A stretch of 64,000 bases of DNA, taken from NCBI GenBank assembly GCA_963753975.1, contig CAVWEH010000005.1:731734-795733 (forward strand), in the 5' to 3' direction. The first letter of the stretch is position 1, and each line of letters opens with the position of its first letter. This DNA comes from an uncultured delta proteobacterium (GTDB lineage: Bacteria; Desulfobacterota; Syntrophia; Syntrophales; Smithellaceae). This document shows, one piece after another, positions 1 through 64,000 of this stretch. Position numbers and translations under genes: made by a program. The notes under the pieces are model-generated. The model was not told the origin of the DNA, did not search any database, and worked only from the letters and a program-made list of their open reading frames with translations.

Positions 1-1
1 G

Positions 2-1702
2 GCCGAATTAAAAAAACAAAACATGAACGTGGATGTCCTCGCCACAGGCTGTTTGGGATTCTGCGAAAAAGGCCCCATGGTCGTTGTCTATCCCGACAAG
101 TATTTTTATCAGCAGGTAAAAGTCCAGGACGTGCCGGAAATCGTCTCCAAAACCGTGGCCAAAGGGGAAGTTATCAGCCGCCTGCTCTACCGCCATCCGG
201 AAACGAAAAAAACTTTGTTTCGGGAAGATGACTTGCCCTTTTACAAAAAGCAGCTTCGCGTAGTATTCGGCCAAAATGGCATGATTGATCCTACGCGGCT
301 CGATGATTATCTTGCCATCGACGGCTACCAGGCGCTGGGCAAAGCGCTTTCCGAAATGACACCTGAAGGCGTAATCAGCGAAGTGAAGAAGGCCGGCTTG
401 CGCGGCCGTGGCGGCGGAGGCTTTCCTGCGTCCGTCAAGTGGGAAGGAGTACGCAAGGCGCCAGGTGTTCCCAAATATGTCATCGCCAACGGAGACGAAG
501 GCGACCCCGGAGCCTATATGGACAGAAGCCTCATGGAAGGCAATCCCCACAGCATCATCGAAGGCATGATCATCGGTGCTTACGCCGTAGGCGCGCACGA
601 AGGTTATATCTACGTGAGAAACGAATACCCGCTGGCGGTGACGCATCTAACAATAGCGATTGCGGCTGCCAAGGAAATGGGGCTTTTAGGCAAAAACATT
701 TTAGGCACTGATTTTTCGTTTGATATTCATATTAGCAAAGGTGCAGGAGCATTTGTCTGTGGTGAATCCTCCGCGCTGTTTGCTTCGATAGAAGGCCGCG
801 CCGGTGAACCGCGCGCCAAATATGTCCACGCTGTGGAAAAAGGCCTGTGGGACAAACCCACAGTACTCAACAACGTGGAAACATGGGCCAACGTTCCTCT
901 AATCATCAATCGCGGAGCTGATTGGTATAATTCCATCGGTACGGAAAAAAGCAAGGGTACAAAAATATTTTCTCTTGTCGGTAAGATTAATAATACCGGC
1001 TTAGTCGAAGTTCCGATGGGCACAACGCTCTACGAAATCATTTACGACATGGGAGGCGGTATTACAAACGGCCGTAAGTTCAAAGCCGTGCAGACCGGTG
1101 GTCCTTCCGGCGGATGCATTCCGGAGAACCTGCTGGATATTCCCGTTGATTTCGATAAACTCGCCGAAGTCGGCTCCATGATGGGTTCCGGCGGTATGAT
1201 CGTCATGGACGACAGTTCCTGTATGGTCGATGTCGCCAGATACTTCCTCGCCTTTCTTAAGGAGGAATCCTGCGGCAAATGCGTGCCCTGCCGTGAAGGG
1301 GTTCGACGGATGAGTGATATTCTGGAAGATATCTGCGCGGGAAAGGGCAAAGAAGGGGATGTAGAGCTCTTGGAAACGATGTCGCGTGCCATCAGTGACG
1401 GTTCACTTTGTGCGTTAGGTGGCAGCGCCCCAAACCCGGTACTTAGCACTATTAAGTATTTCCGCGATGAATATGATGCCCACATCAAGAAAAAACGCTG
1501 TCCTGCCGGTGTCTGTAAGGCTCTTATCAAATACAGTATTAATCCCGAAAAGTGTACCGGTTGCGGCATGTGCGTCAAGGTATGTCCCACATCAGCCGCA
1601 AGCGGAGAAAAGAAGAAACCACATATTATTGATAATGAAAAGTGCATCAGATGCGGCGCCTGCATAGAGAGCTGCAAATTCGATGCAATAAAGATTGAAT
1701 AA
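2..1702 (+). CDS. nuoF: NuoF/HydB-type NADH-binding flavo-Fe-S subunit (probably 5'-partial at window edge)
   Basis: [52 protein letters not shown]-terminal 2x[4Fe-4S], N-terminal GCLGFC; frame is open upstream of the ATG at 23. Confidence 0.9.
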
Positions 1703-1718
1703 AGGCAGGGTATATACA

Positions 1719-2433
1719 ATGGTAAATTTGATTATTGATGACAAAAAAATAGCCGCTCAAAAAAACACGATGATCCTGGAAGCCGCCCGTGCCGCCGGAA
1801 TCGATATACCCACTCTTTGCGCTCATGAGTCGGTTTCCCGTTCGGGCGCCTGCAGACTTTGCGTGGTGGAAGTGAAAAAAGGGAAACAGGTCTAAGATCG
1901 TAACTTCTTGCCTTTATCCGGTGGAAGAAGACATTGTCGTGGAAACAAAAAGTGAGCGGGTCTTAAATGTACGCCGTTTGGTGCTGGAATTATTATTGGC
2001 CCGGAACCCGGAATCCGACGTCATTGCCGATTTGGCTAAAAAGCTCGGTGTAACGCCTCAGCCTCGATTTACTCCGGATACGGATAAAGGCAAATGCATT
2101 CTTTGCCGGTCCTGCGTGCGTGTCTGCGAAGAAGTTGTCGGTGTCAGCGCGATCGGATTATCTTGCCGCGGCTCAGAGAAGAAAGTCGGACCTCCTTATA
2201 ATGAGGAATCGGCAGTCTGCATCGGCTGCGGCGCCTGCGCCTTTATTTGTCCGACCGGTCATATCGAAATGGAGACAACCGGGGATAAGAGAATAATTTG
2301 GGGACGCACATTTAAAATGCAATCCTGTGACGTTTGCGGCCGCTATTTTGCACCCGTTGATCAGCTAAAATACATTAGTAAGATAACCGGCGTTCCGTTC
2401 AAAGAACTGGCAATTTGCATGGATTGCCGCTGA
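1719..2433 (+). CDS. NuoG-N-like Fe-S protein ([2Fe-2S]+2x[4Fe-4S]), no catalytic domain; one frameshift near 1887
   Basis: IPTLC..GACRLC continues in a shifted frame as SKIVTSCLYPVEE; CILCRSCVRVC, CIGCGACAFICP, C-terminal CDVC/CMDC. Confidence 0.85.
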
Positions 2434-2501
2434 CTTTTTTTGTAATTTCCTGTAGATTAGTCAAATGGTTTCCGCGGCGGCGGATAGGGAAGCCAATTCC
2501 C

Positions 2502-2669
2502 CCAAAGGCTACTCCATCTGTAACGTATATGGACGAAATAGAGTTTATGCCCACCGACAAAAATATCCTCTTTGGTTATTAGTTTAAGCCGATTGCGGGT
2601 AAGGCACCGATCATTGGACCGATTATTGCGATCCGGTGGAGATAGCCGCCTGCGTTGATACGGATTCTG
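2502..2669 (+). pseudogene. Decayed fragment of a second CstA-family gene
   Basis: Manual translation PKATPSVTYMDEIEFMPTDKNILFGY*FKPIAGKAPIIGPIIAIRWR*PPALIRIL aligns with the N-terminus of the adjacent CstA; two in-frame TAG. Confidence 0.75.
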
Positions 2670-2826
2670 TATGAATTGTTAGCGCAGGGAGAGAAACTAC
2701 ATTGATGATATCGATAGAAGAGAGAGGCACGCGGTATTCTGATCAGAAGTATGGCCTGCAGAGAGTTTTTCCTTGACAGGCTGATGATAGTGTTATGTGA
2801 AATAAATTTTTCAAAAGGAAAATCGT

Positions 2827-4653
2827 ATGAGCTCATTGTATTTGCTGATTGGTGCATTATGCGTCTTTGCTTTAGCTTACCGCTACTACGCGGCATTCAT
2901 CGCGACTAAGGTACTGATGCTGGATGACCGTAATGTCGCACCGTCCATCTCCTGTAACGACGGCCAGAATTTCGTCCCCACCAACAAGTGGGTTGTCTTC
3001 GGCCATCATTTTGCCGCCATCGCCGGAGCGGGCCCTCTGATCGGACCGGTCCTGGCCGCCCAGTACGGCTGGGGTCCCGGTTTTTTCTGGATTCTGCTGG
3101 GCAGTGTCTTTGCCGGTTGCTGTCCATGACATGATCATTCTTTTTGCCTCCTACCGTCACAAAGGCCAGTCTCTGTCCGTCATTGCCGAAAGAGACGTCA
3201 GCAAGCTCACCGGCGGTGTCACGGCAGTCGTCATCCTCTTCATCATTATCGTCGCCCTGGCCGGTCTCGGCGTGGCCGTGGTGAACGCCCTGTTTAACAA
3301 TCCCTGGGGCGTCTTTTCCATCGCCATGACGATTCCCATTGCCATGGCCGTCGGCATTTACATGTTCAAGATCAGACCCGGGGCGATCCTTTCCGGATCC
3401 ATCGCCGGATTTATTCTGGTCTGCGCCGCCGTTTTCCTGGGGCCCTATATTGCAGACTCCAGTTATGCCGCCTGGTTTACCTTCAGTAAAGAACGAGGTG
3501 TCCGTCATCTTGCCTCTTTACGGCTTCCTGTGCGGCGTCGATTCCCGTCTGGCTCCTCCTCGCCCCCCGGGACTATCTCAGCACCTTCATGAAGATCGGC
3601 GTCATCGCCGCCCTGGCGGTTGGCCTGTTCTTCGTGAATCCCAGTGATCAAGATGCCCTTCACCACCCAGTTCATGGACGGCGGCGGACCCATCATCCCC
3701 GGTCCCTGGTGGCCCTATGTGTTCATTACCATCGCCTGCGGCGCCATTTCCGGATTCCACGCCCTGATCGGCTCCGGAACAACGCCAAAGATGATCGAAC
3801 ATGAAACGGAGATTACCATGATCGGCTACGGCGCCATGCTGACCGAAGCTTTGGTCAGCGTCATGGCCCTGCTCTCCGCCGTCACCCTCAATCCGAGCGA
3901 CTATTTCGCCATCAATACCTCCGCGGCTGTCTATGCGAAAATTGAAAATGACGGTTGTCGATCTGCCTGTCCTCAATCAGCTGGTCGGGCTGGATGTAGC
4001 CCATCGTCCGGGCGGCGCCATTTCCCTGGCCGTGGGCATGGCCCATGTCTTTGCCAATATCGGCGAGGGTCTGCGGCACACGATGAAGTACTGGTTCCAG
4101 TTCATCATCATGTTCGAGGCGCTGTTTATCCTGACGACCATCGACGCCGGTACCCGCGTGGCCCGCTACATCCTCCAGGACATCCTCGGTTATGTCTATA
4201 AACCCCTCGAGCCGGAAAGACTGGATTCCCGGTTCTATTTTAACCAGCGCTCTCGTTTCCCTGGCCTGGGGATACCTGCTCTATACAGGCGACATTTCTT
4301 CCATCTGGCCCATGTTCGGCGCCACGAACCAGACACTGGCCTCCCTGGCCCTGGCAATCGGGACCACTATCATCCTCAGGATCTCCGCGAAGAAAATCTA
4401 CGCTCTGATTACGTTTATTCCTTGCGTCTTTGTCACAGTCACCACTTTTGCGGCAGGGATCATGAACGTCCAGACCTACCTGGCAAAAAATCAGCTGCTG
4501 AATGCCTGGCTGAGTATCGGGATCATCGCTTTGGTGGTCATCATCATTGTGGAAAACATTCGTGTCTGGCTACGGCTTCTCCGGACAAAACAATCTGCCG
4601 GCATGAATGACGGTCGGGAAGTGGTTTATTCGAATGAGGGGATAAAATCTTAA
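2827..4653 (+). CDS. cstA: Carbon starvation protein A family peptide/pyruvate transporter; split by several single-base frameshifts
   Basis: [63 protein letters not shown] across successive ORFs. Confidence 0.9.
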
Positions 4654-4729
4654 TCTAAGGGGTGTAACAGCTAGCCGTCAGTTGGCCAGCACGTCCCCTA
4701 TAATTAACAAAGCTATATAAATGATTGTA

Positions 4730-4758
4730 TTGACAAGCAATCAGGCTTTTGTTAAAAT
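4730..4758 (+). promoter_or_regulatory. Sigma70-type promoter
   Basis: TTGACA-17nt-TAAAAT with extended TG, ~40 nt upstream of ATG 4800. Confidence 0.65.
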
Positions 4759-4799
4759 TAAATGTATCTGTTGAAACAAATAATGATGGGGGGTACATT

Positions 4800-5180
4800 A
4801 TGCCTTTAGTCAAACCGGAATTTATTGAATATAATGGGAAAAAAATTCTTCACTTGAATTTTGTCAATATGGCCAAGCAGGATATACCCGTTTTTTTGGA
4901 GGAAGCAAAAAAATTAGTCCTGCCCAATCCTCCCGGTTCGGTTCTCTTTTTAGCCAATGTATATAAAATGAGCTTTGATAAAGCGACGGTTAAAAATTTT
5001 GTGGAATTTTTTAAATCTAACAGGCCATTTGTGAAAAGAACAGCCGTAATCGGTTTGGATTCTATAAAGAAAATGTTGTATGAAGCCTCTCTCGTTCTTT
5101 CCGGCAGAAAATCTGAAAATACCAGAGTATTTGACGGTCCTAATGCTGAATCAAAAGCGAAAGACTGGCTGATAATGTAA
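4800..5180 (+). CDS. Hypothetical protein (STAS/SEC14-like small domain)
   Basis: 126 aa ORF with GGGGG RBS and promoter; IEYNGKKILHLNF..FVKRTAVIG pattern. Confidence 0.7.
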   Translation: MPLVKPEFIEYNGKKILHLNFVNMAKQDIPVFLEEAKKLVLPNPPGSVLFLANVYKMSFDKATVKNFVEFFKSNRPFVKRTAVIGLDSIKKMLYEASLVLSGRKSENTRVFDGPNAESKAKDWLIM

Positions 5181-5304
5181 TCCAGAACTTCCCTTCAGAT
5201 AATATACATCCATGAAGCGTTTTTGCAAAAAAACGCCCCCTAGCTGTTACTGCTGCACAGGAAAAACATCCGTTTTATAACTACTGCTGATTAGACGGTA
5301 CACA

Positions 5305-5511
5305 CTACTTTCTATAAAGCGTCACCGCGCCCAACACGGTGCAGACAGCTCCGGCAATCAAAAAGATCATAGTTTCATTTGATGATGATCCGGTGAAAGT
5401 TCTGACGAGTTTATTGCCGAACGCGCCATAAAGATTAATGCCCCAGAGGAGAAGGCCGATACCCACGACCAGCAGGATTATGCCTATTTTACTGGAATTA
5501 TTTTTTGCCAT
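5305..5511 (-). CDS. Small membrane protein (DUF3185-like)
   Basis: Two hydrophobic helices around RTFTGS; GGAGG RBS. Confidence 0.7.
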   Translation of the reverse strand: MAKNNSSKIGIILLVVGIGLLLWGINLYGAFGNKLVRTFTGSSSNETMIFLIAGAVCTVLGAVTLYRK

Positions 5512-5742
5512 GTGATCCCTCCTATGTTAATTAATCATGGATAAAAACTCAACAGCTGACCTTTTTAGTTTCCAAATAGGCTGGTTGCAGAAGCTCCAAT
5601 TTTTTGTTTTTACAGTTACGTTGCAAGCTAACTTTATCGTATCCCAGTGACTTTTTTTGCCGTGGTTCGGTAATTCTGTTTCCATTTGAAGAAATTACTA
5701 CTGGAGTAAGAGCAGCAAGAGGAATAATCGGTCGTAAAAAAG

Positions 5743-5952
5743 CTATTTAGGGTTATATTTAAAAGATACTCTCAATTTTGCCCGATATTCGACAACTTTG
5801 CCTTTTTCGATTCTCATATCAAGATCTTTTACTTCGGCGACTCTCAAGTCCTCCAGGCTTTGCGCCGACAATTCAACAGCTTTTTTGGCTGCATCTTCCC
5901 ATGATTTTTCGCTACTGCCGATAATTTCAATCACCTTATAAATGCTGCTCAT
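5743..5952 (-). CDS. Dodecin family flavin-binding protein
   Basis: YKVIEIIGSS..SWEDAA..LRVAEV..YRAKLRVSFKY. Confidence 0.9.
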   Translation of the reverse strand: MSSIYKVIEIIGSSEKSWEDAAKKAVELSAQSLEDLRVAEVKDLDMRIEKGKVVEYRAKLRVSFKYNPK

Positions 5953-6031
5953 AAATGTCTCCTTTCTTTTTGCATTGAATTCAAAATAATTAATTACTTA
6001 ATAACCCGATTTCTCCCGATACTTGGCAGAA

Positions 6032-6060
6032 AGTATAAGAAGAATGGCTTCGCAAGTCAA
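6032..6060 (-). promoter_or_regulatory. Sigma70 promoter of dodecin (member of a 3-copy promoter family)
   Basis: Minus strand TTGACT-17nt-TATACT. Confidence 0.7.
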
Positions 6061-6289
6061 TGAAAAAAAGGCCATCCAACATATTGAAAATATTCAAGAA
6101 AATTGTTTCCATAGGCGGAATTACCATCGATTGTTTACATTGAGCCGTCCAGCTCATCGGCCGCCGGGGACTTGCAGTGCCGGCAACGCTGCGCTCCTCT
6201 ATACAGGGGCTTGCAGCGGAAAAAGTAATACCTTCCATATCACTTATTCCTTGATGGTTTAGGGAAATTACCGCCTGCAAACATTTTTT

Positions 6290-6595
6290 CTATTTCTTTT
6301 CCTTAATACCGGCCAGATCCTCGTAGATATCGATAACCGGAGAACCGTCGAGCAGGGGGCCGATCTTTCCGAAAAGCTCCGTGAAATAAGGGGTTGAGCT
6401 GTGTTCTTTCAGCGCTTCCTTATCCTGATACTTTTCATAGAAGAGAAACTTTCCCGGCTCTTTTTTCGCCCGGTGAAGGGTGTAGGCGAGAGTGCCTTTT
6501 TCCGCTTCCACCTTGGGGATTATCTCTCTCAGCGTCTTTTCCATCTCCTGCTCCATTCCCGTCTTTGCCTTCATGACTGCAACAACTACCAGCAT
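6290..6595 (-). CDS. ABM/putative quinol monooxygenase
   Basis: EKGTLAYTLHR..FLFYEKYQDKEALKEHSSTPYF motif. Confidence 0.85.
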   Translation of the reverse strand: MLVVVAVMKAKTGMEQEMEKTLREIIPKVEAEKGTLAYTLHRAKKEPGKFLFYEKYQDKEALKEHSSTPYFTELFGKIGPLLDGSPVIDIYEDLAGIKEKK

Positions 6596-6705
6596 TTTTG
6601 CCTCCTTAAATTAGCCTGTTTGAACTCCCATCGCCAACACTGACTTATACACCTTCATCCAAAAGCGATAGAATTTGTATCTGCTAAGATTGTTTACTGA
6701 AAAGA

Positions 6706-6734
6706 AGTATAAGAAGGACGAACTTGCCTGTCAA
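6706..6734 (-). promoter_or_regulatory. Sigma70 promoter of ABM gene (3-copy family)
   Basis: Minus strand TTGACA-17nt-TATACT. Confidence 0.7.
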
Positions 6735-6938
6735 TGAAATTGTGGCCGCAATAAGTGGTGAATTGCTTCATTGACATCATTGATGATTAATTTTGCGCCT
6801 TCCTCGGCACAGCGCAAAGAAAACGAACGCGCTCATCACCTTGTCTTTTAATTGACCGTCTCTTCAGTATTGTTCCTCTATAATAACTATGATATGTTAT
6901 ATTCCACGCTAATAAAAAGTCCGAGAAAGGGATAGAAA

Positions 6939-7733
6939 ATGAATCTCTCACAGTTTTCTCTGGAAGGGAAGGTAGCCCTGATAACCGGCGGGAGCCGCGG
7001 CATAGGACGGGCCAGCGCTTTAGCGCTGGCCGACGCCGGCGCCAATGTTGTGGTGAGCAGTCGAAAAATAGCCGATCTCGAACCGGTGGCTGACGAAATA
7101 AGAGCCAAGGGCGTCAAATCGATGGCGATAGCGGCCCACAATGCCAGGATGGAAGACTCCCGGACATTGATCGAACAGGTCATAAAAGCATTCGGGAAAA
7201 TAGATATTCTCATGAACAACGCGGGAACGAACCCCTACTATGGCCCGCTCATGGACCAGGATGAAAAGACTTATGACATAACTATGAATGTCAATCTGAA
7301 AGGTCTTTTCTTTCTGAGTCAGCTCGCGGCTCGAACCATGAAGGCTGAGGGCGGAGGATGCATTATCAATACATCGTCTATCGGCGGTTTGAGGGCCGGT
7401 GAGCTGGGCGTGTATTCCGTCACCAAGGCCGCCGTTATTATGCTCACCCAGGTTATGGCCAAGGAGTGGGGACAGTACAATATCAGAGTGAATGCCATTG
7501 CACCGGGGATTATCAAGACACGTCTCAGCGAGGCTCTGTGGAAAGACCCGAAGGTTAACGCGAAAGCGATTGCCCAGATTCCCATGATGCGGCTCGGCGA
7601 ACCGGAAGAAATCGCGGGTGCGGTCGTGTTTCTGGCCTCTAAAGCAGGAAGCTACATCACGGGAGAAACGCTCGTGATCGACGGCGGCCGCGTCCACGGC
7701 GAGCCGGCGCATTTGAAAAAGCAACAATCTTGA
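6939..7733 (+). CDS. Short-chain dehydrogenase/reductase
   Basis: TGGSRGIG, NNAG, YSVTK. Confidence 0.92.
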   Translation: MNLSQFSLEGKVALITGGSRGIGRASALALADAGANVVVSSRKIADLEPVADEIRAKGVKSMAIAAHNARMEDSRTLIEQVIKAFGKIDILMNNAGTNPYYGPLMDQDEKTYDITMNVNLKGLFFLSQLAARTMKAEGGGCIINTSSIGGLRAGELGVYSVTKAAVIMLTQVMAKEWGQYNIRVNAIAPGIIKTRLSEALWKDPKVNAKAIAQIPMMRLGEPEEIAGAVVFLASKAGSYITGETLVIDGGRVHGEPAHLKKQQS

Positions 7734-7769
7734 TATAGATGTTATAATTTTTGGAAAGGAGAAATTGTT

Positions 7770-8075
7770 ATGCCAGTGAAAAAAACGGTCCAGAACATTT
7801 TCGATATGGGAATTGAGCTTTCCAAGAAAACGTATGAAAAAGCGAAGGAATTGGGAGAAATAGGGCTTATTCAGGTGGAAATTATAATGCTACAACACAA
7901 GATGGCGAAAAAAATCGGCCAGCTCGGAACACTAACATATAATCACTTATTAAAAGAAAAAGCGGTTCTACGAAAAGATACCAAAGGAGTGCCCGCCATA
8001 TTGAAAGAACTAAAGGCTACAGAACAAAAAATTAAGCAAAAAGAAAAGGAATTGAAAAATAAGAATGTTAAATAA
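7770..8075 (+). CDS. Hypothetical basic coiled-coil protein
   Basis: 101 aa ORF with AAGGAG RBS. Confidence 0.7.
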   Translation: MPVKKTVQNIFDMGIELSKKTYEKAKELGEIGLIQVEIIMLQHKMAKKIGQLGTLTYNHLLKEKAVLRKDTKGVPAILKELKATEQKIKQKEKELKNKNVK

Positions 8076-8100
8076 TATTCGGCCGGGTTTTATTTTTCCA

Positions 8101-8157
8101 GCACCGGATTGCCACGCTCTGTGCCGGGCGGATGCCGGGTGAGCGGCAATCCGGTGC
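8101..8157. terminator. Long hairpin between convergent genes
   Basis: GCACCGGATTGCC(A)CGCTC ... GAGCGGCAATCCGGTGC inverted repeat. Confidence 0.5.
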
Positions 8158-8292
8158 CTTCTTGAGCCGTTTCAAAAAAATCCGACTGAATTTGAGAGGT
8201 AATGCAAAGAAATATATCCGAACCTTACCCACTCTTTTTCATTTTTCCAATTTCAAGTTTCAACGTTATAAATCGCAGCTATGAGCGTTTGA

Positions 8293-8832
8293 TCATTGAG
8301 CCCCTTGTCCGGCAACAAACCCTTTGGAGGGCGGCCCCGTGTCAGCCGGTGTGCCCGCAATCTGGGCAAGGTAGGCGGCGCCCAGTCTCTTGATGTGATC
8401 GCTCACGTTGTCGAAATAATTGAAGTGGATCTGTTCCTCGTCGGTGATGGTCTCAAAAAGCTTCATGCTGATGCTGTCGCCGTTTTCCCGGCAAACAAGA
8501 AGGAACTGATTGTAGGCGGCGATGGTATCGTCTTCCAGTTTTGCATCAAAGGGAAAAACGACTTCAATCTTCTGTGCCTTTTCGACCTGGCCGTCGAACC
8601 CGGCGGCCGGTTCGCCGTTCAGTTCCTTGATACGCTCCGCAAACATTTCCGCGTGGCGCATCTCGTCAATCGCGATGAGCTTCACTTTGGCCGCCAGATC
8701 GCCGTAATCCATATCGGCAAGGTTATAATGCTGATTCATGTATTGGTAAATGGCCAAAAGCTCCATAGACCTCGCTTTGTTCAAAACCTCAATAACCTTT
8801 TCTTTTTTCTGTGCGCTCGAAGTTTTTTCCAT
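8293..8832 (-). CDS. bfr: Bacterioferritin
   Basis: Ferroxidase/heme motifs MELLAIYQY, IDEMRHAE, LEDDTI, DEEQIH. Confidence 0.92.
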   Translation of the reverse strand: MEKTSSAQKKEKVIEVLNKARSMELLAIYQYMNQHYNLADMDYGDLAAKVKLIAIDEMRHAEMFAERIKELNGEPAAGFDGQVEKAQKIEVVFPFDAKLEDDTIAAYNQFLLVCRENGDSISMKLFETITDEEQIHFNYFDNVSDHIKRLGAAYLAQIAGTPADTGPPSKGFVAGQGAQ

Positions 8833-8875
8833 ATAAAACCTCCCTTAGTTAAACATAGACTTGTACTGGAAAAGT

Positions 8876-8890
8876 TGATAATTATTATAT
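8876..8890. promoter_or_regulatory. Putative Fur/PerR box upstream of bfr
   Basis: TGATAAT-T-ATTATAT, 12/14 match to the 7-1-7 TGATAATnATTATCA. Confidence 0.45.
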
Positions 8891-9127
8891 TCATTCTTGA
8901 GCCGATTTACCATAGCGCAAAACAATTTCTCTTTCTACATTTTCTTAATGTGCCGAGAGGGGGAAGCCGGTTTTTGAACTGGCCTGTTTTCGTTTCTTAA
9001 CGAACAACGGGAGAGACAGAGCAGGCAAGGCTTTTCATTAGACTATCTCTGATTAGTTACAGCCAACGTCAATTTACTTTCTTAACAGTATTTCCCAAAT
9101 TACTCACATGAAGAAATAACTGATTAA

Positions 9128-10307
9128 TTAATAACCCAAAACGACTTTTTTCCCCAACAAGGATGACTTGCCCAGGGTAATCTTAAAATATTCCAGCATC
9201 AATTCTTCAATGATTTGTTCTTTAGGGGTGTTGGCATAGGAGTCTTGTTTTTTTATTTCGTTTATTTCTATTTTACCGCTCAGAACGGCCAGGGATTGTC
9301 GAGCCTGCTGCAAGGCGGTATATCTTTCAACTAAATCATTTTGTGGTAAGGCTGAAAGCCGTTGATAAGTCGAGACTATCTGATTTGGCGCGGGCAAGTT
9401 TGGCGATTCCAGGATTGTTTTTGAATTTTTGGCATATCGTTTCATTCCCTTGATGATATGCCTCGTCTGGACAAAATTGATCCCGGACCAGCCAGCCCGA
9501 ATCCATTGAAAAATTCCGGTTCTGACCATGGACGGCGAAGAGCCGGACTCGACATGAACTACCACCGAAAAATAGTCATAGATGTAGGATTTAACCCAGC
9601 CCAGGCCTGCTTTGGCCGAGCCGGGTTCGCCCGAATAATAGTAATTCCAATCGTCATCATTCCCCAGAATGACGCCCTTTTTACCGACGTCGGATATATC
9701 AATCTGTTTGGAAATGGAAATAAGCACCTGCCGTCCTTTATGATTGAGAAGGATGAGCGTTCTTTTCAGATTGTATTCATAGTAGACGCCGGTGGTGAGG
9801 TCCGGAGTGATTGCCGTCGCGTTGTAATCCGCGAATGATGACAGGCTTGACCATCCGGTGGGACCAATTTCCATCTGCCGGGCATTTTTTGTGATTCCCC
9901 TCGGAGGCCGGTCCATAGGGAATAGCGCAGAGAAGACGGGACTTGTGAGAACCGATGGAATTTGTTGACTATAGGAGTATTGCAGAAAACTGCACGAAGT
10001 TGATTCTGGTATCGAATTCATAATAGGCACCGGAGGCTTCCTGGAGTTTGGGGAGATCGGCTTCCTCATTGGACTTAGGCCCGAGAACGTAATCCACGAG
10101 GACAGCGACGGCCTGGGCATCGAGCCCAACTTTAGGATCAGCGCAGAACTGCACAAGTTTCATTGCCGCAGCGGGGATGGGGCTGGAACTGTCCGCGAGA
10201 GAAAGGGCCAGAGCCGGTTGATGCTGAAATATTGTCAGTAGTGAAATCATCAAGGCTGTCGACAGCCAGCGGAAGCCGGAGGAGAGGTTTGTTGTTTTTA
10301 TTTTCAT
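9128..10307 (-). CDS. Conserved hypothetical exported protein; one frameshift near 9990
   Basis: Signal-peptide ORF 9969-10307 overlaps and continues into ORF 9128-10156. Confidence 0.7.
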
Positions 10308-10517
10308 CGTCTGCCTTGCTTAGTCGAGTACGCCGGTCTTTCCCAATACTGTATGTTTAATTGCACCGTCCGGCACCCGGCGATGCCGCAGTATTTCCAT
10401 CATCTATCTGTTGCCGCTGGTTATCTACTACAGGACTGCAGACGACCGCATTTGCCTATTCCATATCATACTTATGGAGTAAATACCATCAATAATAGCC
10501 TGTCTGAAAAACTCTTA

Positions 10518-11279
10518 TTATTCCAATCGGTAAGGCTCAGCGGCATCAGGCCAGTCAAATAATACGGCAGCATTAGAAGTAATATCTCGAAGAATAAAAA
10601 TATAGGAATCAATATTTTCCGCGGCATCCATTATGGGTTGAACATTTAGAGAGAATATGCCCGGTTTGCCCATATCGTGGCTTTTTACAATAAAATAGTT
10701 GCTGGTTTGATAAGGATATACATCTTTTTTAAACATTGTTTTTAGATGGGTTAAAAGATTTCCCGGGTCTTCTTTAATTCCTAAAAAATCTTTTGCCTTA
10801 AAATTGGTAACAATAGGCGTAAAGGTAGTGTCAGTAATTATTATTCCCTCGTCCAGTCTATCAACGATATTCAATAATTTACGTTTTTCAAATGTTTGAT
10901 TTCTTAAAGAAGAGAGTTTAATTTGAGACTCTATTTTAGCGACCAGTTCATCGACATCAAAAGGTTTGCTGATGAAATCATCAGCGCCTAATTGCAGGCC
11001 TTTAAGCCGATTTTCCTTATCAGCCAAGGCTGTAATGATAATGACAGGTAAAGACTGCAGTTTCTTATTCCCGCGAATGTTTTTCAAAACATCAAAACCG
11101 GATATTCCCGGCATCATAATGTCCAACAAAACTAAATCCACTGACGCATTTTTCAATATTTCCAGGGCATCTTCCCCATTTTCCGCTTTTAAAACATTAT
11201 ACCCTTTATATTTGAGAAGCCCAAAATAGAATTCTCTATTCATTTTTTCATCATCGATAGCCAGAATAGTTTCTCCCAT
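10518..11279 (-). CDS. Response regulator (REC + PAS-like, no output domain)
   Basis: ILAIDD, LLDIMMPGISG, GADDFISKPF; C-terminal GIIITD..FILRDIT. Confidence 0.85.
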   Translation of the reverse strand: MGETILAIDDEKMNREFYFGLLKYKGYNVLKAENGEDALEILKNASVDLVLLDIMMPGISGFDVLKNIRGNKKLQSLPVIIITALADKENRLKGLQLGADDFISKPFDVDELVAKIESQIKLSSLRNQTFEKRKLLNIVDRLDEGIIITDTTFTPIVTNFKAKDFLGIKEDPGNLLTHLKTMFKKDVYPYQTSNYFIVKSHDMGKPGIFSLNVQPIMDAAENIDSYIFILRDITSNAAVLFDWPDAAEPYRLE

Positions 11280-11338
11280 TCCTGATGCCTCCGGGTTTTA
11301 TAAGAGCATATACTTGTTTTTCCAATTTATCAGGACGA

Positions 11339-11367
11339 ATTATAAGAAGAACTCACTTGCATGTCAA
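11339..11367 (-). promoter_or_regulatory. Consensus sigma70 promoter of response regulator (3-copy family)
   Basis: Minus strand TTGACA-17nt-TATAAT. Confidence 0.75.
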
Positions 11368-11501
11368 TGGAATAATAGCAGTAACATAGGGGTATTATGC
11401 TCTGATGTTTGTATTCAGGTATATGATGTTTCCATATTTTCACTTGAAATACCCGGCAACCTGACTTATAAGCGGGCAGTCTTTTTTTCTGGGGAGGATT
11501 A

Positions 11502-13408
11502 ATGATGAACTACCGCTCTTATGATGAGGCATACAACCGTTCGATGAATGATCCGGAGGGATTCTGGGCGGACGCTGCCGCAGCTGTTTCCTGGGTAAAG
11601 AAATGGGATAGTGTTGTTTCCAGCCCCAAACCGGAATTTTACAGATGGTTTGAAGGCGCGCAAATGAATACCTGCTATAACGCGATTGACCGGCATGTAG
11701 AGCGCGGCAGGAAAGATCAGGTTGCTATTATTTACGACAGCCCCGTAACGGGTGTAGTCAAGAAAATAACGTATGGTGAACTTCTTACCTCTGTTTCACT
11801 TCTCGCCGGCATGCTTAAAAAATCCGGTGTCGCAAAGGGCGACCGCGTAGTTATTTACATGCCCATGATTCCGGAAACACTCTTTGCCATGCTTGCCTGC
11901 GCGAGGATTGGAGCCATTCATTCGGTCGTCTTCGGTGGATTTGCGCCGAATGAACTCGCGATAAGAATCGACGATGCGAAGCCCAAGGTAATTCTTTCCG
12001 CAACATGCGGCATCGAACCGAAAGGCGCTATACCTTACAAGCCGCTTCTGGATAAAGCAATCGAACTATCTGCGCATAAGCCGGAAAAATGTTTTATCTA
12101 TGAGCGTCCGCAGGTTAAGGCCAAACTGATTCCCGGCCGGGATGTGGATTGGGAAAAGGCTCTGCAGGAAGTGAAGCCTGCCGGATGTGTTACGGTAAAG
12201 GCAACCGATCCCCTTTATATACTTTATACATCCGGCACAACCGGAATTCCGAAGGGCGTGGTGCGGGACAACGGCGGCCACGCGGTGGCCTTGCTGTGGA
12301 GCATGAAGAACATTTACGGAATCGAGCCCGGTGATGTCTACTGGGCGGCCTCCGATGTAGGCTGGGTTGTCGGTCATTCCTATATCGTTTACGCGCCGCT
12401 TCTTTACGGCGCCACAACAGTCATGTATGAAGGCAAGCCGGTGGGAACACCTGATCCCGGCGCTTTCTGGCGTGTGATTAATCAGCATAACGTCAAGGTT
12501 CTCTTCACCGCCCCTACCGCGTTTCGTGCGATCAAGAAAGGAGGATCCAGCCGGATCTTTCATTAAAAAATATGACATTTCCTGCCTTAAATATCTTTTC
12601 CTTGCCGGCGAGAGGCTCGACCCGGATACATATTACTGGGCGGCAAATTTTCTGAAAATCCCCGTCATTGACCATTGGTGGCAGACCGAGACAGGCTGGG
12701 CGATTGCCGCCAACTGCATGGGCATAGAACATCTGCCGGTAAAAGCCGGTTCGCCCACAAAACCTGTGCCGGGCTATAATATCAAAGTGCTGGATGAGAA
12801 TGCCGAGGAGCTGCCGAACGGAACGGAAGGGACGATTGCCATAAAGCTGCCGCTGCCGCCTGGCTGTCTGACCACGCTCTGGGAGAAGGATGATGCTTAT
12901 GTTTCCTCGTACCTGCGCACATTTGAAGGCTGCTATTCCACGGGGGACGGAGGCTTCAAAGACGAGGACGGATACATTTATATAATGGGACGTGTCGATG
13001 ATATAATTAATGTGGCCGGCCACAGGCTGTCCACCGGCGGCATGGAGGAAGTTGTTGCCAAACACCCGGATGTCGCCGAATGCGCGGTCATCGGTGTTGA
13101 CGACCAGCTCAAAGGGCAGGTACCCGTCGGTTTCGCCGTATTGAAAGCTGGTGTTTCCAGAAACCAGGCGGATATTCAGAAAGAAATTGTCGGGATGATC
13201 CGCGATCAGATCGGCGCGCTTGGCCTGCCTTAAGGATATTGCCATTGTTGCCCGGCTTCCCAAAACGCGAAGCGGCAAGATTCTGCGCTCGACTATGCGC
13301 AAGATTGCGGATGGAAAAGAATATAATGTGCCGTCAACAATAGAAGACCCGGCAGTACTCGGGGAGATTCAGGGCGCGCTCAAAGGTGTGGGTTACCCGA
13401 AGCAGTAA
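11502..13408 (+). CDS. prpE: Propionyl-CoA/acetyl-CoA synthetase; frameshifts near 12540 and 13220
   Basis: LYTSGTTGIPKGVVRDNGG, DHWWQTETGW, GRVDDIINVAGHRLSTG, LPKTRSGKILR. Confidence 0.88.
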
Positions 13409-13428
13409 AACACCGGAAAGACAGATAT

Positions 13429-14220
13429 CTAACGACTGCGGCATAGGAACCAGGGATAGCGGGTAAATTCCTGATACCCCATTCTTTTATAGACGGGTTC
13501 ACCGTAAATACTGGCCTGCAAAATAACACAGCGAGCGCCGAATTTGAAGGCAGTGTTGCCAACTGCACGGACGCATTGTTCGGCTAAACCGATTCCGCGA
13601 GCAGTTTCAACAGTACCGACATAATAAATGCCGGCAATGCCATGGCTGAGAAGTGCAAAAGCACAGGAAGCAGGTTTGTTATCCTTGTATGCCACAACCG
13701 CATAAATATGGGGTACAAGAAAAGCGTTCGGATTACTAAAAACACTTCTGCCCGCCTCTTCAGGCATACCAAGGCTCATGTAGCTGAGCGCTACCACCTC
13801 AGCAAAGTCATTTACCATGGATTTATTTGTGACATGCTTTAATGTTACGCCATCCGGCAAGGGTTTCTCAACAAGCGTCTTTTCGATGAACATACCGGGA
13901 GTGTTCGATATCCTCGTGAGTTTAAGCTCTTCACATTTGTCGAGAAGGTCCTGATCAATATGCGTCCGGACAATAATAGTAAAAGACCTCTTGCGCTTGG
14001 CAAAAAATTCCTTGGCCTGAGAAATAAGCAGGTCAGGCGGCGCTTGTGATTGCCTCGTGGTCCTTATAACAAAGTTAAGGGCCGGAAATGTGCTTGCACC
14101 GCAAACAAAAAGAATATCACCTTGCTCGGCTATATCAGTATTTGTACCCCACCTGGAAATCTCGCGGTGGGATTCAGCTAAATTCAGATCACTCAAATGA
14201 AGCAGTTCATCTTGGTTCAT
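13429..14220 (-). CDS. GNAT family acetyltransferase
   Basis: GIYYVGTVETARGIGLA, LQASIYGEPVYKRMGY. Confidence 0.85.
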   Translation of the reverse strand: MNQDELLHLSDLNLAESHREISRWGTNTDIAEQGDILFVCGASTFPALNFVIRTTRQSQAPPDLLISQAKEFFAKRKRSFTIIVRTHIDQDLLDKCEELKLTRISNTPGMFIEKTLVEKPLPDGVTLKHVTNKSMVNDFAEVVALSYMSLGMPEEAGRSVFSNPNAFLVPHIYAVVAYKDNKPASCAFALLSHGIAGIYYVGTVETARGIGLAEQCVRAVGNTAFKFGARCVILQASIYGEPVYKRMGYQEFTRYPWFLCRSR

Positions 14221-14355
14221 TGTGTTTCCCTATTGTGAATGTTAATTATTCTTTTTGCGACGTACTTTATACAATATTTATTACTTAATCAAAAGGAGAT
14301 TTGAAAAGATGTTCTAAAATGTTTGCAACACTAAAACAATCTAAGGTCACGAACA

Positions 14356-15231
14356 CTAACTAGCAGATTTTAATATTTGATCAAGGTATTCTTTGAGAAG
14401 TTTGTCTTGGCTATGGATACTCTCTTCCATAGTTAATTTATAATGCTCATAGTCAAATGGCAGTTCGAGTTCTTCGCGCACAGCTTTAACGGCGGGTATT
14501 ACCAATTCTCTAATTTGTACAGATATTGCGTAGCATTCTGCTACAAAATTTGCCCAATCTATTTTTAATTTCTCACTTAGTTTTTTTTGTTGTTCTGTTG
14601 TGTCAACAATCATCTTTTGTTCAAATTCTAATGCATCTTGAATAAATTTCCAGCGGTGTTGATCCTTGTTCCCCTCAAAGCTCAACTGCTTCATCAATTC
14701 AACCATGCGATTGCGCTCTTTTGAAAACATATTGATTTGTTCGCCCAGCATGTTGATTCTTGTATATGTATCTACTAGCGGCTGACGGTGAAACGCTAAT
14801 TTTATTATTGACGCATTTAGTTCTCTGGTAAATTTCAATACGGCTTTAAGCGTTTCGTCTTGAGCTATAAGATGTACCTTTGAAATGGCACTGACCTTCG
14901 CTGAGTATTCTTTGGACAGATCTTCTTGATTCACACGAATATTGGCGTACCGCTGAATCATGCCTATGCCGACATCAACCGCCTCTGTCGCATCGAGATA
15001 GACTTGTTTTCGTAAATCCATTTCCCTATCAACACGGCTCTTTGTTCGGTCGTGCTCAAGTTGTTTAGCAAACCTTCTTTCATTTCCACGATGAAGTATA
15101 TAAGAACTAAAAAAGGCAGCGGCAGCGGCAAAAATTATTCCTACGACGGTAACGAGTGACGCAATAATAGCTGCCTGTAAAGTAGGCGGCAAACTGGCAA
15201 AATATTTTGAAATTCCTTCAATCATAGGCAC
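14356..15231 (-). CDS. Hypothetical protein, N-terminal TM plus coiled coil
   Basis: 291 aa AT-rich ORF. Confidence 0.75.
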   Translation of the reverse strand: MPMIEGISKYFASLPPTLQAAIIASLVTVVGIIFAAAAAFFSSYILHRGNERRFAKQLEHDRTKSRVDREMDLRKQVYLDATEAVDVGIGMIQRYANIRVNQEDLSKEYSAKVSAISKVHLIAQDETLKAVLKFTRELNASIIKLAFHRQPLVDTYTRINMLGEQINMFSKERNRMVELMKQLSFEGNKDQHRWKFIQDALEFEQKMIVDTTEQQKKLSEKLKIDWANFVAECYAISVQIRELVIPAVKAVREELELPFDYEHYKLTMEESIHSQDKLLKEYLDQILKSAS

Positions 15232-15272
15232 ACCTGTAAATGAGGAATATTAGGTACAGCGCCCTATTTCTT

Positions 15273-15412
15273 TAAATATTATGGTAAATTACACTTTTTA
15301 AAAACCATGCGCTTAAATATACTCGCAATTTCCTTTATTTCAATTCTTTTTTCGAAGAATTTTTCAGCCGGCGCTTATACAGCCCTGGTTTTTCGATGGC
15401 GGTAGTATCTCA
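15273..15412 (-). repeat. ~140 bp repeat copy 1 containing a promoter-like TTGAAA..TATATT
   Basis: Nearly identical to 17827-17965 (shared AAATATACTCGCAAT, ACAGCCCTGGTTTTTCGATGGCGGTAGTATCTCA). Confidence 0.85.
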
Positions 15413-15512
15413 GAGGAATAACGATAACAAAAAATAAATAATATAGATTTGGGAAATGGATTGGGAATGCGTCATTCGAGTGGATCTTTGTGGCGGGATG
15501 ATTTTTTTCAAC

Positions 15513-15556
15513 AAAAAGAAGAGGCCATGCATTAATAAAATGCATGGCCTCTTCTT
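15513..15556 (-). terminator. Intrinsic terminator of OmpA copy 1
   Basis: 17-bp stem AAGAAGAGGCCATGCAT/ATGCATGGCCTCTTCTT with T-run on the minus strand. Confidence 0.85.
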
Positions 15557-15564
15557 GCTATTAT

Positions 15565-16647
15565 CTACTTCTTAACTGTATATTCCACAGCGGCTTCGAC
15601 TCTTCTGTTTTGCTGTCTGCCTTCTTTGGTGGAATTGTCGGCAAGAGGATTGGAAAATCCGAATCCTTTTGCTGTGATCCTGGATGCTTCGATATTGAAT
15701 TTCTTCACCATGACCTCTTTTATCGCTTCCGCACGTTTCTGGGAGAGATTAATATTGTACTTCTCTCCTCCCACATTATCCGTATGACCTTCAACAACAA
15801 TCTTCAGATCGGGGTATTTCTTCATGACATCGGCAACGCCCTCTATTTCTTTGTAATAAGCGGGCTTCACAATCGCTTTCCCCGTATCAAACTCCACATC
15901 CATAGTGACTCTGCCTTTTTCCATTATCTTCTGCTCAACCGATGGTTGGGGTTCCGCCTCCGCCTTTGTTATCGGTTCAGATGCCTCTTTTGCCCCGCCA
16001 AATTTCCACATCAAGGCTAATTTAATCCCGTCAAAGGTAATTGTAGATTCGACTGGTGCAACCGGTGAAACAGTATGGAATTGTTTGTTACCTAAATCAT
16101 AGTAAGAGTACTCCGCGCGAGCAAGTAGATTCTTGGTAATGGCAAATTCCAGACCGGCACTTGGAGTCCAACCGAAATAATTATTTGTTTCGCCATAATC
16201 TACGCCTGTTCCTATATTTGTTGCATACGTCTTTGCCCGGCCATAAGCTACACCAACCCCCACGTAAGGAAGAAAACGCCAAATAGCGTAGCCCGCACGA
16301 ATACGGGTTGAACCTACCCAATTGAGTTCGCTATTGACCAGATAGGCCGGGTTGGGAGCGCTTGTTGAACCGGAAATTTTGCCGTAGTTGATATCGGTCT
16401 CAGCGCCGATGACGATATTAATTGGGAATTGATAATTATAGCCGAGAAAAAGTCCGCCCATCCAGCCGTTAATGGTATGGTCAGCACGATCTCCGCTATC
16501 GAGATATTCCCATTTCGTGTTTCCGTGACCATACATCCCCTCCAACCCCACATAGAAACCCGTCCAATTATAGGTATTGTCAGCAAGCGCACTCGCCGAA
16601 GTAAAAACAAAAACTGTAAAAATGAATAAAAAAAGTATACGTTTCAT
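15565..16647 (-). CDS. Outer-membrane beta-barrel plus OmpA peptidoglycan-binding protein (copy 1)
   Basis: Signal peptide, NWTGFYVG barrel start, EGHTDNVG..LSQKRA..NRRVE. Confidence 0.9.
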   Translation of the reverse strand: MKRILFLFIFTVFVFTSASALADNTYNWTGFYVGLEGMYGHGNTKWEYLDSGDRADHTINGWMGGLFLGYNYQFPINIVIGAETDINYGKISGSTSAPNPAYLVNSELNWVGSTRIRAGYAIWRFLPYVGVGVAYGRAKTYATNIGTGVDYGETNNYFGWTPSAGLEFAITKNLLARAEYSYYDLGNKQFHTVSPVAPVESTITFDGIKLALMWKFGGAKEASEPITKAEAEPQPSVEQKIMEKGRVTMDVEFDTGKAIVKPAYYKEIEGVADVMKKYPDLKIVVEGHTDNVGGEKYNINLSQKRAEAIKEVMVKKFNIEASRITAKGFGFSNPLADNSTKEGRQQNRRVEAAVEYTVKK

Positions 16648-16894
16648 TTGTCTGCCCTCCGATTTTATTTTTCCTGCAATTGTTGATGAGCTACTTACGA
16701 TACAATTTTTGTGAATTTCTTCTTATGCTTATTTTAGTAGCATATCTTCAGCCAATACTTCAATAAAATTTTTTTCTGCTACCACTTAATAGGAATCCCG
16801 TTGGAAACAGGTAAATACACATCAAAATTGCCGTGCCGCGGTAATTTTAATAAAGAAAGTGAGCGGTGAAAACAAGGCGCGGGTAGAAGTTTTT

Positions 16895-17815
16895 TTACTT
16901 CATCAGGGGCGTCCGGGATATAAAATCAACAACCGCCTGGGCGAATTCTTTACCCCTGTTCTCCTGCAGAAAATGCCCTCCCCCTTTAATGATAGTGTGC
17001 GGTTGACCTTTCGTTCCCAGAACCAGTTTTTGGAATACGCGTTCGCCGCCGCGGGTGATCGGATCGCCGTCACTAAACATTGTAACAAACGGCTTTTCAA
17101 ATTGGGAGAGCACTTTCCATGCTTTGCGGTTGGCCTTTGATGCTGGGTCATTAGGAGTTATGGGTACGAGAGAAGGAAATATGCGGGCGCCTTCTTTATA
17201 GGTATCATCGGGAAAGGGAGCGTCGTAAGCGGCAATGACTTCTTTGGATAAAGGATCGCTGGGGTTGGACATGGAGATAATTTCCCCGACTTTAAATTCC
17301 GGCGTCTCCTGAGAAAATTTACGCCAAGCAAGGAAGGCATCCGATATGGGATTATCGCCTGTCGGCAGGCCGGTATTGGCAACTACCACTCGCGCAAAGC
17401 GAGCCGGATTTTGCGCGACCAGGCGCAAGCCGATCAAGCCGCCCCAGTCCTGACAGACAAGGGTGATTCCCTGTAAATTTGTTTTATCTAATAAACCCTG
17501 CATCCAATCGACATGGCGCTGGTAGGTGTAATCGGATCTCACCGCCGGTTTATCCGAACGGCCGAATCCTGCGAGGTCCGGAGCTACAGCCCGAAACCCG
17601 GCATCAACTATGACTGGGATCATCTTGCGATACAGATAAGACCATGAAGGCTCTCCGTGCATAAGCAATACCGGCTCGGCTTTTGCCGAGCCTTCGTCTA
17701 CGTAGTGGATTCTCAGTGTTCCATCTTCGCCATCCGGGATATTCACATAATTAGGTTTAAACGGATAACCGGAAAGATTTTCAAAACGGTCGTCCGAGGT
17801 TCGCAAAATTCTCAT
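16895..17815 (-). CDS. Haloalkane dehalogenase family hydrolase
   Basis: HGEPSWSYLYRKMI, CQDWGGLIG nucleophile, GGHFLQE. Confidence 0.9.
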   Translation of the reverse strand: MRILRTSDDRFENLSGYPFKPNYVNIPDGEDGTLRIHYVDEGSAKAEPVLLMHGEPSWSYLYRKMIPVIVDAGFRAVAPDLAGFGRSDKPAVRSDYTYQRHVDWMQGLLDKTNLQGITLVCQDWGGLIGLRLVAQNPARFARVVVANTGLPTGDNPISDAFLAWRKFSQETPEFKVGEIISMSNPSDPLSKEVIAAYDAPFPDDTYKEGARIFPSLVPITPNDPASKANRKAWKVLSQFEKPFVTMFSDGDPITRGGERVFQKLVLGTKGQPHTIIKGGGHFLQENRGKEFAQAVVDFISRTPLMK

Positions 17816-17826
17816 ATTTTATCCTC

Positions 17827-17965
17827 TAAATATTATGCAATTAATATTACAAAAACCTTGCATTTAAATATACTCGCAATATCCTTTATTTCAATTCTTT
17901 TTTCCAAGATTTTTTTTGTGCCGGCGATTACACAGCCCTGGTTTTTCGATGGCGGTAGTATCTCA
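17827..17965 (-). repeat. ~140 bp repeat copy 2
   Basis: Nearly identical to 15273-15412. Confidence 0.85.
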
Positions 17966-18198
17966 AAGGTCCACAGACTAGAATTAAAACCGGTGTCGTG
18001 AGTTACAGTAAATATCCCTTCCGGGTAGCCTTTCGACGACTCGAATGTTCTCATTGATGAAGTCTAATGCCAGCGAAACCTTTAACATTGCAGTCAAGCG
18101 GGACCATTCGAATCAATCATACCTGATTCGTAATCATTAATGTTTTTCCCTCAATGTTATGATATAAATTAATAAATATGAAACGAAAGGAGCAGGTA

Positions 18199-18666
18199 AT
18201 GAAAAAAACATTTTTGATAATAAGCGTTGTTCTAGTGATGGGGATAATCTTTGCCGGAAGCACATTAGTGAGCGCGGCAGATTTGGGTTTGGTTCAGCTA
18301 CTGACCAAGAATCTCGGAGTAACAACAAAACAGGCGACAGGCTGCGCCGGTTCCATATTCAATGTTGCCAAACAAAATATGACTGCAGATAATTTTAAAA
18401 AAGTGGCCAAAGCTGTTCCCGGTATCGACAAGATGATGGCGGCAGCGCCCAAATCGAAAGGAGCGAAGGGAACGCTCGGAAGCGCCTCGTCTTTAATCGA
18501 CGAAAGTGCTTCATCAGTAGCCGGAGTTGCGAGTCTGGCGGGAAGTTTTTCTAAACTGGGAATGAAGGCGGACATGGTGAATGCCTTCACTCCCATCATC
18601 CTGGACTATGTCAAAGCGAAAGGCGGGGAACCGTTAATGAAGACTCTGCAAAGCGCTTTGCAGTAA
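18199..18666 (+). CDS. DUF2780-like exported protein
   Basis: Signal peptide; LGVTTKQATGCAGSIF..FSKLGMKADMV..PIILDYV. Confidence 0.8.
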   Translation: MKKTFLIISVVLVMGIIFAGSTLVSAADLGLVQLLTKNLGVTTKQATGCAGSIFNVAKQNMTADNFKKVAKAVPGIDKMMAAAPKSKGAKGTLGSASSLIDESASSVAGVASLAGSFSKLGMKADMVNAFTPIILDYVKAKGGEPLMKTLQSALQ

Positions 18667-18800
18667 TATGTGCTTGCTAATAGTAAAAAAAAGAAGAAGT
18701 GTTTGCTGAAGATACCTGCCAACAAACCGAATCAAGATGTTTGAAGTTTATCGACTATCGCTTCTTATTCATTAATTAGCTTGTCTATAATTTTTTCGAC

Positions 18801-18846
18801 AAAAAAAGAAGAGGCCATGCACTAATAAAATGCATGGCCTCTTCTT
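18801..18846 (-). terminator. Intrinsic terminator of OmpA copy 2
   Basis: Same hairpin as 15513-15556. Confidence 0.85.
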
Positions 18847-18854
18847 GCCATTAT

Positions 18855-19984
18855 CTACTTCTTAACTGTATATTCCACAGCGGCTTCGACTCTTCTGTTT
18901 TGCTGTCTTCCTTCCTTGGTGGAATTATCGGCAAGAGGATTGGAAAACCCGAATCCTTTCGCTGTGATTCTGTCTGATGCGATTTTGAAATTATTCACCA
19001 TGACTGCTTTTACTGCTTCTGCGCGCTTCTGGGAGAGATTAAGATTGTACTTCTCTCCTCCCACATTATCCGTATGCCCTTCGACAACAATCTTCAGATC
19101 GGGATATTTTTTCAGGACATCGGCAACAGCTTCAATTTCCTTGTAATAAGCGGGCTTCACAATCGCTTTCCCCGTGTCAAACTCCACATCCAGAGTAGCT
19201 CTGCCTTTTTCAATGTATCTTCTGCTCCACCGGTGCCGCGGCTTCAGGTGCCTTCTTCATTTCTTGTACCGGAGGAGGTGCAGCCGCTCTTGCAATCGGT
19301 TCAGATGTCTCTTTTGCCCCGCCAAATTCCCAGGCCAAGCCGAGCTTGAAGCCCTGAAATTTAATTTTATTGTCAATATTTTCTACAAAATCACCGCTTG
19401 TTGTGACATTATTTGATGCAAAATCGTAATACGCATATTCCGCGCGGGCGAGTAAATTCTTGGTGATGGCAAATTCAAGACCGACACTGGGAGTCCAACC
19501 CCAATATGTATTTACAGTATTTTCAACCTCTGCGCCTGTTGCTCTTAAATTTGCAAAAAGCTCTCCGCGGCTATAAGCAACGCCGACCGCAACATAAGGA
19601 AGAAAGCGCCCGATGGCATAACCGACACGGGCGCGAGTCGAGCCGACCCAAGGGATTTCGGTACGACAATCATAAGTGTCTGTCTGGACAATTGGAAGAG
19701 CCTGATATTTTGCCGTAGTTAATATCCGTTTCCACGCCGACAACAACATTGATAGGAAATTGATAATTATAACCGAGAAAAAGGCCGCCCATTCCGCCCT
19801 TAAGGGTGTGGTCAGTATGAGTTCCAAAGAGTGGCCAATCCAAGTCGGAAGTACCAACATCATAACTCCCCTGTATACCAACATAGAAACCTGTCCAATT
19901 TTTGGTATCTGTCGAATCAGCAAGCGCGCTCGTCGAAGTAAAAACTAAAAGCGTAAAAATGAATAAAAAAAGTATACGTTTCAT
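18855..19984 (-). CDS. Beta-barrel plus OmpA protein (copy 2); frameshifts near 19680 and 19213
   Basis: Three ORF pieces collinear with copy 1. Confidence 0.88.
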
Positions 19985-20205
19985 TTGTTTGCCCTCCGAT
20001 TTTATTTGTCCTGCAATTGTTAAAAACTTACTTACGATACGATTTTTGTGAATTTTTTCTCAGGTTTATTCTAATAGCATACCATCAGCCAAAGCTTCAA
20101 GAAAATTTTTTCCGTTACTACTCAATTTCTGTTATTTGAGAACACACCGCCTAACAAAGACAAAATGCCGATGTTTAGAGAAACGGAGGGCTTTCTGCAG
20201 CGGGG

Positions 20206-21676
20206 CTACCGAACGGCGATTTTATCGCCTTGTCGAATCATCCGGCCTTCAACAGTACTGAGGTTTGAATTGATTAAAACATTGAGTGGTGTTCCGGTCT
20301 TCTTCGCTACTGTCCAGAGCGTATCGCCCTTTTGAACGGTGTAGTACTCTTGGGGATTGGTAAGTTTTTGACCGCTCGCTTTGGCCAGTTTTATTTGCGC
20401 TTTGTAAGTTTTTCGAGCGCGGACATGTCTGCGCGGCCGCTCGTACAAATCCGCATACATGGCCTCCTTGATGTTTTGCCCCTCTCGGAAAGGCAAAATC
20501 ACCTCCTGATTTTTAGTGACGCGCGTACTGGCCGGGCAAGAATTGAGATCTTCGAGCACAGAGGGTTGTATTCTGAACTTTTTGGCCACCTGGACAATGG
20601 TCGTTGCTGAATGCGGTCTGTATTTCTGAAAGGCACTCGCTGTAAAATTTTTATTCGCACAGGCACTGCTCATAAACAACTTCTGCCCCGACAGGAACTT
20701 TTAAGCGGTATTTTTCAATATTAGGAGGAATGTACCAGCGCAACAGTTCGGGATTGAGAAAGTAAATATCCTCCACATCTATCTTCAATTCTTGTGCCAG
20801 GGCCACGAGGTCGGTTTTGGCGGGCACTTCTATCTCGGCGAAATCGATCGGCCCGTGAAACTCGATATCTTTGAAACCAAAGGAGTTTAGATTTTTGCCC
20901 AAAATTGCCAGGGCCATAATTTTCGGAACGTAATTTTTGGTTTCGGACTTGAGGTAGCGCTTTTTCCTTAAATCCCAGAAATTGTCCGTTTTATAGCGCG
21001 CCATAGCCCGGTTCAGCTTAGCCTCACCCGCGTTATAAGCCGACGCGGCTATTTCCCAATCGCCAAATTCTTCGTAGAGTTTTTTTAAGTATTTGCTCGC
21101 GGCAATCGTCGATTTAATGGGGTCGCGCCGCTCGTCGATATACCAGTCGATCTTCAATCCGTAATTGCGGCCTGTCGACGGAATAAATTGCCACAGGCCT
21201 ACAGCCCGGGCATAGGATTTCGCTTTCGTCTGAAATCCCGATTCGGCCATGGCGACATAGATGAGATCGCGGGGCAGACCGTTATCTTCGAGCATTTTGC
21301 CGAGCAGAGGAGTGTAACGGCCGCCGCGCGCGCTGTAAGTCTCAAAATAATTCCGGCCTCTTTTTAAATAATAATTAATAAACTTTTTGACAGCATCATT
21401 GTAAACGACGGGGATATCGAAATAGCAGTTCTCCAAATTTAAGTCTTCCGCCCCTTCCAGGAGATACGCTTTCTGAGTGTGGTTGCCCGACTTATCTATG
21501 CGGGCGCCACCGACAATGGGCGTAGCGGTCTTTTGCTTAACTTGCGGTTCAGCGTTCATCGCCGGTTGACTCTCGGGCGAATAATCTGTTTTCTGCGTCG
21601 CTGTCTGCAAAGACGAACACGAGGAGGCAAAGAAAACCAGAGCGCACAGTAACATGAGGACGGAATATCGCATCAT
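20206..21676 (-). CDS. MltD-like lytic transglycosylase with LysM (lipoprotein); frameshift near 20660
   Basis: AMAESGF, AVGLWQFI, AYNAGE, ETKNYVPKI; LysM YTVQKGDTLW. Confidence 0.88.
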
Positions 21677-21842
21677 ATTTGCAACTTTTTCTCCTTAACC
21701 CGGCAACAAGACCGTGTGATGCCCAAATATTTCAAATATTATTGCTTGTAATCTTGCATATTTTTTAAATTTCATCAACTGAGAAATACAGAAAAAAGCC
21801 GGTTTAATCTTTTTTCATTGACTGAAAGAGAAAAACTTTAAA

Positions 21843-22577
21843 TTACCTGTTTTTTTGTTTTCTTGTCATTTTCAGCAATCTGTGCCGATATAAGTAGACC
21901 AATAAATAAAAGATAGCTATAAGTCCCAAGATTATGAGGAGAACGGCAATTCTCATCGTTCTGAAACTATCTCCACTTACTGAAAGCAAAATAGTGCCAA
22001 ATAGCCGGCCAACAGTCGAGATACCTATAAATGTCCAGATATTCATCCGACTTAAACCTATTATGTAACAAAGAGCTGCCTTGGGAAATCCGGGAATCAG
22101 AAAAAGAATAAAGCAAGCTAGAGGACCTCGCTCTTCTATGAGGTGATCGTAATTTTCCATAAGTTGGGGTTTTACCATCTTTCTTACTAGTGGCAATCCG
22201 TATATCCTGGAAAGAATAAAGGCCAACCAGGAACCGATGCTAAGACCAATTGTGGAATAAATTATCCCCACTACGGGGCCGTACAAATAGCCGCCAACGA
22301 ATCCAGAAATTTCGGCAGGAATTACTCCCGCGACCAATACCTGAAAGGCCTGAATAATGATGAAAACAAAATCATCGTACGGATGAAAAGATTCGATAAA
22401 AGCAATCAGTTTTTGATTATAATATGTAAAATAATTGTAATAATGATAGGTAAAGAACAGATCGACTGCCGCAATAAGAAACAGGATGAGAAGTAAAATC
22501 TTGAGGATGAGGCTTTTATTCAAAGGTTTGTTCATGTATTTCTGTACATCGGGTGGCCTGTCGCACAGTGACACCAA
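21843..22577 (-). CDS. TVP38/TMEM64 (DedA/VTT) membrane protein (start may be 22535)
   Basis: GGYLYG..YSTIGLSIGS, FLIPGFPK..GLSRM. Confidence 0.85.
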   Translation of the reverse strand: MVSLCDRPPDVQKYMNKPLNKSLILKILLLILFLIAAVDLFFTYHYYNYFTYYNQKLIAFIESFHPYDDFVFIIIQAFQVLVAGVIPAEISGFVGGYLYGPVVGIIYSTIGLSIGSWLAFILSRIYGLPLVRKMVKPQLMENYDHLIEERGPLACFILFLIPGFPKAALCYIIGLSRMNIWTFIGISTVGRLFGTILLSVSGDSFRTMRIAVLLIILGLIAIFYLLVYLYRHRLLKMTRKQKNR

Positions 22578-22639
22578 AATAAAAGGTATGAATGAATTTT
22601 TTTACTATCGAACATACTTCTAAACCGAACTATATATTA

Positions 22640-22831
22640 TTATTTATTTTCAATTTTTTTTGTGTCTGCGGCATCGTCCGGTTTGTATTCCTCCCCTTCC
22701 AAGGCCTTTTTAAAACCTCTTATAGCCTTGCCGATGGAGTTTCCTAATTCAGGAAGCTTACCGGGACCAAAAATAATCAGAACGATAGCCAGTATCAACA
22801 AAAGATGCATTGGCTGGAGAAGACCTCGCAT
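22640..22831 (-). CDS. tatA: Twin-arginine translocase TatA/E
   Basis: [24 protein letters not shown]. Confidence 0.92.
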
Positions 22832-23076
22832 TATCTTTTCACCTCCTATTTCTTGTCTCTATATTTTACTTACAGTGATTTAAAGAACAGGGCAAGCGAT
22901 TTTTCATTAATAGTTCATTAATAAAATAATGGGTATTGCCGGTTATCGTCATGATTCTGTCCCAGAAATACATTGTCACAGAGTTCAGAAAACATGTTGC
23001 AGATGCCGCCTGCTTATCAATGTCTTTTTTGCTTGGAATTGAGCTGTCTTCAAATCGATCAGATAGCAAATTGGTA

Positions 23077-23694
23077 TCAGTATTCAATGCCGGCGCGGTC
23101 TTTTATGCCCCTATTATAATGATGCTTCACTTCTTGGACTTCGCTTACGGTATCGGCAAGCTCAATTATTTCCGGCGGGGCATAACGACCGGTTAAGATT
23201 ATATCAAGAGCAGGCGGTTTATTTTTAATGAGCTCGATGACCTCCGGCAGAGCGATTAGTTTAAAATCCAGCGCTACGTTGATTTCATCGAGAATAACCA
23301 TATCATATTTGCCGCTCACGATTGCTTTTTTAGCGACGTCCAATCCCTTTTGTGCCAATTCAATGTCGACAGCCGCGGGATTGTCGCGCATGACAAAGCT
23401 ATCCAACCCCGACATGCGGACGGTTAAACGGGGAAGATATTTTTCCGCGGCGACGATTTCGCCGTATTTTCTTCCCTTCATAAATTGCAGAATAAAAACG
23501 CGATAACCCTGCCCGATGGCGCGCAGTGCCTGGCCGAAAGCGGAGGTCGTTTTCCCCTTGCCGTTGCCCGTGATCACTACGACCAAGCCTTTGTCTGTTT
23601 TGCCGGCTTTCTTTTTAGTTTTTTTTGCGGCCGGGGATTTCGCTTTCTTCACGGTTTTGGAAATGGACTTTTTTTTGCTTTTCGCTGTCTTCAT
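23077..23694 (-). CDS. cobO: Cob(I)alamin adenosyltransferase (CobO/BtuR type)
   Basis: TGNGKGKTTSA, QFMKG, ILDEIN, LTGRYAP, GIEY. Confidence 0.93.
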   Translation of the reverse strand: MKTAKSKKKSISKTVKKAKSPAAKKTKKKAGKTDKGLVVVITGNGKGKTTSAFGQALRAIGQGYRVFILQFMKGRKYGEIVAAEKYLPRLTVRMSGLDSFVMRDNPAAVDIELAQKGLDVAKKAIVSGKYDMVILDEINVALDFKLIALPEVIELIKNKPPALDIILTGRYAPPEIIELADTVSEVQEVKHHYNRGIKDRAGIEY

Positions 23695-24665
23695 TTTTTA
23701 TCCTGTTTTTTAAAAAACCGCTGAGCAATTTCTTCCGCCACGGAATAAGGATCGGCTTTTCTGCTTCTTATTATTTCGGCAAAGCTCGTGAGTTCGCCGC
23801 TTTCGGCAAGCGAGTTTAAAACCGGCTCCAGAAGACAGGCGAAGAGCGCATCGTTTATTTCCGCCATAGCTTTCCTGTGCATCCGCTCGGTGAGTTTGCC
23901 GCTTTGCTGCAGATAAATATGATGCTCTTCGATTTTTTGCGCCAGCTCGGCGGCGCTTGCAGCGAATGTTGTCGGCTCAAAAGCATCACCAATATTGACA
24001 ATAGGCGGCTGCCAGCCGTCGGCGGCTTTGGACGCCAAATTGAGCATCGAGGTCAATTCCATTTGCAATTGCTTGGCACCGGCGCGATTGGCTTTGTTGA
24101 TGACGAAGATATCGGCTATTTCCATAAGTCCTGCCTTCATCGTCTGAATTTCATCGCCCATTCCGGGAACAAGCACGACAACGACGCTGTGCGCGTGATT
24201 GATAATGTCGATTTCCTGCTGACCGATGCCTACTGTTTCGACAATAATTATATTTTTGCCCATCGCTTCCATCACGTGAATGGCATCGCCCGCCGCCTGA
24301 GACAGGCCGCCCAGTGCACCGCGGGTGGCAAGCGACCGGACAAAAACTCCGGCATCTTCGGCATGGCGCTGCATACGGATTCTATCGCCTAAGATAGCAC
24401 CGCCGGTAAAGGGGCTGGTCGGATCAACGGCCAGGACGCCGATGGTTTTATTTTTCTTGCGCAACTCGGCAATGAGCGCGTTGGTCAGCGTGCTTTTTCC
24501 CGCGCCCGGCGCGCCGGTTATTCCGATGATGAAAGATTTGCCGGTATGGGGGTATAGTTTTTTAATTTTTGCTTTAGCTTCGGGAATCTTATCTTCAATA
24601 TCCCTGATCAGGCGGGAGGCCAGACGGACATCGCCGCCGCAGATTTTTTTAATAATGGAATCCAT
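23691..24665 (-). CDS. meaB: MeaB/ArgK mutase-associated GTPase
   Basis: GITGAPGAGKST, AVDPTSPFTGGAILGDRIRM, VETVG, NKAN. Confidence 0.93.
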   Translation of the reverse strand: MDSIIKKICGGDVRLASRLIRDIEDKIPEAKAKIKKLYPHTGKSFIIGITGAPGAGKSTLTNALIAELRKKNKTIGVLAVDPTSPFTGGAILGDRIRMQRHAEDAGVFVRSLATRGALGGLSQAAGDAIHVMEAMGKNIIIVETVGIGQQEIDIINHAHSVVVVLVPGMGDEIQTMKAGLMEIADIFVINKANRAGAKQLQMELTSMLNLASKAADGWQPPIVNIGDAFEPTTFAASAAELAQKIEEHHIYLQQSGKLTERMHRKAMAEINDALFACLLEPVLNSLAESGELTSFAEIIRSRKADPYSVAEEIAQRFFKKQDKK

Positions 24666-24689
24666 TTTTACTTGCCGTTTAACGGAGCT

Positions 24690-25091
24690 TTAGTGCGTTT
24701 TTATATTCGTCTTAATCCATTCCACAATAGAATCAAGCGAAGCGCCGGGAGTAAAAATCGCTTTGATGCCGGAATCGTATAGCAGGGAAAAATCCTGTTC
24801 GGGAATGATGCCGCCGCCGATCACCGTAATGTCGGATGCGCCTTTTTCGCGCAAGATTTCGACAACACGCGGAAAGAGCAGACGATGCGCACCGGAAAGA
24901 CAGCTCAAACCAACTAGGTCGACATCTTCCTGAATTGCGGCCGCCGCGATTTGTTCCGGTGTTTGATGACAGCCTGTATAGACGACTTCGAATCCGGCAT
25001 CGCGGAAACACCGCGCCAGAACGCGGGCGCCGCGGTCGTGGCCGTCAAGCCCCGGTTTGGCAACCATCACACGAATTTTTCTTTCCGGCAT
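24690..25091 (-). CDS. Acyl-CoA mutase small, cobalamin-binding subunit
   Basis: [11 protein letters not shown] (DxHxxG), [15 protein letters not shown]. Confidence 0.93.
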
Positions 25092-25126
25092 AGATATCTC
25101 CTTAAAATACTATAGCGACTTTGGAA

Positions 25127-25282
25127 CATTCCCGATGGCCTTCGGCCACGGGATCAATGCAACTAGCAGATATTGCTGTACTGCGTTTGCAATATCTGAG
25201 TTTCATCCCGACAGCTTTCGCTGCGGGATAATTCGACTAACGCTTCAAACTTCACGGTGTTCGTTTTCAGCGAGTCTCATTA
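25127..25282. repeat. Modular structured repeat, locus A (two units)
   Basis: CCCGA-hairpin-CGGGAT, then C[AG]ACT-stem-AGT[CT]TCAT units; shared with 41915-42175 and 62235-62312. Confidence 0.8.
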
Positions 25283-26965
25283 CTAATACAGTCCTGGATC
25301 TCTGTATTCTCCATAAACTTCGCGGTAGATGTCGCATATTTCCTGCAAGGTAGCCAGATTTTTCACCGCTTCGATGCAGTGCGGCATGACGTTTTCGCCT
25401 TTTTTACAGGCATTTTTTATGTTATCCAGCGACTTTTTAGCGGCGCGGCTGTCGCGCTTGCGGCGCACGTCTCTCAGCCTTTTTATTTGTTCCTCGCCGA
25501 TTTTCTCGTCAATCTCCACGAGCGGAATGGAATGTTGATTGTTGCTCGCATATTTATTCACGCCGACCATGATTTTTTCAGCGGTCTCCAACTGCCGCTG
25601 AAATTTGTAAGCAGACTCGGCAATTTCCATTTGCGGAAAACCTTTTTCTATGGCGGCAATCATTCCGCCCATGTCATCAATTTTATGAATGTAGTCCCAC
25701 GCGGCTTCTTCGATTTCATTGGTCAGAGTTTCGATAAAATAAGAGCCGGCCAGAGGATCGATGGTATTGGCGACTCCGGTTTCTTCGGCCAGAATTTGCT
25801 GTGTGCGTAATGCAATTTCCGCGGCATGTTCGGAAGGCAGGCAGAAAACTTCGTCTAAAGAATTGGTATGCAGAGACTGGGTGCCGCCCAGGACTGCAGC
25901 CAATCCTTCCACGGTCGTGCGCACTACATTATTATAAGGCTGTTGAGCGGCGAGCGAACATCCGGCAGTTTGCGTGTGGAAGCGCAGCCATAGTGAACGG
26001 GGATTCCGGGCATGGAAGCGGTCGCGCATAATTTTTGCCCACATGCGCCGCGCCGCCCGCAGTTTACAGATCTCCTCAAAAAAATCGATGTGCGAATTAA
26101 AAAAGAAAGACAGCCGCGGAGCAAAATCGTCGACATCCAATTTTTTGCGGCGAATAACGTCTTCCACATATTCGATGCCGTCACGGATCGTGAAAGCCAA
26201 CTCCTGCACGGCGGTGGAGCCGGCCTCGCGAATATGATAACCGCTGATGCTGATGGTGTTCCAGCGTGGAACATACTTGGTGCCGAATTCGACGGTGTCG
26301 CTGATGAGCTTTACCGAAGGCTCCGGCGGACACATAAATGTTTTTTGCGCGATGAATTCCTTGAGCATATCGTTTTGAATGGTGCCGCCGATTTTGGCAA
26401 GCGGAACACCTCTGATATCCGCTGTCGCGCAATACATTGCCCATAAAATAGTTGCCGGAGGGTTAATCGTCATGGAAGTGGTAACTTCGTCCAGAGGAAT
26501 TCCTTCCATAAGAGCCAGAAAATCCTCCAGGGTATCTATGGCCACGCCGCACTTGCCCACTTCACCCAGTGCTTTGGGCGAATCGCTGTCGTAGCCCATA
26601 AGCGTCGGAAAATCAAAAGCGGTGCTGAGCCCCGTCTGCCCTTCACGCAGAAGCATGTGCCAGCGGTGGTTGGTATCCTGCGCGCTGCCCATACCGGAAA
26701 ACATGCGGAACGTCCAGAAGCGCCCGCGGTAGCCGGTAACCTGATTGCCGCGCAGATATGGAAATTCTCCCGGAACACCGATATCCCGGGCAAAATTAAT
26801 ATCTTTTATATCTTCCGGTGTGTAGAGCCTCTTGATTTCGGCATCCGAAACCGTGGAAAAGCGTTCCTTCTGATCGGGGTTGTTCTTCAGCGCTTTTTTT
26901 ACTTCATCCGCCCATTTTTTAGTGAGCTTCAATGAAGCTTCCTGCATTTCTTTGGAGAAATACAC
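25283..26965 (-). CDS. Acyl-CoA mutase large subunit, isobutyryl-CoA-mutase-like
   Basis: WTFRMFSG, GLSTAFDFPT, QNDMLKEFIAQK, SISGYHIREAG, GGTQSLHTN; GTG start after AGGAGG. Confidence 0.92.
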   Translation of the reverse strand: MYFSKEMQEASLKLTKKWADEVKKALKNNPDQKERFSTVSDAEIKRLYTPEDIKDINFARDIGVPGEFPYLRGNQVTGYRGRFWTFRMFSGMGSAQDTNHRWHMLLREGQTGLSTAFDFPTLMGYDSDSPKALGEVGKCGVAIDTLEDFLALMEGIPLDEVTTSMTINPPATILWAMYCATADIRGVPLAKIGGTIQNDMLKEFIAQKTFMCPPEPSVKLISDTVEFGTKYVPRWNTISISGYHIREAGSTAVQELAFTIRDGIEYVEDVIRRKKLDVDDFAPRLSFFFNSHIDFFEEICKLRAARRMWAKIMRDRFHARNPRSLWLRFHTQTAGCSLAAQQPYNNVVRTTVEGLAAVLGGTQSLHTNSLDEVFCLPSEHAAEIALRTQQILAEETGVANTIDPLAGSYFIETLTNEIEEAAWDYIHKIDDMGGMIAAIEKGFPQMEIAESAYKFQRQLETAEKIMVGVNKYASNNQHSIPLVEIDEKIGEEQIKRLRDVRRKRDSRAAKKSLDNIKNACKKGENVMPHCIEAVKNLATLQEICDIYREVYGEYRDPGLY

Positions 26966-27133
26966 TACCCGCCTCCTCGTATTACCGCATGGAATAATTA
27001 AGAATAATTGCCTGCAAAAACTAGAAGGCAACTAACTCAAATGTTTGGTTTTTGTCAAGTTATATTAATGTAATTGGGGCTGGATTAACGTCTGTGGAGG
27101 AATGAAAATGAGGCAGTTATGAAGCTGAGAAAT

Positions 27134-27175
27134 AAAAAAAGCGCTCCAGCGCAATTTTCATGCACCGGAGCGCTT
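27134..27175 (-). terminator. Intrinsic terminator of csp gene
   Basis: AAGCGCTCC..GGAGCGCTT stem with 7-T run on the minus strand. Confidence 0.8.
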
Positions 27176-27198
27176 CCTTTTTGCCATGACGTTTATGC

Positions 27199-27399
27199 TT
27201 AAACAGCTTTGACGTTTTCAGCTTCGGGGCCTTTTTTGCCTTCTTTAACATCGAAGCTTACCTGCTGGCCTTCAGCTAAGGTCTTAAAACCACTGGCTTG
27301 AATCGCGCTGAAATGAACAAACACATCCGCGCCGCCTTCTTGCTCGATAAAACCAAAGCCTTTGCGTTCATTGAACCACTTTACTTTGCCTTCTGACAT
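27199..27399 (-). CDS. Cold-shock protein
   Basis: [33 protein letters not shown]. Confidence 0.95.
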
Positions 27400-27579
27400 T
27401 GTGTAGTATCCTCCTTTCTTAAAATTTCCAAGTCGAACCAACACAATGACAGAATCAAAAAAAACCGCCAAGACTCTAAAGAACATGGCGGCTTACCTTT
27501 GTACTTCAAAATGTCTAAATTCAACTCTCTATTCCGCGCCTCTCTGCTCACATAGAACAAATACACGAAACTGAAAGTG

Positions 27580-27608
27580 ATACTATGTGTAATATCAAGT
27601 AAAGTCAA
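27580..27608 (-). promoter_or_regulatory. Sigma70 promoter of csp gene (long leader)
   Basis: TTGACT-17nt-TAGTAT. Confidence 0.6.
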
Positions 27609-27750
27609 GACATATTTAAACTTATTTAAAAACAGTAAAAAGTCGTTAATTAAAGAGAAAGACGGCATGCGAACGAATATCTATTTCTGCCGATGACGCA
27701 AGCTTTAATTCATATCGTAGGCTATTTAATATCATCGGCCAAAATATATC

Positions 27751-27788
27751 TTGACCTTTTGGTAATATTTTTTATATATTCGTGTCAC
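27751..27788 (+). promoter_or_regulatory. nikR promoter with putative NikR operator
   Basis: TTGACC..TATATT overlapped by GTAATA-N15-TGTCAC imperfect palindrome. Confidence 0.5.
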
Positions 27789-27811
27789 GCTAAATCAGCG
27801 GGAGGAAATCT

Positions 27812-28228
27812 ATGTCCAATCTGGTTCGTTTCGGCGTATCGCTGGAAGATGACCTTTTAAATAAATTTGACCGGCATATAAAACAGCATAAATATACAAA
27901 TCGTTCCGAAGCAGTCCGCGATTTAATCCGGGAAGAATTGGTCAAGAAAGAATGGATGGAGAACAAAGAAGTTACCGGTGCGGTAACTCTGGTTTATGAT
28001 CATCATACAAGGGAACTGGTCAACAAAGTTCTGGATATCCAGCATGATCATCACGACTGCATTCTCTCGACGCAGCACATTCATCTTGATCATCACAATT
28101 GCTTTGAAATTATTGTCACCAGAGGCAAATCAACGGAAATCGAAAAGCTTTTTATGAAGCTAAAATCGGTCAAAAGTGTAAAACATGCCGGTTTTATGAT
28201 GGCTACAAAAGGAAAGGATTTAGCCTGA
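27812..28228 (+). CDS. nikR: Nickel-responsive regulator
   Basis: RFGVSL..NRSEAVRDLIR ribbon-helix-helix; YDHH, HIHLDHHNC. Confidence 0.95.
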   Translation: MSNLVRFGVSLEDDLLNKFDRHIKQHKYTNRSEAVRDLIREELVKKEWMENKEVTGAVTLVYDHHTRELVNKVLDIQHDHHDCILSTQHIHLDHHNCFEIIVTRGKSTEIEKLFMKLKSVKSVKHAGFMMATKGKDLA

Positions 28229-28255
28229 TAACACAGAAGGGCAGTAAACAAACTA

Positions 28256-28906
28256 ATGCATATACCCGATGGCTTTTTAGCCACAAATACATGGGCTCCG
28301 GCCTGGGTAATTTCAACCGGCACAATTGGCTATTGCTTGAAAAAAACGGCCGGCATGCTCAAAGACAAAATGGTGCCCTTAATGGGCATCATGTCTGCCT
28401 TTGTCTTCGCTGCGCAGATGATTAACTTCCCCGTTATCGGCGGCACCTCCGGCCACTTGTTAGGTGGAGTGTTGGCGGCTGTATTGCTTGGGCCTTATGC
28501 CGGCGCGGTAGTTCTTACCTGTGTATTGATTTTTCAGTGTCTAATTTTTCAGGATGGAGGCCTCTTGGCCCTCGGAGCCAACATTTTCAATATGGCCATT
28601 ATTGGAACGCTCGGAGGCTACGTTATTTTTAATGTTCTCCATAAAATATTCGGCAGTAAAAAAGGTTTTGTTATCGGAGCTGCTGTCGCTTCCTGGTTTT
28701 CCGTAGTGCTGGCCGCGGTTTTCTGCGCTTTGGAACTGGCCATTTCCGGAACATCGCCTCTGGGCATTGTTCTTCCGGCTATGGCGGGAATACATGCGTT
28801 GATCGGTGTGGGGGAGGCAATAATCACGGTCGCTGTTCTTAGTTTTGTGCAAAAAGTAAGGCCGGATTTAATTTACGGATTTGCAGAAGAAATTAATAAA
28901 TTATGA
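28256..28906 (+). CDS. ECF Ni/Co transporter S component NikM/CbiM
   Basis: N-terminal MHIPDGFL, GTSGHLLGG, DGGLLALGAN. Confidence 0.93.
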   Translation: MHIPDGFLATNTWAPAWVISTGTIGYCLKKTAGMLKDKMVPLMGIMSAFVFAAQMINFPVIGGTSGHLLGGVLAAVLLGPYAGAVVLTCVLIFQCLIFQDGGLLALGANIFNMAIIGTLGGYVIFNVLHKIFGSKKGFVIGAAVASWFSVVLAAVFCALELAISGTSPLGIVLPAMAGIHALIGVGEAIITVAVLSFVQKVRPDLIYGFAEEINKL

Positions 28907-29979
28907 ATAGAAAAGACATTGTTATGGGACTTATCATCGCGGTAATTGTAGCGTTTTTCCTGTCGCCGCTGGCCTCAACCTTACCTGATGGCTTGGAAAA
29001 AGTCGCTCATGATCATGGATTTATTGTCAAAGGCGAGCAGGGCTCCGTTTTCAAATCGCTTATCCCTGATTATATATTTCCGGGACTGAAAAATGAAAAA
29101 ATGGCGACTGCCATATCGGGCCTCCTCGGAACATTGGTTATCTTTGGAATTGGCTATGGGTTGGCTATCTTGCTTAAAAAGAACGAAGGATTGAAGATGA
29201 ATCATTCATTTATTGATGAACATAGTCACATTGACAGTATGTTGAGCCGTCTTGATGCCAGAACTAAAATCGTCAGTTTCTTTGCCTTCATTTTTTTCGT
29301 CATCTTTACCGCGCCCGGTTCCGTTCTAAGTTTTGCACTGTATGGCTTATTACTGCTCACACTCATTGCATTCTCTAAAATACCGATAAGTTATATCTTC
29401 AAACGATGCCTGGTGATTGCCCCCTTTATTTTGATGACAGCGCTTTTCCTGCCTTTTTGGCAGCAGGGAGAAACCATAACGCTGTTCCAAATCGGTACTT
29501 TTCAGGCAAATGTCTCCGCTGCCGGATGGATAATGTTTCAAAGTGTTTTGATCAAAGGCATTTTTTCTGTTGCCTGCCTCACATTACTTACGGCCAGCAC
29601 GCCTTTTCCGCAGCTACTGGCGGCGCTGGAAGATTTGAAATTTCCCCAATTAATTATCATGATTTTATCTTTTATGTATCGTTATATTTTTTTAATAGAA
29701 GATGAAGCCATGAAAATGTGGCAAGCGATGAAATCGCGCCGCGCCGGCGGTTCCCGCTGGCTTCATTTAAAAGCACTAGCCGACATGCTCGGCACACTTT
29801 TTATCAGGTCATATGAGCGGGGCGAAAGAGTTTATCTCGCAATGCGTTCCCGTGGGTTTGACGGAACTTTCCAGCAATCACATAATTTCGAATTAAGAAG
29901 ATACGATCTGGCTTTTCTTTTTAATATATTCTTGGCTTTAGTCAGCATTAAACTTCTGGATAATTTCCTTGGAAAATAA
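28903..29979 (+). CDS. PDGLE-domain NikN read in frame into ECF T component NikQ/CbiQ (second start 29197)
   Basis: ASTLPDGLEKVA; LDARTK, FMYRYI, RSYERGERVYLAMRSRGF. Confidence 0.85.
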   Translation: MNRKDIVMGLIIAVIVAFFLSPLASTLPDGLEKVAHDHGFIVKGEQGSVFKSLIPDYIFPGLKNEKMATAISGLLGTLVIFGIGYGLAILLKKNEGLKMNHSFIDEHSHIDSMLSRLDARTKIVSFFAFIFFVIFTAPGSVLSFALYGLLLLTLIAFSKIPISYIFKRCLVIAPFILMTALFLPFWQQGETITLFQIGTFQANVSAAGWIMFQSVLIKGIFSVACLTLLTASTPFPQLLAALEDLKFPQLIIMILSFMYRYIFLIEDEAMKMWQAMKSRRAGGSRWLHLKALADMLGTLFIRSYERGERVYLAMRSRGFDGTFQQSHNFELRRYDLAFLFNIFLALVSIKLLDNFLGK

Positions 29980-30662
29980 AATCATCAGCATAAAAAATCT
30001 GCATTATTCTTATCCGGACGGCACAAAAGCTCTCTCGGATATAAATCTGGAAATTCAGCGCGGCGAATCACTGGGAATAGTAGGCGCGAATGGCGCGGGT
30101 AAATCCACTCTCCTTCTTCATTTCAACGGTATATTGCAGGGACGCGGAGAGATTAGTGTTTTGGGTAAGGATTTAACCGATAAAAATCTTCCCTTGATTC
30201 GAAGTATGGTCGGATTAGTTTTCCAAGACGCTGACAGCCAGCTTTTTATGCCCACAGTGTTTGACGATGTCAGCTTCGGGCCGATAAATATGGGAATGCC
30301 CAGACAGGACGTGGAGAAATCCGTTAAAAAAGCGCTGAAAGAAGTGGACATGCTGGCATCTATTAAGAGATCAGCGCATCATTTAAGCGTCGGGAGAAAA
30401 AAAACGAATTGCCATTGCTACGGTTTTATCTATGAATCCGCAAATTCTCGTTCTGGATGAACCAAGCAGCAACCTGGACCCCAAACACCGGCGCGCTTTG
30501 ATCAAACTGTTGAATATGCTGGAGATGACTAAAATTATTGCCACTCACGATTTGGATTTAATTAGTCAAACTTGTTCTCGCGTAGTTTTAATGGAAGAAG
30601 GGAAAATCGTTTCCGGCGGCCTTTGCCCGGATTTCTTGGCTGAAGCTGCCGCTCTTTGCTAA
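29969..30662 (+). CDS. ECF ATPase NikO/CbiO; frameshift near 30400
   Basis: GANGAGKST, VFQDADSQ, HLSVG, LDEPSSNLD, ATHD. Confidence 0.9.
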
Positions 30663-30832
30663 AAACAGAGAGGCTTCTTCTCCTTCACTCTATGTCCTTC
30701 CGGCAATAACTTTTGTTGTTAGTTGTTAACCGTTTCAGCGGAAGTTGTGAGCTAATTGATTATGTCTCAAGCTATAATACTTATAATTTTATCCAAAACA
30801 TGATAAAAGCAGTAACTAGAGTAGAAGACCAT

Positions 30833-31585
30833 ATGACTGCCAGTGCCGAAAAACCTGAAGAATTGAACCGGAATGAAATGGCGAAGCTGATAATGGACTT
30901 GCTTCATCGCACTATCGTCCATCACGCTCTCTGGTTTGGTGAGGTGGAGCATCAGTTGGGTATGCCCAAGGCTCTGGAAATTATGAATGAAGCCTGGCAG
31001 AAAAGCTATCCCCTTCAAATCAAAAGACTCTCCGAAATATTCGGCTTCAAAATCAAAGATTCGATTCCCGAAGCCCTGCTTTCCAAGGATAAAGCGGATT
31101 TATTAAAGATCATGGAGGAACTCAGCAAAAATTGGCTCGCCTCCGATGGCGTCTGGTTTCAGACCGTTGAGTCTCATTATGATTTGTGGGAAGCAAAACG
31201 CTGCAATGATTCTTGCTGGGCGCGGTTTTCTCCCTTCGAGGCTTCATCCATTAAGAAATTTCTTCAACTTCCGGAGTCAGCGGGATTGGAAGGCTTGAAA
31301 AAAGCGCTGCGCTTTCGTCTTTATGCCTGTATAAATATGCAAAGCATCATTGATGATACGGAACAAAGCATCATTTTTCAAATGAATGACTGCCGTGTAC
31401 AATCAGCCAGAAAGCGCAAGGGACTCACAGATTATCCCTGCAAATCGGCAGGACTTGTCGAATACCGGACATTCGCCGAAACCATCGATAGCCGCATTAA
31501 GACTAAGTGCATCGGCTGCCCGCCCGATGAGCACCCAGCCGAGTGGTTTTGCTCCTGGCGGTTCTACTTAGAGGATAAAGTTTAA
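30833..31585 (+). CDS. Cys-rich conserved protein (DUF6125-like)
   Basis: NWLASDGVWFQ..AKRCNDSCW..DCRVQSARKRKGL.DYPCK..CIGCPPD..WFCSW. Confidence 0.75.
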   Translation: MTASAEKPEELNRNEMAKLIMDLLHRTIVHHALWFGEVEHQLGMPKALEIMNEAWQKSYPLQIKRLSEIFGFKIKDSIPEALLSKDKADLLKIMEELSKNWLASDGVWFQTVESHYDLWEAKRCNDSCWARFSPFEASSIKKFLQLPESAGLEGLKKALRFRLYACINMQSIIDDTEQSIIFQMNDCRVQSARKRKGLTDYPCKSAGLVEYRTFAETIDSRIKTKCIGCPPDEHPAEWFCSWRFYLEDKV

Positions 31586-31632
31586 ATAGGAGAAAAGGGC
31601 TGTTCCTAAAGGAATAAAGAAAGCAGAGCTAT

Positions 31633-31917
31633 ATGAAAAAAATCAGCGCGGTCATTTTTATTATCTTTTTAATTGGTGCTTCAGTATTTCTTCTCAACAT
31701 ATATAGACAGGCAGCGCCACCAAAAATCTTCTACCTGTTCATTGCTTTTGTTGGAGCGTTTATTGTCGCGGACATAGTTATTTATAAAATCATGAGGAAA
31801 AGATTTACCGATAATACATTGATAATGAAACTCTATACTCTGTTCAGTTTTATTGTTTTGGGTCTATTGCTGTACGTGTTTGCATTGTATATATATCCCG
31901 GTTTTTCACCGGAATGA
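31633..31917 (+). CDS. Small 3-TM hypothetical membrane protein
   Basis: 94 aa hydrophobic ORF. Confidence 0.6.
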   Translation: MKKISAVIFIIFLIGASVFLLNIYRQAAPPKIFYLFIAFVGAFIVADIVIYKIMRKRFTDNTLIMKLYTLFSFIVLGLLLYVFALYIYPGFSPE

Positions 31918-32015
31918 CAAAGAGGTGAAATTGCCATACGACATGCTCAGTATACGACAAATTTCCCTGCAGGGTAAGTGTTCGAAGAATAAAAATATTA
32001 AGGAGTTAATTTATT

Positions 32016-32849
32016 ATGATACCAGATCACCACCCCGCTAAATTCCGCGGGGCATCACAGTACGTTCTTGATGAGGAATTGGCTAAAATTGTGAATATTT
32101 CTATGGCTCTGGAAATGCCCCTTTTGCTCAAGGGAGAACCGGGCACAGGAAAAACAATGCTGGCGCATGCCATTGCGGAAAGTTTGCATATGCCGTTGAT
32201 TGTTCTCAACGTTAAATCCAGCATGAAATTGATCGATGCTCTTTACCAATACGATACCTTAACCCGTCTCAATGACAGCCGTTTTGGCGATTCGAATCGC
32301 GACGTCAGCAATATCGAAGAATACCTCAAGATGGGAAAAATCGGCCAGGCCTTTGCTGCGGAAAAAAAAGTCGTTCTTTTGATTGATGAGATTGACAAAG
32401 CGGATACCGATTTTCAGGACGATATGCTGGATATTCTCGATCAAATGCAATTCGATATTATCGAAATTGATAAAACAATTTCCGCCAAAAACCGGCCGGT
32501 GATTATCATCACTTCCAATGCGAAAAAAGATTTATCCGATCCCTTCCTGGGCCGCTGTAATTTTCATCACATCGCTTTTCCCGATCATGACTTGATGCGC
32601 CAGATTATCGGAGTGCATTTTCCCGATTTAAACAATGATCTGACGGCGGCGTGTCTCGATACTTTTTACCGGTTGCGGGAAGTTCGCGGCGTCGAGAAAA
32701 AACCGGCGACGCGCGAGTTGATTAACTGGATTCGCGCCCTGCAGGCCGATACCGATTTCCAGTTGAAGAATCTAAAAGCGGGCAATGTTCCTTATCTGGG
32801 AGTGCTATTCAAAAAGAGCAATGATTTTTATCTGGCCGCCAGCCAATAA
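32016..32849 (+). CDS. MoxR family AAA+ ATPase
   Basis: GEPGTGKT, LLIDEIDKAD, KKPATRELINW. Confidence 0.9.
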   Translation: MIPDHHPAKFRGASQYVLDEELAKIVNISMALEMPLLLKGEPGTGKTMLAHAIAESLHMPLIVLNVKSSMKLIDALYQYDTLTRLNDSRFGDSNRDVSNIEEYLKMGKIGQAFAAEKKVVLLIDEIDKADTDFQDDMLDILDQMQFDIIEIDKTISAKNRPVIIITSNAKKDLSDPFLGRCNFHHIAFPDHDLMRQIIGVHFPDLNNDLTAACLDTFYRLREVRGVEKKPATRELINWIRALQADTDFQLKNLKAGNVPYLGVLFKKSNDFYLAASQ

Positions 32850-32877
32850 TTTAATGTAAGGTAAGATATAAAAAATT

Positions 32878-34070
32878 ATGTTCGTAAATTTTTTCTATAT
32901 GCTACGCGATAAAGGGATTCCCGTTTCTCCCACGTCTTTTTTGCGCCTGCAAAAAGCCTTGGGCATGGGGCTTGTCCGTTCCTTGGAGATTTTTACATTG
33001 CTGCCCGCTCTTTGCTGGTGAAAAGCGAACGCTATTTCGATGTTTACGATAAGGTTTTTGCCGTAGCCTTTCACGGAGTAGTGGAAATTGATCCGACGGA
33101 AGCGGAGCTTACCGAATTGGCCAAAGCACTGCTTTCCGAATGGCTCAAAGATCCGGGCGCAATGGCCGAAGCGCTCGGCGTGCCGGAAGAAGAACTCAAA
33201 GAAATGACGCCGGAAGAATTGCTGGATTATTTCCTGGAGCGCCTGAAAGAACAAACGGAAGCGCATCACGGAGGAAATCGCTGGATCGGCACGAACGGTA
33301 CTTCACCGGTCGGCCATTCGGGCGATCATCCGGGCGGTATGCGCGTGGGCGGTACTTCGCAAAACAAATCGGCGATTAAAGTGGCTATGGAACGGCGTTA
33401 CCGCGATTATTCACAGGAAGGGCCGATTACCGCTTCGCAAATCGGCGAAGCTCTGAAAAGGCTCAAGCATCTTACACCATCCGGACCGCAGGATATTGTC
33501 AATATCGATAAAACCATTTATCAAACGATGCGCAATGCCGGAGAAATTGAAATTGTTTTTGACCGCCGGCTTGCCGACCGCCTGAAAGTGAAGCTGTTTA
33601 TCGATAACGGCGGCTGGTCTATGGATCCTTATGTGGAACTTGTTCAGGTTCTTTTTCATTACGCCAGTTTCAGTTCAAAGAACTGGAGATTTATTATTTC
33701 CACAACACCATTTATAAAAACGTCTGGCAGGATCCCGAACGCCACAAAAAACCGGTGCTGGTGGAAGATTTTGTTACGCAGCGATCCGGAAACACGCTTG
33801 ATTATCGTCGGCGACGCCTCCATGGCGCCTTATGAATTGATGAATCCCAATGGAGCCATTTACTTTAACCAGAATTATTTACAGCCCAGCATTGAATATT
33901 TGAAAATGCTGGCCAAAACTTTCCGCCATGCCGTCTGGCTGAATCCTGTCGCGCAAGTGGACTGGCCTTATACCTGGACAATAAAAAATATCGAAAAAAT
34001 ATTCCCGATGTTTGAACTTTCTTTGGATGGATTGGAAAAAGCAGTCCGCCATTTAATGTCCCGCAATTAA
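32878..34070 (+). CDS. VWA-domain (CoxE-like) partner of MoxR; frameshifted
   Basis: MFVNFFYMLRDKGIPVSPT start; HHGGNRWIGT, IDNGGWSMDPY, VGDASMAPYEL, WLNP. Confidence 0.85.
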
Positions 34071-34084
34071 CTTTTAAGACAGGG

Positions 34085-34252
34085 ATGGATTATAAAAATA
34101 ATATTTGCATTTCCGGGGAATTAAAGCCTGCGGATAGTATTTTAAAGGTTAAGATTAGGACAAAAGATGCCATCCATTATATTGACGTCCATAATATCAA
34201 CAAACGACCGCCTCTGGAAGACCTCATTCGGGAACTTCAAAAGCTTAAGTAA
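34085..34252 (+). pseudogene. Probable peroxiredoxin/redoxin relic with large internal deletion
   Basis: MDYKNNICISGELKPADSILKVKI joined to IHYIDVHNINKRPPLEDLIRELQKLK; resembles the two ends of redoxin proteins as recalled, not searched. Confidence 0.55.
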
Positions 34253-34333
34253 GCAATTTTCATAAGATAAATTCAGTCCATACTAATCGGGAATTTTTTC
34301 TTGACATAGCCCTGATATTAATATACGAATTTG

Positions 34334-34346
34334 TGACCAAGAGTCA
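34334..34346. promoter_or_regulatory. Putative TetR operator
   Basis: TGAC-N5-GTCA palindrome just downstream of TTGACA (34301) and upstream of tetR. Confidence 0.45.
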
Positions 34347-34401
34347 GGGAGAAATACCGAAAACAAATATTCGTCACTTTAACTAAGGAGGAATATCTAT
34401 T

Positions 34402-35034
34402 TTGGGCTCGCCGGAAAAAAAGAAAAAAGAAAAAGAAAATAAGAAAAACACAATCTTAAGAGCGGCAAGAAAGCTTTTCTTTGATCGGGGTTTCAAATTC
34501 GTAACCGTGGATAGTATCGCGGCCAAGGCTGGAGTCAGTAAAGGTTCGATTTATCTTTATTTTGACTCCAAAGAAGAGATCTACGCCCAAGTTTTGATTA
34601 CCGACAATATCGAACTTAATAAAAACATTAAAATATTTTCCACCAAAGAAGCGTCGGCTGCGGAACTTTTGCTGGAATTTTCGCAGATCTACATTAATTA
34701 TTTTTTAGATCATAATGAGTTATTCAGAATACTTATGACTTTCATGCTGCAAACCGAGCAGATGAATCTTACGCAAGAACAAAACGCCGAGCTCATCCGG
34801 ACGACAAATGAAAATATTAAGGTTATTTCCACAATAATTCAAAAGGGTATTGATTCCGGTGAGTTCGCGCCGGCAATCAATCTCCGGCAGGCACAAAACG
34901 CGATATGGGGTCTATTCAACGGTATTATTTCTCTTTATCTCTTCATGGGCAATCCGGCGAAACGTGCGGATAGGATTCACTCAATGGTAAGAGACAGTTT
35001 AAACATTTTTATCAAAGGCTTGAAAAAATATTGA
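34402..35034 (+). CDS. TetR/AcrR family regulator
   Basis: ILRAARKLF..IAAKAGVSKGSIYLYFDSKEE. Confidence 0.92.
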   Translation: MGSPEKKKKEKENKKNTILRAARKLFFDRGFKFVTVDSIAAKAGVSKGSIYLYFDSKEEIYAQVLITDNIELNKNIKIFSTKEASAAELLLEFSQIYINYFLDHNELFRILMTFMLQTEQMNLTQEQNAELIRTTNENIKVISTIIQKGIDSGEFAPAINLRQAQNAIWGLFNGIISLYLFMGNPAKRADRIHSMVRDSLNIFIKGLKKY

Positions 35035-35067
35035 ATATTTGCGACATAAAAGCAAAGGGGATTATTT

Positions 35068-35238
35068 ATGCCTAGGGTAGGTTTGCAGGAATTAATAATT
35101 ATAATGGTTATTGCCTTGATTATCTTCGGGCCCGGTAAAATCCCGGAAATCGGCGGAGCAATCGGCAAAGCCATCCGGAATTTCAAAAAGTCCGTCGATG
35201 AACCGGCGCAGGTACCCGAACAAAAAGAAAACAAATGA
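35068..35238 (+). CDS. tatA: Second TatA/E (56 aa, absent from ORF track)
   Basis: [42 protein letters not shown]. Confidence 0.9.
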   Translation: MPRVGLQELIIIMVIALIIFGPGKIPEIGGAIGKAIRNFKKSVDEPAQVPEQKENK

Positions 35239-35300
35239 TGACAATACCGGCATGTTTCAATAAAAGTGATATGCCGAAAGATCAAATGAAAGGGGGAAGT

Positions 35301-36528
35301 ATGGCAAAAGGGAATAATTCCGAATACAAGAAAATGATCGACAAGCAGTACAGAGACTTGATGAAGCATTGTCAGGTTCACATGGAAAAAATTGAAAAAG
35401 ATTTACCTGAACCAAAGGAAGATTTTCAGGAAATTTTAAAGGAGCACGGTGTTCAGTCGAAGAGATTTCATTAAATGGACATCGGCGATGACTGCAGCTT
35501 TGATGCTTCCGCCGATTTTCCGTCCGATGGTGGCCAAAGCTGCCGAAAATTTCAGCCGCCTTCCTGTGGTGTGGCTGCATTTTGCCGAATGCACCGGCTG
35601 CTCTGAAGCATTCTTACGTTCTTCTTATCCCAATGTTGATGACTATTCTGCTGGAAACCATCTCACTGGAATATCATGAAACACTGATGGCGGCTTCCGG
35701 TTATCAGGCGGAACAAAATCTGGAAAAAGCCATTAATGATTTTGCCGGTAAGTTCATTTGCGTCATCGAAGGCGCCTTACCCAGAGGGTTGAACGGAAAA
35801 TATCTTACACTTGGCCCCAAAGGAAAAACCGGCATTCGAAGTAGCCAAGGAAGTTACTTCGAAAGCTGCTGCTGTTGTCTGTATCGGCGCCTGCTCCTGT
35901 TACGGAAATATTCAGGCAGCCAATCCCAATCCTACCGATTCTGTTGGTATCAGTAAGGCATTAGGAATCAGTACGGTTAATATCGCCGGTTGTCCGCCCA
36001 ACGCTGTTAATTTCACCGGTACACTGCTCCACTATCTCATGTTTGGTTCTCTGCCCCCGTTGGATTCTTTGGGAAGACCTGTTTGGGCTTACGGAAAGCG
36101 TATTCATGATTATTGTGAAAGAAGGTCGCATTATGATGCGTCGGAATTTGTCGAAGAATGGGGCGATACAGGTGCGCTCAAAGGCTGGTGTTTGTATAAA
36201 ATGGGCTGCAAAGGTCCTTATACTTATGCCAACTGCGCTAAAGTTCGCTTCAATGACGCAATTTCCTGGCCGGTTATGGCCGGTCATGGCTGCATCGGTT
36301 GTACCGAACCGGCATTCTGGGATACCATGGCCCCATTGGAAAAACCACTCAGTGATAAAACTATATGGCGGTGGAGAAAAAACAGTTGATACTATCGGCA
36401 TCGTTTTAACAGGTGCAGCTGTAGCCGGAGTTGCAGTTCATGCGATAGCGAGTGCAGTCAGGCACCGCCAAAGCGATTTTTTTAAAACGGCCCCCACATC
36501 TCATAAAGACGACCGGACGGAGGAATAA
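35301..36528 (+). CDS. [NiFe]-hydrogenase small subunit, Tat-exported with C-terminal anchor; several frameshifts
   Basis: SRRDFIKW, ECTGCSE, GCPP, IHDYCERR, WCLYKMGCKGP, GHGCIGC. Confidence 0.92.
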
Positions 36529-36531
36529 CGT

Positions 36532-38210
36532 ATGACTAAAAGAATTATTGTCGATCCAATCACCAGGATTGAAGGACATTTAAGAATTGAAGTAGAAGTT
36601 GATAACAACAATGTTATCAAAGACGCCTGGAGCAGCATTACACTCTGGCGTGGTATTGAGACCATTTTAAAAGGCCGCGACCCGCGTGATGCCGGTTTGA
36701 TCGTCCAGCGTTTCTGCGGCGTCTGTACTTATGTACATTACGAAGCCAGCATTCTGGCCTGCGAAGATGCTTTCGGCATCAAACCGCCGCCCAATGCCAG
36801 AATTGCCCGTAATTTAATCAGCGCATCTCTCTATCTAACCGATCACATCATGCATTTTTATCATCTGCATGGTCTGGACTGGGTGGATGTTGTCAGCGCT
36901 CTTTCGGCTAATCCGAAAAAAGCAGTGGAAATGGCCAAAGCATACAGCCCCAATCCTTACAATTGTTCGGCAACTCACTACAAAGCCGTTCAGGAACGAC
37001 TTACCAAATTTGTCAAATCCGGCCGTCTCGGACCTTTGCCAACGCCTACTGGGGAAATCCATCCTACAAACTGCCGCCGGAAGCCAATTTAATCATTCTT
37101 TCCCATTATCTTGATGCCCTGGCAGATTTCCAAAGTCGGCGCCCAGATGATGGCTATCCTGGGCGGAAAGAATCCTCATCCGCAGTCACTGGTTGTCGGC
37201 GGTATTACTTCGGGCATGGATTTATTTGATGCCGAACGTATGGGACAATATCTGTTCCGTTTCAAGGAAATGAAAAACTTTATCGAAACAGCTTATCTGC
37301 CGGACGTTCTTCTGGCTGCTACTTACTATAAAGATGAAGGCCTGAAAGGTATCGGCGGCGGTGTGAAGAATTATCTTTCTTACGGCGGATTCCCTCTGGA
37401 TGATGATTGGAATAAACTGCTCTTCCCGCGCGGAATTGTCAAAGACAGAAATCTGGCCAAACCGCTGAAACTGGATGAAGAAAAAATTACCGAAGAAGTA
37501 ACTCATTCCTGGTACAAAGGTAAAGAACCGCAGCATCCTTATCAACGGAACAACCGATCCCGAATATACCGGCTATGACAAGAACGGCAATGTCAAAGGG
37601 CAATGAAAAATATACCTGGTGTAAAGCACCCCGTTACGACAACAAACCTTATGAAGTAGGTCCATTGGCTCGTATGGTTGTCGGCTATGCTCAGGGTGAT
37701 AAGGACATTAAACCGCTTATCGATTCCACACTGAAAGCAACCGGACTGCCCGCAACCGTTCTTTTCTCCACGTTAGGCAGAACGGCGGCGCGCGCTTTGG
37801 AAACCAAGCTGGTCGCGGACAATACCGAAGGATGGGTGAATGAACTGATCGGAAATATCAAGAAAGGCGACACCCGTACCTGGACACGCTGCGATGTTCC
37901 CAAGAAACCGGCGCAAGGGCGCGGCATGACGGAACCGCCGCGCGGCGCTCTCGGTCACTGGATCAAAATCGAAAACGAAGTTATTTCCAACTATCAGGCC
38001 GTTGTTCCTTCAACCTGGAACTGCTCACCCCGTGATAAAGCGGGCTTACGCGGTCCCTATGAAGAATCCTTGATCGGAACGAAACTGGCAAAAGTAGATC
38101 AGCCGCTGGAAATTATCCGGACGATCCATTCGTTTGATCCGTGTATGGCTTGCGCAGTGCATATTATCGATCCGAAAACGAATGAGATCAAAAAATTTAA
38201 AGTGGCTTAA
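36532..38210 (+). CDS. [NiFe]-hydrogenase large subunit (group 1b-like); frameshifts
   Basis: [11 protein letters not shown]1 [12 protein letters not shown]2 [11 protein letters not shown] plus cleavable tail. Confidence 0.93.
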
Positions 38211-38222
38211 GGGGAGGTGACC

Positions 38223-38901
38223 ATGCAAAAATATTCGCAAAAATATCTAGGTGTCAAAGAGTGGTCTGCCTCCATGCGGATCAACCACTGGGCAGTGGCG
38301 GTCTCGATATTCGTGTTGATTGTGACCGGTTTCTATATTGCCGATCCATTTACGATATCCAAAGGAGAAACTGTATACAAATTTTTCATGGGCAATGTGC
38401 GTTTTGTCCATATCCTGTTCGGCGTGTTTCTCATCTTTCTGTCCCTCTGGCGGCTTTATCTGGCCTTCTTCTCCAGTTTTCATGCGGACTGGAGGGATTT
38501 CCTCGCCTGGACGGATATGAAATGCCACGATCGAGCAGATTAAATTCTATCTGCTGATCAAGGGACATCCGGAACAGAAGTACCTATACGGGTCCATGCA
38601 GGCTCTGGCCTATAGCGGTTGCTGGTTCATGGTCGTCGTCATACTCGTCACGGGGCTGATCCTGATGGGGGCCGGATACCATGCCGGTCTGACATCGGTG
38701 GCATACTTCGTGCTGAAACCGGTAGAGAATCTGATGGGCGGCCTGGCCGTGGTTCGCTACATTCACCACATCTTTACCTGGCTGTTCATCCTGTTCATCG
38801 TCGTTCACATATACATGGCCTTCTGGTATGACGCTGTTCTTAAACAAGGTACGGTTTCGTCCATGATCGGAGGAACAAAGTTCAAAAGGATAAAAGAGTA
38901 A
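38223..38901 (+). CDS. Hydrogenase b-type cytochrome subunit; frameshift near 38525
   Basis: RINHW, RFVH, RYIHHIFTW..VHIYM. Confidence 0.9.
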
Positions 38902-38924
38902 CCGGAATAACTATTGTTTTTTTC

Positions 38925-38964
38925 GAGAGGGGAGAGATATAGCAATTCTCCCCTCTTGTTTTTT
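38925..38964 (+). terminator. Intrinsic terminator between hydrogenase structural and maturation genes
   Basis: GAGAGGGGAGA..TCTCCCCTCTT followed by T-run. Confidence 0.75.
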
Positions 38965-39006
38965 AATGGGCTGTTGATAAACAGTCATATATTGAGATTA
39001 CACATT

Positions 39007-39519
39007 ATGACTGAAAAGAAGGAAAAGGTCACGATCCTGGGCGTAGGGAATATTCTGCTCGGGGACGAGGGCTTCGGTGTTCATTTCATTCGCTGGTTTT
39101 CTCAGCGTTATAAACCTTCGGAAAATGTCAGCATTATTGATGGCGGCACACTGGGATATGCGCTGCTGGATATAATTTGCAGTTGCGATAATTTGATTGT
39201 GATCGATGTTTTGAAGGCGAAGGATACACCCGGTTCTATTTATCGCTTTAATACTCAGGAAATGCAGGCGCACATGCCGCCTCCCACAACGGCTCATGAA
39301 GTTACTTTTTTTGATGTCTTATTTAAAGTGGAACTGATGGACGAATTGCCGGAAACATTATTTTTATGCATTGTCCCGCAGGATTACGGCGATATGAATA
39401 TGGAAATGACTCCTGTAATGCAGGAGAAGTTTCCGGTGATGGAAAAATTTCTTCTGGAAGAATTATCCAAATTGAATGTGAGCTTTGGAAAGAAGAGAGA
39501 ATGCATGAACTGTATTTAG
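39007..39519 (+). CDS. Hydrogenase maturation protease (HyaD/HybD family)
   Basis: LGVGNILLGDEGFGVH, IDGGTLG, TAHE. Confidence 0.92.
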   Translation: MTEKKEKVTILGVGNILLGDEGFGVHFIRWFSQRYKPSENVSIIDGGTLGYALLDIICSCDNLIVIDVLKAKDTPGSIYRFNTQEMQAHMPPPTTAHEVTFFDVLFKVELMDELPETLFLCIVPQDYGDMNMEMTPVMQEKFPVMEKFLLEELSKLNVSFGKKRECMNCI

Positions 39520-39845
39520 CCGAATCTATTTTAAATATCGTTCAGGAATACGCGGCAAAGCAACATTTCAGTAAAGTGAATTCCATTTCACTTTCCTTTG
39601 GCCGCCTGTCCTGTATTGAGTCGAAGTCTTTACAATTTGCTTTTGAAGTGCAGGCAAAAAATACACTTGCTGAAAGTGCCTCTCTGGATTTTCAAATTCT
39701 ACCCGCCGTTATCCATTGCTTTTCCTGCGAAAAGGATTTAGAAGTAGAAACATATTCGGCCATCTGCCCAAACTGTGGCGGAGAAGAAGTCATTTTAACC
39801 GGCGGTACGGAAGAATTACGAATTTTAGAAATGGACGTAGATTAG
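39501..39845 (+). CDS. hypA: Hydrogenase nickel chaperone HypA
   Basis: MHE start, CFSC..CPNC. Confidence 0.93.
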   Translation: MHELYLAESILNIVQEYAAKQHFSKVNSISLSFGRLSCIESKSLQFAFEVQAKNTLAESASLDFQILPAVIHCFSCEKDLEVETYSAICPNCGGEEVILTGGTEELRILEMDVD

Positions 39846-39918
39846 TAAGTTAGAAATTATTTTCTGCGATTTTTAGCAGAAAATAATTTCGTTAACGCAC
39901 TTATCCCGTTTATCGGGG
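39846..39918. repeat. Perfect 15-bp hairpin plus TATCCCG..CGGGG mini-hairpin (possible inverted member of the modular repeat family)
   Basis: GAAATTATTTTCTGC/GCAGAAAATAATTTC at 39853-39890. Confidence 0.6.
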
Positions 39919-39931
39919 TTAGGAATTTATT

Positions 39932-40162
39932 ATGTGTATTGGATTTCCCGGAATAATCATCTCGATTGACAAAGATAATTACGCTATCATCGACATCAGC
40001 GGAACGAGACGTGAGGTTTGCCTGGATATCGTGGATGAACCAGTCATCGTTGGTGATTATGTGATTACCCATGCTGGTTATGCCATTCACAAGATAGATG
40101 TAGAATCGGCTAAAGAAAAACTCTCAGCGCTACAAGAGCTTATCGACAATGAAATATATTGA
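39932..40162 (+). CDS. hypC: HypC
   Basis: MCIGFPG, GDYVITHAGYAI. Confidence 0.93.
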   Translation: MCIGFPGIIISIDKDNYAIIDISGTRREVCLDIVDEPVIVGDYVITHAGYAIHKIDVESAKEKLSALQELIDNEIY

Positions 40163-41242
40163 CGAGTATCGTGATCCTGCACTGGTGGCAGGACTCTTAA
40201 CAAAAATCAGGAAAGCTGCCGATGCAATTGCCGGTCCTGTAACCATTATGGAAATCTGCGGCAGCCATACTTATGCCATCGGCCGCTTCGGTATCAGAAA
40301 ACTCCTGCCTGCAAACATCAATTTAATTTCCGGACCAGGCTGTCCGGTTTGCGTGACATCCTCGCGTGATGTGGATATAGCTCTTTATTTAGCCGGTCAG
40401 GCCAATACGATATTTGCTACTTTCGGCGATATGCTCAGAGTCCCGGGCACAAATGGCGACAGCCTCCAGAAGAAGACGAGCGGCAGGCGCTGATGTCCGG
40501 GTGGTTTCATCCGCCGATGAGTGTATCGCGCTTGCTCAATCCAATCCGCAAAAAGAAGTCATTATGATGGGCATCGGCTTTGAGACAACAGCGCCGACAA
40601 TTGCCGCCACCGTCGAGCAGCTGCCGCAAAAAAGGCATTAAAAACTTTTCCGTCTTTTCCGTGCATAAGATTGTGCCTCCTGCGCTTTTGGCTTTACTTG
40701 CCGATCCACTGCTGAATATCGACGGCTTTCTTTGCCCGGGCCATGTCAGCACCATGATTGGCTCCGATGCTTACAAGATGATCACCGAAGCCAATCGGGC
40801 TGCCGTAATCACCGGATTTGAACCGGTGGACATTATGGAAGGTATCTGGATGATTTTGTCCCAGATCGAAAGCGGCAAAAAAGAAGTAGCAATTCAATAC
40901 GCGAGGGGCGTCAGACCTGAGGGAAATATCCGCGCCATGAATTTTCTGCAATCCATGTTTCAATACGGCAACTGTGGAATGGCGCGGCCTGGGATCCGAT
41001 ACCGGACGAGCGGTCTGATTTTCAATGATATCTATGCCGCCTTCGATACCTTGAAGAGATTTCAGATTCCCGATATTCACTCGGCGGAAATCAAAGGCTG
41101 CGGCTGCGGCGATATTTTACGCGGTATAAAAGCTCCGCAGGATTGCCCGTTGTTTAAAAAACTATGTACCCCTATGAATCCGATCGGGCCCTGCATGGTT
41201 TCATCGGAAGGTACTTGCTCCACCCATTATAAATATTACTAA
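40149..41242 (+). CDS. hypD: HypD; frameshifted
   Basis: MEICGSHT, GPGCPVC, GFETTAP, PGHVS, GPCMVSSEGTC. Confidence 0.92.
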
Positions 41243-41256
41243 CGGAGGTAATAAAA

Positions 41257-41922
41257 GTGAAAGTATCAGTTGTGAAAAATGTTTTGGATGCCAATGATCG
41301 AATTGCCGCGGAAAACAGAGAACTGTTCGATAAAAATAAAGTATATGTCATTAATCTGATGAGCTCGCCCGGCGCGGGAAAAACATCTCTGGTGGAACGA
41401 ACCATTCTGGCACTGAGAGATAAATATCAGAATCGGCGTGATTGAAGGGGATATTCAGGATACTTATGATGCCGATCGTATTGCCAAACTCGACATTCCC
41501 GTTGTGCAGATCAATACCGGCGGCGCCTGCCATATCGACGGCAATATGATCCGGGAAGCTCTGCCGACTTTTGATTTGAGCAAAATTGATCTGCTCATTG
41601 TCGAAAATGTCGGCAATCTGGTTTGCCCGGCGGAATTCAAAATCGGTGAAAATGTCAAAATCATGCTCTTGAGCACTCCGGAAGGCGCTGACAAACCGGC
41701 AAAATATCCTTTGATGTTTCAGGAATCAGCAGCGCTCCTGATCAATAAAATTGACCTGATGCCCTATGTGGATTTTGATCTGAAAAAAGCAAAACGAGAT
41801 GCGCTTTCGCTGCACAAAGATTTAAAAATATTTGAAGTATCCTGTAAGACCGCGTCGGTCTTGATGGCTGGATTAAGTGGCTTACGGATCGCATAGATGC
41901 TTTCCACAAATCACGGGTATGA
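41257..41922 (+). CDS. hypB: HypB GTPase; frameshifts near 41430 and 41855
   Basis: SSPGAGKT, TGGACH, ENVGNLVCPA, NKIDL. Confidence 0.92.
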
Positions 41923-42175
41923 ACCCCCAAGCAAGCTTCGGAAACATTTCTCGATCTCGCTGCTGGTTATCATACCCCATTTATACGGGATAATTCGACT
42001 AACAAACTTCAATGCGTCTATAGTGACCTTTAGGTTATTTGCTTTCGAAGTTTGAGTCTCATTACCCTCCGCGTTGCGGGATTGTTCAACTCACCAATTC
42101 CGATACGCTACGTCCGGCACGTGTGACCTTTAGGTTATTCGCCGGATTCCACTTTCGGAATTGGAGTTTCACAAT
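41915..42175. repeat. Modular structured repeat, locus B (hairpin plus two units)
   Basis: CGGGATAATTCGACTAAC..GAGTCTCATTA and CGGGATTGTTCAACT..GAGTTTCACAAT; internal direct repeat GTGACCTTTAGGTTATT. Confidence 0.8.
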
Positions 42176-42184
42176 AAAAAAGTT

Positions 42185-44460
42185 ATGAAAAGAGTTCGTT
42201 ATCTGTTTTCCGGCGTGGTTCAGGGCGTCGGTTTCCGGCCTTTTATTTATCGCCTGGCTGTCAAAAACGGCTTGCGCGGTTTTGTCCAAAATCGTCCGGA
42301 CGGAGTTCTGGTAGAAGTCCAGGGCTCTGTAGCGGCAATCGATTCTTTTCTGGCCGGGGTTCGTCAGGAGCTGCCGCCGCTGGCCGATGTTACGAATATT
42401 TCATCCGGGGAAATTGCCATACAGCCGGATGATAATTTTCGGATTATCGAAAGTGAAAGGCGTGGTGATAGTGATGTGCACATCTCACCGGACATAGCCA
42501 TTTGTACGGATTGCCTGAAAGAACTTTTTGATCCCCTTGACCGCCGTTACCGATATCCCTTTTATCAATTGTACCAATTGCGGCCCGCGGCTGACAATCA
42601 TTAAATCAATTCCTTACGACCGCATTAATACTTCCATGGCCTGCTTTCCTCTTTGTCCGCAGTGCCGGGCTGAATATAAGAATCCAGCCAACAGGCGCTT
42701 TCATGCTGAACCCAATGCCTGCCCTTTGTGTGGCCCCCAAATTCAACTCCTGGATGAGACAGGCAATAAGGTCGGCGCTGCTGAACCCATAAAGACTGCT
42801 ATCGGTTTGCTTAAAGAGGGCAAAATTTTAGCCATCAAGGGTTTGGGAGGATTTCATCTGAGTGCAGATGCCGGAAATGACGAAGCAGTAAGAAGACTTC
42901 GTTCACGCAAGTTTCGGGAAGAAAAGCCTATGGCCATCATGGTCAAGAACTTAGAAAATGTGCAACGTTTTGCCGACGTTAATGAAGAAGAAGAGAAGCT
43001 TCTTAGCTCGCCGCAGCGGCCAATTGTTCTGCTGAAAAAGAAAAAAGGTACCACAATTTCCGGGCAGGTGGCACCCGGTGTTCCTAACCTCGGCGTTATG
43101 CTTCCTTATACGCCGCTGCATTATTTGCTTTTGGAAAAAGATTTTGATGCGCTGGTCATGACCAGCGCAAATCAGGTTGATGAACCAATTTGCATCAGCA
43201 ATCGGGAAGCGGTAACTCGATTAAAAGAAATTGCCGATTATTTTCTCATTCACAATCGTGATATTTTAGTTCGCTGTGATGACTCCATCGTTATGTTCGC
43301 CGGAGGAAGACAGCAACTGATGAGGCGTTCGCGCGGTTTCGTTCCCAAGCCTATTATCCTGAAAGATACTTTTCCTGATGTGCTGGCCCTGGGCCCGCAG
43401 ATGAAAGCAACACAATGCGTCTTGAAAGGCAACTTTGCATTTTTGAGTCCCCACATTGGCGATATGGAAACACCGCAAGCGCGGGATTTTTTCCAGGAAA
43501 GTCTAACTTTGATGAAAAAAATTACTGAATCCAACCCCGCAAGTGATTGCCTGCGACTATCACCCCGGCTACTATTCGACAAAGATCGCTGCAGAACTTA
43601 CCGGTGTTAGAATAGTCCGCGTTCAACATCATCACGCCCATATTGTCAGTTGCATGGCGGAAAATCAAATTGAAGGCGATGTGATCGGCCTGGCGATGGA
43701 TGGCAGCGGCTATGGTCTTGATGGTAACGCCTGGGGTGGAGAATTCCTGGTCGCGAACGAAACGGAATTTAAGCGTCTTGGTCATCTCCGGTATTTTGTT
43801 TTACCGGGAGGTCAGAAGGCGATCCATGAACCCTGGCGAATCGGTGTGAGTTTACTGAAGCAAGCCTACGGCCAATCATGGCCGGAGATTGTTTCCCGCC
43901 TGAATTTTGCGCCTGATCAAACTAATTTTGCATTACTGGATAAAATAATAGAAACAAAACTCAATTCACCGCTGTCTTCCGGTTTGGGAAGATTATTTGA
44001 CGGAGTTGCGGCAATTATCGGTTTGCGCAAGACGGTGAGTTTTGAAGGGCAGGCCGCGATGGAACTGGAGGGACAAGCTGATCGGAAAGCCGGCAAGCCC
44101 TTCCCTTTTGAAATTATGGTTGATCAGGATAACTGTTTTATTCTCGATATTTCATCCACAATCCGTGCTATTGTAAATAGTCTTTTAGCAGGAAAAAGCA
44201 AGAAAGAAATTTCCTCTTCTTTTCATCGGACACTGGCAGCGGCATTTGCCGCTATGTGCGAACGGATACGCGAAAAAACCAGCATCAATAGGGTCTTCTT
44301 AAGTGGCGGTTGCTTTCAAAACAAAATTCTATTAGAAGACAGCATTACGCAACTGGAAAACGCCGGTTTTGTGGTTTATCACCATGAACAGATACCAACC
44401 AATGACGGCGGCATTGCTTTAGGCCAAGCAATTATCGCCGGAGCGATCGCCAAGAAATAG
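42185..44460 (+). CDS. hypF: Carbamoyltransferase HypF; frameshifts near 42560 and 43540
   Basis: GVVQGVGFRP, CTNCGPR, KGLGGFHL, QHHHAH, NDGGIALGQ. Confidence 0.93.
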
Positions 44461-44509
44461 GTGATGGTACGCCCCCCCCTTCTAAGTGGGGAATAGAAAG
44501 GAATTTTTT

Positions 44510-45532
44510 ATGACAATCACCGGGAAATACGACAAGATACTGCTGGAACACGGCAGTGGCGGGCTTCTAAGCAGTGAGTTGGTTGCCGGAAGTTTCCTGC
44601 CGCATTTTAATAATCCCTATCTGGAGCGCCTTGAAGACAGCGCTGTTCTCACTATCAGTAAGCAGAAACTCTGCTTTACTACTGATTCCTATGTCGTGAG
44701 CCCCATTTTTTTCCCCGGCGGCGATATCGGCTCTCTGGCCGTCCATGGAACCGTCAACGATCTTGCTGTGTGCGGTGGCAAGCCGCTGTTCATGAGCACA
44801 GGCTTTATTTTGGAAGAAGGTTTCCCTTTTGCCTTCCTCGAAAAAATTATTCAGTCCATGGCTGAGGCAGCACGAATGGCCGGTGTAAAGATAGTCACCG
44901 GTGATACGAAGGTTGTTCCCCGCGGTGCTGCTGACGGCATTTTTATTAATACATCCGGCATCGGCATCATCGAATATGAAGGAACTTTGTCTGTAAAAAG
45001 CATTGAGCTCGGCGATGCCATTATCCTTAACGGATCAATCGGCGACCATGGTGCCTCTATAATTAAAGCCAGAGATAATCTGGGATTGGAAGCGGAAGTT
45101 ATTTCCGATTCTGCGCCTCTTCACGGACTCATTGCGGAAATCTTGAAGGCAAGCCCGAACATCCACTGCATGCGTGACGCGACGAGAGGCGGGCTGGGTG
45201 CAATTTTGGCGGAAATTGCCAAGAGCGCCAATATCCAAATCAATATTGCCGAACAATTTATTCCTGTTCAGGATAATGTTCGGGGGATTTGCGAAATATT
45301 GGGACTCGATCCGCTTTTCCTGGCTAATGAAGGAAAAATGGTTTTATTCTGTCCGGCCGGCGATGCCAAGAAAGTCCTGAATACCATGAAAAAGCATGAA
45401 CTGGGCATCAATGCCGCAATTATCGGCAATGTTACCCAATGCGGCCAAGGGCGTGTTGTGCTCAAAACCTCCATCGGCGGGGAAAGAATTGTTGATTTGC
45501 CTACAGGAGAATTGGTTCCCAGGATATGTTGA
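44510..45532 (+). CDS. hypE: HypE
   Basis: HGSGG, TTDSYVV, GDTKVV, MRDATRGG, C-terminal PRIC. Confidence 0.95.
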   Translation: MTITGKYDKILLEHGSGGLLSSELVAGSFLPHFNNPYLERLEDSAVLTISKQKLCFTTDSYVVSPIFFPGGDIGSLAVHGTVNDLAVCGGKPLFMSTGFILEEGFPFAFLEKIIQSMAEAARMAGVKIVTGDTKVVPRGAADGIFINTSGIGIIEYEGTLSVKSIELGDAIILNGSIGDHGASIIKARDNLGLEAEVISDSAPLHGLIAEILKASPNIHCMRDATRGGLGAILAEIAKSANIQINIAEQFIPVQDNVRGICEILGLDPLFLANEGKMVLFCPAGDAKKVLNTMKKHELGINAAIIGNVTQCGQGRVVLKTSIGGERIVDLPTGELVPRIC

Positions 45533-45712
45533 CCTCTTTTCTGGTTCATCCGGTTCTTGCGTATTTTCTGATTTCAAAAAGGTAATATTTTTTCAGGCCG
45601 ATGCACTTGTTACACCTACAACTATTCAATGAGAGGCTGCTGTTAGAATTGAGGATTACGGATAGAAAGAGAGTTATGGCCAAAATCAGCGGCGGCTGTA
45701 GACCATCCGCCC

Positions 45713-46195
45713 TCATGCGATCGTTACGGTGCACTCAATCTTGTATGACATGAAGGTAACGCGGAAAGGCAAAACGAATCCGATTCCCTTGTATCAGATC
45801 TTCAGTTCAGTATGTTCTGCAATGATTCCTATATTTACGCAATGAACCCCAAGAAGTTTTGCTTTCGAAATCATGTGATTGACTAAAGTTTTGCCAAAAC
45901 CTTGATGCCGTTGGTCAGGAAGCACCGCGAGACGTTCAAGATAGCATACTCCCGGATTTGCCCTCTCGATCGCAACACACCCATAAACGAGTTTTCCCTT
46001 TTCAATAATGAAATAAGTGACCCCGCGATCCATGTCTTTCTTAATCCACTCCGCTGCGCAATTGGATGGATGGCTCGGGGCGTTCTCTTGGGTCAGGCCA
46101 AAGCGTTCTGCTATATCCTGGAATGATCTTCGGATAGTCTCAACTAAAACCCCGATATCTTCTTGTATACAAGCACGTATTTTCGGACTCATCAT
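45713..46195 (-). pseudogene. GNAT acetyltransferase with premature TGA (45794-45796)
   Basis: LERLAVLPDQRHQGFG; reading past TGA gives ELKI*YKGIGFVLPFRVTFMSY, the expected LKxWYxxxGF end motif. Confidence 0.7.
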
Positions 46196-46277
46196 AAAAA
46201 TGTTTTAACTGGACCGGCTCTTGCGGGCAGGTCAACGTATACTTTTATCTAATATTGAATCTAACCTTGAGTGGCTT

Positions 46278-46634
46278 TCATCTATTTCTTAGTAAAAAAC
46301 TTGGAAACGCTTCCTGAAGGGCGTTGCGGACGAGGAGGGAAGCTGGTTCGTTCCATCTTTCCGGGTGTTTTTCCAAGAACTTGGCGACAACGCGACACAA
46401 TTGGTCGGCTGTTACTCCGCTTGGCAAAGAATAGTCGGAAGCTGTAGCTTCTGCGACACCTTGAACATATCCCAGATAGTTTCCAGCCAACAAATAGTCG
46501 GCCTTTGTGTAATCTTTATCTGCTTTTATGTATACTCTCATTCCAACGGCAAGATCGTTCCCGCTCATGGCAAATGCAGAATGAAAGCTGAAAATAAGTA
46601 CAGCGAGCAACACTATTCCTAATAGTTTCTTCAT
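46278..46634 (-). CDS. Rap1a/Tai-like immunity protein (exported)
   Basis: Signal peptide; SGNDL..GYVQGVAE..LPSGVT..QL..VV.KFL..HPE....A..LV..AL..AFP. Confidence 0.75.
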   Translation of the reverse strand: MKKLLGIVLLAVLIFSFHSAFAMSGNDLAVGMRVYIKADKDYTKADYLLAGNYLGYVQGVAEATASDYSLPSGVTADQLCRVVAKFLEKHPERWNEPASLLVRNALQEAFPSFLLRNR

Positions 46635-46845
46635 AAGCGATCTCCTATTTCGGTCATTCTGTTCTCACAACAATTAATAGTAAAATAGACCGGTTCTCCC
46701 CATCTATACAGGTTGATGTTTGTTTTCTCAGCAGTCTGTCACAATACTTCAACTATTAACGCTCGTAATGTTGCATAATCTTCAGAATTCGTCAATTAAC
46801 GCATACAGGTCTTGGACTGTAAATCTGAGTTTAAACTTACATGGT

Positions 46846-47385
46846 TTATTTCACGATTTTGAATATATCCTTAGCTTGGGGATCGGCGGCAGTGCGCAAA
46901 AGTTCAAAGAGAACCATTTCCGTGCCGGCGAGGTGCGCACCGCCGCTTTTCATTGCCGACAAACCGATGTCACGATTTTCCTTCGTGCGCGAAGATATGG
47001 CGTCGGCAACCGGATGAACATTGTATCCGTTAGCAATGAGATCAAGAGCGCTTTGATAGATGCAAACGTGGCTTTCAATGCCCAAAAGAACTACATGCCT
47101 GCGGTTTAGCGCTTCGAGCTGTTCACGGAATTGGACATTTGCCCAACAACTGAAAGCTTCCTTAGCTATTGGTTTAATGGCATCCAGTTGGGCAGCAATC
47201 TGCGGTATTGTCTGCCCCAGCTTTTGCGGTGTTTGTTCGGTGAGGATAACGGGCAGGTTAAGAATCTTAAACCCTTTAATTAATTTTATGGCGTTAGCAA
47301 AAAGATTTTCCTTGTTGTACATGGCCTGGGCAAGATTACCCTGAATATCGATAATAATTAATACTGCATTGGTGCGGCTGAACAT
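46846..47385 (-). CDS. Isochorismatase-family hydrolase
   Basis: IIDIQG, TEQTPQKLG, GIESHVCIYQS. Confidence 0.9.
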   Translation of the reverse strand: MFSRTNAVLIIIDIQGNLAQAMYNKENLFANAIKLIKGFKILNLPVILTEQTPQKLGQTIPQIAAQLDAIKPIAKEAFSCWANVQFREQLEALNRRHVVLLGIESHVCIYQSALDLIANGYNVHPVADAISSRTKENRDIGLSAMKSGGAHLAGTEMVLFELLRTAADPQAKDIFKIVK

Positions 47386-47833
47386 GATTAGTTGCCTCCT
47401 TGTAATACCCTGATACAAAGTTGCGGGCAGACCGGAATGAAAAATTAAAATAGTCAAATTACTTTTTGTATTTCCTGCAAAACTTCTCAAACGTCAAGCA
47501 GCTTTTTTGCGATTTTATTTTTATAGCTTGATGCTCCTGAAAAAGCATTGTGCTGTTGACAATAATTAAAAAGGAACTAAATTATTAAAAATAAGGCGCT
47601 ATCTTTCAAATGCACTGCAAACTGGCGATAAAATTGAAACGAAGCCGGTTTTTTATCGCTTGCTTGAAGAGGTTATTGAAAAAAATAGATATTGATTTAA
47701 CATAATTAAGCATACTTTTTTCGTTTTGCTCTTTTTGGAAGTGAAGATGGGCAATTGGAGGCAATATGCTGTATTGTTTGGCATTAGCCGGCCAAAAATT
47801 GAAATAAGATTAAAATTAGAAAGGAGATCAAAA

Positions 47834-48259
47834 ATGAAACGTAAAGCTTCTGCAGTATGGAAAGGCGGGATAATGGATGGTCGCGGATTGTTAACGACGG
47901 ATAGCGGTGTCTTATCCAATACTCAATATTCATTTGCCACACGTTTTGAAAACGGTGTGGGTACCAATCCCGAAGAGTTGATTGCCGCAGCACATGCCGG
48001 ATGTTTTTCCATGGCGCTCTCCGGGCAGTTGGGAGCGGCAAAACTAACTGCCGAAACCATTAATACAACAGCGACTGTAACCATCGAAAAGCAGGGCGAG
48101 GGATTTGCCATCACCGCTGTTCATCTGGATGTTAAGGCAAAAATTCCCGGGGCATCCGTTGAAGCTTTCAATACGGCAGCCAAAAATGCCAAAGAAGGGT
48201 GCCCGGTATCCAAAGTGCTCAATGTCAAGATCACTATGAATGCCGTGCTTGTGTCCTGA
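47834..48259 (+). CDS. osmC: OsmC family peroxiredoxin
   Basis: [29 protein letters not shown]. Confidence 0.95.
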
Positions 48260-48539
48260 CAGATTCGGTGTCAGGAACTATTACAACTTTTGTTTTTTTG
48301 GGCTTGGATAACTAATATAAAGTTCTTCATGAATTGAAAAAATTCTCTGATAAATAATTTGCCTTTGTCAATTGTCTATTTATGCTCGTGTTGAAATACA
48401 TGCGAGCTTTTTATGCCAAAATCTTCCTAGAATCAATGTTGCCGAAAAAATGTGGACGAATTTAAAAATGTAAATATCACGAAAGCGACCAGGAATAGAT
48501 ACTTGGGCCACCACCTCTTATTTGGGGAAACGTCAAGAA

Positions 48540-49403
48540 TTATTTTTGTTGAATGAAAAAATCTTCCATCAGTTTATTAACTTTAACGGCTTCTTCATGT
48601 TGAAGCCAATGGGTGGCTTCGGGGAACTTGATAAGCTTGCCCTGCTTACAGTAGGCCATGCTGTCATCGGCCATCTCGGACATGAGCGCGATATCTTTCA
48701 TCCCCCATAGAAGAAGCAAAGGCATCGTCACATCGAAACTGGCCGGTGGTTCTTGCTGCGTTTGGATCATTGCCCGATACCAGTTGACCATAGCAGGAAA
48801 GGCTCCCGGCTGCATAAATGCCTCCCGGTATTTTCCCAGTTCATCCAGCGTAAACGCCCCCGGCCGGCTGGTTTTGGCCAGTAGTTTGACCGGCCATTCA
48901 TAATTATTGGCAGAGGCAAACTTCTCCACGGCACCGGGCAGTTGAAAGTAAAATATGTACCAGCTTTTCTCCATCTGTTTGGGATTCGTAAACAGATTCT
49001 TAGCCATGATCTTGGGATGGGGCACGTTCATGATGACGAGACGTTGTAACCGTTGGGAATACTTAAGCGCTGTCCACCAGGAAACAGACGCGCCCCAGTC
49101 ATGACCGACAAGAAAAATCCGATCTCGCCCATAGGCGTCGATAAGGCCTACGGCGTCTTTGGCGAGCTCATCTATTTTGTATGAAGGAATTCCCTGAGGC
49201 TTGTCACTTAGGTTATAACCGCGCTGGTCGGGAACGACGACGAGATATCCTCTTTGAGCAAAATGCTCGATTTGCTTACGCCAGGCATACCAAAATTCGG
49301 GAAAGCCATGCAGAAACAAAATCATCGGACCATCTTTGGGCCCTGCTTCCATCACGTGAAGATTTATTCCATTGGTTTTAATATAGCATTCACGTAAATC
49401 CAT
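48540..49403 (-). CDS. Epoxide-hydrolase-like alpha/beta hydrolase
   Basis: HGFPEFWYAW, GHDWGA, SWYIFYFQ, NWYRA, ATHWLQHE. Confidence 0.9.
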   Translation of the reverse strand: MDLRECYIKTNGINLHVMEAGPKDGPMILFLHGFPEFWYAWRKQIEHFAQRGYLVVVPDQRGYNLSDKPQGIPSYKIDELAKDAVGLIDAYGRDRIFLVGHDWGASVSWWTALKYSQRLQRLVIMNVPHPKIMAKNLFTNPKQMEKSWYIFYFQLPGAVEKFASANNYEWPVKLLAKTSRPGAFTLDELGKYREAFMQPGAFPAMVNWYRAMIQTQQEPPASFDVTMPLLLLWGMKDIALMSEMADDSMAYCKQGKLIKFPEATHWLQHEEAVKVNKLMEDFFIQQK

Positions 49404-49425
49404 AAACTTTCCCTTCCTTTATTTG

Positions 49426-49550
49426 TTACGGTTTCAAATCACAGATGATACCAAGGCGGCAAGGAAGAGGCGACGGAGGCATACATGAAAAGTATGTTGA
49501 GGAGCCGATGACGATGCCAACGCAGGTAGCGCTGCGATATGTAACCGTAA
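49426..49550. mobile_element. MITE-like 125 bp imperfect palindrome
   Basis: 19-bp terminal inverted repeats (16/19): TTACGGTTTCAAATCACAG / CTGCGATATGTAACCGTAA; central GGCATAC-7nt-GTATGTT. Confidence 0.55.
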
Positions 49551-51509
49551 TTAGATATCCCAGGCGGCTTTCGCTCCTTCCGTAGTAGCCTCGATAATCC
49601 GGCGGGGCGCACTGGCGTCACCGATAATGAAGTGACGAATTCCTTTTTTCGCCAGCATTTCTTTCAGCTCATTTCGGGGCGTGACGCCGATGGCCACGAT
49701 GACCTGGTTTACAGGTTCGATATTTTTGTCTTTACCGCCCGTAGTTACAGTCACCGAGCCTTCTTTGATTAATTTCACTGTTGTATCGAACATAAGTTTA
49801 ACTCCCGCAGCCCGAAGGCGTTTATGAAGCATAAAGCCGTGCGCGGCCAGCGGCAAAACCGGGGAGCTACCTAGCATTTCTACTAAGGTGATATCCTTGA
49901 TGCCCTTTTCGCGCAGAAAATCGGCTGTTTCCATGCCCACAAGACCGCCGCCGATAACCACAACATGATCCCTGGGAGTGACTTCTCCATCCAAAATCTG
50001 CCACGCGTCGCAAACAACGGAGGAGGTAATGCCCTCGGCCGGGCAGGTGGATTTTTCCGCGCCGGTGGCCAGGATAACGACATCGGGTTTTCCCTTTCCA
50101 ATCATGCTCTCTGTAACTTCGGTGCCGGTTTTTATCTCCACACCTTGTTTCACGCACTTGGCCGTAAGTGTTTTAATGTATCTGGCATAAACCTCTTTGT
50201 GCGGTGCTTTCGCGGCATAAAGAACATTTCCACCTGTCTGCTTTTCCTGCTCAAACAACGTAACGTGATGTCCAAGACGCGCCGCCTCAAAAGCGGCAGT
50301 TAAACCGCCCGGACCGCCGCCAACGACCCATACTTTACGGCTGACTTTGGCGGGTTTTTCCGGATAGAGCAGTTCCTGACCAGTTTGCGGGTTAATCGCG
50401 CATCTGATTGGCAACTGTTCCAGTGAAAGACGCTCGATGCAGCCTTGGTTGCAGGCCAGACATTCCAGAGTATCTTCGGGATGTCCGGCGATGGCATTTT
50501 TCAGGAAATCGGGATCGGCAAGATGCTGGCGGGCAACGGCAATTAGGTCGGCATCTCCCCGGGCAATTACGTCGTCCATAACGTAAGGATCAGTGTAGCG
50601 GCCGACACTGATGACTGGAACATTGGTTACTTCTTTAATCTTGCGGGCAAGAAAGGCCTTAAACCCCTGTTCGAACTCAACTGGGGCACTGGGATTGGGC
50701 GTGTCGATGTTCACCGCGGGACTGCCGTGAGTGCCGAAAGATACGTTAATCATATCGGCGCCGGCGTTAACCAAATCCGGAATAATGGTCTGCATATCGG
50801 AAATGGTATAGCCGTTTTTGATGCACTCTTCGCCTGAAACTCTGATGGATAATGGGAAGTCTTTCCCGACTTTCTTGCGCACTTCCTGCAGACACTCAAT
50901 CATAAACCGCGAACGCGCCCGGAAATCTCCGCCGTATTTATCCGTGCGTTGATTGGAGTGGGCGGAAAGAAACTGCATGAGAAGATAACCGTGGGCTCCG
51001 TGAAGTTCCACGGCATCGAATCCAGCGGTGCGCGCACGTACAGCCGCGGCGCCGAAAGCGGCAATCGTTTCCTGAATGTCATCCAGGGCCATCTCCAGCG
51101 GCGCTCCGAGAAAGCCGAAAATATAGCTCGGAATAGCCGAAGGCCCGATAGCTTTTTTCTTGCGGAGAAGCAGGTAATTTTCGCGGCCGGTATGGTGAAG
51201 CTGCATGGCGATTTTTCCGCCCTGAGCATGGACAACACCGGCCAGCCTACTTAAGCCCGGAATGAATTTATCATCCCAGACTGCAATGCACCGCGGCGAA
51301 GCGGAGCCTAAAGGGTGCACTTCCGTTATTTCCGTGATAATAAGACCGGCGCCGCCTTGAGCCCGGCGCTTCATATAGGCCAGGTTTGCTTCGCTCACAG
51401 TGCTGTCGCTATTACCAAGAGCTGTTCCCATCGGCGACATGATTACGCGATTGGAAATTTCCAAATTTTTAATACGAATGGGGTTGAGCAGATTTTGTAA
51501 AGTTTTCAT
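49551..51509 (-). CDS. NADH:flavin oxidoreductase (OYE; 2,4-dienoyl-CoA/enoate reductase-like, Fe-S)
   Basis: ELHGAHGYL, CLACNQGC..CAINP, VVGGGPGG, IGGGLVG. Confidence 0.92.
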   Translation of the reverse strand: MKTLQNLLNPIRIKNLEISNRVIMSPMGTALGNSDSTVSEANLAYMKRRAQGGAGLIITEITEVHPLGSASPRCIAVWDDKFIPGLSRLAGVVHAQGGKIAMQLHHTGRENYLLLRKKKAIGPSAIPSYIFGFLGAPLEMALDDIQETIAAFGAAAVRARTAGFDAVELHGAHGYLLMQFLSAHSNQRTDKYGGDFRARSRFMIECLQEVRKKVGKDFPLSIRVSGEECIKNGYTISDMQTIIPDLVNAGADMINVSFGTHGSPAVNIDTPNPSAPVEFEQGFKAFLARKIKEVTNVPVISVGRYTDPYVMDDVIARGDADLIAVARQHLADPDFLKNAIAGHPEDTLECLACNQGCIERLSLEQLPIRCAINPQTGQELLYPEKPAKVSRKVWVVGGGPGGLTAAFEAARLGHHVTLFEQEKQTGGNVLYAAKAPHKEVYARYIKTLTAKCVKQGVEIKTGTEVTESMIGKGKPDVVILATGAEKSTCPAEGITSSVVCDAWQILDGEVTPRDHVVVIGGGLVGMETADFLREKGIKDITLVEMLGSSPVLPLAAHGFMLHKRLRAAGVKLMFDTTVKLIKEGSVTVTTGGKDKNIEPVNQVIVAIGVTPRNELKEMLAKKGIRHFIIGDASAPRRIIEATTEGAKAAWDI

Positions 51510-51636
51510 GGTTTACCTCCTGGGATGAAATAATCGGATATAATATGCCACGGTGGCAAACCGGCCTTTGCCGTCGCCCGCACGCGGACGACGGCATGCC
51601 GTATATTTTAGGTAATCAGGAAAAACGGTACTATTC

Positions 51637-52440
51637 TTACGTGGATAGATGCGTGCCCAATAAAAGACCGCCATCAATGACTATTTCTGTGCCGGTTGTA
51701 TAACTGGAGGCATTCGAAGCCAGGTAAATAGCGGCACCGGCAATTTCATCAGGTTCGCCAATGCGGCAGGTCGGCAGCATTTTGCACATTTCATCTCTCT
51801 GTCTCTTTGCTTCTTCCGGTGAAAGATGTCCCCAGTGCGAATTCATCATCTTGGTGCTGATGGGACCGGGAGCAATTGCGTTGACTTGAATGTTATCCCT
51901 GGCTAGCTCCATGGCAAAGGCCCTGGTAATCATACGTACACCGGCTTTGGAAATGGAATAGACACTTACGCCCGGCTCAGGATTGAAGCCGTCAATAGAA
52001 GCGATGTTGATTATTTTTCCGCCGCCTTGTTTCTTCATAACTTTGGCCACAGCCTGGCTCATGAAGTAAACGCCCTTGAGATTGAGATTCATGATCGTAT
52101 CCCAAAGACGCTCATCAGATTCCAGCACCGACCCCATCGCGGGACTGGCACCGGCGTTGTTGACCAGGATATCAATCCTTTTGTATTTATCCACCACGGT
52201 GTCGACCGTTTTCTGAATGCCTTCAAATTTACCTAAGTGCGATTGCAGAGGAAAAGCCTCGCCGCTGAAGGCTTTGATCTTGGCCGCTGTCGCTTCCAAA
52301 TCTTCCATCTTACGGCTGGTGATGATGACTTTAGCCCCGGCCTTGGCAAAACCAAAGGCTACAGCTTGACCGATACCCCGGCCACCGCCGGTAACAAGGG
52401 CTATTTTGCCTTTCAATGAAAATTGGTTTAGATCGAACAT
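51637..52440 (-). CDS. Short-chain dehydrogenase/reductase
   Basis: TGGGRGIG, NNAG, YSISK. Confidence 0.92.
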   Translation of the reverse strand: MFDLNQFSLKGKIALVTGGGRGIGQAVAFGFAKAGAKVIITSRKMEDLEATAAKIKAFSGEAFPLQSHLGKFEGIQKTVDTVVDKYKRIDILVNNAGASPAMGSVLESDERLWDTIMNLNLKGVYFMSQAVAKVMKKQGGGKIINIASIDGFNPEPGVSVYSISKAGVRMITRAFAMELARDNIQVNAIAPGPISTKMMNSHWGHLSPEEAKRQRDEMCKMLPTCRIGEPDEIAGAAIYLASNASSYTTGTEIVIDGGLLLGTHLST

Positions 52441-52556
52441 AATTTAATTCTCCTTAAGACGTGTGGGATATAGAACCATTGCCCGCCCTGCCCCCTTAAA
52501 TAGAGGCGCAGGGTGAGAATAATTTTATTTTTGACTGTCTTTGTTACTTGCTAGTT

Positions 52557-54062
52557 TTACTTTTTCGCTTTGGCCTTCTTGCTTAAGGCTTCGCGATCAC
52601 CGCCGCTCATGCCGGCAATATATTTCACCAGCTTCTTCCGGGACTCGATGTCATACTGAGTCGTGATGGCGATCTGCTCCATGATCGGCGAACCGCCGCC
52701 GTGGTAGCTACCAATGTTGTGAATACCGGCCGTTGCCGAACACATGGTATCACCCAAGAATCTCCAGAACTGAGCCTGATCTTCCGATGACATATTCGGA
52801 TTACGCTTTGTGTATTTCAAAAGCGCCTCGCCCGTTGCCGGATTGATAAAATCCTTCTCATGCGGGAATGTCGCCACAACGCCGCCCGCGATATCGCAAA
52901 GGATCTCCGCTTCGCGCCAGACTGCTTCGCCGGATAAACAGCGCCCGACGTTGCAGTAAATCGAATTGGGAATGAAGGAACCGGGTCCATAAGGCATGAA
53001 ACCGACGCCGGGAATATAGACTTCGGGTTTGCCCAAATCGGAAGCGGTATATCCCGCGGCATAACCAAGTTCGGTGGTCATGATCAGTTCCGCCAGCTTT
53101 TCCCGGACATGAGACTGCTTGTGAATATTGTTCACTTCGGCACCTAGAGCAGCCATTCCCATGATAACGTCGCCAATGGCCGGTTTGCAGCCGGAATAAG
53201 AATGGCGATGGAACAGGGCGAAAAGGAGAGCACATACGCCGCCGTGCTGATATTCCCCGGCCAGAAATACTCTTTCCCACGGTACAAAGCAGTTATCGAA
53301 AATCATGTAAGAATCGGTCGCGCCCGGAACAAATCCGCGTTTGTAATGATCACGGGGACGAAGGTTATGAATGGTAACAACCTGCTTCAAACCTTCCCAG
53401 TCGCCCGGAACGGCAAAAGCTACGGCGTAATCCTTGTCCTCCGGACGCAGGGCGCGGGTGGGCAGTACCAGAACTTCGTCGGCTACGGAAGCCTCGGAAA
53501 TGTGCACCTTACAGCCTTCCACGATTATGCCGTCCTTTGTTCTTTCCTTAATGCGCACATACGCACCGGGATTCGGCTGGTCGGCCGGTCGCAGCATGCG
53601 GTCGCCCTTCACATCCGTCTGAGCACAGCAGCCGACAAGGTCTTCTTTTTGGAAACGGGTCAGCCACTTCTTGAAGTTTTCATGGTAATTGGTCTCCCCT
53701 TTTTTCACCTTGTCCGCCTCAAAAGAGACGTTATAGATAGCATTCGAGCCATCGATACCCATGCAACGCTGGATACAACCGCCAACTTTCTGGCACAGCA
53801 TGCGGGTCATATCCTGCTTTCTGTGCAGGTCTTCCTTGTTCTGGTGGATGTGGGTGAAACGGTTGATCTTTTCTCCGGTGAGATGGGAAGTAGCCGTGCA
53901 CAACTCCTGATTCTCCGGTTTGGCCGCCTCATCATACGTTGTACCGATGGTATTGAGGCAATCCATTTGCAGTTCGTCTGTCCTGTCGATCAGTTGTCCA
54001 TCGTAGTAAAGATTCCGCTTCATCTTGGACAGACCTTTGATATAATCTTTCTTGGTTCTCAT
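52557..54062 (-). CDS. Divergent 4-hydroxybutyryl-CoA dehydratase (AbfD) family Fe-S flavoprotein, paralog 4
   Basis: GCIQRCMGID, TDVKGDR, HRHSYSGCK, HGGGSP. Confidence 0.88.
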   Translation of the reverse strand: MRTKKDYIKGLSKMKRNLYYDGQLIDRTDELQMDCLNTIGTTYDEAAKPENQELCTATSHLTGEKINRFTHIHQNKEDLHRKQDMTRMLCQKVGGCIQRCMGIDGSNAIYNVSFEADKVKKGETNYHENFKKWLTRFQKEDLVGCCAQTDVKGDRMLRPADQPNPGAYVRIKERTKDGIIVEGCKVHISEASVADEVLVLPTRALRPEDKDYAVAFAVPGDWEGLKQVVTIHNLRPRDHYKRGFVPGATDSYMIFDNCFVPWERVFLAGEYQHGGVCALLFALFHRHSYSGCKPAIGDVIMGMAALGAEVNNIHKQSHVREKLAELIMTTELGYAAGYTASDLGKPEVYIPGVGFMPYGPGSFIPNSIYCNVGRCLSGEAVWREAEILCDIAGGVVATFPHEKDFINPATGEALLKYTKRNPNMSSEDQAQFWRFLGDTMCSATAGIHNIGSYHGGGSPIMEQIAITTQYDIESRKKLVKYIAGMSGGDREALSKKAKAKK

Positions 54063-54230
54063 GGTGATAATCCTTTCTTATTTAATTTTCTATTTATCGT
54101 TTTTCTCACCCGAGGGGATTCTTAGTCCCTCGGATATTCTCAACATATCTTTCTTTTGAAGAATCCCTGCCGGGGTAAGGGCCTCTTCCGGTTTCAAGTG
54201 CCGGAGCAGATCGGACTCTTCCTTGCCGAT

Positions 54231-55730
54231 TTATTTACTCCCTTTCTTGCTAAGCGCTTCCCGATCTCCGCCGCTCATACCGGCGATGTATTTTACCAGC
54301 TTCTTTCGGGATTCTATATCGTACTGCGTTGTAATCGCGATCTGCTCCATGATGGGCGATCCGCCGCCGTGGTAATTGCCCACGTGGATGATACCGCCGG
54401 TGGCCGAGCACATCGCGTCGCCCAGGAATCTCCAGAACTGCGCCTGATCTTCAGCAGACATTTTGGGATTGCGCTTGGTGTATTTCAAAAGCGCTTCTCC
54501 GGTCGCCGGATTAGTGAAGTCTTTTTCATGCGGGAAGGTCGCGACAACGCCGCCAGCCAGATCGCAAAGAATTTCCGCCTCACGCCAGACTTCCTCGCCG
54601 GTGAGACAACGGCCGACATTGCAGTAGATCGAATGGGGAATAAAGGAACCGGGGCCGTAAGGCATAAAACCAACACCGGGGATGTAAACTTCCGGTTTAC
54701 CCAGATCTGATGCCGTGTAACCGGCGGCGTAGCCCAGTTCGGTGGTCATGATAATTTCGGCCAGTTTCTCGCGGACGTGAGATTCTTTATGGATGTTGTT
54801 GCATTCTGCCGCCAATGCCGCCGTGCCCAGCAGGACGTCGCCTATGGCGGGCTTACAACCGGAATAAGAATGGCGATGGAACAGAGCAAACAAAAGCGCC
54901 AAAATGCCGCCGTGCTGGTATTCGCCGGCCAGGAAGACTCTTTCCCAGGGCACAAAACAGTTTTCAAAGATCAGGTAGGAATCGGTGAGCCCCGGGGTGA
55001 AACCGCGTTTATAATGTTCACGGCCGCGGTAGTTATGAATAGTTACAACTTGTTTCACGCCATCACAGTCCGCGGGAACCGCAAACGCCACCGCGTAGTC
55101 CTTATCTTCGGGACGCAACGCTCGGGTGGGCAGAACCAGAATCTCGTCGGATACGGAGGCTTCGGAAATATGGACTTTACAGCCCTCCACAATAATGCCG
55201 TCCTTGGTTCTTTCCTTAATATAAACATAAGCACCGGGATTGGGCTGTTCCGCAGGGCGCAGCATACGATCACCCTTCACATCGGTCTGGGCGCAGGCGG
55301 CAATCTGATCTTCCTTCTGGAACCGGGCCAGCCACTTTTTGAAGTTTTCATGATACTGTGTCTTGCCTTTGTTGGCTTTGTCGGCTTCATAAGAAACGTT
55401 GTAAATCGCATTGGTGCCGTCGATGCCCATGCAGCGCTGTATGCAGCCGCCAACTTTCTGGCAGAGCATTCTGGTCATATCCTGCTTTTTATGCAGATCT
55501 TCCTTGTTTTGATGAATGTGCGTGAAGCGGTTGATTTTCTCTTCCGAGAGGTGAGACTTGGCAGTCATCAGGCCTTCATTTTCCGGTCTGGCTGCTTCAT
55601 CATACGTAGTGCCGATGACATTGATACAGTCCATCTGCAGTTCGTCCGTCCTGTCGATCAGATTGCCGTCATAATAGACGTTGCGTTTCATTTTCGACAG
55701 GGCTTTGATTAAATCTTGCTTGGTTCTCAT
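54231..55730 (-). CDS. Divergent AbfD-family protein, paralog 3 (tandem duplicate of 52557-54062)
   Basis: Same motifs; collinear and highly similar. Confidence 0.88.
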   Translation of the reverse strand: MRTKQDLIKALSKMKRNVYYDGNLIDRTDELQMDCINVIGTTYDEAARPENEGLMTAKSHLSEEKINRFTHIHQNKEDLHKKQDMTRMLCQKVGGCIQRCMGIDGTNAIYNVSYEADKANKGKTQYHENFKKWLARFQKEDQIAACAQTDVKGDRMLRPAEQPNPGAYVYIKERTKDGIIVEGCKVHISEASVSDEILVLPTRALRPEDKDYAVAFAVPADCDGVKQVVTIHNYRGREHYKRGFTPGLTDSYLIFENCFVPWERVFLAGEYQHGGILALLFALFHRHSYSGCKPAIGDVLLGTAALAAECNNIHKESHVREKLAEIIMTTELGYAAGYTASDLGKPEVYIPGVGFMPYGPGSFIPHSIYCNVGRCLTGEEVWREAEILCDLAGGVVATFPHEKDFTNPATGEALLKYTKRNPKMSAEDQAQFWRFLGDAMCSATGGIIHVGNYHGGGSPIMEQIAITTQYDIESRKKLVKYIAGMSGGDREALSKKGSK

Positions 55731-55757
55731 ATATAATACTCCTTATAATATCCTTTA

Positions 55758-56495
55758 TTAGTGTGTTTGTCTTGCCTGAGGAGGCCTTCGCGGCGCCTTT
55801 AAGCGTTTTTTTAATATTTCCTTTGTCTGGAAAAGTTCCCCAAAAATCCGGGCAGCTTCCGGTTTCAGATAAAGCGTCAATCCGGCATTTTCTTCCTTGG
55901 CCCGAATACCATCCAAAATGATTTCGATAAAAGGATCGAGCATGTCCATTATGCTTGTCTTTCTTTTCGGCATTCCCAGCATATGCCAATGAATGAATAA
56001 GTGTTCAATAGTGCCCATTAACATGGAACGAATGAGATATGGATTGGAATTTTTTTTGAACGTGCCGTCTGTAACTCCCTCTTTGATGCAATCAAGAAGC
56101 CGATGAGCAGACCGGCGAATCGCCGCGTGTGCTGGCGTCTTGCGGAACCGCTTGTTGGACATGAGCTGAAGGAGAACCAGGGCGGAATAATTGGGATTCG
56201 ATTGATAAAGTTGAACGTAGGACAACAGAATGGCGCGCATCTTTCCTTCCACATCTTTGATAAAGGGTATGACCTTCGACGTTGCATCAGAAGTTTCATT
56301 GGATATCTTTTCGGGAATAGCGAAGAGGAGATCTTCCTTGGTGCCGAAATACTCATAGATTGTGGCTTCCGAAACTCCCGCTTCTTTACTGATTTCGGTA
56401 ATAGTCGCGTTCTGGAAACCTTTTTCGGCAAAGATACGCAGGGCGGCATCCATGATACGGTCTTTTCTGGTCTTTGCCCTCACGTGATCAGCCAT
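55758..56495 (-). CDS. TetR family regulator (FadR-like)
   Basis: IMDAALRIFAEKGF..ISKEAGVSEATIYEYF. Confidence 0.92.
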   Translation of the reverse strand: MADHVRAKTRKDRIMDAALRIFAEKGFQNATITEISKEAGVSEATIYEYFGTKEDLLFAIPEKISNETSDATSKVIPFIKDVEGKMRAILLSYVQLYQSNPNYSALVLLQLMSNKRFRKTPAHAAIRRSAHRLLDCIKEGVTDGTFKKNSNPYLIRSMLMGTIEHLFIHWHMLGMPKRKTSIMDMLDPFIEIILDGIRAKEENAGLTLYLKPEAARIFGELFQTKEILKKRLKAPRRPPQARQTH

Positions 56496-56523
56496 GAAAA
56501 TATCCCTCTAACAGTGTGGATGA

Positions 56524-56582
56524 ACACTATATTATTATAGTCGCACTGTCAAGTTTTATTTTATTTCATAGTATGACTATGA
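56524..56582 (-). promoter_or_regulatory. Promoter and palindromic operators for the tetR-abfD-like operon
   Basis: TTGACA-17nt-TAGTGT; ACTATA-N4-TATAGT overlapping the -10/spacer; TCATAGT-N3-ACTATGA at 56566-56582. Confidence 0.6.
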
Positions 56583-56664
56583 TATTTTGCGAATATTTAT
56601 AGTGATATAAGAAAAAAGATTGTTTTCGTGGCGGGATTATTCTCTATAATATCATCCGGTAGGG

Positions 56665-57432
56665 CTATTTCTTTTTCATCGCGGCAAGCTTTGCCTGAAG
56701 CGCGTCTATTCTCCGGTGATTGTCCTCCGATCCGATATAACTTCTGAAGAGCCATTCCTGGAGACGCATGGCCCCGTCCAGATCTTCGTTCAATATTTTA
56801 TTGGCCAGCCGCTTGGTTTCCTTTAAACAACCCCTATCGTAAGTCGCCATCTCGCGCGCAATTACGCCTACCGATTCCAGAAGCTTGCCTTCGGGAAAGA
56901 CCTTGCTCACATATCCCATGCGCTCTGCTTCCTGGGCATCATAGATTCTGCCGGTCAAAGCAACTTCTTTGGCCCGCCCAAGACCGATGATCCGCCAAAG
57001 CGGGTCCATGATCGGTGTAAGCGAAAGAACGATTTCGCGCTGGCCGAATTTAGCGCGTTCGGAGGCATAACGCACATCGCACATCATGGTGAGATCAAAA
57101 CCCCCGGCAATGGCCGCACCTCCTACCGCACAGATAACCGGCTGTTCACAAAATAAAATCGCTCGGTATGCCCGGTGGAAAAGGGCCGTGTATGTCTCAT
57201 TGGATACTTTCTCCAGCCTTCTTATCTCATTGAGGTCAAAGCCCGCGGAAAAATATTTTTCCCCGCCGGTAAAAACGATAACGTTCACGTCTTGTCTTTT
57301 GCCGAGATCAGTGAACAATTTTTCCACTTCCTCCAGAACCTCTGGCGCGAGGGCATTGCCTTTGTCCGGCCGGTTGATCGTTACAGTTGCGACTTTCCCT
57401 TCCACGGAAACCAATAAATATTTTAAGCCCAT
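56665..57432 (-). CDS. Enoyl-CoA hydratase/isomerase family
   Basis: NRPDKGNAL, FSAGFDL, AIAGGFDLTMMCD, FGQRE. Confidence 0.9.
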   Translation of the reverse strand: MGLKYLLVSVEGKVATVTINRPDKGNALAPEVLEEVEKLFTDLGKRQDVNVIVFTGGEKYFSAGFDLNEIRRLEKVSNETYTALFHRAYRAILFCEQPVICAVGGAAIAGGFDLTMMCDVRYASERAKFGQREIVLSLTPIMDPLWRIIGLGRAKEVALTGRIYDAQEAERMGYVSKVFPEGKLLESVGVIAREMATYDRGCLKETKRLANKILNEDLDGAMRLQEWLFRSYIGSEDNHRRIDALQAKLAAMKKK

Positions 57433-57466
57433 ATAACCTTCACCTTTCCCCTTTAATTTGGTTAGT

Positions 57467-58906
57467 TTATTTATCTATTTTAGCCAAAGTTTTAGCCAAC
57501 TGCATTTTTTGCGGCAAGTTGCCGAGGCGCTGATACATGATCCTCTGGCTTTGCGGAGAACCCGCACCATGCATACTTTCAACGAGGCAGGTCCCGCCGG
57601 TCATATTTTCGATAAGCCTCAATATCTTCATTCTTGTCTCCGCGGAGACTCCTTTTACTCCCGCCATATATTTCTTCACATATTTGCCGATCTTTTCGCT
57701 ATTCAGATCCTTGTCGAAGGGAAGCGTAGCCATGATACCCCCGGCTATGTCGTGCGCGAGGCGCGATATCTCATAAATATTCCTGGTGATATTGTGCTTG
57801 GCGCAATTGGCCAAAAGCGGATCGGGATAATAAGCTCCGCTTTTTGTTTTGGAACCCATAGCGGAACAGGCGATTGATGAAGAATAAACGGTCTCTACGA
57901 GATGCATCATCTCGACTAGCTTATCCTTAATATGAGAGGCATCCAATGTGCCCTGGTACTGGGCGGCAAGCGCTGCCGCTCCGATAATGACATCCGATAC
58001 CCCACCTTTGCAGCCACCGTAATTCTGCCTATGTAATGTAGCGAAACGCTCTACGAGAAGACCGGTAAAATCTATCTCTCCGCACATGAAAACTCTGTCC
58101 CAGGGAACGAAAACATTTTCCAGAACGACCAGCGCTTCACCGCCGACAACGCCATATTCAACGTTGCCTGCGTCGATACCCCTTTCAAATTTTCTTTCTT
58201 CATTGGTTTGCCGGCCGAAGATCAGCGTAATGCCTTCAGCGTTCATGGGGATAGCGGCAGCAACAGCGTAAGCCTCGTCCCCCTTTCCCATAGTCTGCGT
58301 CGGCATGATAATAATCTCGTGGCTGTTAACCGCCCCCGTCTGATGTGCTTTTGCCCCGCTAATTACGATGCCGTCTTTTCTTTTTTCCACAACTCTCGTA
58401 AAAACATCGGGATCGTCCTGTTCGTGCGGGCGCTTGGATCTATCCCCTTTCGGATCGGTCATTCCCCCTGCTACAATCAAATTTTCGGACTGAATCATTT
58501 TCAGATATTTGGTGAAGCGCTGAAAATAGTTGGTGCCGTGCGCTTCATCAATTTCGTAGGTTGTCATGTAAAGAGCGTTCAGGGCGTCGAACCCTACACA
58601 GCGCTGAAAGCAACTCCCCGTTTCGTGGGAGATTAGCCGCAACATTTGAACTTTCTTTATCAGGTCGTCGACAGACTGATGGATATGGGTAAAGCGGTTG
58701 ATTTTTTTCCCCGTCAGATGGCTCGTTGCGGTGAGAAGATCTTCGTGCTCGGGCATCAAGGCCAACTCGTAGGTTTTGGCTGCGGCATTGATATGGGGAA
58801 TGAAGGCGGGATGAGTTGTAATGTCTTCGACATGTTCTCCATTGTAATAAACATTTAATTTCTGGCGCTTCAAACTTTCAATATAATCCTGTTTTGTTTT
58901 AATCAT
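57467..58906 (-). CDS. AbfD-family dehydratase/isomerase, paralog 2
   Basis: SCFQRCVGFD, KAHQTG, GGEAL, HRQNYGGCK, ESMHGAGS. Confidence 0.9.
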   Translation of the reverse strand: MIKTKQDYIESLKRQKLNVYYNGEHVEDITTHPAFIPHINAAAKTYELALMPEHEDLLTATSHLTGKKINRFTHIHQSVDDLIKKVQMLRLISHETGSCFQRCVGFDALNALYMTTYEIDEAHGTNYFQRFTKYLKMIQSENLIVAGGMTDPKGDRSKRPHEQDDPDVFTRVVEKRKDGIVISGAKAHQTGAVNSHEIIIMPTQTMGKGDEAYAVAAAIPMNAEGITLIFGRQTNEERKFERGIDAGNVEYGVVGGEALVVLENVFVPWDRVFMCGEIDFTGLLVERFATLHRQNYGGCKGGVSDVIIGAAALAAQYQGTLDASHIKDKLVEMMHLVETVYSSSIACSAMGSKTKSGAYYPDPLLANCAKHNITRNIYEISRLAHDIAGGIMATLPFDKDLNSEKIGKYVKKYMAGVKGVSAETRMKILRLIENMTGGTCLVESMHGAGSPQSQRIMYQRLGNLPQKMQLAKTLAKIDK

Positions 58907-59240
58907 ATATTTTCCCTCCTCTATCCTTAGGGCGGGTTTGCAGATTTAACTTTTTTATGTTCCGCACGGCGATATCGGCCAGTTTTTCTTCCGGCGTATT
59001 TTCCAGATCGACCGACTTACCCGCTACCAATATCCAGCGGCGGGCCAGATTTTTGATTTCCGGTTTGTCCACACAGGCCAATGGGCATCCGCAAACCATA
59101 ATTCCGATATCCCAGGGATTTGCGGCCTTCGTGGTTAAGCTATATCCGGGAGGCAGAGCTTTCCGAATTTCATAGACCAACTTTGCTCTGTCGATGAGAG
59201 GATTACAACCACCGCAATATTTTATGCCAATGAGCGTCAT
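58899..59240 (-). CDS. Small Cys-rich hypothetical protein
   Basis: IKYCGGCNP..VCGCPLAC; overlaps the start of the downstream abfD paralog. Confidence 0.75.
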   Translation of the reverse strand: MTLIGIKYCGGCNPLIDRAKLVYEIRKALPPGYSLTTKAANPWDIGIMVCGCPLACVDKPEIKNLARRWILVAGKSVDLENTPEEKLADIAVRNIKKLNLQTRPKDRGGKIYD

Positions 59241-59269
59241 TAGTATGTTATCCGGCGCGGCAAAGTCGA

Positions 59270-60721
59270 TTAATCCTTAATTCCGGCGATTTCTTTAGCC
59301 AATTTCTTTTTGTAATCGAGATTGCCCTGGCGCGCGATCATCACGCGCTGCGCCTGTGGTGAGCCTGCGCCGTGCATGGATTCTGTGCGATAGCCTACTG
59401 CAGCCGTACCGAGTGTGATATTTTCCACCAGTCTCAAAACGCGGCAGCGATTCTCCGTAGGCACCGACGCGATTCCCTTAAAATATTTTTCGACTATTTT
59501 GCCTATTGCCGGGTTGTGCAAATCCTTTTCGGAAGCCATCGTTACCATTAATCCGCCGGCAATATCTTCGGCGAGTCTCGCAATTTCATAGGGCAGTCTG
59601 GTAACGTTTTGTTTGCAGACATTGGCCAGAAGCAAATCGATGAGGTAGGTGCCGGAAGCTGTCTTGTGACCCTGTGCCGAGCAGGCAATGCCGCAAGAGT
59701 ACAGAGTTTCATTCAAATGGATCATTTCGATCAATTTGTCTTTGATATGCGACGCCTTCGCGGCGCCGTTATAATCGGCGGCCAGCGCCGCCGCACCGAT
59801 GAGCACATCTCCAACGCCCACTTTGCACCCGCCGTAACTCTGACGATGATAACCGGCGAAGCGTTCCACCAGAAGCCCGCTGAATTCGTATTCGCCGCAC
59901 ATAAACACGTTTTCCCAGGGAACGAATAAATTATCAAAAACCATAAGGGCTTCGTGGCCGCCGAATTGCCGGTTGCCCACATCGATTTCACCGCCTTCGA
60001 GTTTGCGCGTATCGCACGATTGCCGTCCGTAAATATAGGATATGCCTTCCGCATCGGCAGGTGCCACAAAAGAAAGAGCATAGTCGGCATCGTCTTTAGA
60101 CATAGCCACCGTGGGCATTACTAAAATCCAGTGGGAATTTATGGCCCCGGTCTGGTGGGCTTTGGCGCCCCGGACGACAATACCATCTTTCCTTTTTTCC
60201 ACGACATGAGTGTAAAGGTCGGGGTCCGCCTGCTTGCTGGGAGAGAGAGAACGGTCGCCTTTGGGATCGGTCATGGCACCGTCTACAGTCAAATCTTCCT
60301 CCTGGACCATTTTCAGAAATTTAAGAAAACGCTCATGATATTTGGTGCCGCGCTTTTGATCCATCTCGAACGTAACGCTGTCAACGGCATTGATGGCGTC
60401 CATGCCTACACAGCGCTGAAAGCAGGATGCAGTTTTTTGCCCGAGCATTCTTTGCATTTTTACTTTTTTTATCAGATCGTCCGTACTCTGATGCAGATTG
60501 CAGAAGCGATTGATTTTTTTTCCGGTCAGATGCGATTTGGCGGTCATCAGGTCTTCATACTCGGGATTATTCGCCAGGGCGTAAGTCATTTTTACGGAAT
60601 TCATCGACGGCCTAATGATCGGATTATCCACTGGATTTTTCACCAGTTCACCCAGCAAATAGACTTTAAATTTCATTTTACGCAAACTTTCTTCATATTG
60701 TTCAGCGGTTTTCAGCGCCAT
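59270..60721 (-). CDS. abfD: 4-hydroxybutyryl-CoA dehydratase / vinylacetyl-CoA isomerase
   Basis: KTASCFQRCVGMD, DGAMTDPKGDR, KAHQTG, FGGHEAL, YHRQSYGGCK, GYRTESMHGAGSPQAQ as in clostridial AbfD. Confidence 0.93.
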   Translation of the reverse strand: MALKTAEQYEESLRKMKFKVYLLGELVKNPVDNPIIRPSMNSVKMTYALANNPEYEDLMTAKSHLTGKKINRFCNLHQSTDDLIKKVKMQRMLGQKTASCFQRCVGMDAINAVDSVTFEMDQKRGTKYHERFLKFLKMVQEEDLTVDGAMTDPKGDRSLSPSKQADPDLYTHVVEKRKDGIVVRGAKAHQTGAINSHWILVMPTVAMSKDDADYALSFVAPADAEGISYIYGRQSCDTRKLEGGEIDVGNRQFGGHEALMVFDNLFVPWENVFMCGEYEFSGLLVERFAGYHRQSYGGCKVGVGDVLIGAAALAADYNGAAKASHIKDKLIEMIHLNETLYSCGIACSAQGHKTASGTYLIDLLLANVCKQNVTRLPYEIARLAEDIAGGLMVTMASEKDLHNPAIGKIVEKYFKGIASVPTENRCRVLRLVENITLGTAAVGYRTESMHGAGSPQAQRVMIARQGNLDYKKKLAKEIAGIKD

Positions 60722-60814
60722 TAACTTAATGCCTCCTCAAATATTTGTATTTTCATGATTTTCAAATTGAACCAGCGTTGTCTAGCGCACAGGACAATGT
60801 TGATATTAACAAGA

Positions 60815-60867
60815 TGATTCAATCAATGCTTCTAATTTAGTTTAGACATGCGGAGAAAAATTGTCAA
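60815..60867 (-). promoter_or_regulatory. abfD promoter with downstream palindrome
   Basis: TTGACA-17nt-TAAACT (60839-60867); TGATT-N-AATCA at 60815-60825. Confidence 0.6.
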
Positions 60868-60909
60868 ATTAATTTCATCCGGAACTTATACCATTGGCAA
60901 TTTATGAGT

Positions 60910-61260
60910 TTAGTCGCTCTCCGGCAAAGTACACGACTTAACAAAATCTGCCAGTTGTTTCTCACTTAAGCCCACACCCGGCTCTCCATCCAAGCGTTTA
61001 GAAACGGAACCTTTCTCAAAGAAAATAACAGTGGGGAAAACGTCTATTGAATATTTGTTCCCTATGCTTTCCTGGTCATCCTGAACACGCAAAAAATACC
61101 GCTGCTCTTCTTGGGCATATTGCTGAAATATAGGCAAAAACCTTTTGCAAAAAGGACACCAGGACGCGTAAACAAGAGCGATTACCCTATCTTTTGTCTT
61201 TAAAATTTCGTTCAGATCATTTTCGTTGTCAACCAGAACACCTTTGTCATCTAAATTCAT
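60910..61260 (-). CDS. Thioredoxin family protein
   Basis: YASWCPFC, FPTVIFF. Confidence 0.88.
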   Translation of the reverse strand: MNLDDKGVLVDNENDLNEILKTKDRVIALVYASWCPFCKRFLPIFQQYAQEEQRYFLRVQDDQESIGNKYSIDVFPTVIFFEKGSVSKRLDGEPGVGLSEKQLADFVKSCTLPESD

Positions 61261-61274
61261 AATATTTCCCCTTT

Positions 61275-62180
61275 TCACCCCTGCTGCAATATTTCCACAA
61301 TTCTGTCGCGCATATCAGTGCTTTTGGTGTCTGCCGGAATAACATCTATTGCGGCAGGAGTTGCGGCGCCCAAGCCCAATTCAACGGCGCGGGCAATTTG
61401 TTCTTGCTCAAATATTTTCGTATTCATGATCTGGTCGTTGCTGCCCAGATATTTCAAAATAGCTACCCCCACCGCATCAATTGCCACACGATCTTTTGCC
61501 GCTAAAAAAACATTTCCTCTGGCCAGTTTTCCAGTGGCCTGCCCTTCATCCACAAAAGCTTCAACCCCGTCCATGACCACCAATTGAGGACTAAAGGGCT
61601 GATTGATCTCGGCAATCATCTTGCGCTGATGAGGAGATGTATGCAGTTCATGCATATACGAATATCCATGGCGCTCCGTCGGAACAACTCCGACATGAAG
61701 TTTCAGGGATAAGGTAAAGATTCCTCCGAATTGATGCGTTTTCAGACAGCCAGTGGAAACCAGACATTCGGCCTCCAGAATAGGTCGCGCAACGCGGAAG
61801 CCGTTTGCCCAATGACTACTTTTGGGTTTAAATTCTACCCAGTCTTCTTCTTTTAAATCATCAAAATCGATAACCCGGACATCCAGTTTCTGCAGAACAG
61901 GCAAGACCCCTTTGAGTTCCATGACCTTCCTTGTCCGCGGCCAGCTTCTTTCTCCTAAACTTATGGATTTGGCCCCCATAGCCCATAACTCCTCCGCCAA
62001 CGCTGCCAGTGTATCATTGTGCGTGGAACCGGGCGTGGGATCGGCCGTATTGAAATTCGGCTTGATAAGAACGTGTTTTCCTTTTACCGGATTAACATTC
62101 AGCGCTTTCAGGGAAGCACTGACTCCTTCTCGGCGAGACTCTGTCCTGGCCAGAATCACCGGACTTTTGGTAGTTGCCAT
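61275..62180 (-). CDS. DUF362 domain protein
   Basis: VLIKPNFN, LKTH, TLSLKLHVG, DRVAIDAVG. Confidence 0.85.
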   Translation of the reverse strand: MATTKSPVILARTESRREGVSASLKALNVNPVKGKHVLIKPNFNTADPTPGSTHNDTLAALAEELWAMGAKSISLGERSWPRTRKVMELKGVLPVLQKLDVRVIDFDDLKEEDWVEFKPKSSHWANGFRVARPILEAECLVSTGCLKTHQFGGIFTLSLKLHVGVVPTERHGYSYMHELHTSPHQRKMIAEINQPFSPQLVVMDGVEAFVDEGQATGKLARGNVFLAAKDRVAIDAVGVAILKYLGSNDQIMNTKIFEQEQIARAVELGLGAATPAAIDVIPADTKSTDMRDRIVEILQQG

Positions 62181-62234
62181 CGGGAAACACCTATAACGGC
62201 ATTAGTAACTCTATTGACCTCAGGTATCTTCGAC

Positions 62235-62312
62235 AATACCCTCCGCCTTCGGCGGGATAAATTCAACTAACGCTTCAAACTTCTCTGCGTTCGTTTTCGG
62301 CAAGTTTCATTG
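62235..62312. repeat. Modular structured repeat, locus C (one unit)
   Basis: CGCCTTCGGCGGGATAAATTCAACTAACGCTTCAAACTTC..TTCGTTTTC..AGTTTCATT, closely matching unit 2 of locus A. Confidence 0.8.
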
Positions 62313-62386
62313 ACTGCTTCGGTTTTATTATCTTCTGAGCGATGCGCACTTCAATAATTTGACCCCCGATCAGGACTCACGAACTA

Positions 62387-63175
62387 TCACACCTTCATAC
62401 CGGGCATGTTTAAGGAGGCTGTGTTGCCGCCGTCCACGGCCAGATATTGACCCGTTATAAAACTGGCTTCGTCACTGGCTAAAAACAAGATAGGGTATGC
62501 GCATTCTTCTGGATTACCGTAGCGTCTCAGTTCGCAGCGGCTGCCCATCATGTCTATTTTGCCCTTTGCTCTGGCGGCGTCGAAAAACTTCTGAGTCATC
62601 TCTGTCTCAAAGAGTCCCGGGCATACGCAGTTCACTCGCACATTGTAGCAGCCCAGATCACAGGCCGACGTCATGGTGAAGTTAATCATAGCGGCCTTGC
62701 TGGCGCTGTAAGCGTTACCGCCGGCGCCTGAGCGTATACCTGCCACGGAAGATATGTTGACAATGGAACCGCTCTTCTTCCCTATCATATAGCGGACCAG
62801 GTGTTTAGTAGCCAGAACCGCACTCAATACGTTAGTCTGATAAACATCATGCCATATCTTTGCGTCCTGATGTTCCAGGTCAACCATATCACCGCCCATA
62901 CCGGCATTATTGACCAAAATATCCACGGTGCCGAAGGCGGCTATTGTCGCCTCCGCGAGGGCTTTGACGTCTTCTTCTTTGGACACGTCCGTGGCCTTGT
63001 AGATTGCCTCACCGCCCAGTTTTTTCATCTGAGCCGCCAGTTCCTTTAATTTGTCCTCCCGGCGCGCGGCCACAACCATGCGAGCCCCTTCTTTAGCGAA
63101 CAATAAAGCCGTGGCCCAGCCGATACCGCTAGAGGCCCCGGTGATCACAGCTACTTTGCCAGAAAGTCTTCCCAT
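62387..63175 (-). CDS. Short-chain dehydrogenase/reductase
   Basis: TGASSGIG, NNAG, YSASK. Confidence 0.92.
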   Translation of the reverse strand: MGRLSGKVAVITGASSGIGWATALLFAKEGARMVVAARREDKLKELAAQMKKLGGEAIYKATDVSKEEDVKALAEATIAAFGTVDILVNNAGMGGDMVDLEHQDAKIWHDVYQTNVLSAVLATKHLVRYMIGKKSGSIVNISSVAGIRSGAGGNAYSASKAAMINFTMTSACDLGCYNVRVNCVCPGLFETEMTQKFFDAARAKGKIDMMGSRCELRRYGNPEECAYPILFLASDEASFITGQYLAVDGGNTASLNMPGMKV

Positions 63176-63267
63176 TATTTTTTCCTCCCCATAAATTTAT
63201 AATTTTTTCGGCAGCGTATAGCATATCTTTTTTTTTGTCACAAGTAATATGCGGAAAAAGATGCTGT

Positions 63268-63924
63268 TCATAAGGCATACTGCAAGACAATTATTTCCGG
63301 CTCCTGGGGAAGGGTCTCCTTTTTAATCACGAAGCTGGCTTCTTTGAGAACGTGAACATTGGCTTGATTTTTCGTGAAATCTTCCACCGGTGTAATAGGG
63401 AAGTTGCACTTCTGTGTTTTGTAATGCATGGGCACAGTGACATGGGGTTTAATATCATTCATAATCTTTTGCGCCATGGCGGCATCGATCGTAAAAAATC
63501 CGCCGACAGGCAATAATAATATATCAATTTCACCTATTTTTTTGAGCAGTTCCGGGTCGAGAGCGTGCCCAATGTCGCCCATATGAACTAAACTCAAACC
63601 GTCGACTGTAATTACAAATATCAAATTACTGCCTCCCTTTTTTCCGCCTAAAGAATCATGAAAACAGGGTATGGCTTTAATTTTAACATCTTTGATTTCA
63701 TGGTCGCCAGCCTTGCTGATATGTTTATATTTCCCTTTTATGTCTTTTATATAATTATGATCCGCATGATCGTGGCTTGTTAACACAATATCGGCTTCAT
63801 CTTCGATTTTCCCATAGGACAAAGCGCCGCTAAACGATCCCGATTCATAGGGATCGATAATAATTCTTATCCCTTTTTCGGTAATTATCTGAAATGCCGC
63901 ATGTCCGTACCATTTTATCTTCAT
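63268..63924 (-). CDS. Metallo-beta-lactamase fold hydrolase
   Basis: WYGHA, SHDHADH, HMGD, PMHYK. Confidence 0.9.
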   Translation of the reverse strand: MKIKWYGHAAFQIITEKGIRIIIDPYESGSFSGALSYGKIEDEADIVLTSHDHADHNYIKDIKGKYKHISKAGDHEIKDVKIKAIPCFHDSLGGKKGGSNLIFVITVDGLSLVHMGDIGHALDPELLKKIGEIDILLLPVGGFFTIDAAMAQKIMNDIKPHVTVPMHYKTQKCNFPITPVEDFTKNQANVHVLKEASFVIKKETLPQEPEIIVLQYAL

Positions 63925-64000
63925 AATATGCTGCCCTCCGATTTTTTAGTACAAAAGATTGCCTAAATTTATTTATCTTTTTTATTTTTAATTGTTCTCC

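Follow-up and report, generated by a model that had tools for sequence, protein, structure and literature searches.

The closest described relatives of the enzymes considered here are the 4-hydroxybutyryl-CoA (4HB-CoA) dehydratases/vinylacetyl-CoA delta-isomerases AbfD of C. aminobutyricum (1U8V) and Nitrosopumilus maritimus (6VJR). The isomerase activity of AbfD outlasts the loss of its cluster. For the dehydration of 4HB-CoA, the available excerpt of bioRxiv 2020.02.05.935528 reports that E455, E257, and T190 are necessary. Multiple AbfD homologs also occur in anaerobic fatty acid degraders, namely AF0333, AF0885, and AF1027 of Archaeoglobus fulgidus and five homologs of Desulfatibacillum alkenivorans, which have no known substrate according to the excerpt of PMC3949148. 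The known route for 4-hydroxyacyl-CoAs is a kinase plus ACAD10/11 (excerpts of PMC11342911 and PMC12440821), represented by LvaA/LvaC of the Pseudomonas putida lva operon and mammalian ACAD10/ACAD11; its conversion of 4-hydroxyacyl-CoA to 2-enoyl-CoA is the job predicted below for part of the present locus.

Four AbfD-family genes at one locus

The window, the whole 64,000-nucleotide stretch of DNA analyzed, belongs to an oxygen-avoiding, fat-degrading bacterium of the Smithellaceae. Between positions 48540 and 63175, the named ORFs were all intact and on the minus strand:

48540..49403, minus: epoxide-hydrolase-type alpha/beta hydrolase (top PDB matches are epoxide hydrolases, 219 bits)
49551..51509, minus: OYE-family FMN/[4Fe-4S]/FAD ene-reductase, 652 aa (among solved structures, closest to NCR at 311 bits, then FadH at 284 bits)
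51637..52440, minus: SDR1, DHRS4/PRK07035-like carbonyl reductase, predicted 4-oxoacyl-CoA reductase (best family PRK07035)
52557..54062, minus: AbfD paralog D, 501 aa, second D-clade copy and central to the finding (300 bits to 1U8V)
54231..55730, minus: AbfD paralog C, D-clade copy 1, 499 aa (87% identical to D)
55758..56495, minus: TetR-family regulator with weak similarity to Bacillus FadR (Pfam TetR_N; C-terminus YsiA-like)
56536..56552, minus: -35-like box TTGACA that overlaps with another palindrome, an imperfect one; predicted promoter/operator 2 (upstream alignment)
56567..56581, no strand: perfect palindrome CATAGT-N3-ACTATG, predicted TetR operator 1 (conserved palindrome before tetR)
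56665..57432, minus: crotonase-family protein, Asp replacing the first catalytic Glu (Pfam ECH_1)
57467..58906, minus: AbfD paralog B, second canonical-site type, 479 aa (60% identical to A)
58899..59240, minus: small AF_0334-like protein, 113 aa (ESM Atlas feature match of 0.90 to PF27236, a lead only)
59270..60721, minus: AbfD paralog A, canonical 4HB-CoA dehydratase type, 483 aa (779 bits to C. aminobutyricum 1U8V)
60910..61278, minus: thioredoxin, local neighbor (Pfam; WCPFC motif)
61275..62180, minus: DUF362 protein, variable insert (Pfam; present in 3/20 loci)
62387..63175, minus: SDR2 (ortholog at this place in 1/20 loci)

The earlier note had described four AbfD paralogs of three sequence types with retained ligands, and ORFs, Pfam matches, identities, and motifs bore this out; family searches likewise confirmed the neighbors that it named (crotonase, TetR, two SDRs, OYE, alpha/beta hydrolase, thioredoxin, and DUF362). 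Each of the co-oriented A, B, C, and D passed both HpaB_N and HpaB. Since four of the five HpaB_N matches in the 2.43-Mb genome fell within one 8-kb stretch (A–D), the clustering is not due to chance. The identity between the A/B and C/D pairs was 35–39%, and CxxxC and HxxxYxxCK were kept in all four proteins, with all four Fe-S ligands present. The C/D tandem is no assembly artefact, because a relative (G010) carries both copies at 100% protein identity.

Active site and genomic context of the D clade

Sequence comparison showed that the four paralogs are not four equivalent dehydratases, with A and B being canonical and C and D belonging to a clade without E455 (the D clade). C99/C103/H292/C299, R90, Y296, and K300 were found in all four; A and B also kept T190, E257, and E455, were canonical at all 15 positions examined, and retained every residue known to be necessary for 4HB-CoA dehydration. 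C and D differed from AbfD (34% identity in structural alignment) by an 11-residue insertion and by M149Q, T190S, G191E, E257D, E455G, and A460G, whereas the fold was kept in the model of D (pLDDT 94.7; TM 0.89 to 1U8V). This loss of catalytic residues was missed in the earlier note, as were the AF_0334-like gene between A and B and the internal promoter/operator before tetR.

The D clade was supported at 1.0 in the tree. E455 was absent from 136/136 copies, the four Fe-S ligands and Y296 were kept in all of them, and one 14-residue signature was common to 122 of the 127 copies with at least 55% identity. E191 was found in 0/9 copies of the outer part of the clade (42–55% identity) and was missing in 3/127 inner copies, indicating that it is not a general replacement for E455. 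No position-specific lineages or residues distinguished C from D, which points to duplication without partition; the duplication is recurrent and likely serves dosage. D-clade genes were present in 22/25 Smithellaceae genomes (19 at 84% or above) and were not found in G012 or G017, both 95% complete.

Unlike AbfD, C and D adjoin β-oxidation genes rather than 4-hydroxybutyrate activation genes. In Desulfobacterota outside Smithellaceae, a thiolase, HADH, ACAD, or ligase gene lay within 6 kb of D in 24 of the 32 loci, a set in which four loci were chosen knowing that an SDR match was nearby and many are kin or truncated; the baseline for β-oxidation genes at this distance, taken from 1000 random positions of the present genome, was 15%. 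On manual reading of the loci, this context spanned 12/14 families. A FadE-type marker was carried by 50/56 D-clade genomes, compared with 127/301 genomes overall.

The partner genes led to the kinase route. SDR1 scored 271 bits to PRK07035, under the cut-off of 373, and kept YxxxK; in the tree it grouped with a kinase-linked SDR from an aerobe (support 0.917), and it was 39–44% identical to aerobic SDRs. A phosphotransferase and an ACAD accompanied these aerobic relatives in 3/5 regions viewed, and the ACAD beside one of them scored 411 bits to ACAD11 and 157 to the next family. SDR1 orthologs (57% or above) occurred in 19 genomes, every one of which also has a D-clade gene; outside Smithellaceae, neither D nor kinase adjoined them in 10/10 loci read (L208–L217). 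The neighbors in common between D and the kinase plus ACAD route were a PRK07035-type SDR, an SDR2 ortholog, DUF362, and HADH. Among 20 Desulfobacterota kinase/ACAD11 loci, PRK07035-type SDRs were nearby in six, a DUF362 type that D-clade genes likewise have as a neighbor in four, an SDR2 ortholog in one (L268), and the SDR located upstream of the Smithellaceae cluster in one. SDR2 orthologs (61–69%) also stood beside D-clade genes in L065, L086, L087, L093, L099, L141, and L205. In G245, one SDR-HADH block was present in two copies with 77% nucleotide identity across 1.8 kb, the first next to D and the second next to kinase/ACAD11.

Neither the kinase nor an ACAD11-type gene had a match in this genome or in five other Smithellaceae genomes. 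Both D and the kinase were carried by seven genomes. Among the 127 marker-positive genomes, in which kin are non-independent, this is fewer than the 12.6 expected for the core clade or the 16.1 for the whole clade; among all 301 genomes, it matches the chance expectation of 6.9–8.6. What is new here is the occurrence of the D clade in β-oxidation loci across Desulfobacterota with partner genes common to kinase plus ACAD10/11. Such sharing shows a common pathway position and says nothing about chain length.

The β-oxidation context, the remodeled active site, and the shared partner genes together support an auxiliary role in β-oxidation with a non-C4 4-hydroxy/4-oxo substrate, as the earlier note had proposed, predicted here for part of the cluster and not for all four paralogs. 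With moderate confidence, we predict that D dehydrates 4-hydroxyacyl-CoAs longer than C4 by a radical mechanism that uses no ATP, and that a 4-oxoacyl-CoA reductase supplies its substrate. From its family context, SDR1 would convert 4-oxoacyl-CoA to 4-hydroxyacyl-CoA. C and D, as their retained C99/C103/H292/C299/Y296/K300 suggest, would coordinate the 4-OH to the open Fe of the [4Fe-4S] cluster and, through FAD-radical chemistry, eliminate water to yield 2-enoyl-CoA; loss of E455 may widen the pocket beyond C4, and the E191/D257 pair of the D clade could take over proton transfer. If so, longer 4-hydroxy and 4-keto fatty acids would enter β-oxidation without the ATP spent by the kinase route.

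Because E455 is reported to be important for dehydration, its loss could equally mean another reaction. The D clade might handle another C4 group (an amine, an ether, or a hydroxyl on a ring, for which 3-hydroxycyclohexanecarbonyl-CoA is an example) or act in alkene breakdown, and not on straight 4-hydroxy fatty acyl-CoAs. Cluster ligands kept without E455, the many active-site variants in the AbfD family, and the Chloroflexota copies, in which D stands alone (a β-oxidation gene nearby in 2/23 loci), all fit this, as does the proposal of alkene degradation for the Archaeoglobus and Desulfatibacillum homologs (excerpt of PMC3949148, citing Estelmann 2011). However, partner sharing and the G245 swap place D in the kinase/ACAD10-11 slot, for which the tested substrates are 4-hydroxyacyl-CoAs, and no ring-degradation genes recurred in the annotated neighbor clusters. 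We consider this reading unlikely.

Two predicted units and the Smithellaceae additions

The perfect palindrome was present as a single copy before tetR in 13/15 other Smithellaceae genomes and was not found in nine genomes of other families. CTTGACAGT was invariant in 14/14 aligned tetR upstream regions; a consensus promoter scan did not list the -35-like box. As this conserved operator/promoter splits the region, it probably comprises two units, A-AF_0334-B-crotonase and tetR-C-D-SDR-OYE-epoxide hydrolase. The regulator scored 95 bits to NF053878, under the cut-off of 200, and tetR lay beside D in 9/9 own-genus loci and 10/13 loci of other Smithellaceae genera. An acyl-CoA may relieve its repression at the palindromic operator.

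The OYE protein resembled FadH (E. coli, 1PS9), 2-naphthoyl-CoA reductase (6QKG), and BaiCD in its three-domain build, with an FMN barrel, a cluster motif of four Cys, and FAD/NAD(P) domains, and scored under every curated family cut-off (BaiCD, 524 bits against 825). Its identification as a FadH ortholog was rejected, since its active-site motif is HGAHGY, in contrast to GSEGY in E. coli FadH. OYE followed D in 9/9 own-genus loci, 4/13 loci of other Smithellaceae genera, and 0/32 loci of other families; the link of OYE and hydrolase to D is largely confined to Smithellaceae. The hydrolase carried HGFP, GHDWG, two Tyr, and His. These additions may convert oxidized lipids, in their 2-enoyl and epoxy forms, to the 4-oxo/4-hydroxy pool. 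Thioredoxin was near D in 7/9 own-genus loci and 0/32 loci of other families.

In its full form, the model of the earlier note places all genes in a single co-regulated pathway, with the four paralogs serving different chain lengths and OYE acting on unsaturated fatty acids as a 2,4-dienoyl-CoA reductase. Co-orientation of all genes, gaps of -8 to 206 bases, and the retention of SDR, OYE, hydrolase, and crotonase with D in 8–9 of 9 own-genus loci agree with it. Yet the internal operator and the 32/32 D loci of other families without OYE speak against a single pathway, the motif speaks against the dienoyl-CoA reductase label, and a division of chain lengths does not match canonical A and B, unpartitioned C and D, or a four-copy layout in only 3/20 loci read. 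In those other Smithellaceae genera that were read, A and D also lay apart. The model as a whole is quite unlikely. Its oleate/10-hydroxystearate source also found no support, as a search of this 95%-complete genome turned up no oleate hydratase, although the acid could come from other microbes.

The B12-dependent mutase and the A-B unit

A further gene of the window lay 21 kb from the AbfD cluster:

24690..27031, minus: B12-dependent acyl-CoA mutase, large and small subunits, isobutyryl-CoA-mutase-like signature (Phe/Gln where methylmalonyl-CoA mutase has Tyr/Arg)

D could act in a mutase-coupled route, in which 3-oxo- or 3-hydroxy-2-methylacyl-CoA becomes 4-oxo- or 4-hydroxyacyl-CoA and then, through SDR1 and D, 2-enoyl-CoA; at C6, it would form the core of propionate dismutation in Smithella, the enzymes of which were never identified according to the excerpt of PMC13685792. 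By analogy with the methylmalonyl-CoA mutase reaction, 2-methyl-3-oxopentanoyl-CoA would become 4-oxohexanoyl-CoA when its thioester migrates onto the methyl carbon. The non-carboxylate Phe/Gln signature, mutase matches in 24/24 family relatives, the frequency of the D clade in Smithellaceae, and AF_0334 homologs both beside AbfD (within 1.5 kb in 19/30 loci) and between HADH and the same mutase type (8 loci) are in keeping with this route. Nevertheless, the mutase was not beside D in any of three same-type loci read; its orthologs (77–95%) are widespread in Syntrophales, including genomes without a D match (G027, G028, G030, G034, and G035); and D is widespread outside Smithella and was not found in G012 or G017. 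Ordinary isomerization of isobutyrate/2-methylbutyrate would account for the mutase, and a path via 2-methylpentanoyl-CoA would give an identical carbon map. We regard the mutase-coupled route as very unlikely.

It is highly improbable that all four paralogs are C4-only (4HB-CoA or vinylacetyl-CoA) or that C and D are mere delta3-delta2 isomerases. In favor of this, A and B are canonical and But/Cat2-like CoA-transferases and Fe-ADHs are encoded elsewhere in the genome, but C and D differ at 3/4 residues reported necessary for C4 dehydration, and all 136 D-clade copies keep the four Fe-S ligands and Y296, for which a plain isomerase should have no need. The absence of CoA-transferase and succinate-semialdehyde genes asserted in the earlier note was borne out for the 47 window proteins scanned, which are part of the window's ORFs; elsewhere in the genome there are three acetyl-CoA-hydrolase-family CoA-transferases, one of them But/Cat2-like and under its cut-off.

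Returning to the two-unit arrangement, pathway logic suggests that A and B, with the AF_0334-like protein and crotonase, likely handle 4HB-CoA itself, which could arise, for example, as the C4 remnant of omega-hydroxy fatty acids and would then need no CoA-transferase. The small protein resembles the Archaeoglobus AF_0334 family, taken as a lead only; its C9, C12, C52, and C56 were invariant in 35 sequences, and it is likely a metal/Fe-S accessory of AbfD enzymes. A paralog B ortholog was present in 9/25 Smithellaceae genomes at 82% or above. The crotonase aligned to 5Z7R with GGFD against GGCE, and its second Glu was kept.

Two kinds of AbfD-family paralogs in one cluster

The cluster lies in the window at the end of contig C5 of the source genome (2.43 Mb, 95% complete) and comprises 14 minus-strand ORFs, running from 63924 to 48540 with intergenic gaps of -8 to 206 bases. 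Four AbfD-family genes (A, B, C, and D) were identified by homology, and the crotonase, TetR, SDRs, OYE, hydrolase, and other families named in an earlier note on this DNA were present. The cluster is real, and the earlier interpretation was borne out in part; its single pathway and its reading of the OYE as a dienoyl-CoA reductase were not supported. Close named homologs of gene D carry the labels Smithella, Smithellaceae, or Syntrophales, and the source organism is accordingly taken as a member of Smithellaceae. A gene for a Rap1a-like immunity protein (46278-46634, minus strand) and an OsmC-family gene (47726-48259, plus strand) border the cluster.

Table. Features of the cluster (window positions)
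62387-63175, minus strand, SDR2
59270-60721, minus strand, AbfD family, paralog A
58899-59240, minus strand, AF_0334-like gene
57467-58906, minus strand, AbfD family, paralog B
56665-57432, minus strand, crotonase
55758-56495, minus strand, tetR
54231-55730, minus strand, AbfD family, paralog C
52557-54062, minus strand, AbfD family, paralog D
51637-52440, minus strand, SDR1, predicted 4-oxoacyl-CoA reductase
49551-51509, minus strand, OYE
48540-49403, minus strand, putative alpha/beta epoxide hydrolase

AbfD is a FAD-containing homotetramer that dehydrates 4-hydroxybutyryl-CoA. In the Clostridium aminobutyricum enzyme, the cluster ligands are C99, C103, H292, and C299, and T190, E257, Y296, and E455 play an important part in dehydration (bioRxiv 2020.02.05.935528). 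The four [4Fe-4S] ligands were found in all four paralogs, as the earlier note had stated. Identity was 60% between A and B, 87% between C and D, and 35-39% between the two groups. Paralog A, which matched the C. aminobutyricum AbfD structure 1U8V with 779 bits, and paralog B retained T190, E257, Y296, and E455 plus the cluster ligands, whereas C and D retained the ligands, R90, Y296, and K300 and carried the substitutions M149Q, T190S, G191E, E257D, E455G, and A460G. The full catalytic set was thus absent from C and D, which have S190, D257, Y296, and G455 at these positions. This residue comparison of A/B with C/D indicated that the paralogs are not four equal DEHYDRATASES; A and B are canonical at the catalytic residues, and C and D are altered.

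The D group, to which C and D belong, accounted for 136 of the 161 distinct AbfD-like ORFs taken from the fetched loci, with E455 missing in 136/136, and one common signature occurred in 122 of the 127 D-group copies of at least 55% identity. The group was monophyletic with a support of 1.0 (FastTree, 129 sequences, those more than 86% identical being left out). The predicted model of D (pLDDT 94.7) showed the ACAD/HpaB-like fold, with a TM score of 0.89 to 1U8V. An identity as HpaB flavin monooxygenase was rejected, as the scores were 128-177 bits against a cut-off of 480 (TIGR02309/TIGR02310) and the proteins resembled 1U8V more than HpaB. When 47 D-type copies were placed in a tree, many deep nodes of which were weakly supported, the first and second tandem members formed no separate clades and carried no position-marking residue. 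The most plausible reading of the C/D pair is a dosage duplication that has recurred, because the tandem positions are distinguished by neither clade nor residue; an assembly artefact was rejected, as one relative (G010) has both copies at 100% protein identity.

Two observations concern the wider family. A fifth, lone AbfD-like gene of the source genome (contig C4:263863-265404; L001 8864-10405) retains a single Cys of the CxxxC motif and lacks Y296; in G013 and G002, a methylmalonyl-CoA mutase operon is found approximately 3-4 kb away from its 87% orthologs. Across the family (P0121-P0270), dozens of 50%-identity clusters keep CxxxC and a third Cys and vary at positions 257, 292, 296, and 455, forming a large pool of putative radical flavoenzymes.

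Distribution and gene neighborhoods of the D clade

Of 25 Smithellaceae genomes, 22 carried a D-type gene: its identity was 84% or more in 19 of them, where one gene was frameshifted, and 66-67% in the other 3. One further genome had a D-type fragment, and no D-type gene was found in G012 or G017. A canonical A-like gene was intact in 21/25 of these genomes and B in 9/25. The four-copy layout was seen in 3 of the 20 loci read, in which DUF362 (3/20) and SDR2 (1/20) were variable inserts. D-type genes at 81-87% identity also occurred in Dehalococcoidia, Desulfatitalea, and others, and the wider D clade in 56 of 301 Desulfobacterota genomes. The value of the analysis lies in this widespread AbfD clade, with a specific and assayable substrate prediction, and not in the four-copy layout.

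A thiolase, 3-hydroxyacyl-CoA dehydrogenase (HADH), ACAD, or acyl-CoA ligase lay within 6 kb of the D-clade gene in 24 of 32 loci outside Smithellaceae, which were selected among the top hits (in four cases in the knowledge of a nearby SDR), compared with 15% of random sites in the source genome. On reading of the loci, this context spanned 12 of 14 families; in Chloroflexota, a beta-oxidation gene was near D in only 2/23 loci. The FadE-type marker was present in 50/56 D-clade genomes versus 127/301 overall. In locus L136 (8823-15566), an outer D-clade gene, an SDR, and a Zn-ADH are convergent with genes that, judged by sequence appearance, are 2-hydroxyacyl-CoA-dehydratase-like or encode an HgdC-like activator.

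At a threshold of 55% identity, the proposed linkage of the OYE with D held in 9/9 own-genus loci but in only 4/13 loci of other Smithellaceae genera and 0/32 elsewhere; for the hydrolase, the corresponding numbers in the same sets were 8, 2, and 0. The OYE has the FMN barrel, [4Fe-4S], and FAD architecture of FadH, including the cluster motif. However, it carries HGAHGY at 170-175 in place of the active-site motif GSEGY of FadH (1PS9); FadH identity was therefore rejected, and the label dienoyl-CoA reductase is not established. The hydrolase carries the epoxide-hydrolase motifs HGxP, the Asp nucleophile, two cap Tyr, and the catalytic His.

The general route past 4-hydroxyacyl-CoA costs ATP and reaches 2-enoyl-CoA via a kinase and ACAD10/11 or via LvaA and LvaC, as described in PMC11342911 and PMC12440821. 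The best family of SDR1 was PRK07035, at 271 bits and below the curated cut-off of 373, which was passed by the SDR beside D in L200 (399) and by a Caballeronia SDR (466). In three of five regions viewed, aerobic relatives of SDR1 (39-44% identity) had both a phosphotransferase and an ACAD as neighbors; of the other two regions, one had only a histidine phosphatase and one only an ACAD. The Caballeronia ACAD was ACAD11-like (411 versus 157 bits). In an SDR tree lacking three of the five aerobic SDRs, which were dropped by the ORF filter, SDR1, the D-adjacent SDRs of L050, L115, L188-L190, L192, and L200, and the Azoarcus kinase-linked SDR formed one clade (0.917). Among 20 Desulfobacterota kinase/ACAD11 loci, D-type neighbors included a PRK07035-type SDR in 6, the DUF362 type in 4, an SDR2 ortholog in 1, and the SDR from upstream of the Smithellaceae cluster in 1. 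One genome (G245) carries an SDR-HADH block twice (77% identical, 1.8 kb), once at D and once at kinase/ACAD11, and SDR2 with a carboxyltransferase is common to L205 (D) and L268 (kinase/ACAD11). No match to the APH-type kinase or the ACAD11-type dehydrogenase was found in the source genome or five other Smithellaceae, and the two queries matched 46 and 40 of the 301 genomes. The cluster is not a member of the Lva or ACAD10-11 route but may, by analogy, work like it.

SDR1 orthologs were found in 19 genomes of six families, all 19 with a D-clade gene, and adjoined D in none of the 10 loci read outside Smithellaceae. D and the kinase occurred together in 7 of 301 genomes, matching chance expectation, and a plain genome-wide exclusion was rejected on this basis. 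Within the 127 marker-positive genomes, the overlap was depleted (7 versus 12.6 or 16.1 expected), with nominal p values of 0.024 and 0.0004 that are overstated by kinship. The window encodes a further PRK07035-like SDR (6939-7733, plus strand; 314 bits, below the cut-off), which is more closely related than SDR1 to the aerobic kinase-linked SDRs.

Probable transcription units and the AF_0334-like protein

Upstream of tetR, CTTGACAGT was invariant in 14/14 regions and was flanked by two palindromes. Of 15 other Smithellaceae genomes, 13 had the perfect palindrome in exactly one copy, at this site, and nine genomes of other families had no copy; the two Smithellaceae genomes without it were also without an intact D match. 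Given this conserved palindrome before tetR, two units are therefore likely, one regulated unit of tetR-C-D-SDR1-OYE-hydrolase and another of A-AF_0334-B-crotonase. A scan for consensus promoters and terminators was near the shuffle level (28 versus 22.5; 31 versus 21), and a genome-wide operator scan at score 14 gave 6 sites, not above the 11-24 in shuffles. A second perfect copy of the predicted operator (contig C4:215710-215724; L278 4711-4725), which precedes an alpha/beta hydrolase gene by 39 bases, was not conserved in the relatives searched, and no wider TetR regulon is therefore claimed. Six metatranscriptomes contained 5-7% of the sequence words. In four available as contigs (88% likeness, from relatives), D was covered in 4/4 and D-SDR1 bridged in 2/4; these contigs are silent on level, strand, and single transcript and were therefore not counted as expression evidence.

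Between A and B lies a gene whose 113-aa product resembles AF_0334 (PF27236) with an Atlas feature score of 0.90 (209-210 of 256 features), and a Pfam profile search gave no hit. AF0333 is described as an AbfD homolog of A. fulgidus in PMC3949148. An AbfD gene lay within 1.5 kb of AF_0334 homologs in 19/30 loci, and in 8/30 the homolog lay between HADH and a B12 mutase. With its four invariant Cys, the protein is likely a metal-binding accessory; a complex prediction with paralog A (score 0.01) carries no weight either way. The gene stands between HADH and a Phe/Gln mutase in L236, L237, L239, L241, L244, L247, L249, and L252, all of one Desulfobacterota family.

Proposed route and its alternatives

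Beta-oxidation is blocked by 4-hydroxy and 4-oxo acids, and to our knowledge a radical solution has been described for C4 alone. Syntrophs have very little energy to spare, and a radical enzyme that handled longer chains without ATP would therefore explain the several AbfD homologs in fatty-acid-degrading anaerobes, a question left open in PMC3949148. Considering the genes, residues, fold, operator conservation, and neighborhoods, we give an even chance to the following mechanism as a whole. SDR1 would reduce 4-oxoacyl-CoA; D would bind the 4-OH at its cluster and remove water by FAD-radical chemistry, with E455G opening the pocket beyond C4; and the 2-enoyl-CoA product would enter beta-oxidation. 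The OYE and epoxide hydrolase may broaden the intake of oxidised lipids, and A and B may handle 4-hydroxybutyryl-CoA, for example, derived from omega-hydroxy acids. Oleate hydratase was not found in the genome, and oleate or 10-hydroxystearate as a source is unsupported, although other microbes could supply the acid. A literature search that took in few subscription journals turned up no work on a D-clade enzyme or on a longer-chain AbfD. If the mechanism is true, the database label 'aromatic ring hydroxylase', which sits on many AbfD-family proteins, would be corrected, and a biocatalyst for acids derived from levulinate and lactones would be gained.

It is doubtful, though still a serious alternative, that the substrate of the D clade is instead an alkene, a ring compound, or one with a different group at C4; alkene use has been suggested for AbfD homologs (PMC3949148, section 17). 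The single four-enzyme pathway of the earlier note is quite unlikely.

A route coupled to a mutase concerns Smithella propionate dismutation, the enzymes of which were never identified according to PMC13685792 and PMC8892533; 'dehydratase' and 'abfD' are both absent from the main text of PMC13685792. A B12 mutase in the window, 21 kb from the cluster, carries Phe and Gln at the positions taken by Tyr and Arg in methylmalonyl-CoA mutase, and the genome's second mutase has Tyr/Arg. Two propionyl-CoA would condense to 2-methyl-3-oxopentanoyl-CoA, which the mutase would turn into 4-oxohexanoyl-CoA; SDR1 and D are predicted to use substrates of this type. SDR1 would reduce the 4-oxohexanoyl-CoA, the D-clade radical enzyme would convert 4-hydroxyhexanoyl-CoA to 2-hexenoyl-CoA, and ordinary beta-oxidation would yield acetyl-CoA and butyryl-CoA without calling on an acyl-CoA dehydrogenase. 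However, the mutase has no operon link to D and is present in Syntrophales without D, and D occurs far outside Smithella. That tetR-D-SDR1 and the isobutyryl-CoA-mutase-like enzyme form the missing core of the dismutation is very unlikely, and the proposal supplies named genes and intermediates for testing that pathway. The weakest alternative, that all four paralogs act only on C4 or that C and D are isomerases only, is highly improbable.

Several observations were made outside the proposed SDR1-D route. The operon of the Phe/Gln mutase (23077-27031, minus strand) encodes a B12 acyl-CoA mutase with split subunits, MeaB, and a cobalamin adenosyltransferase, with nickel/cobalt uptake genes adjoining; its 77-95% orthologs were found in most Syntrophales searched. 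The genome's one glycyl-radical enzyme, with its activase (contig C1; L133 9296-12879), lies beside a long-chain acyl-CoA ligase; every model was below its cut-off, and AssA identity was unsupported. Several window genes seem split or truncated (3644-5180, 11502-12566, 35582-38210, and 40149-44460; CstA, acetyl-CoA synthetase, NiFe hydrogenase subunits, and hypD- and hypF-like genes), possibly by assembly indels or decay. At 16895-17815 (minus strand), a haloalkane dehalogenase family protein passes the curated cut-off of PRK00870 with 477 bits.
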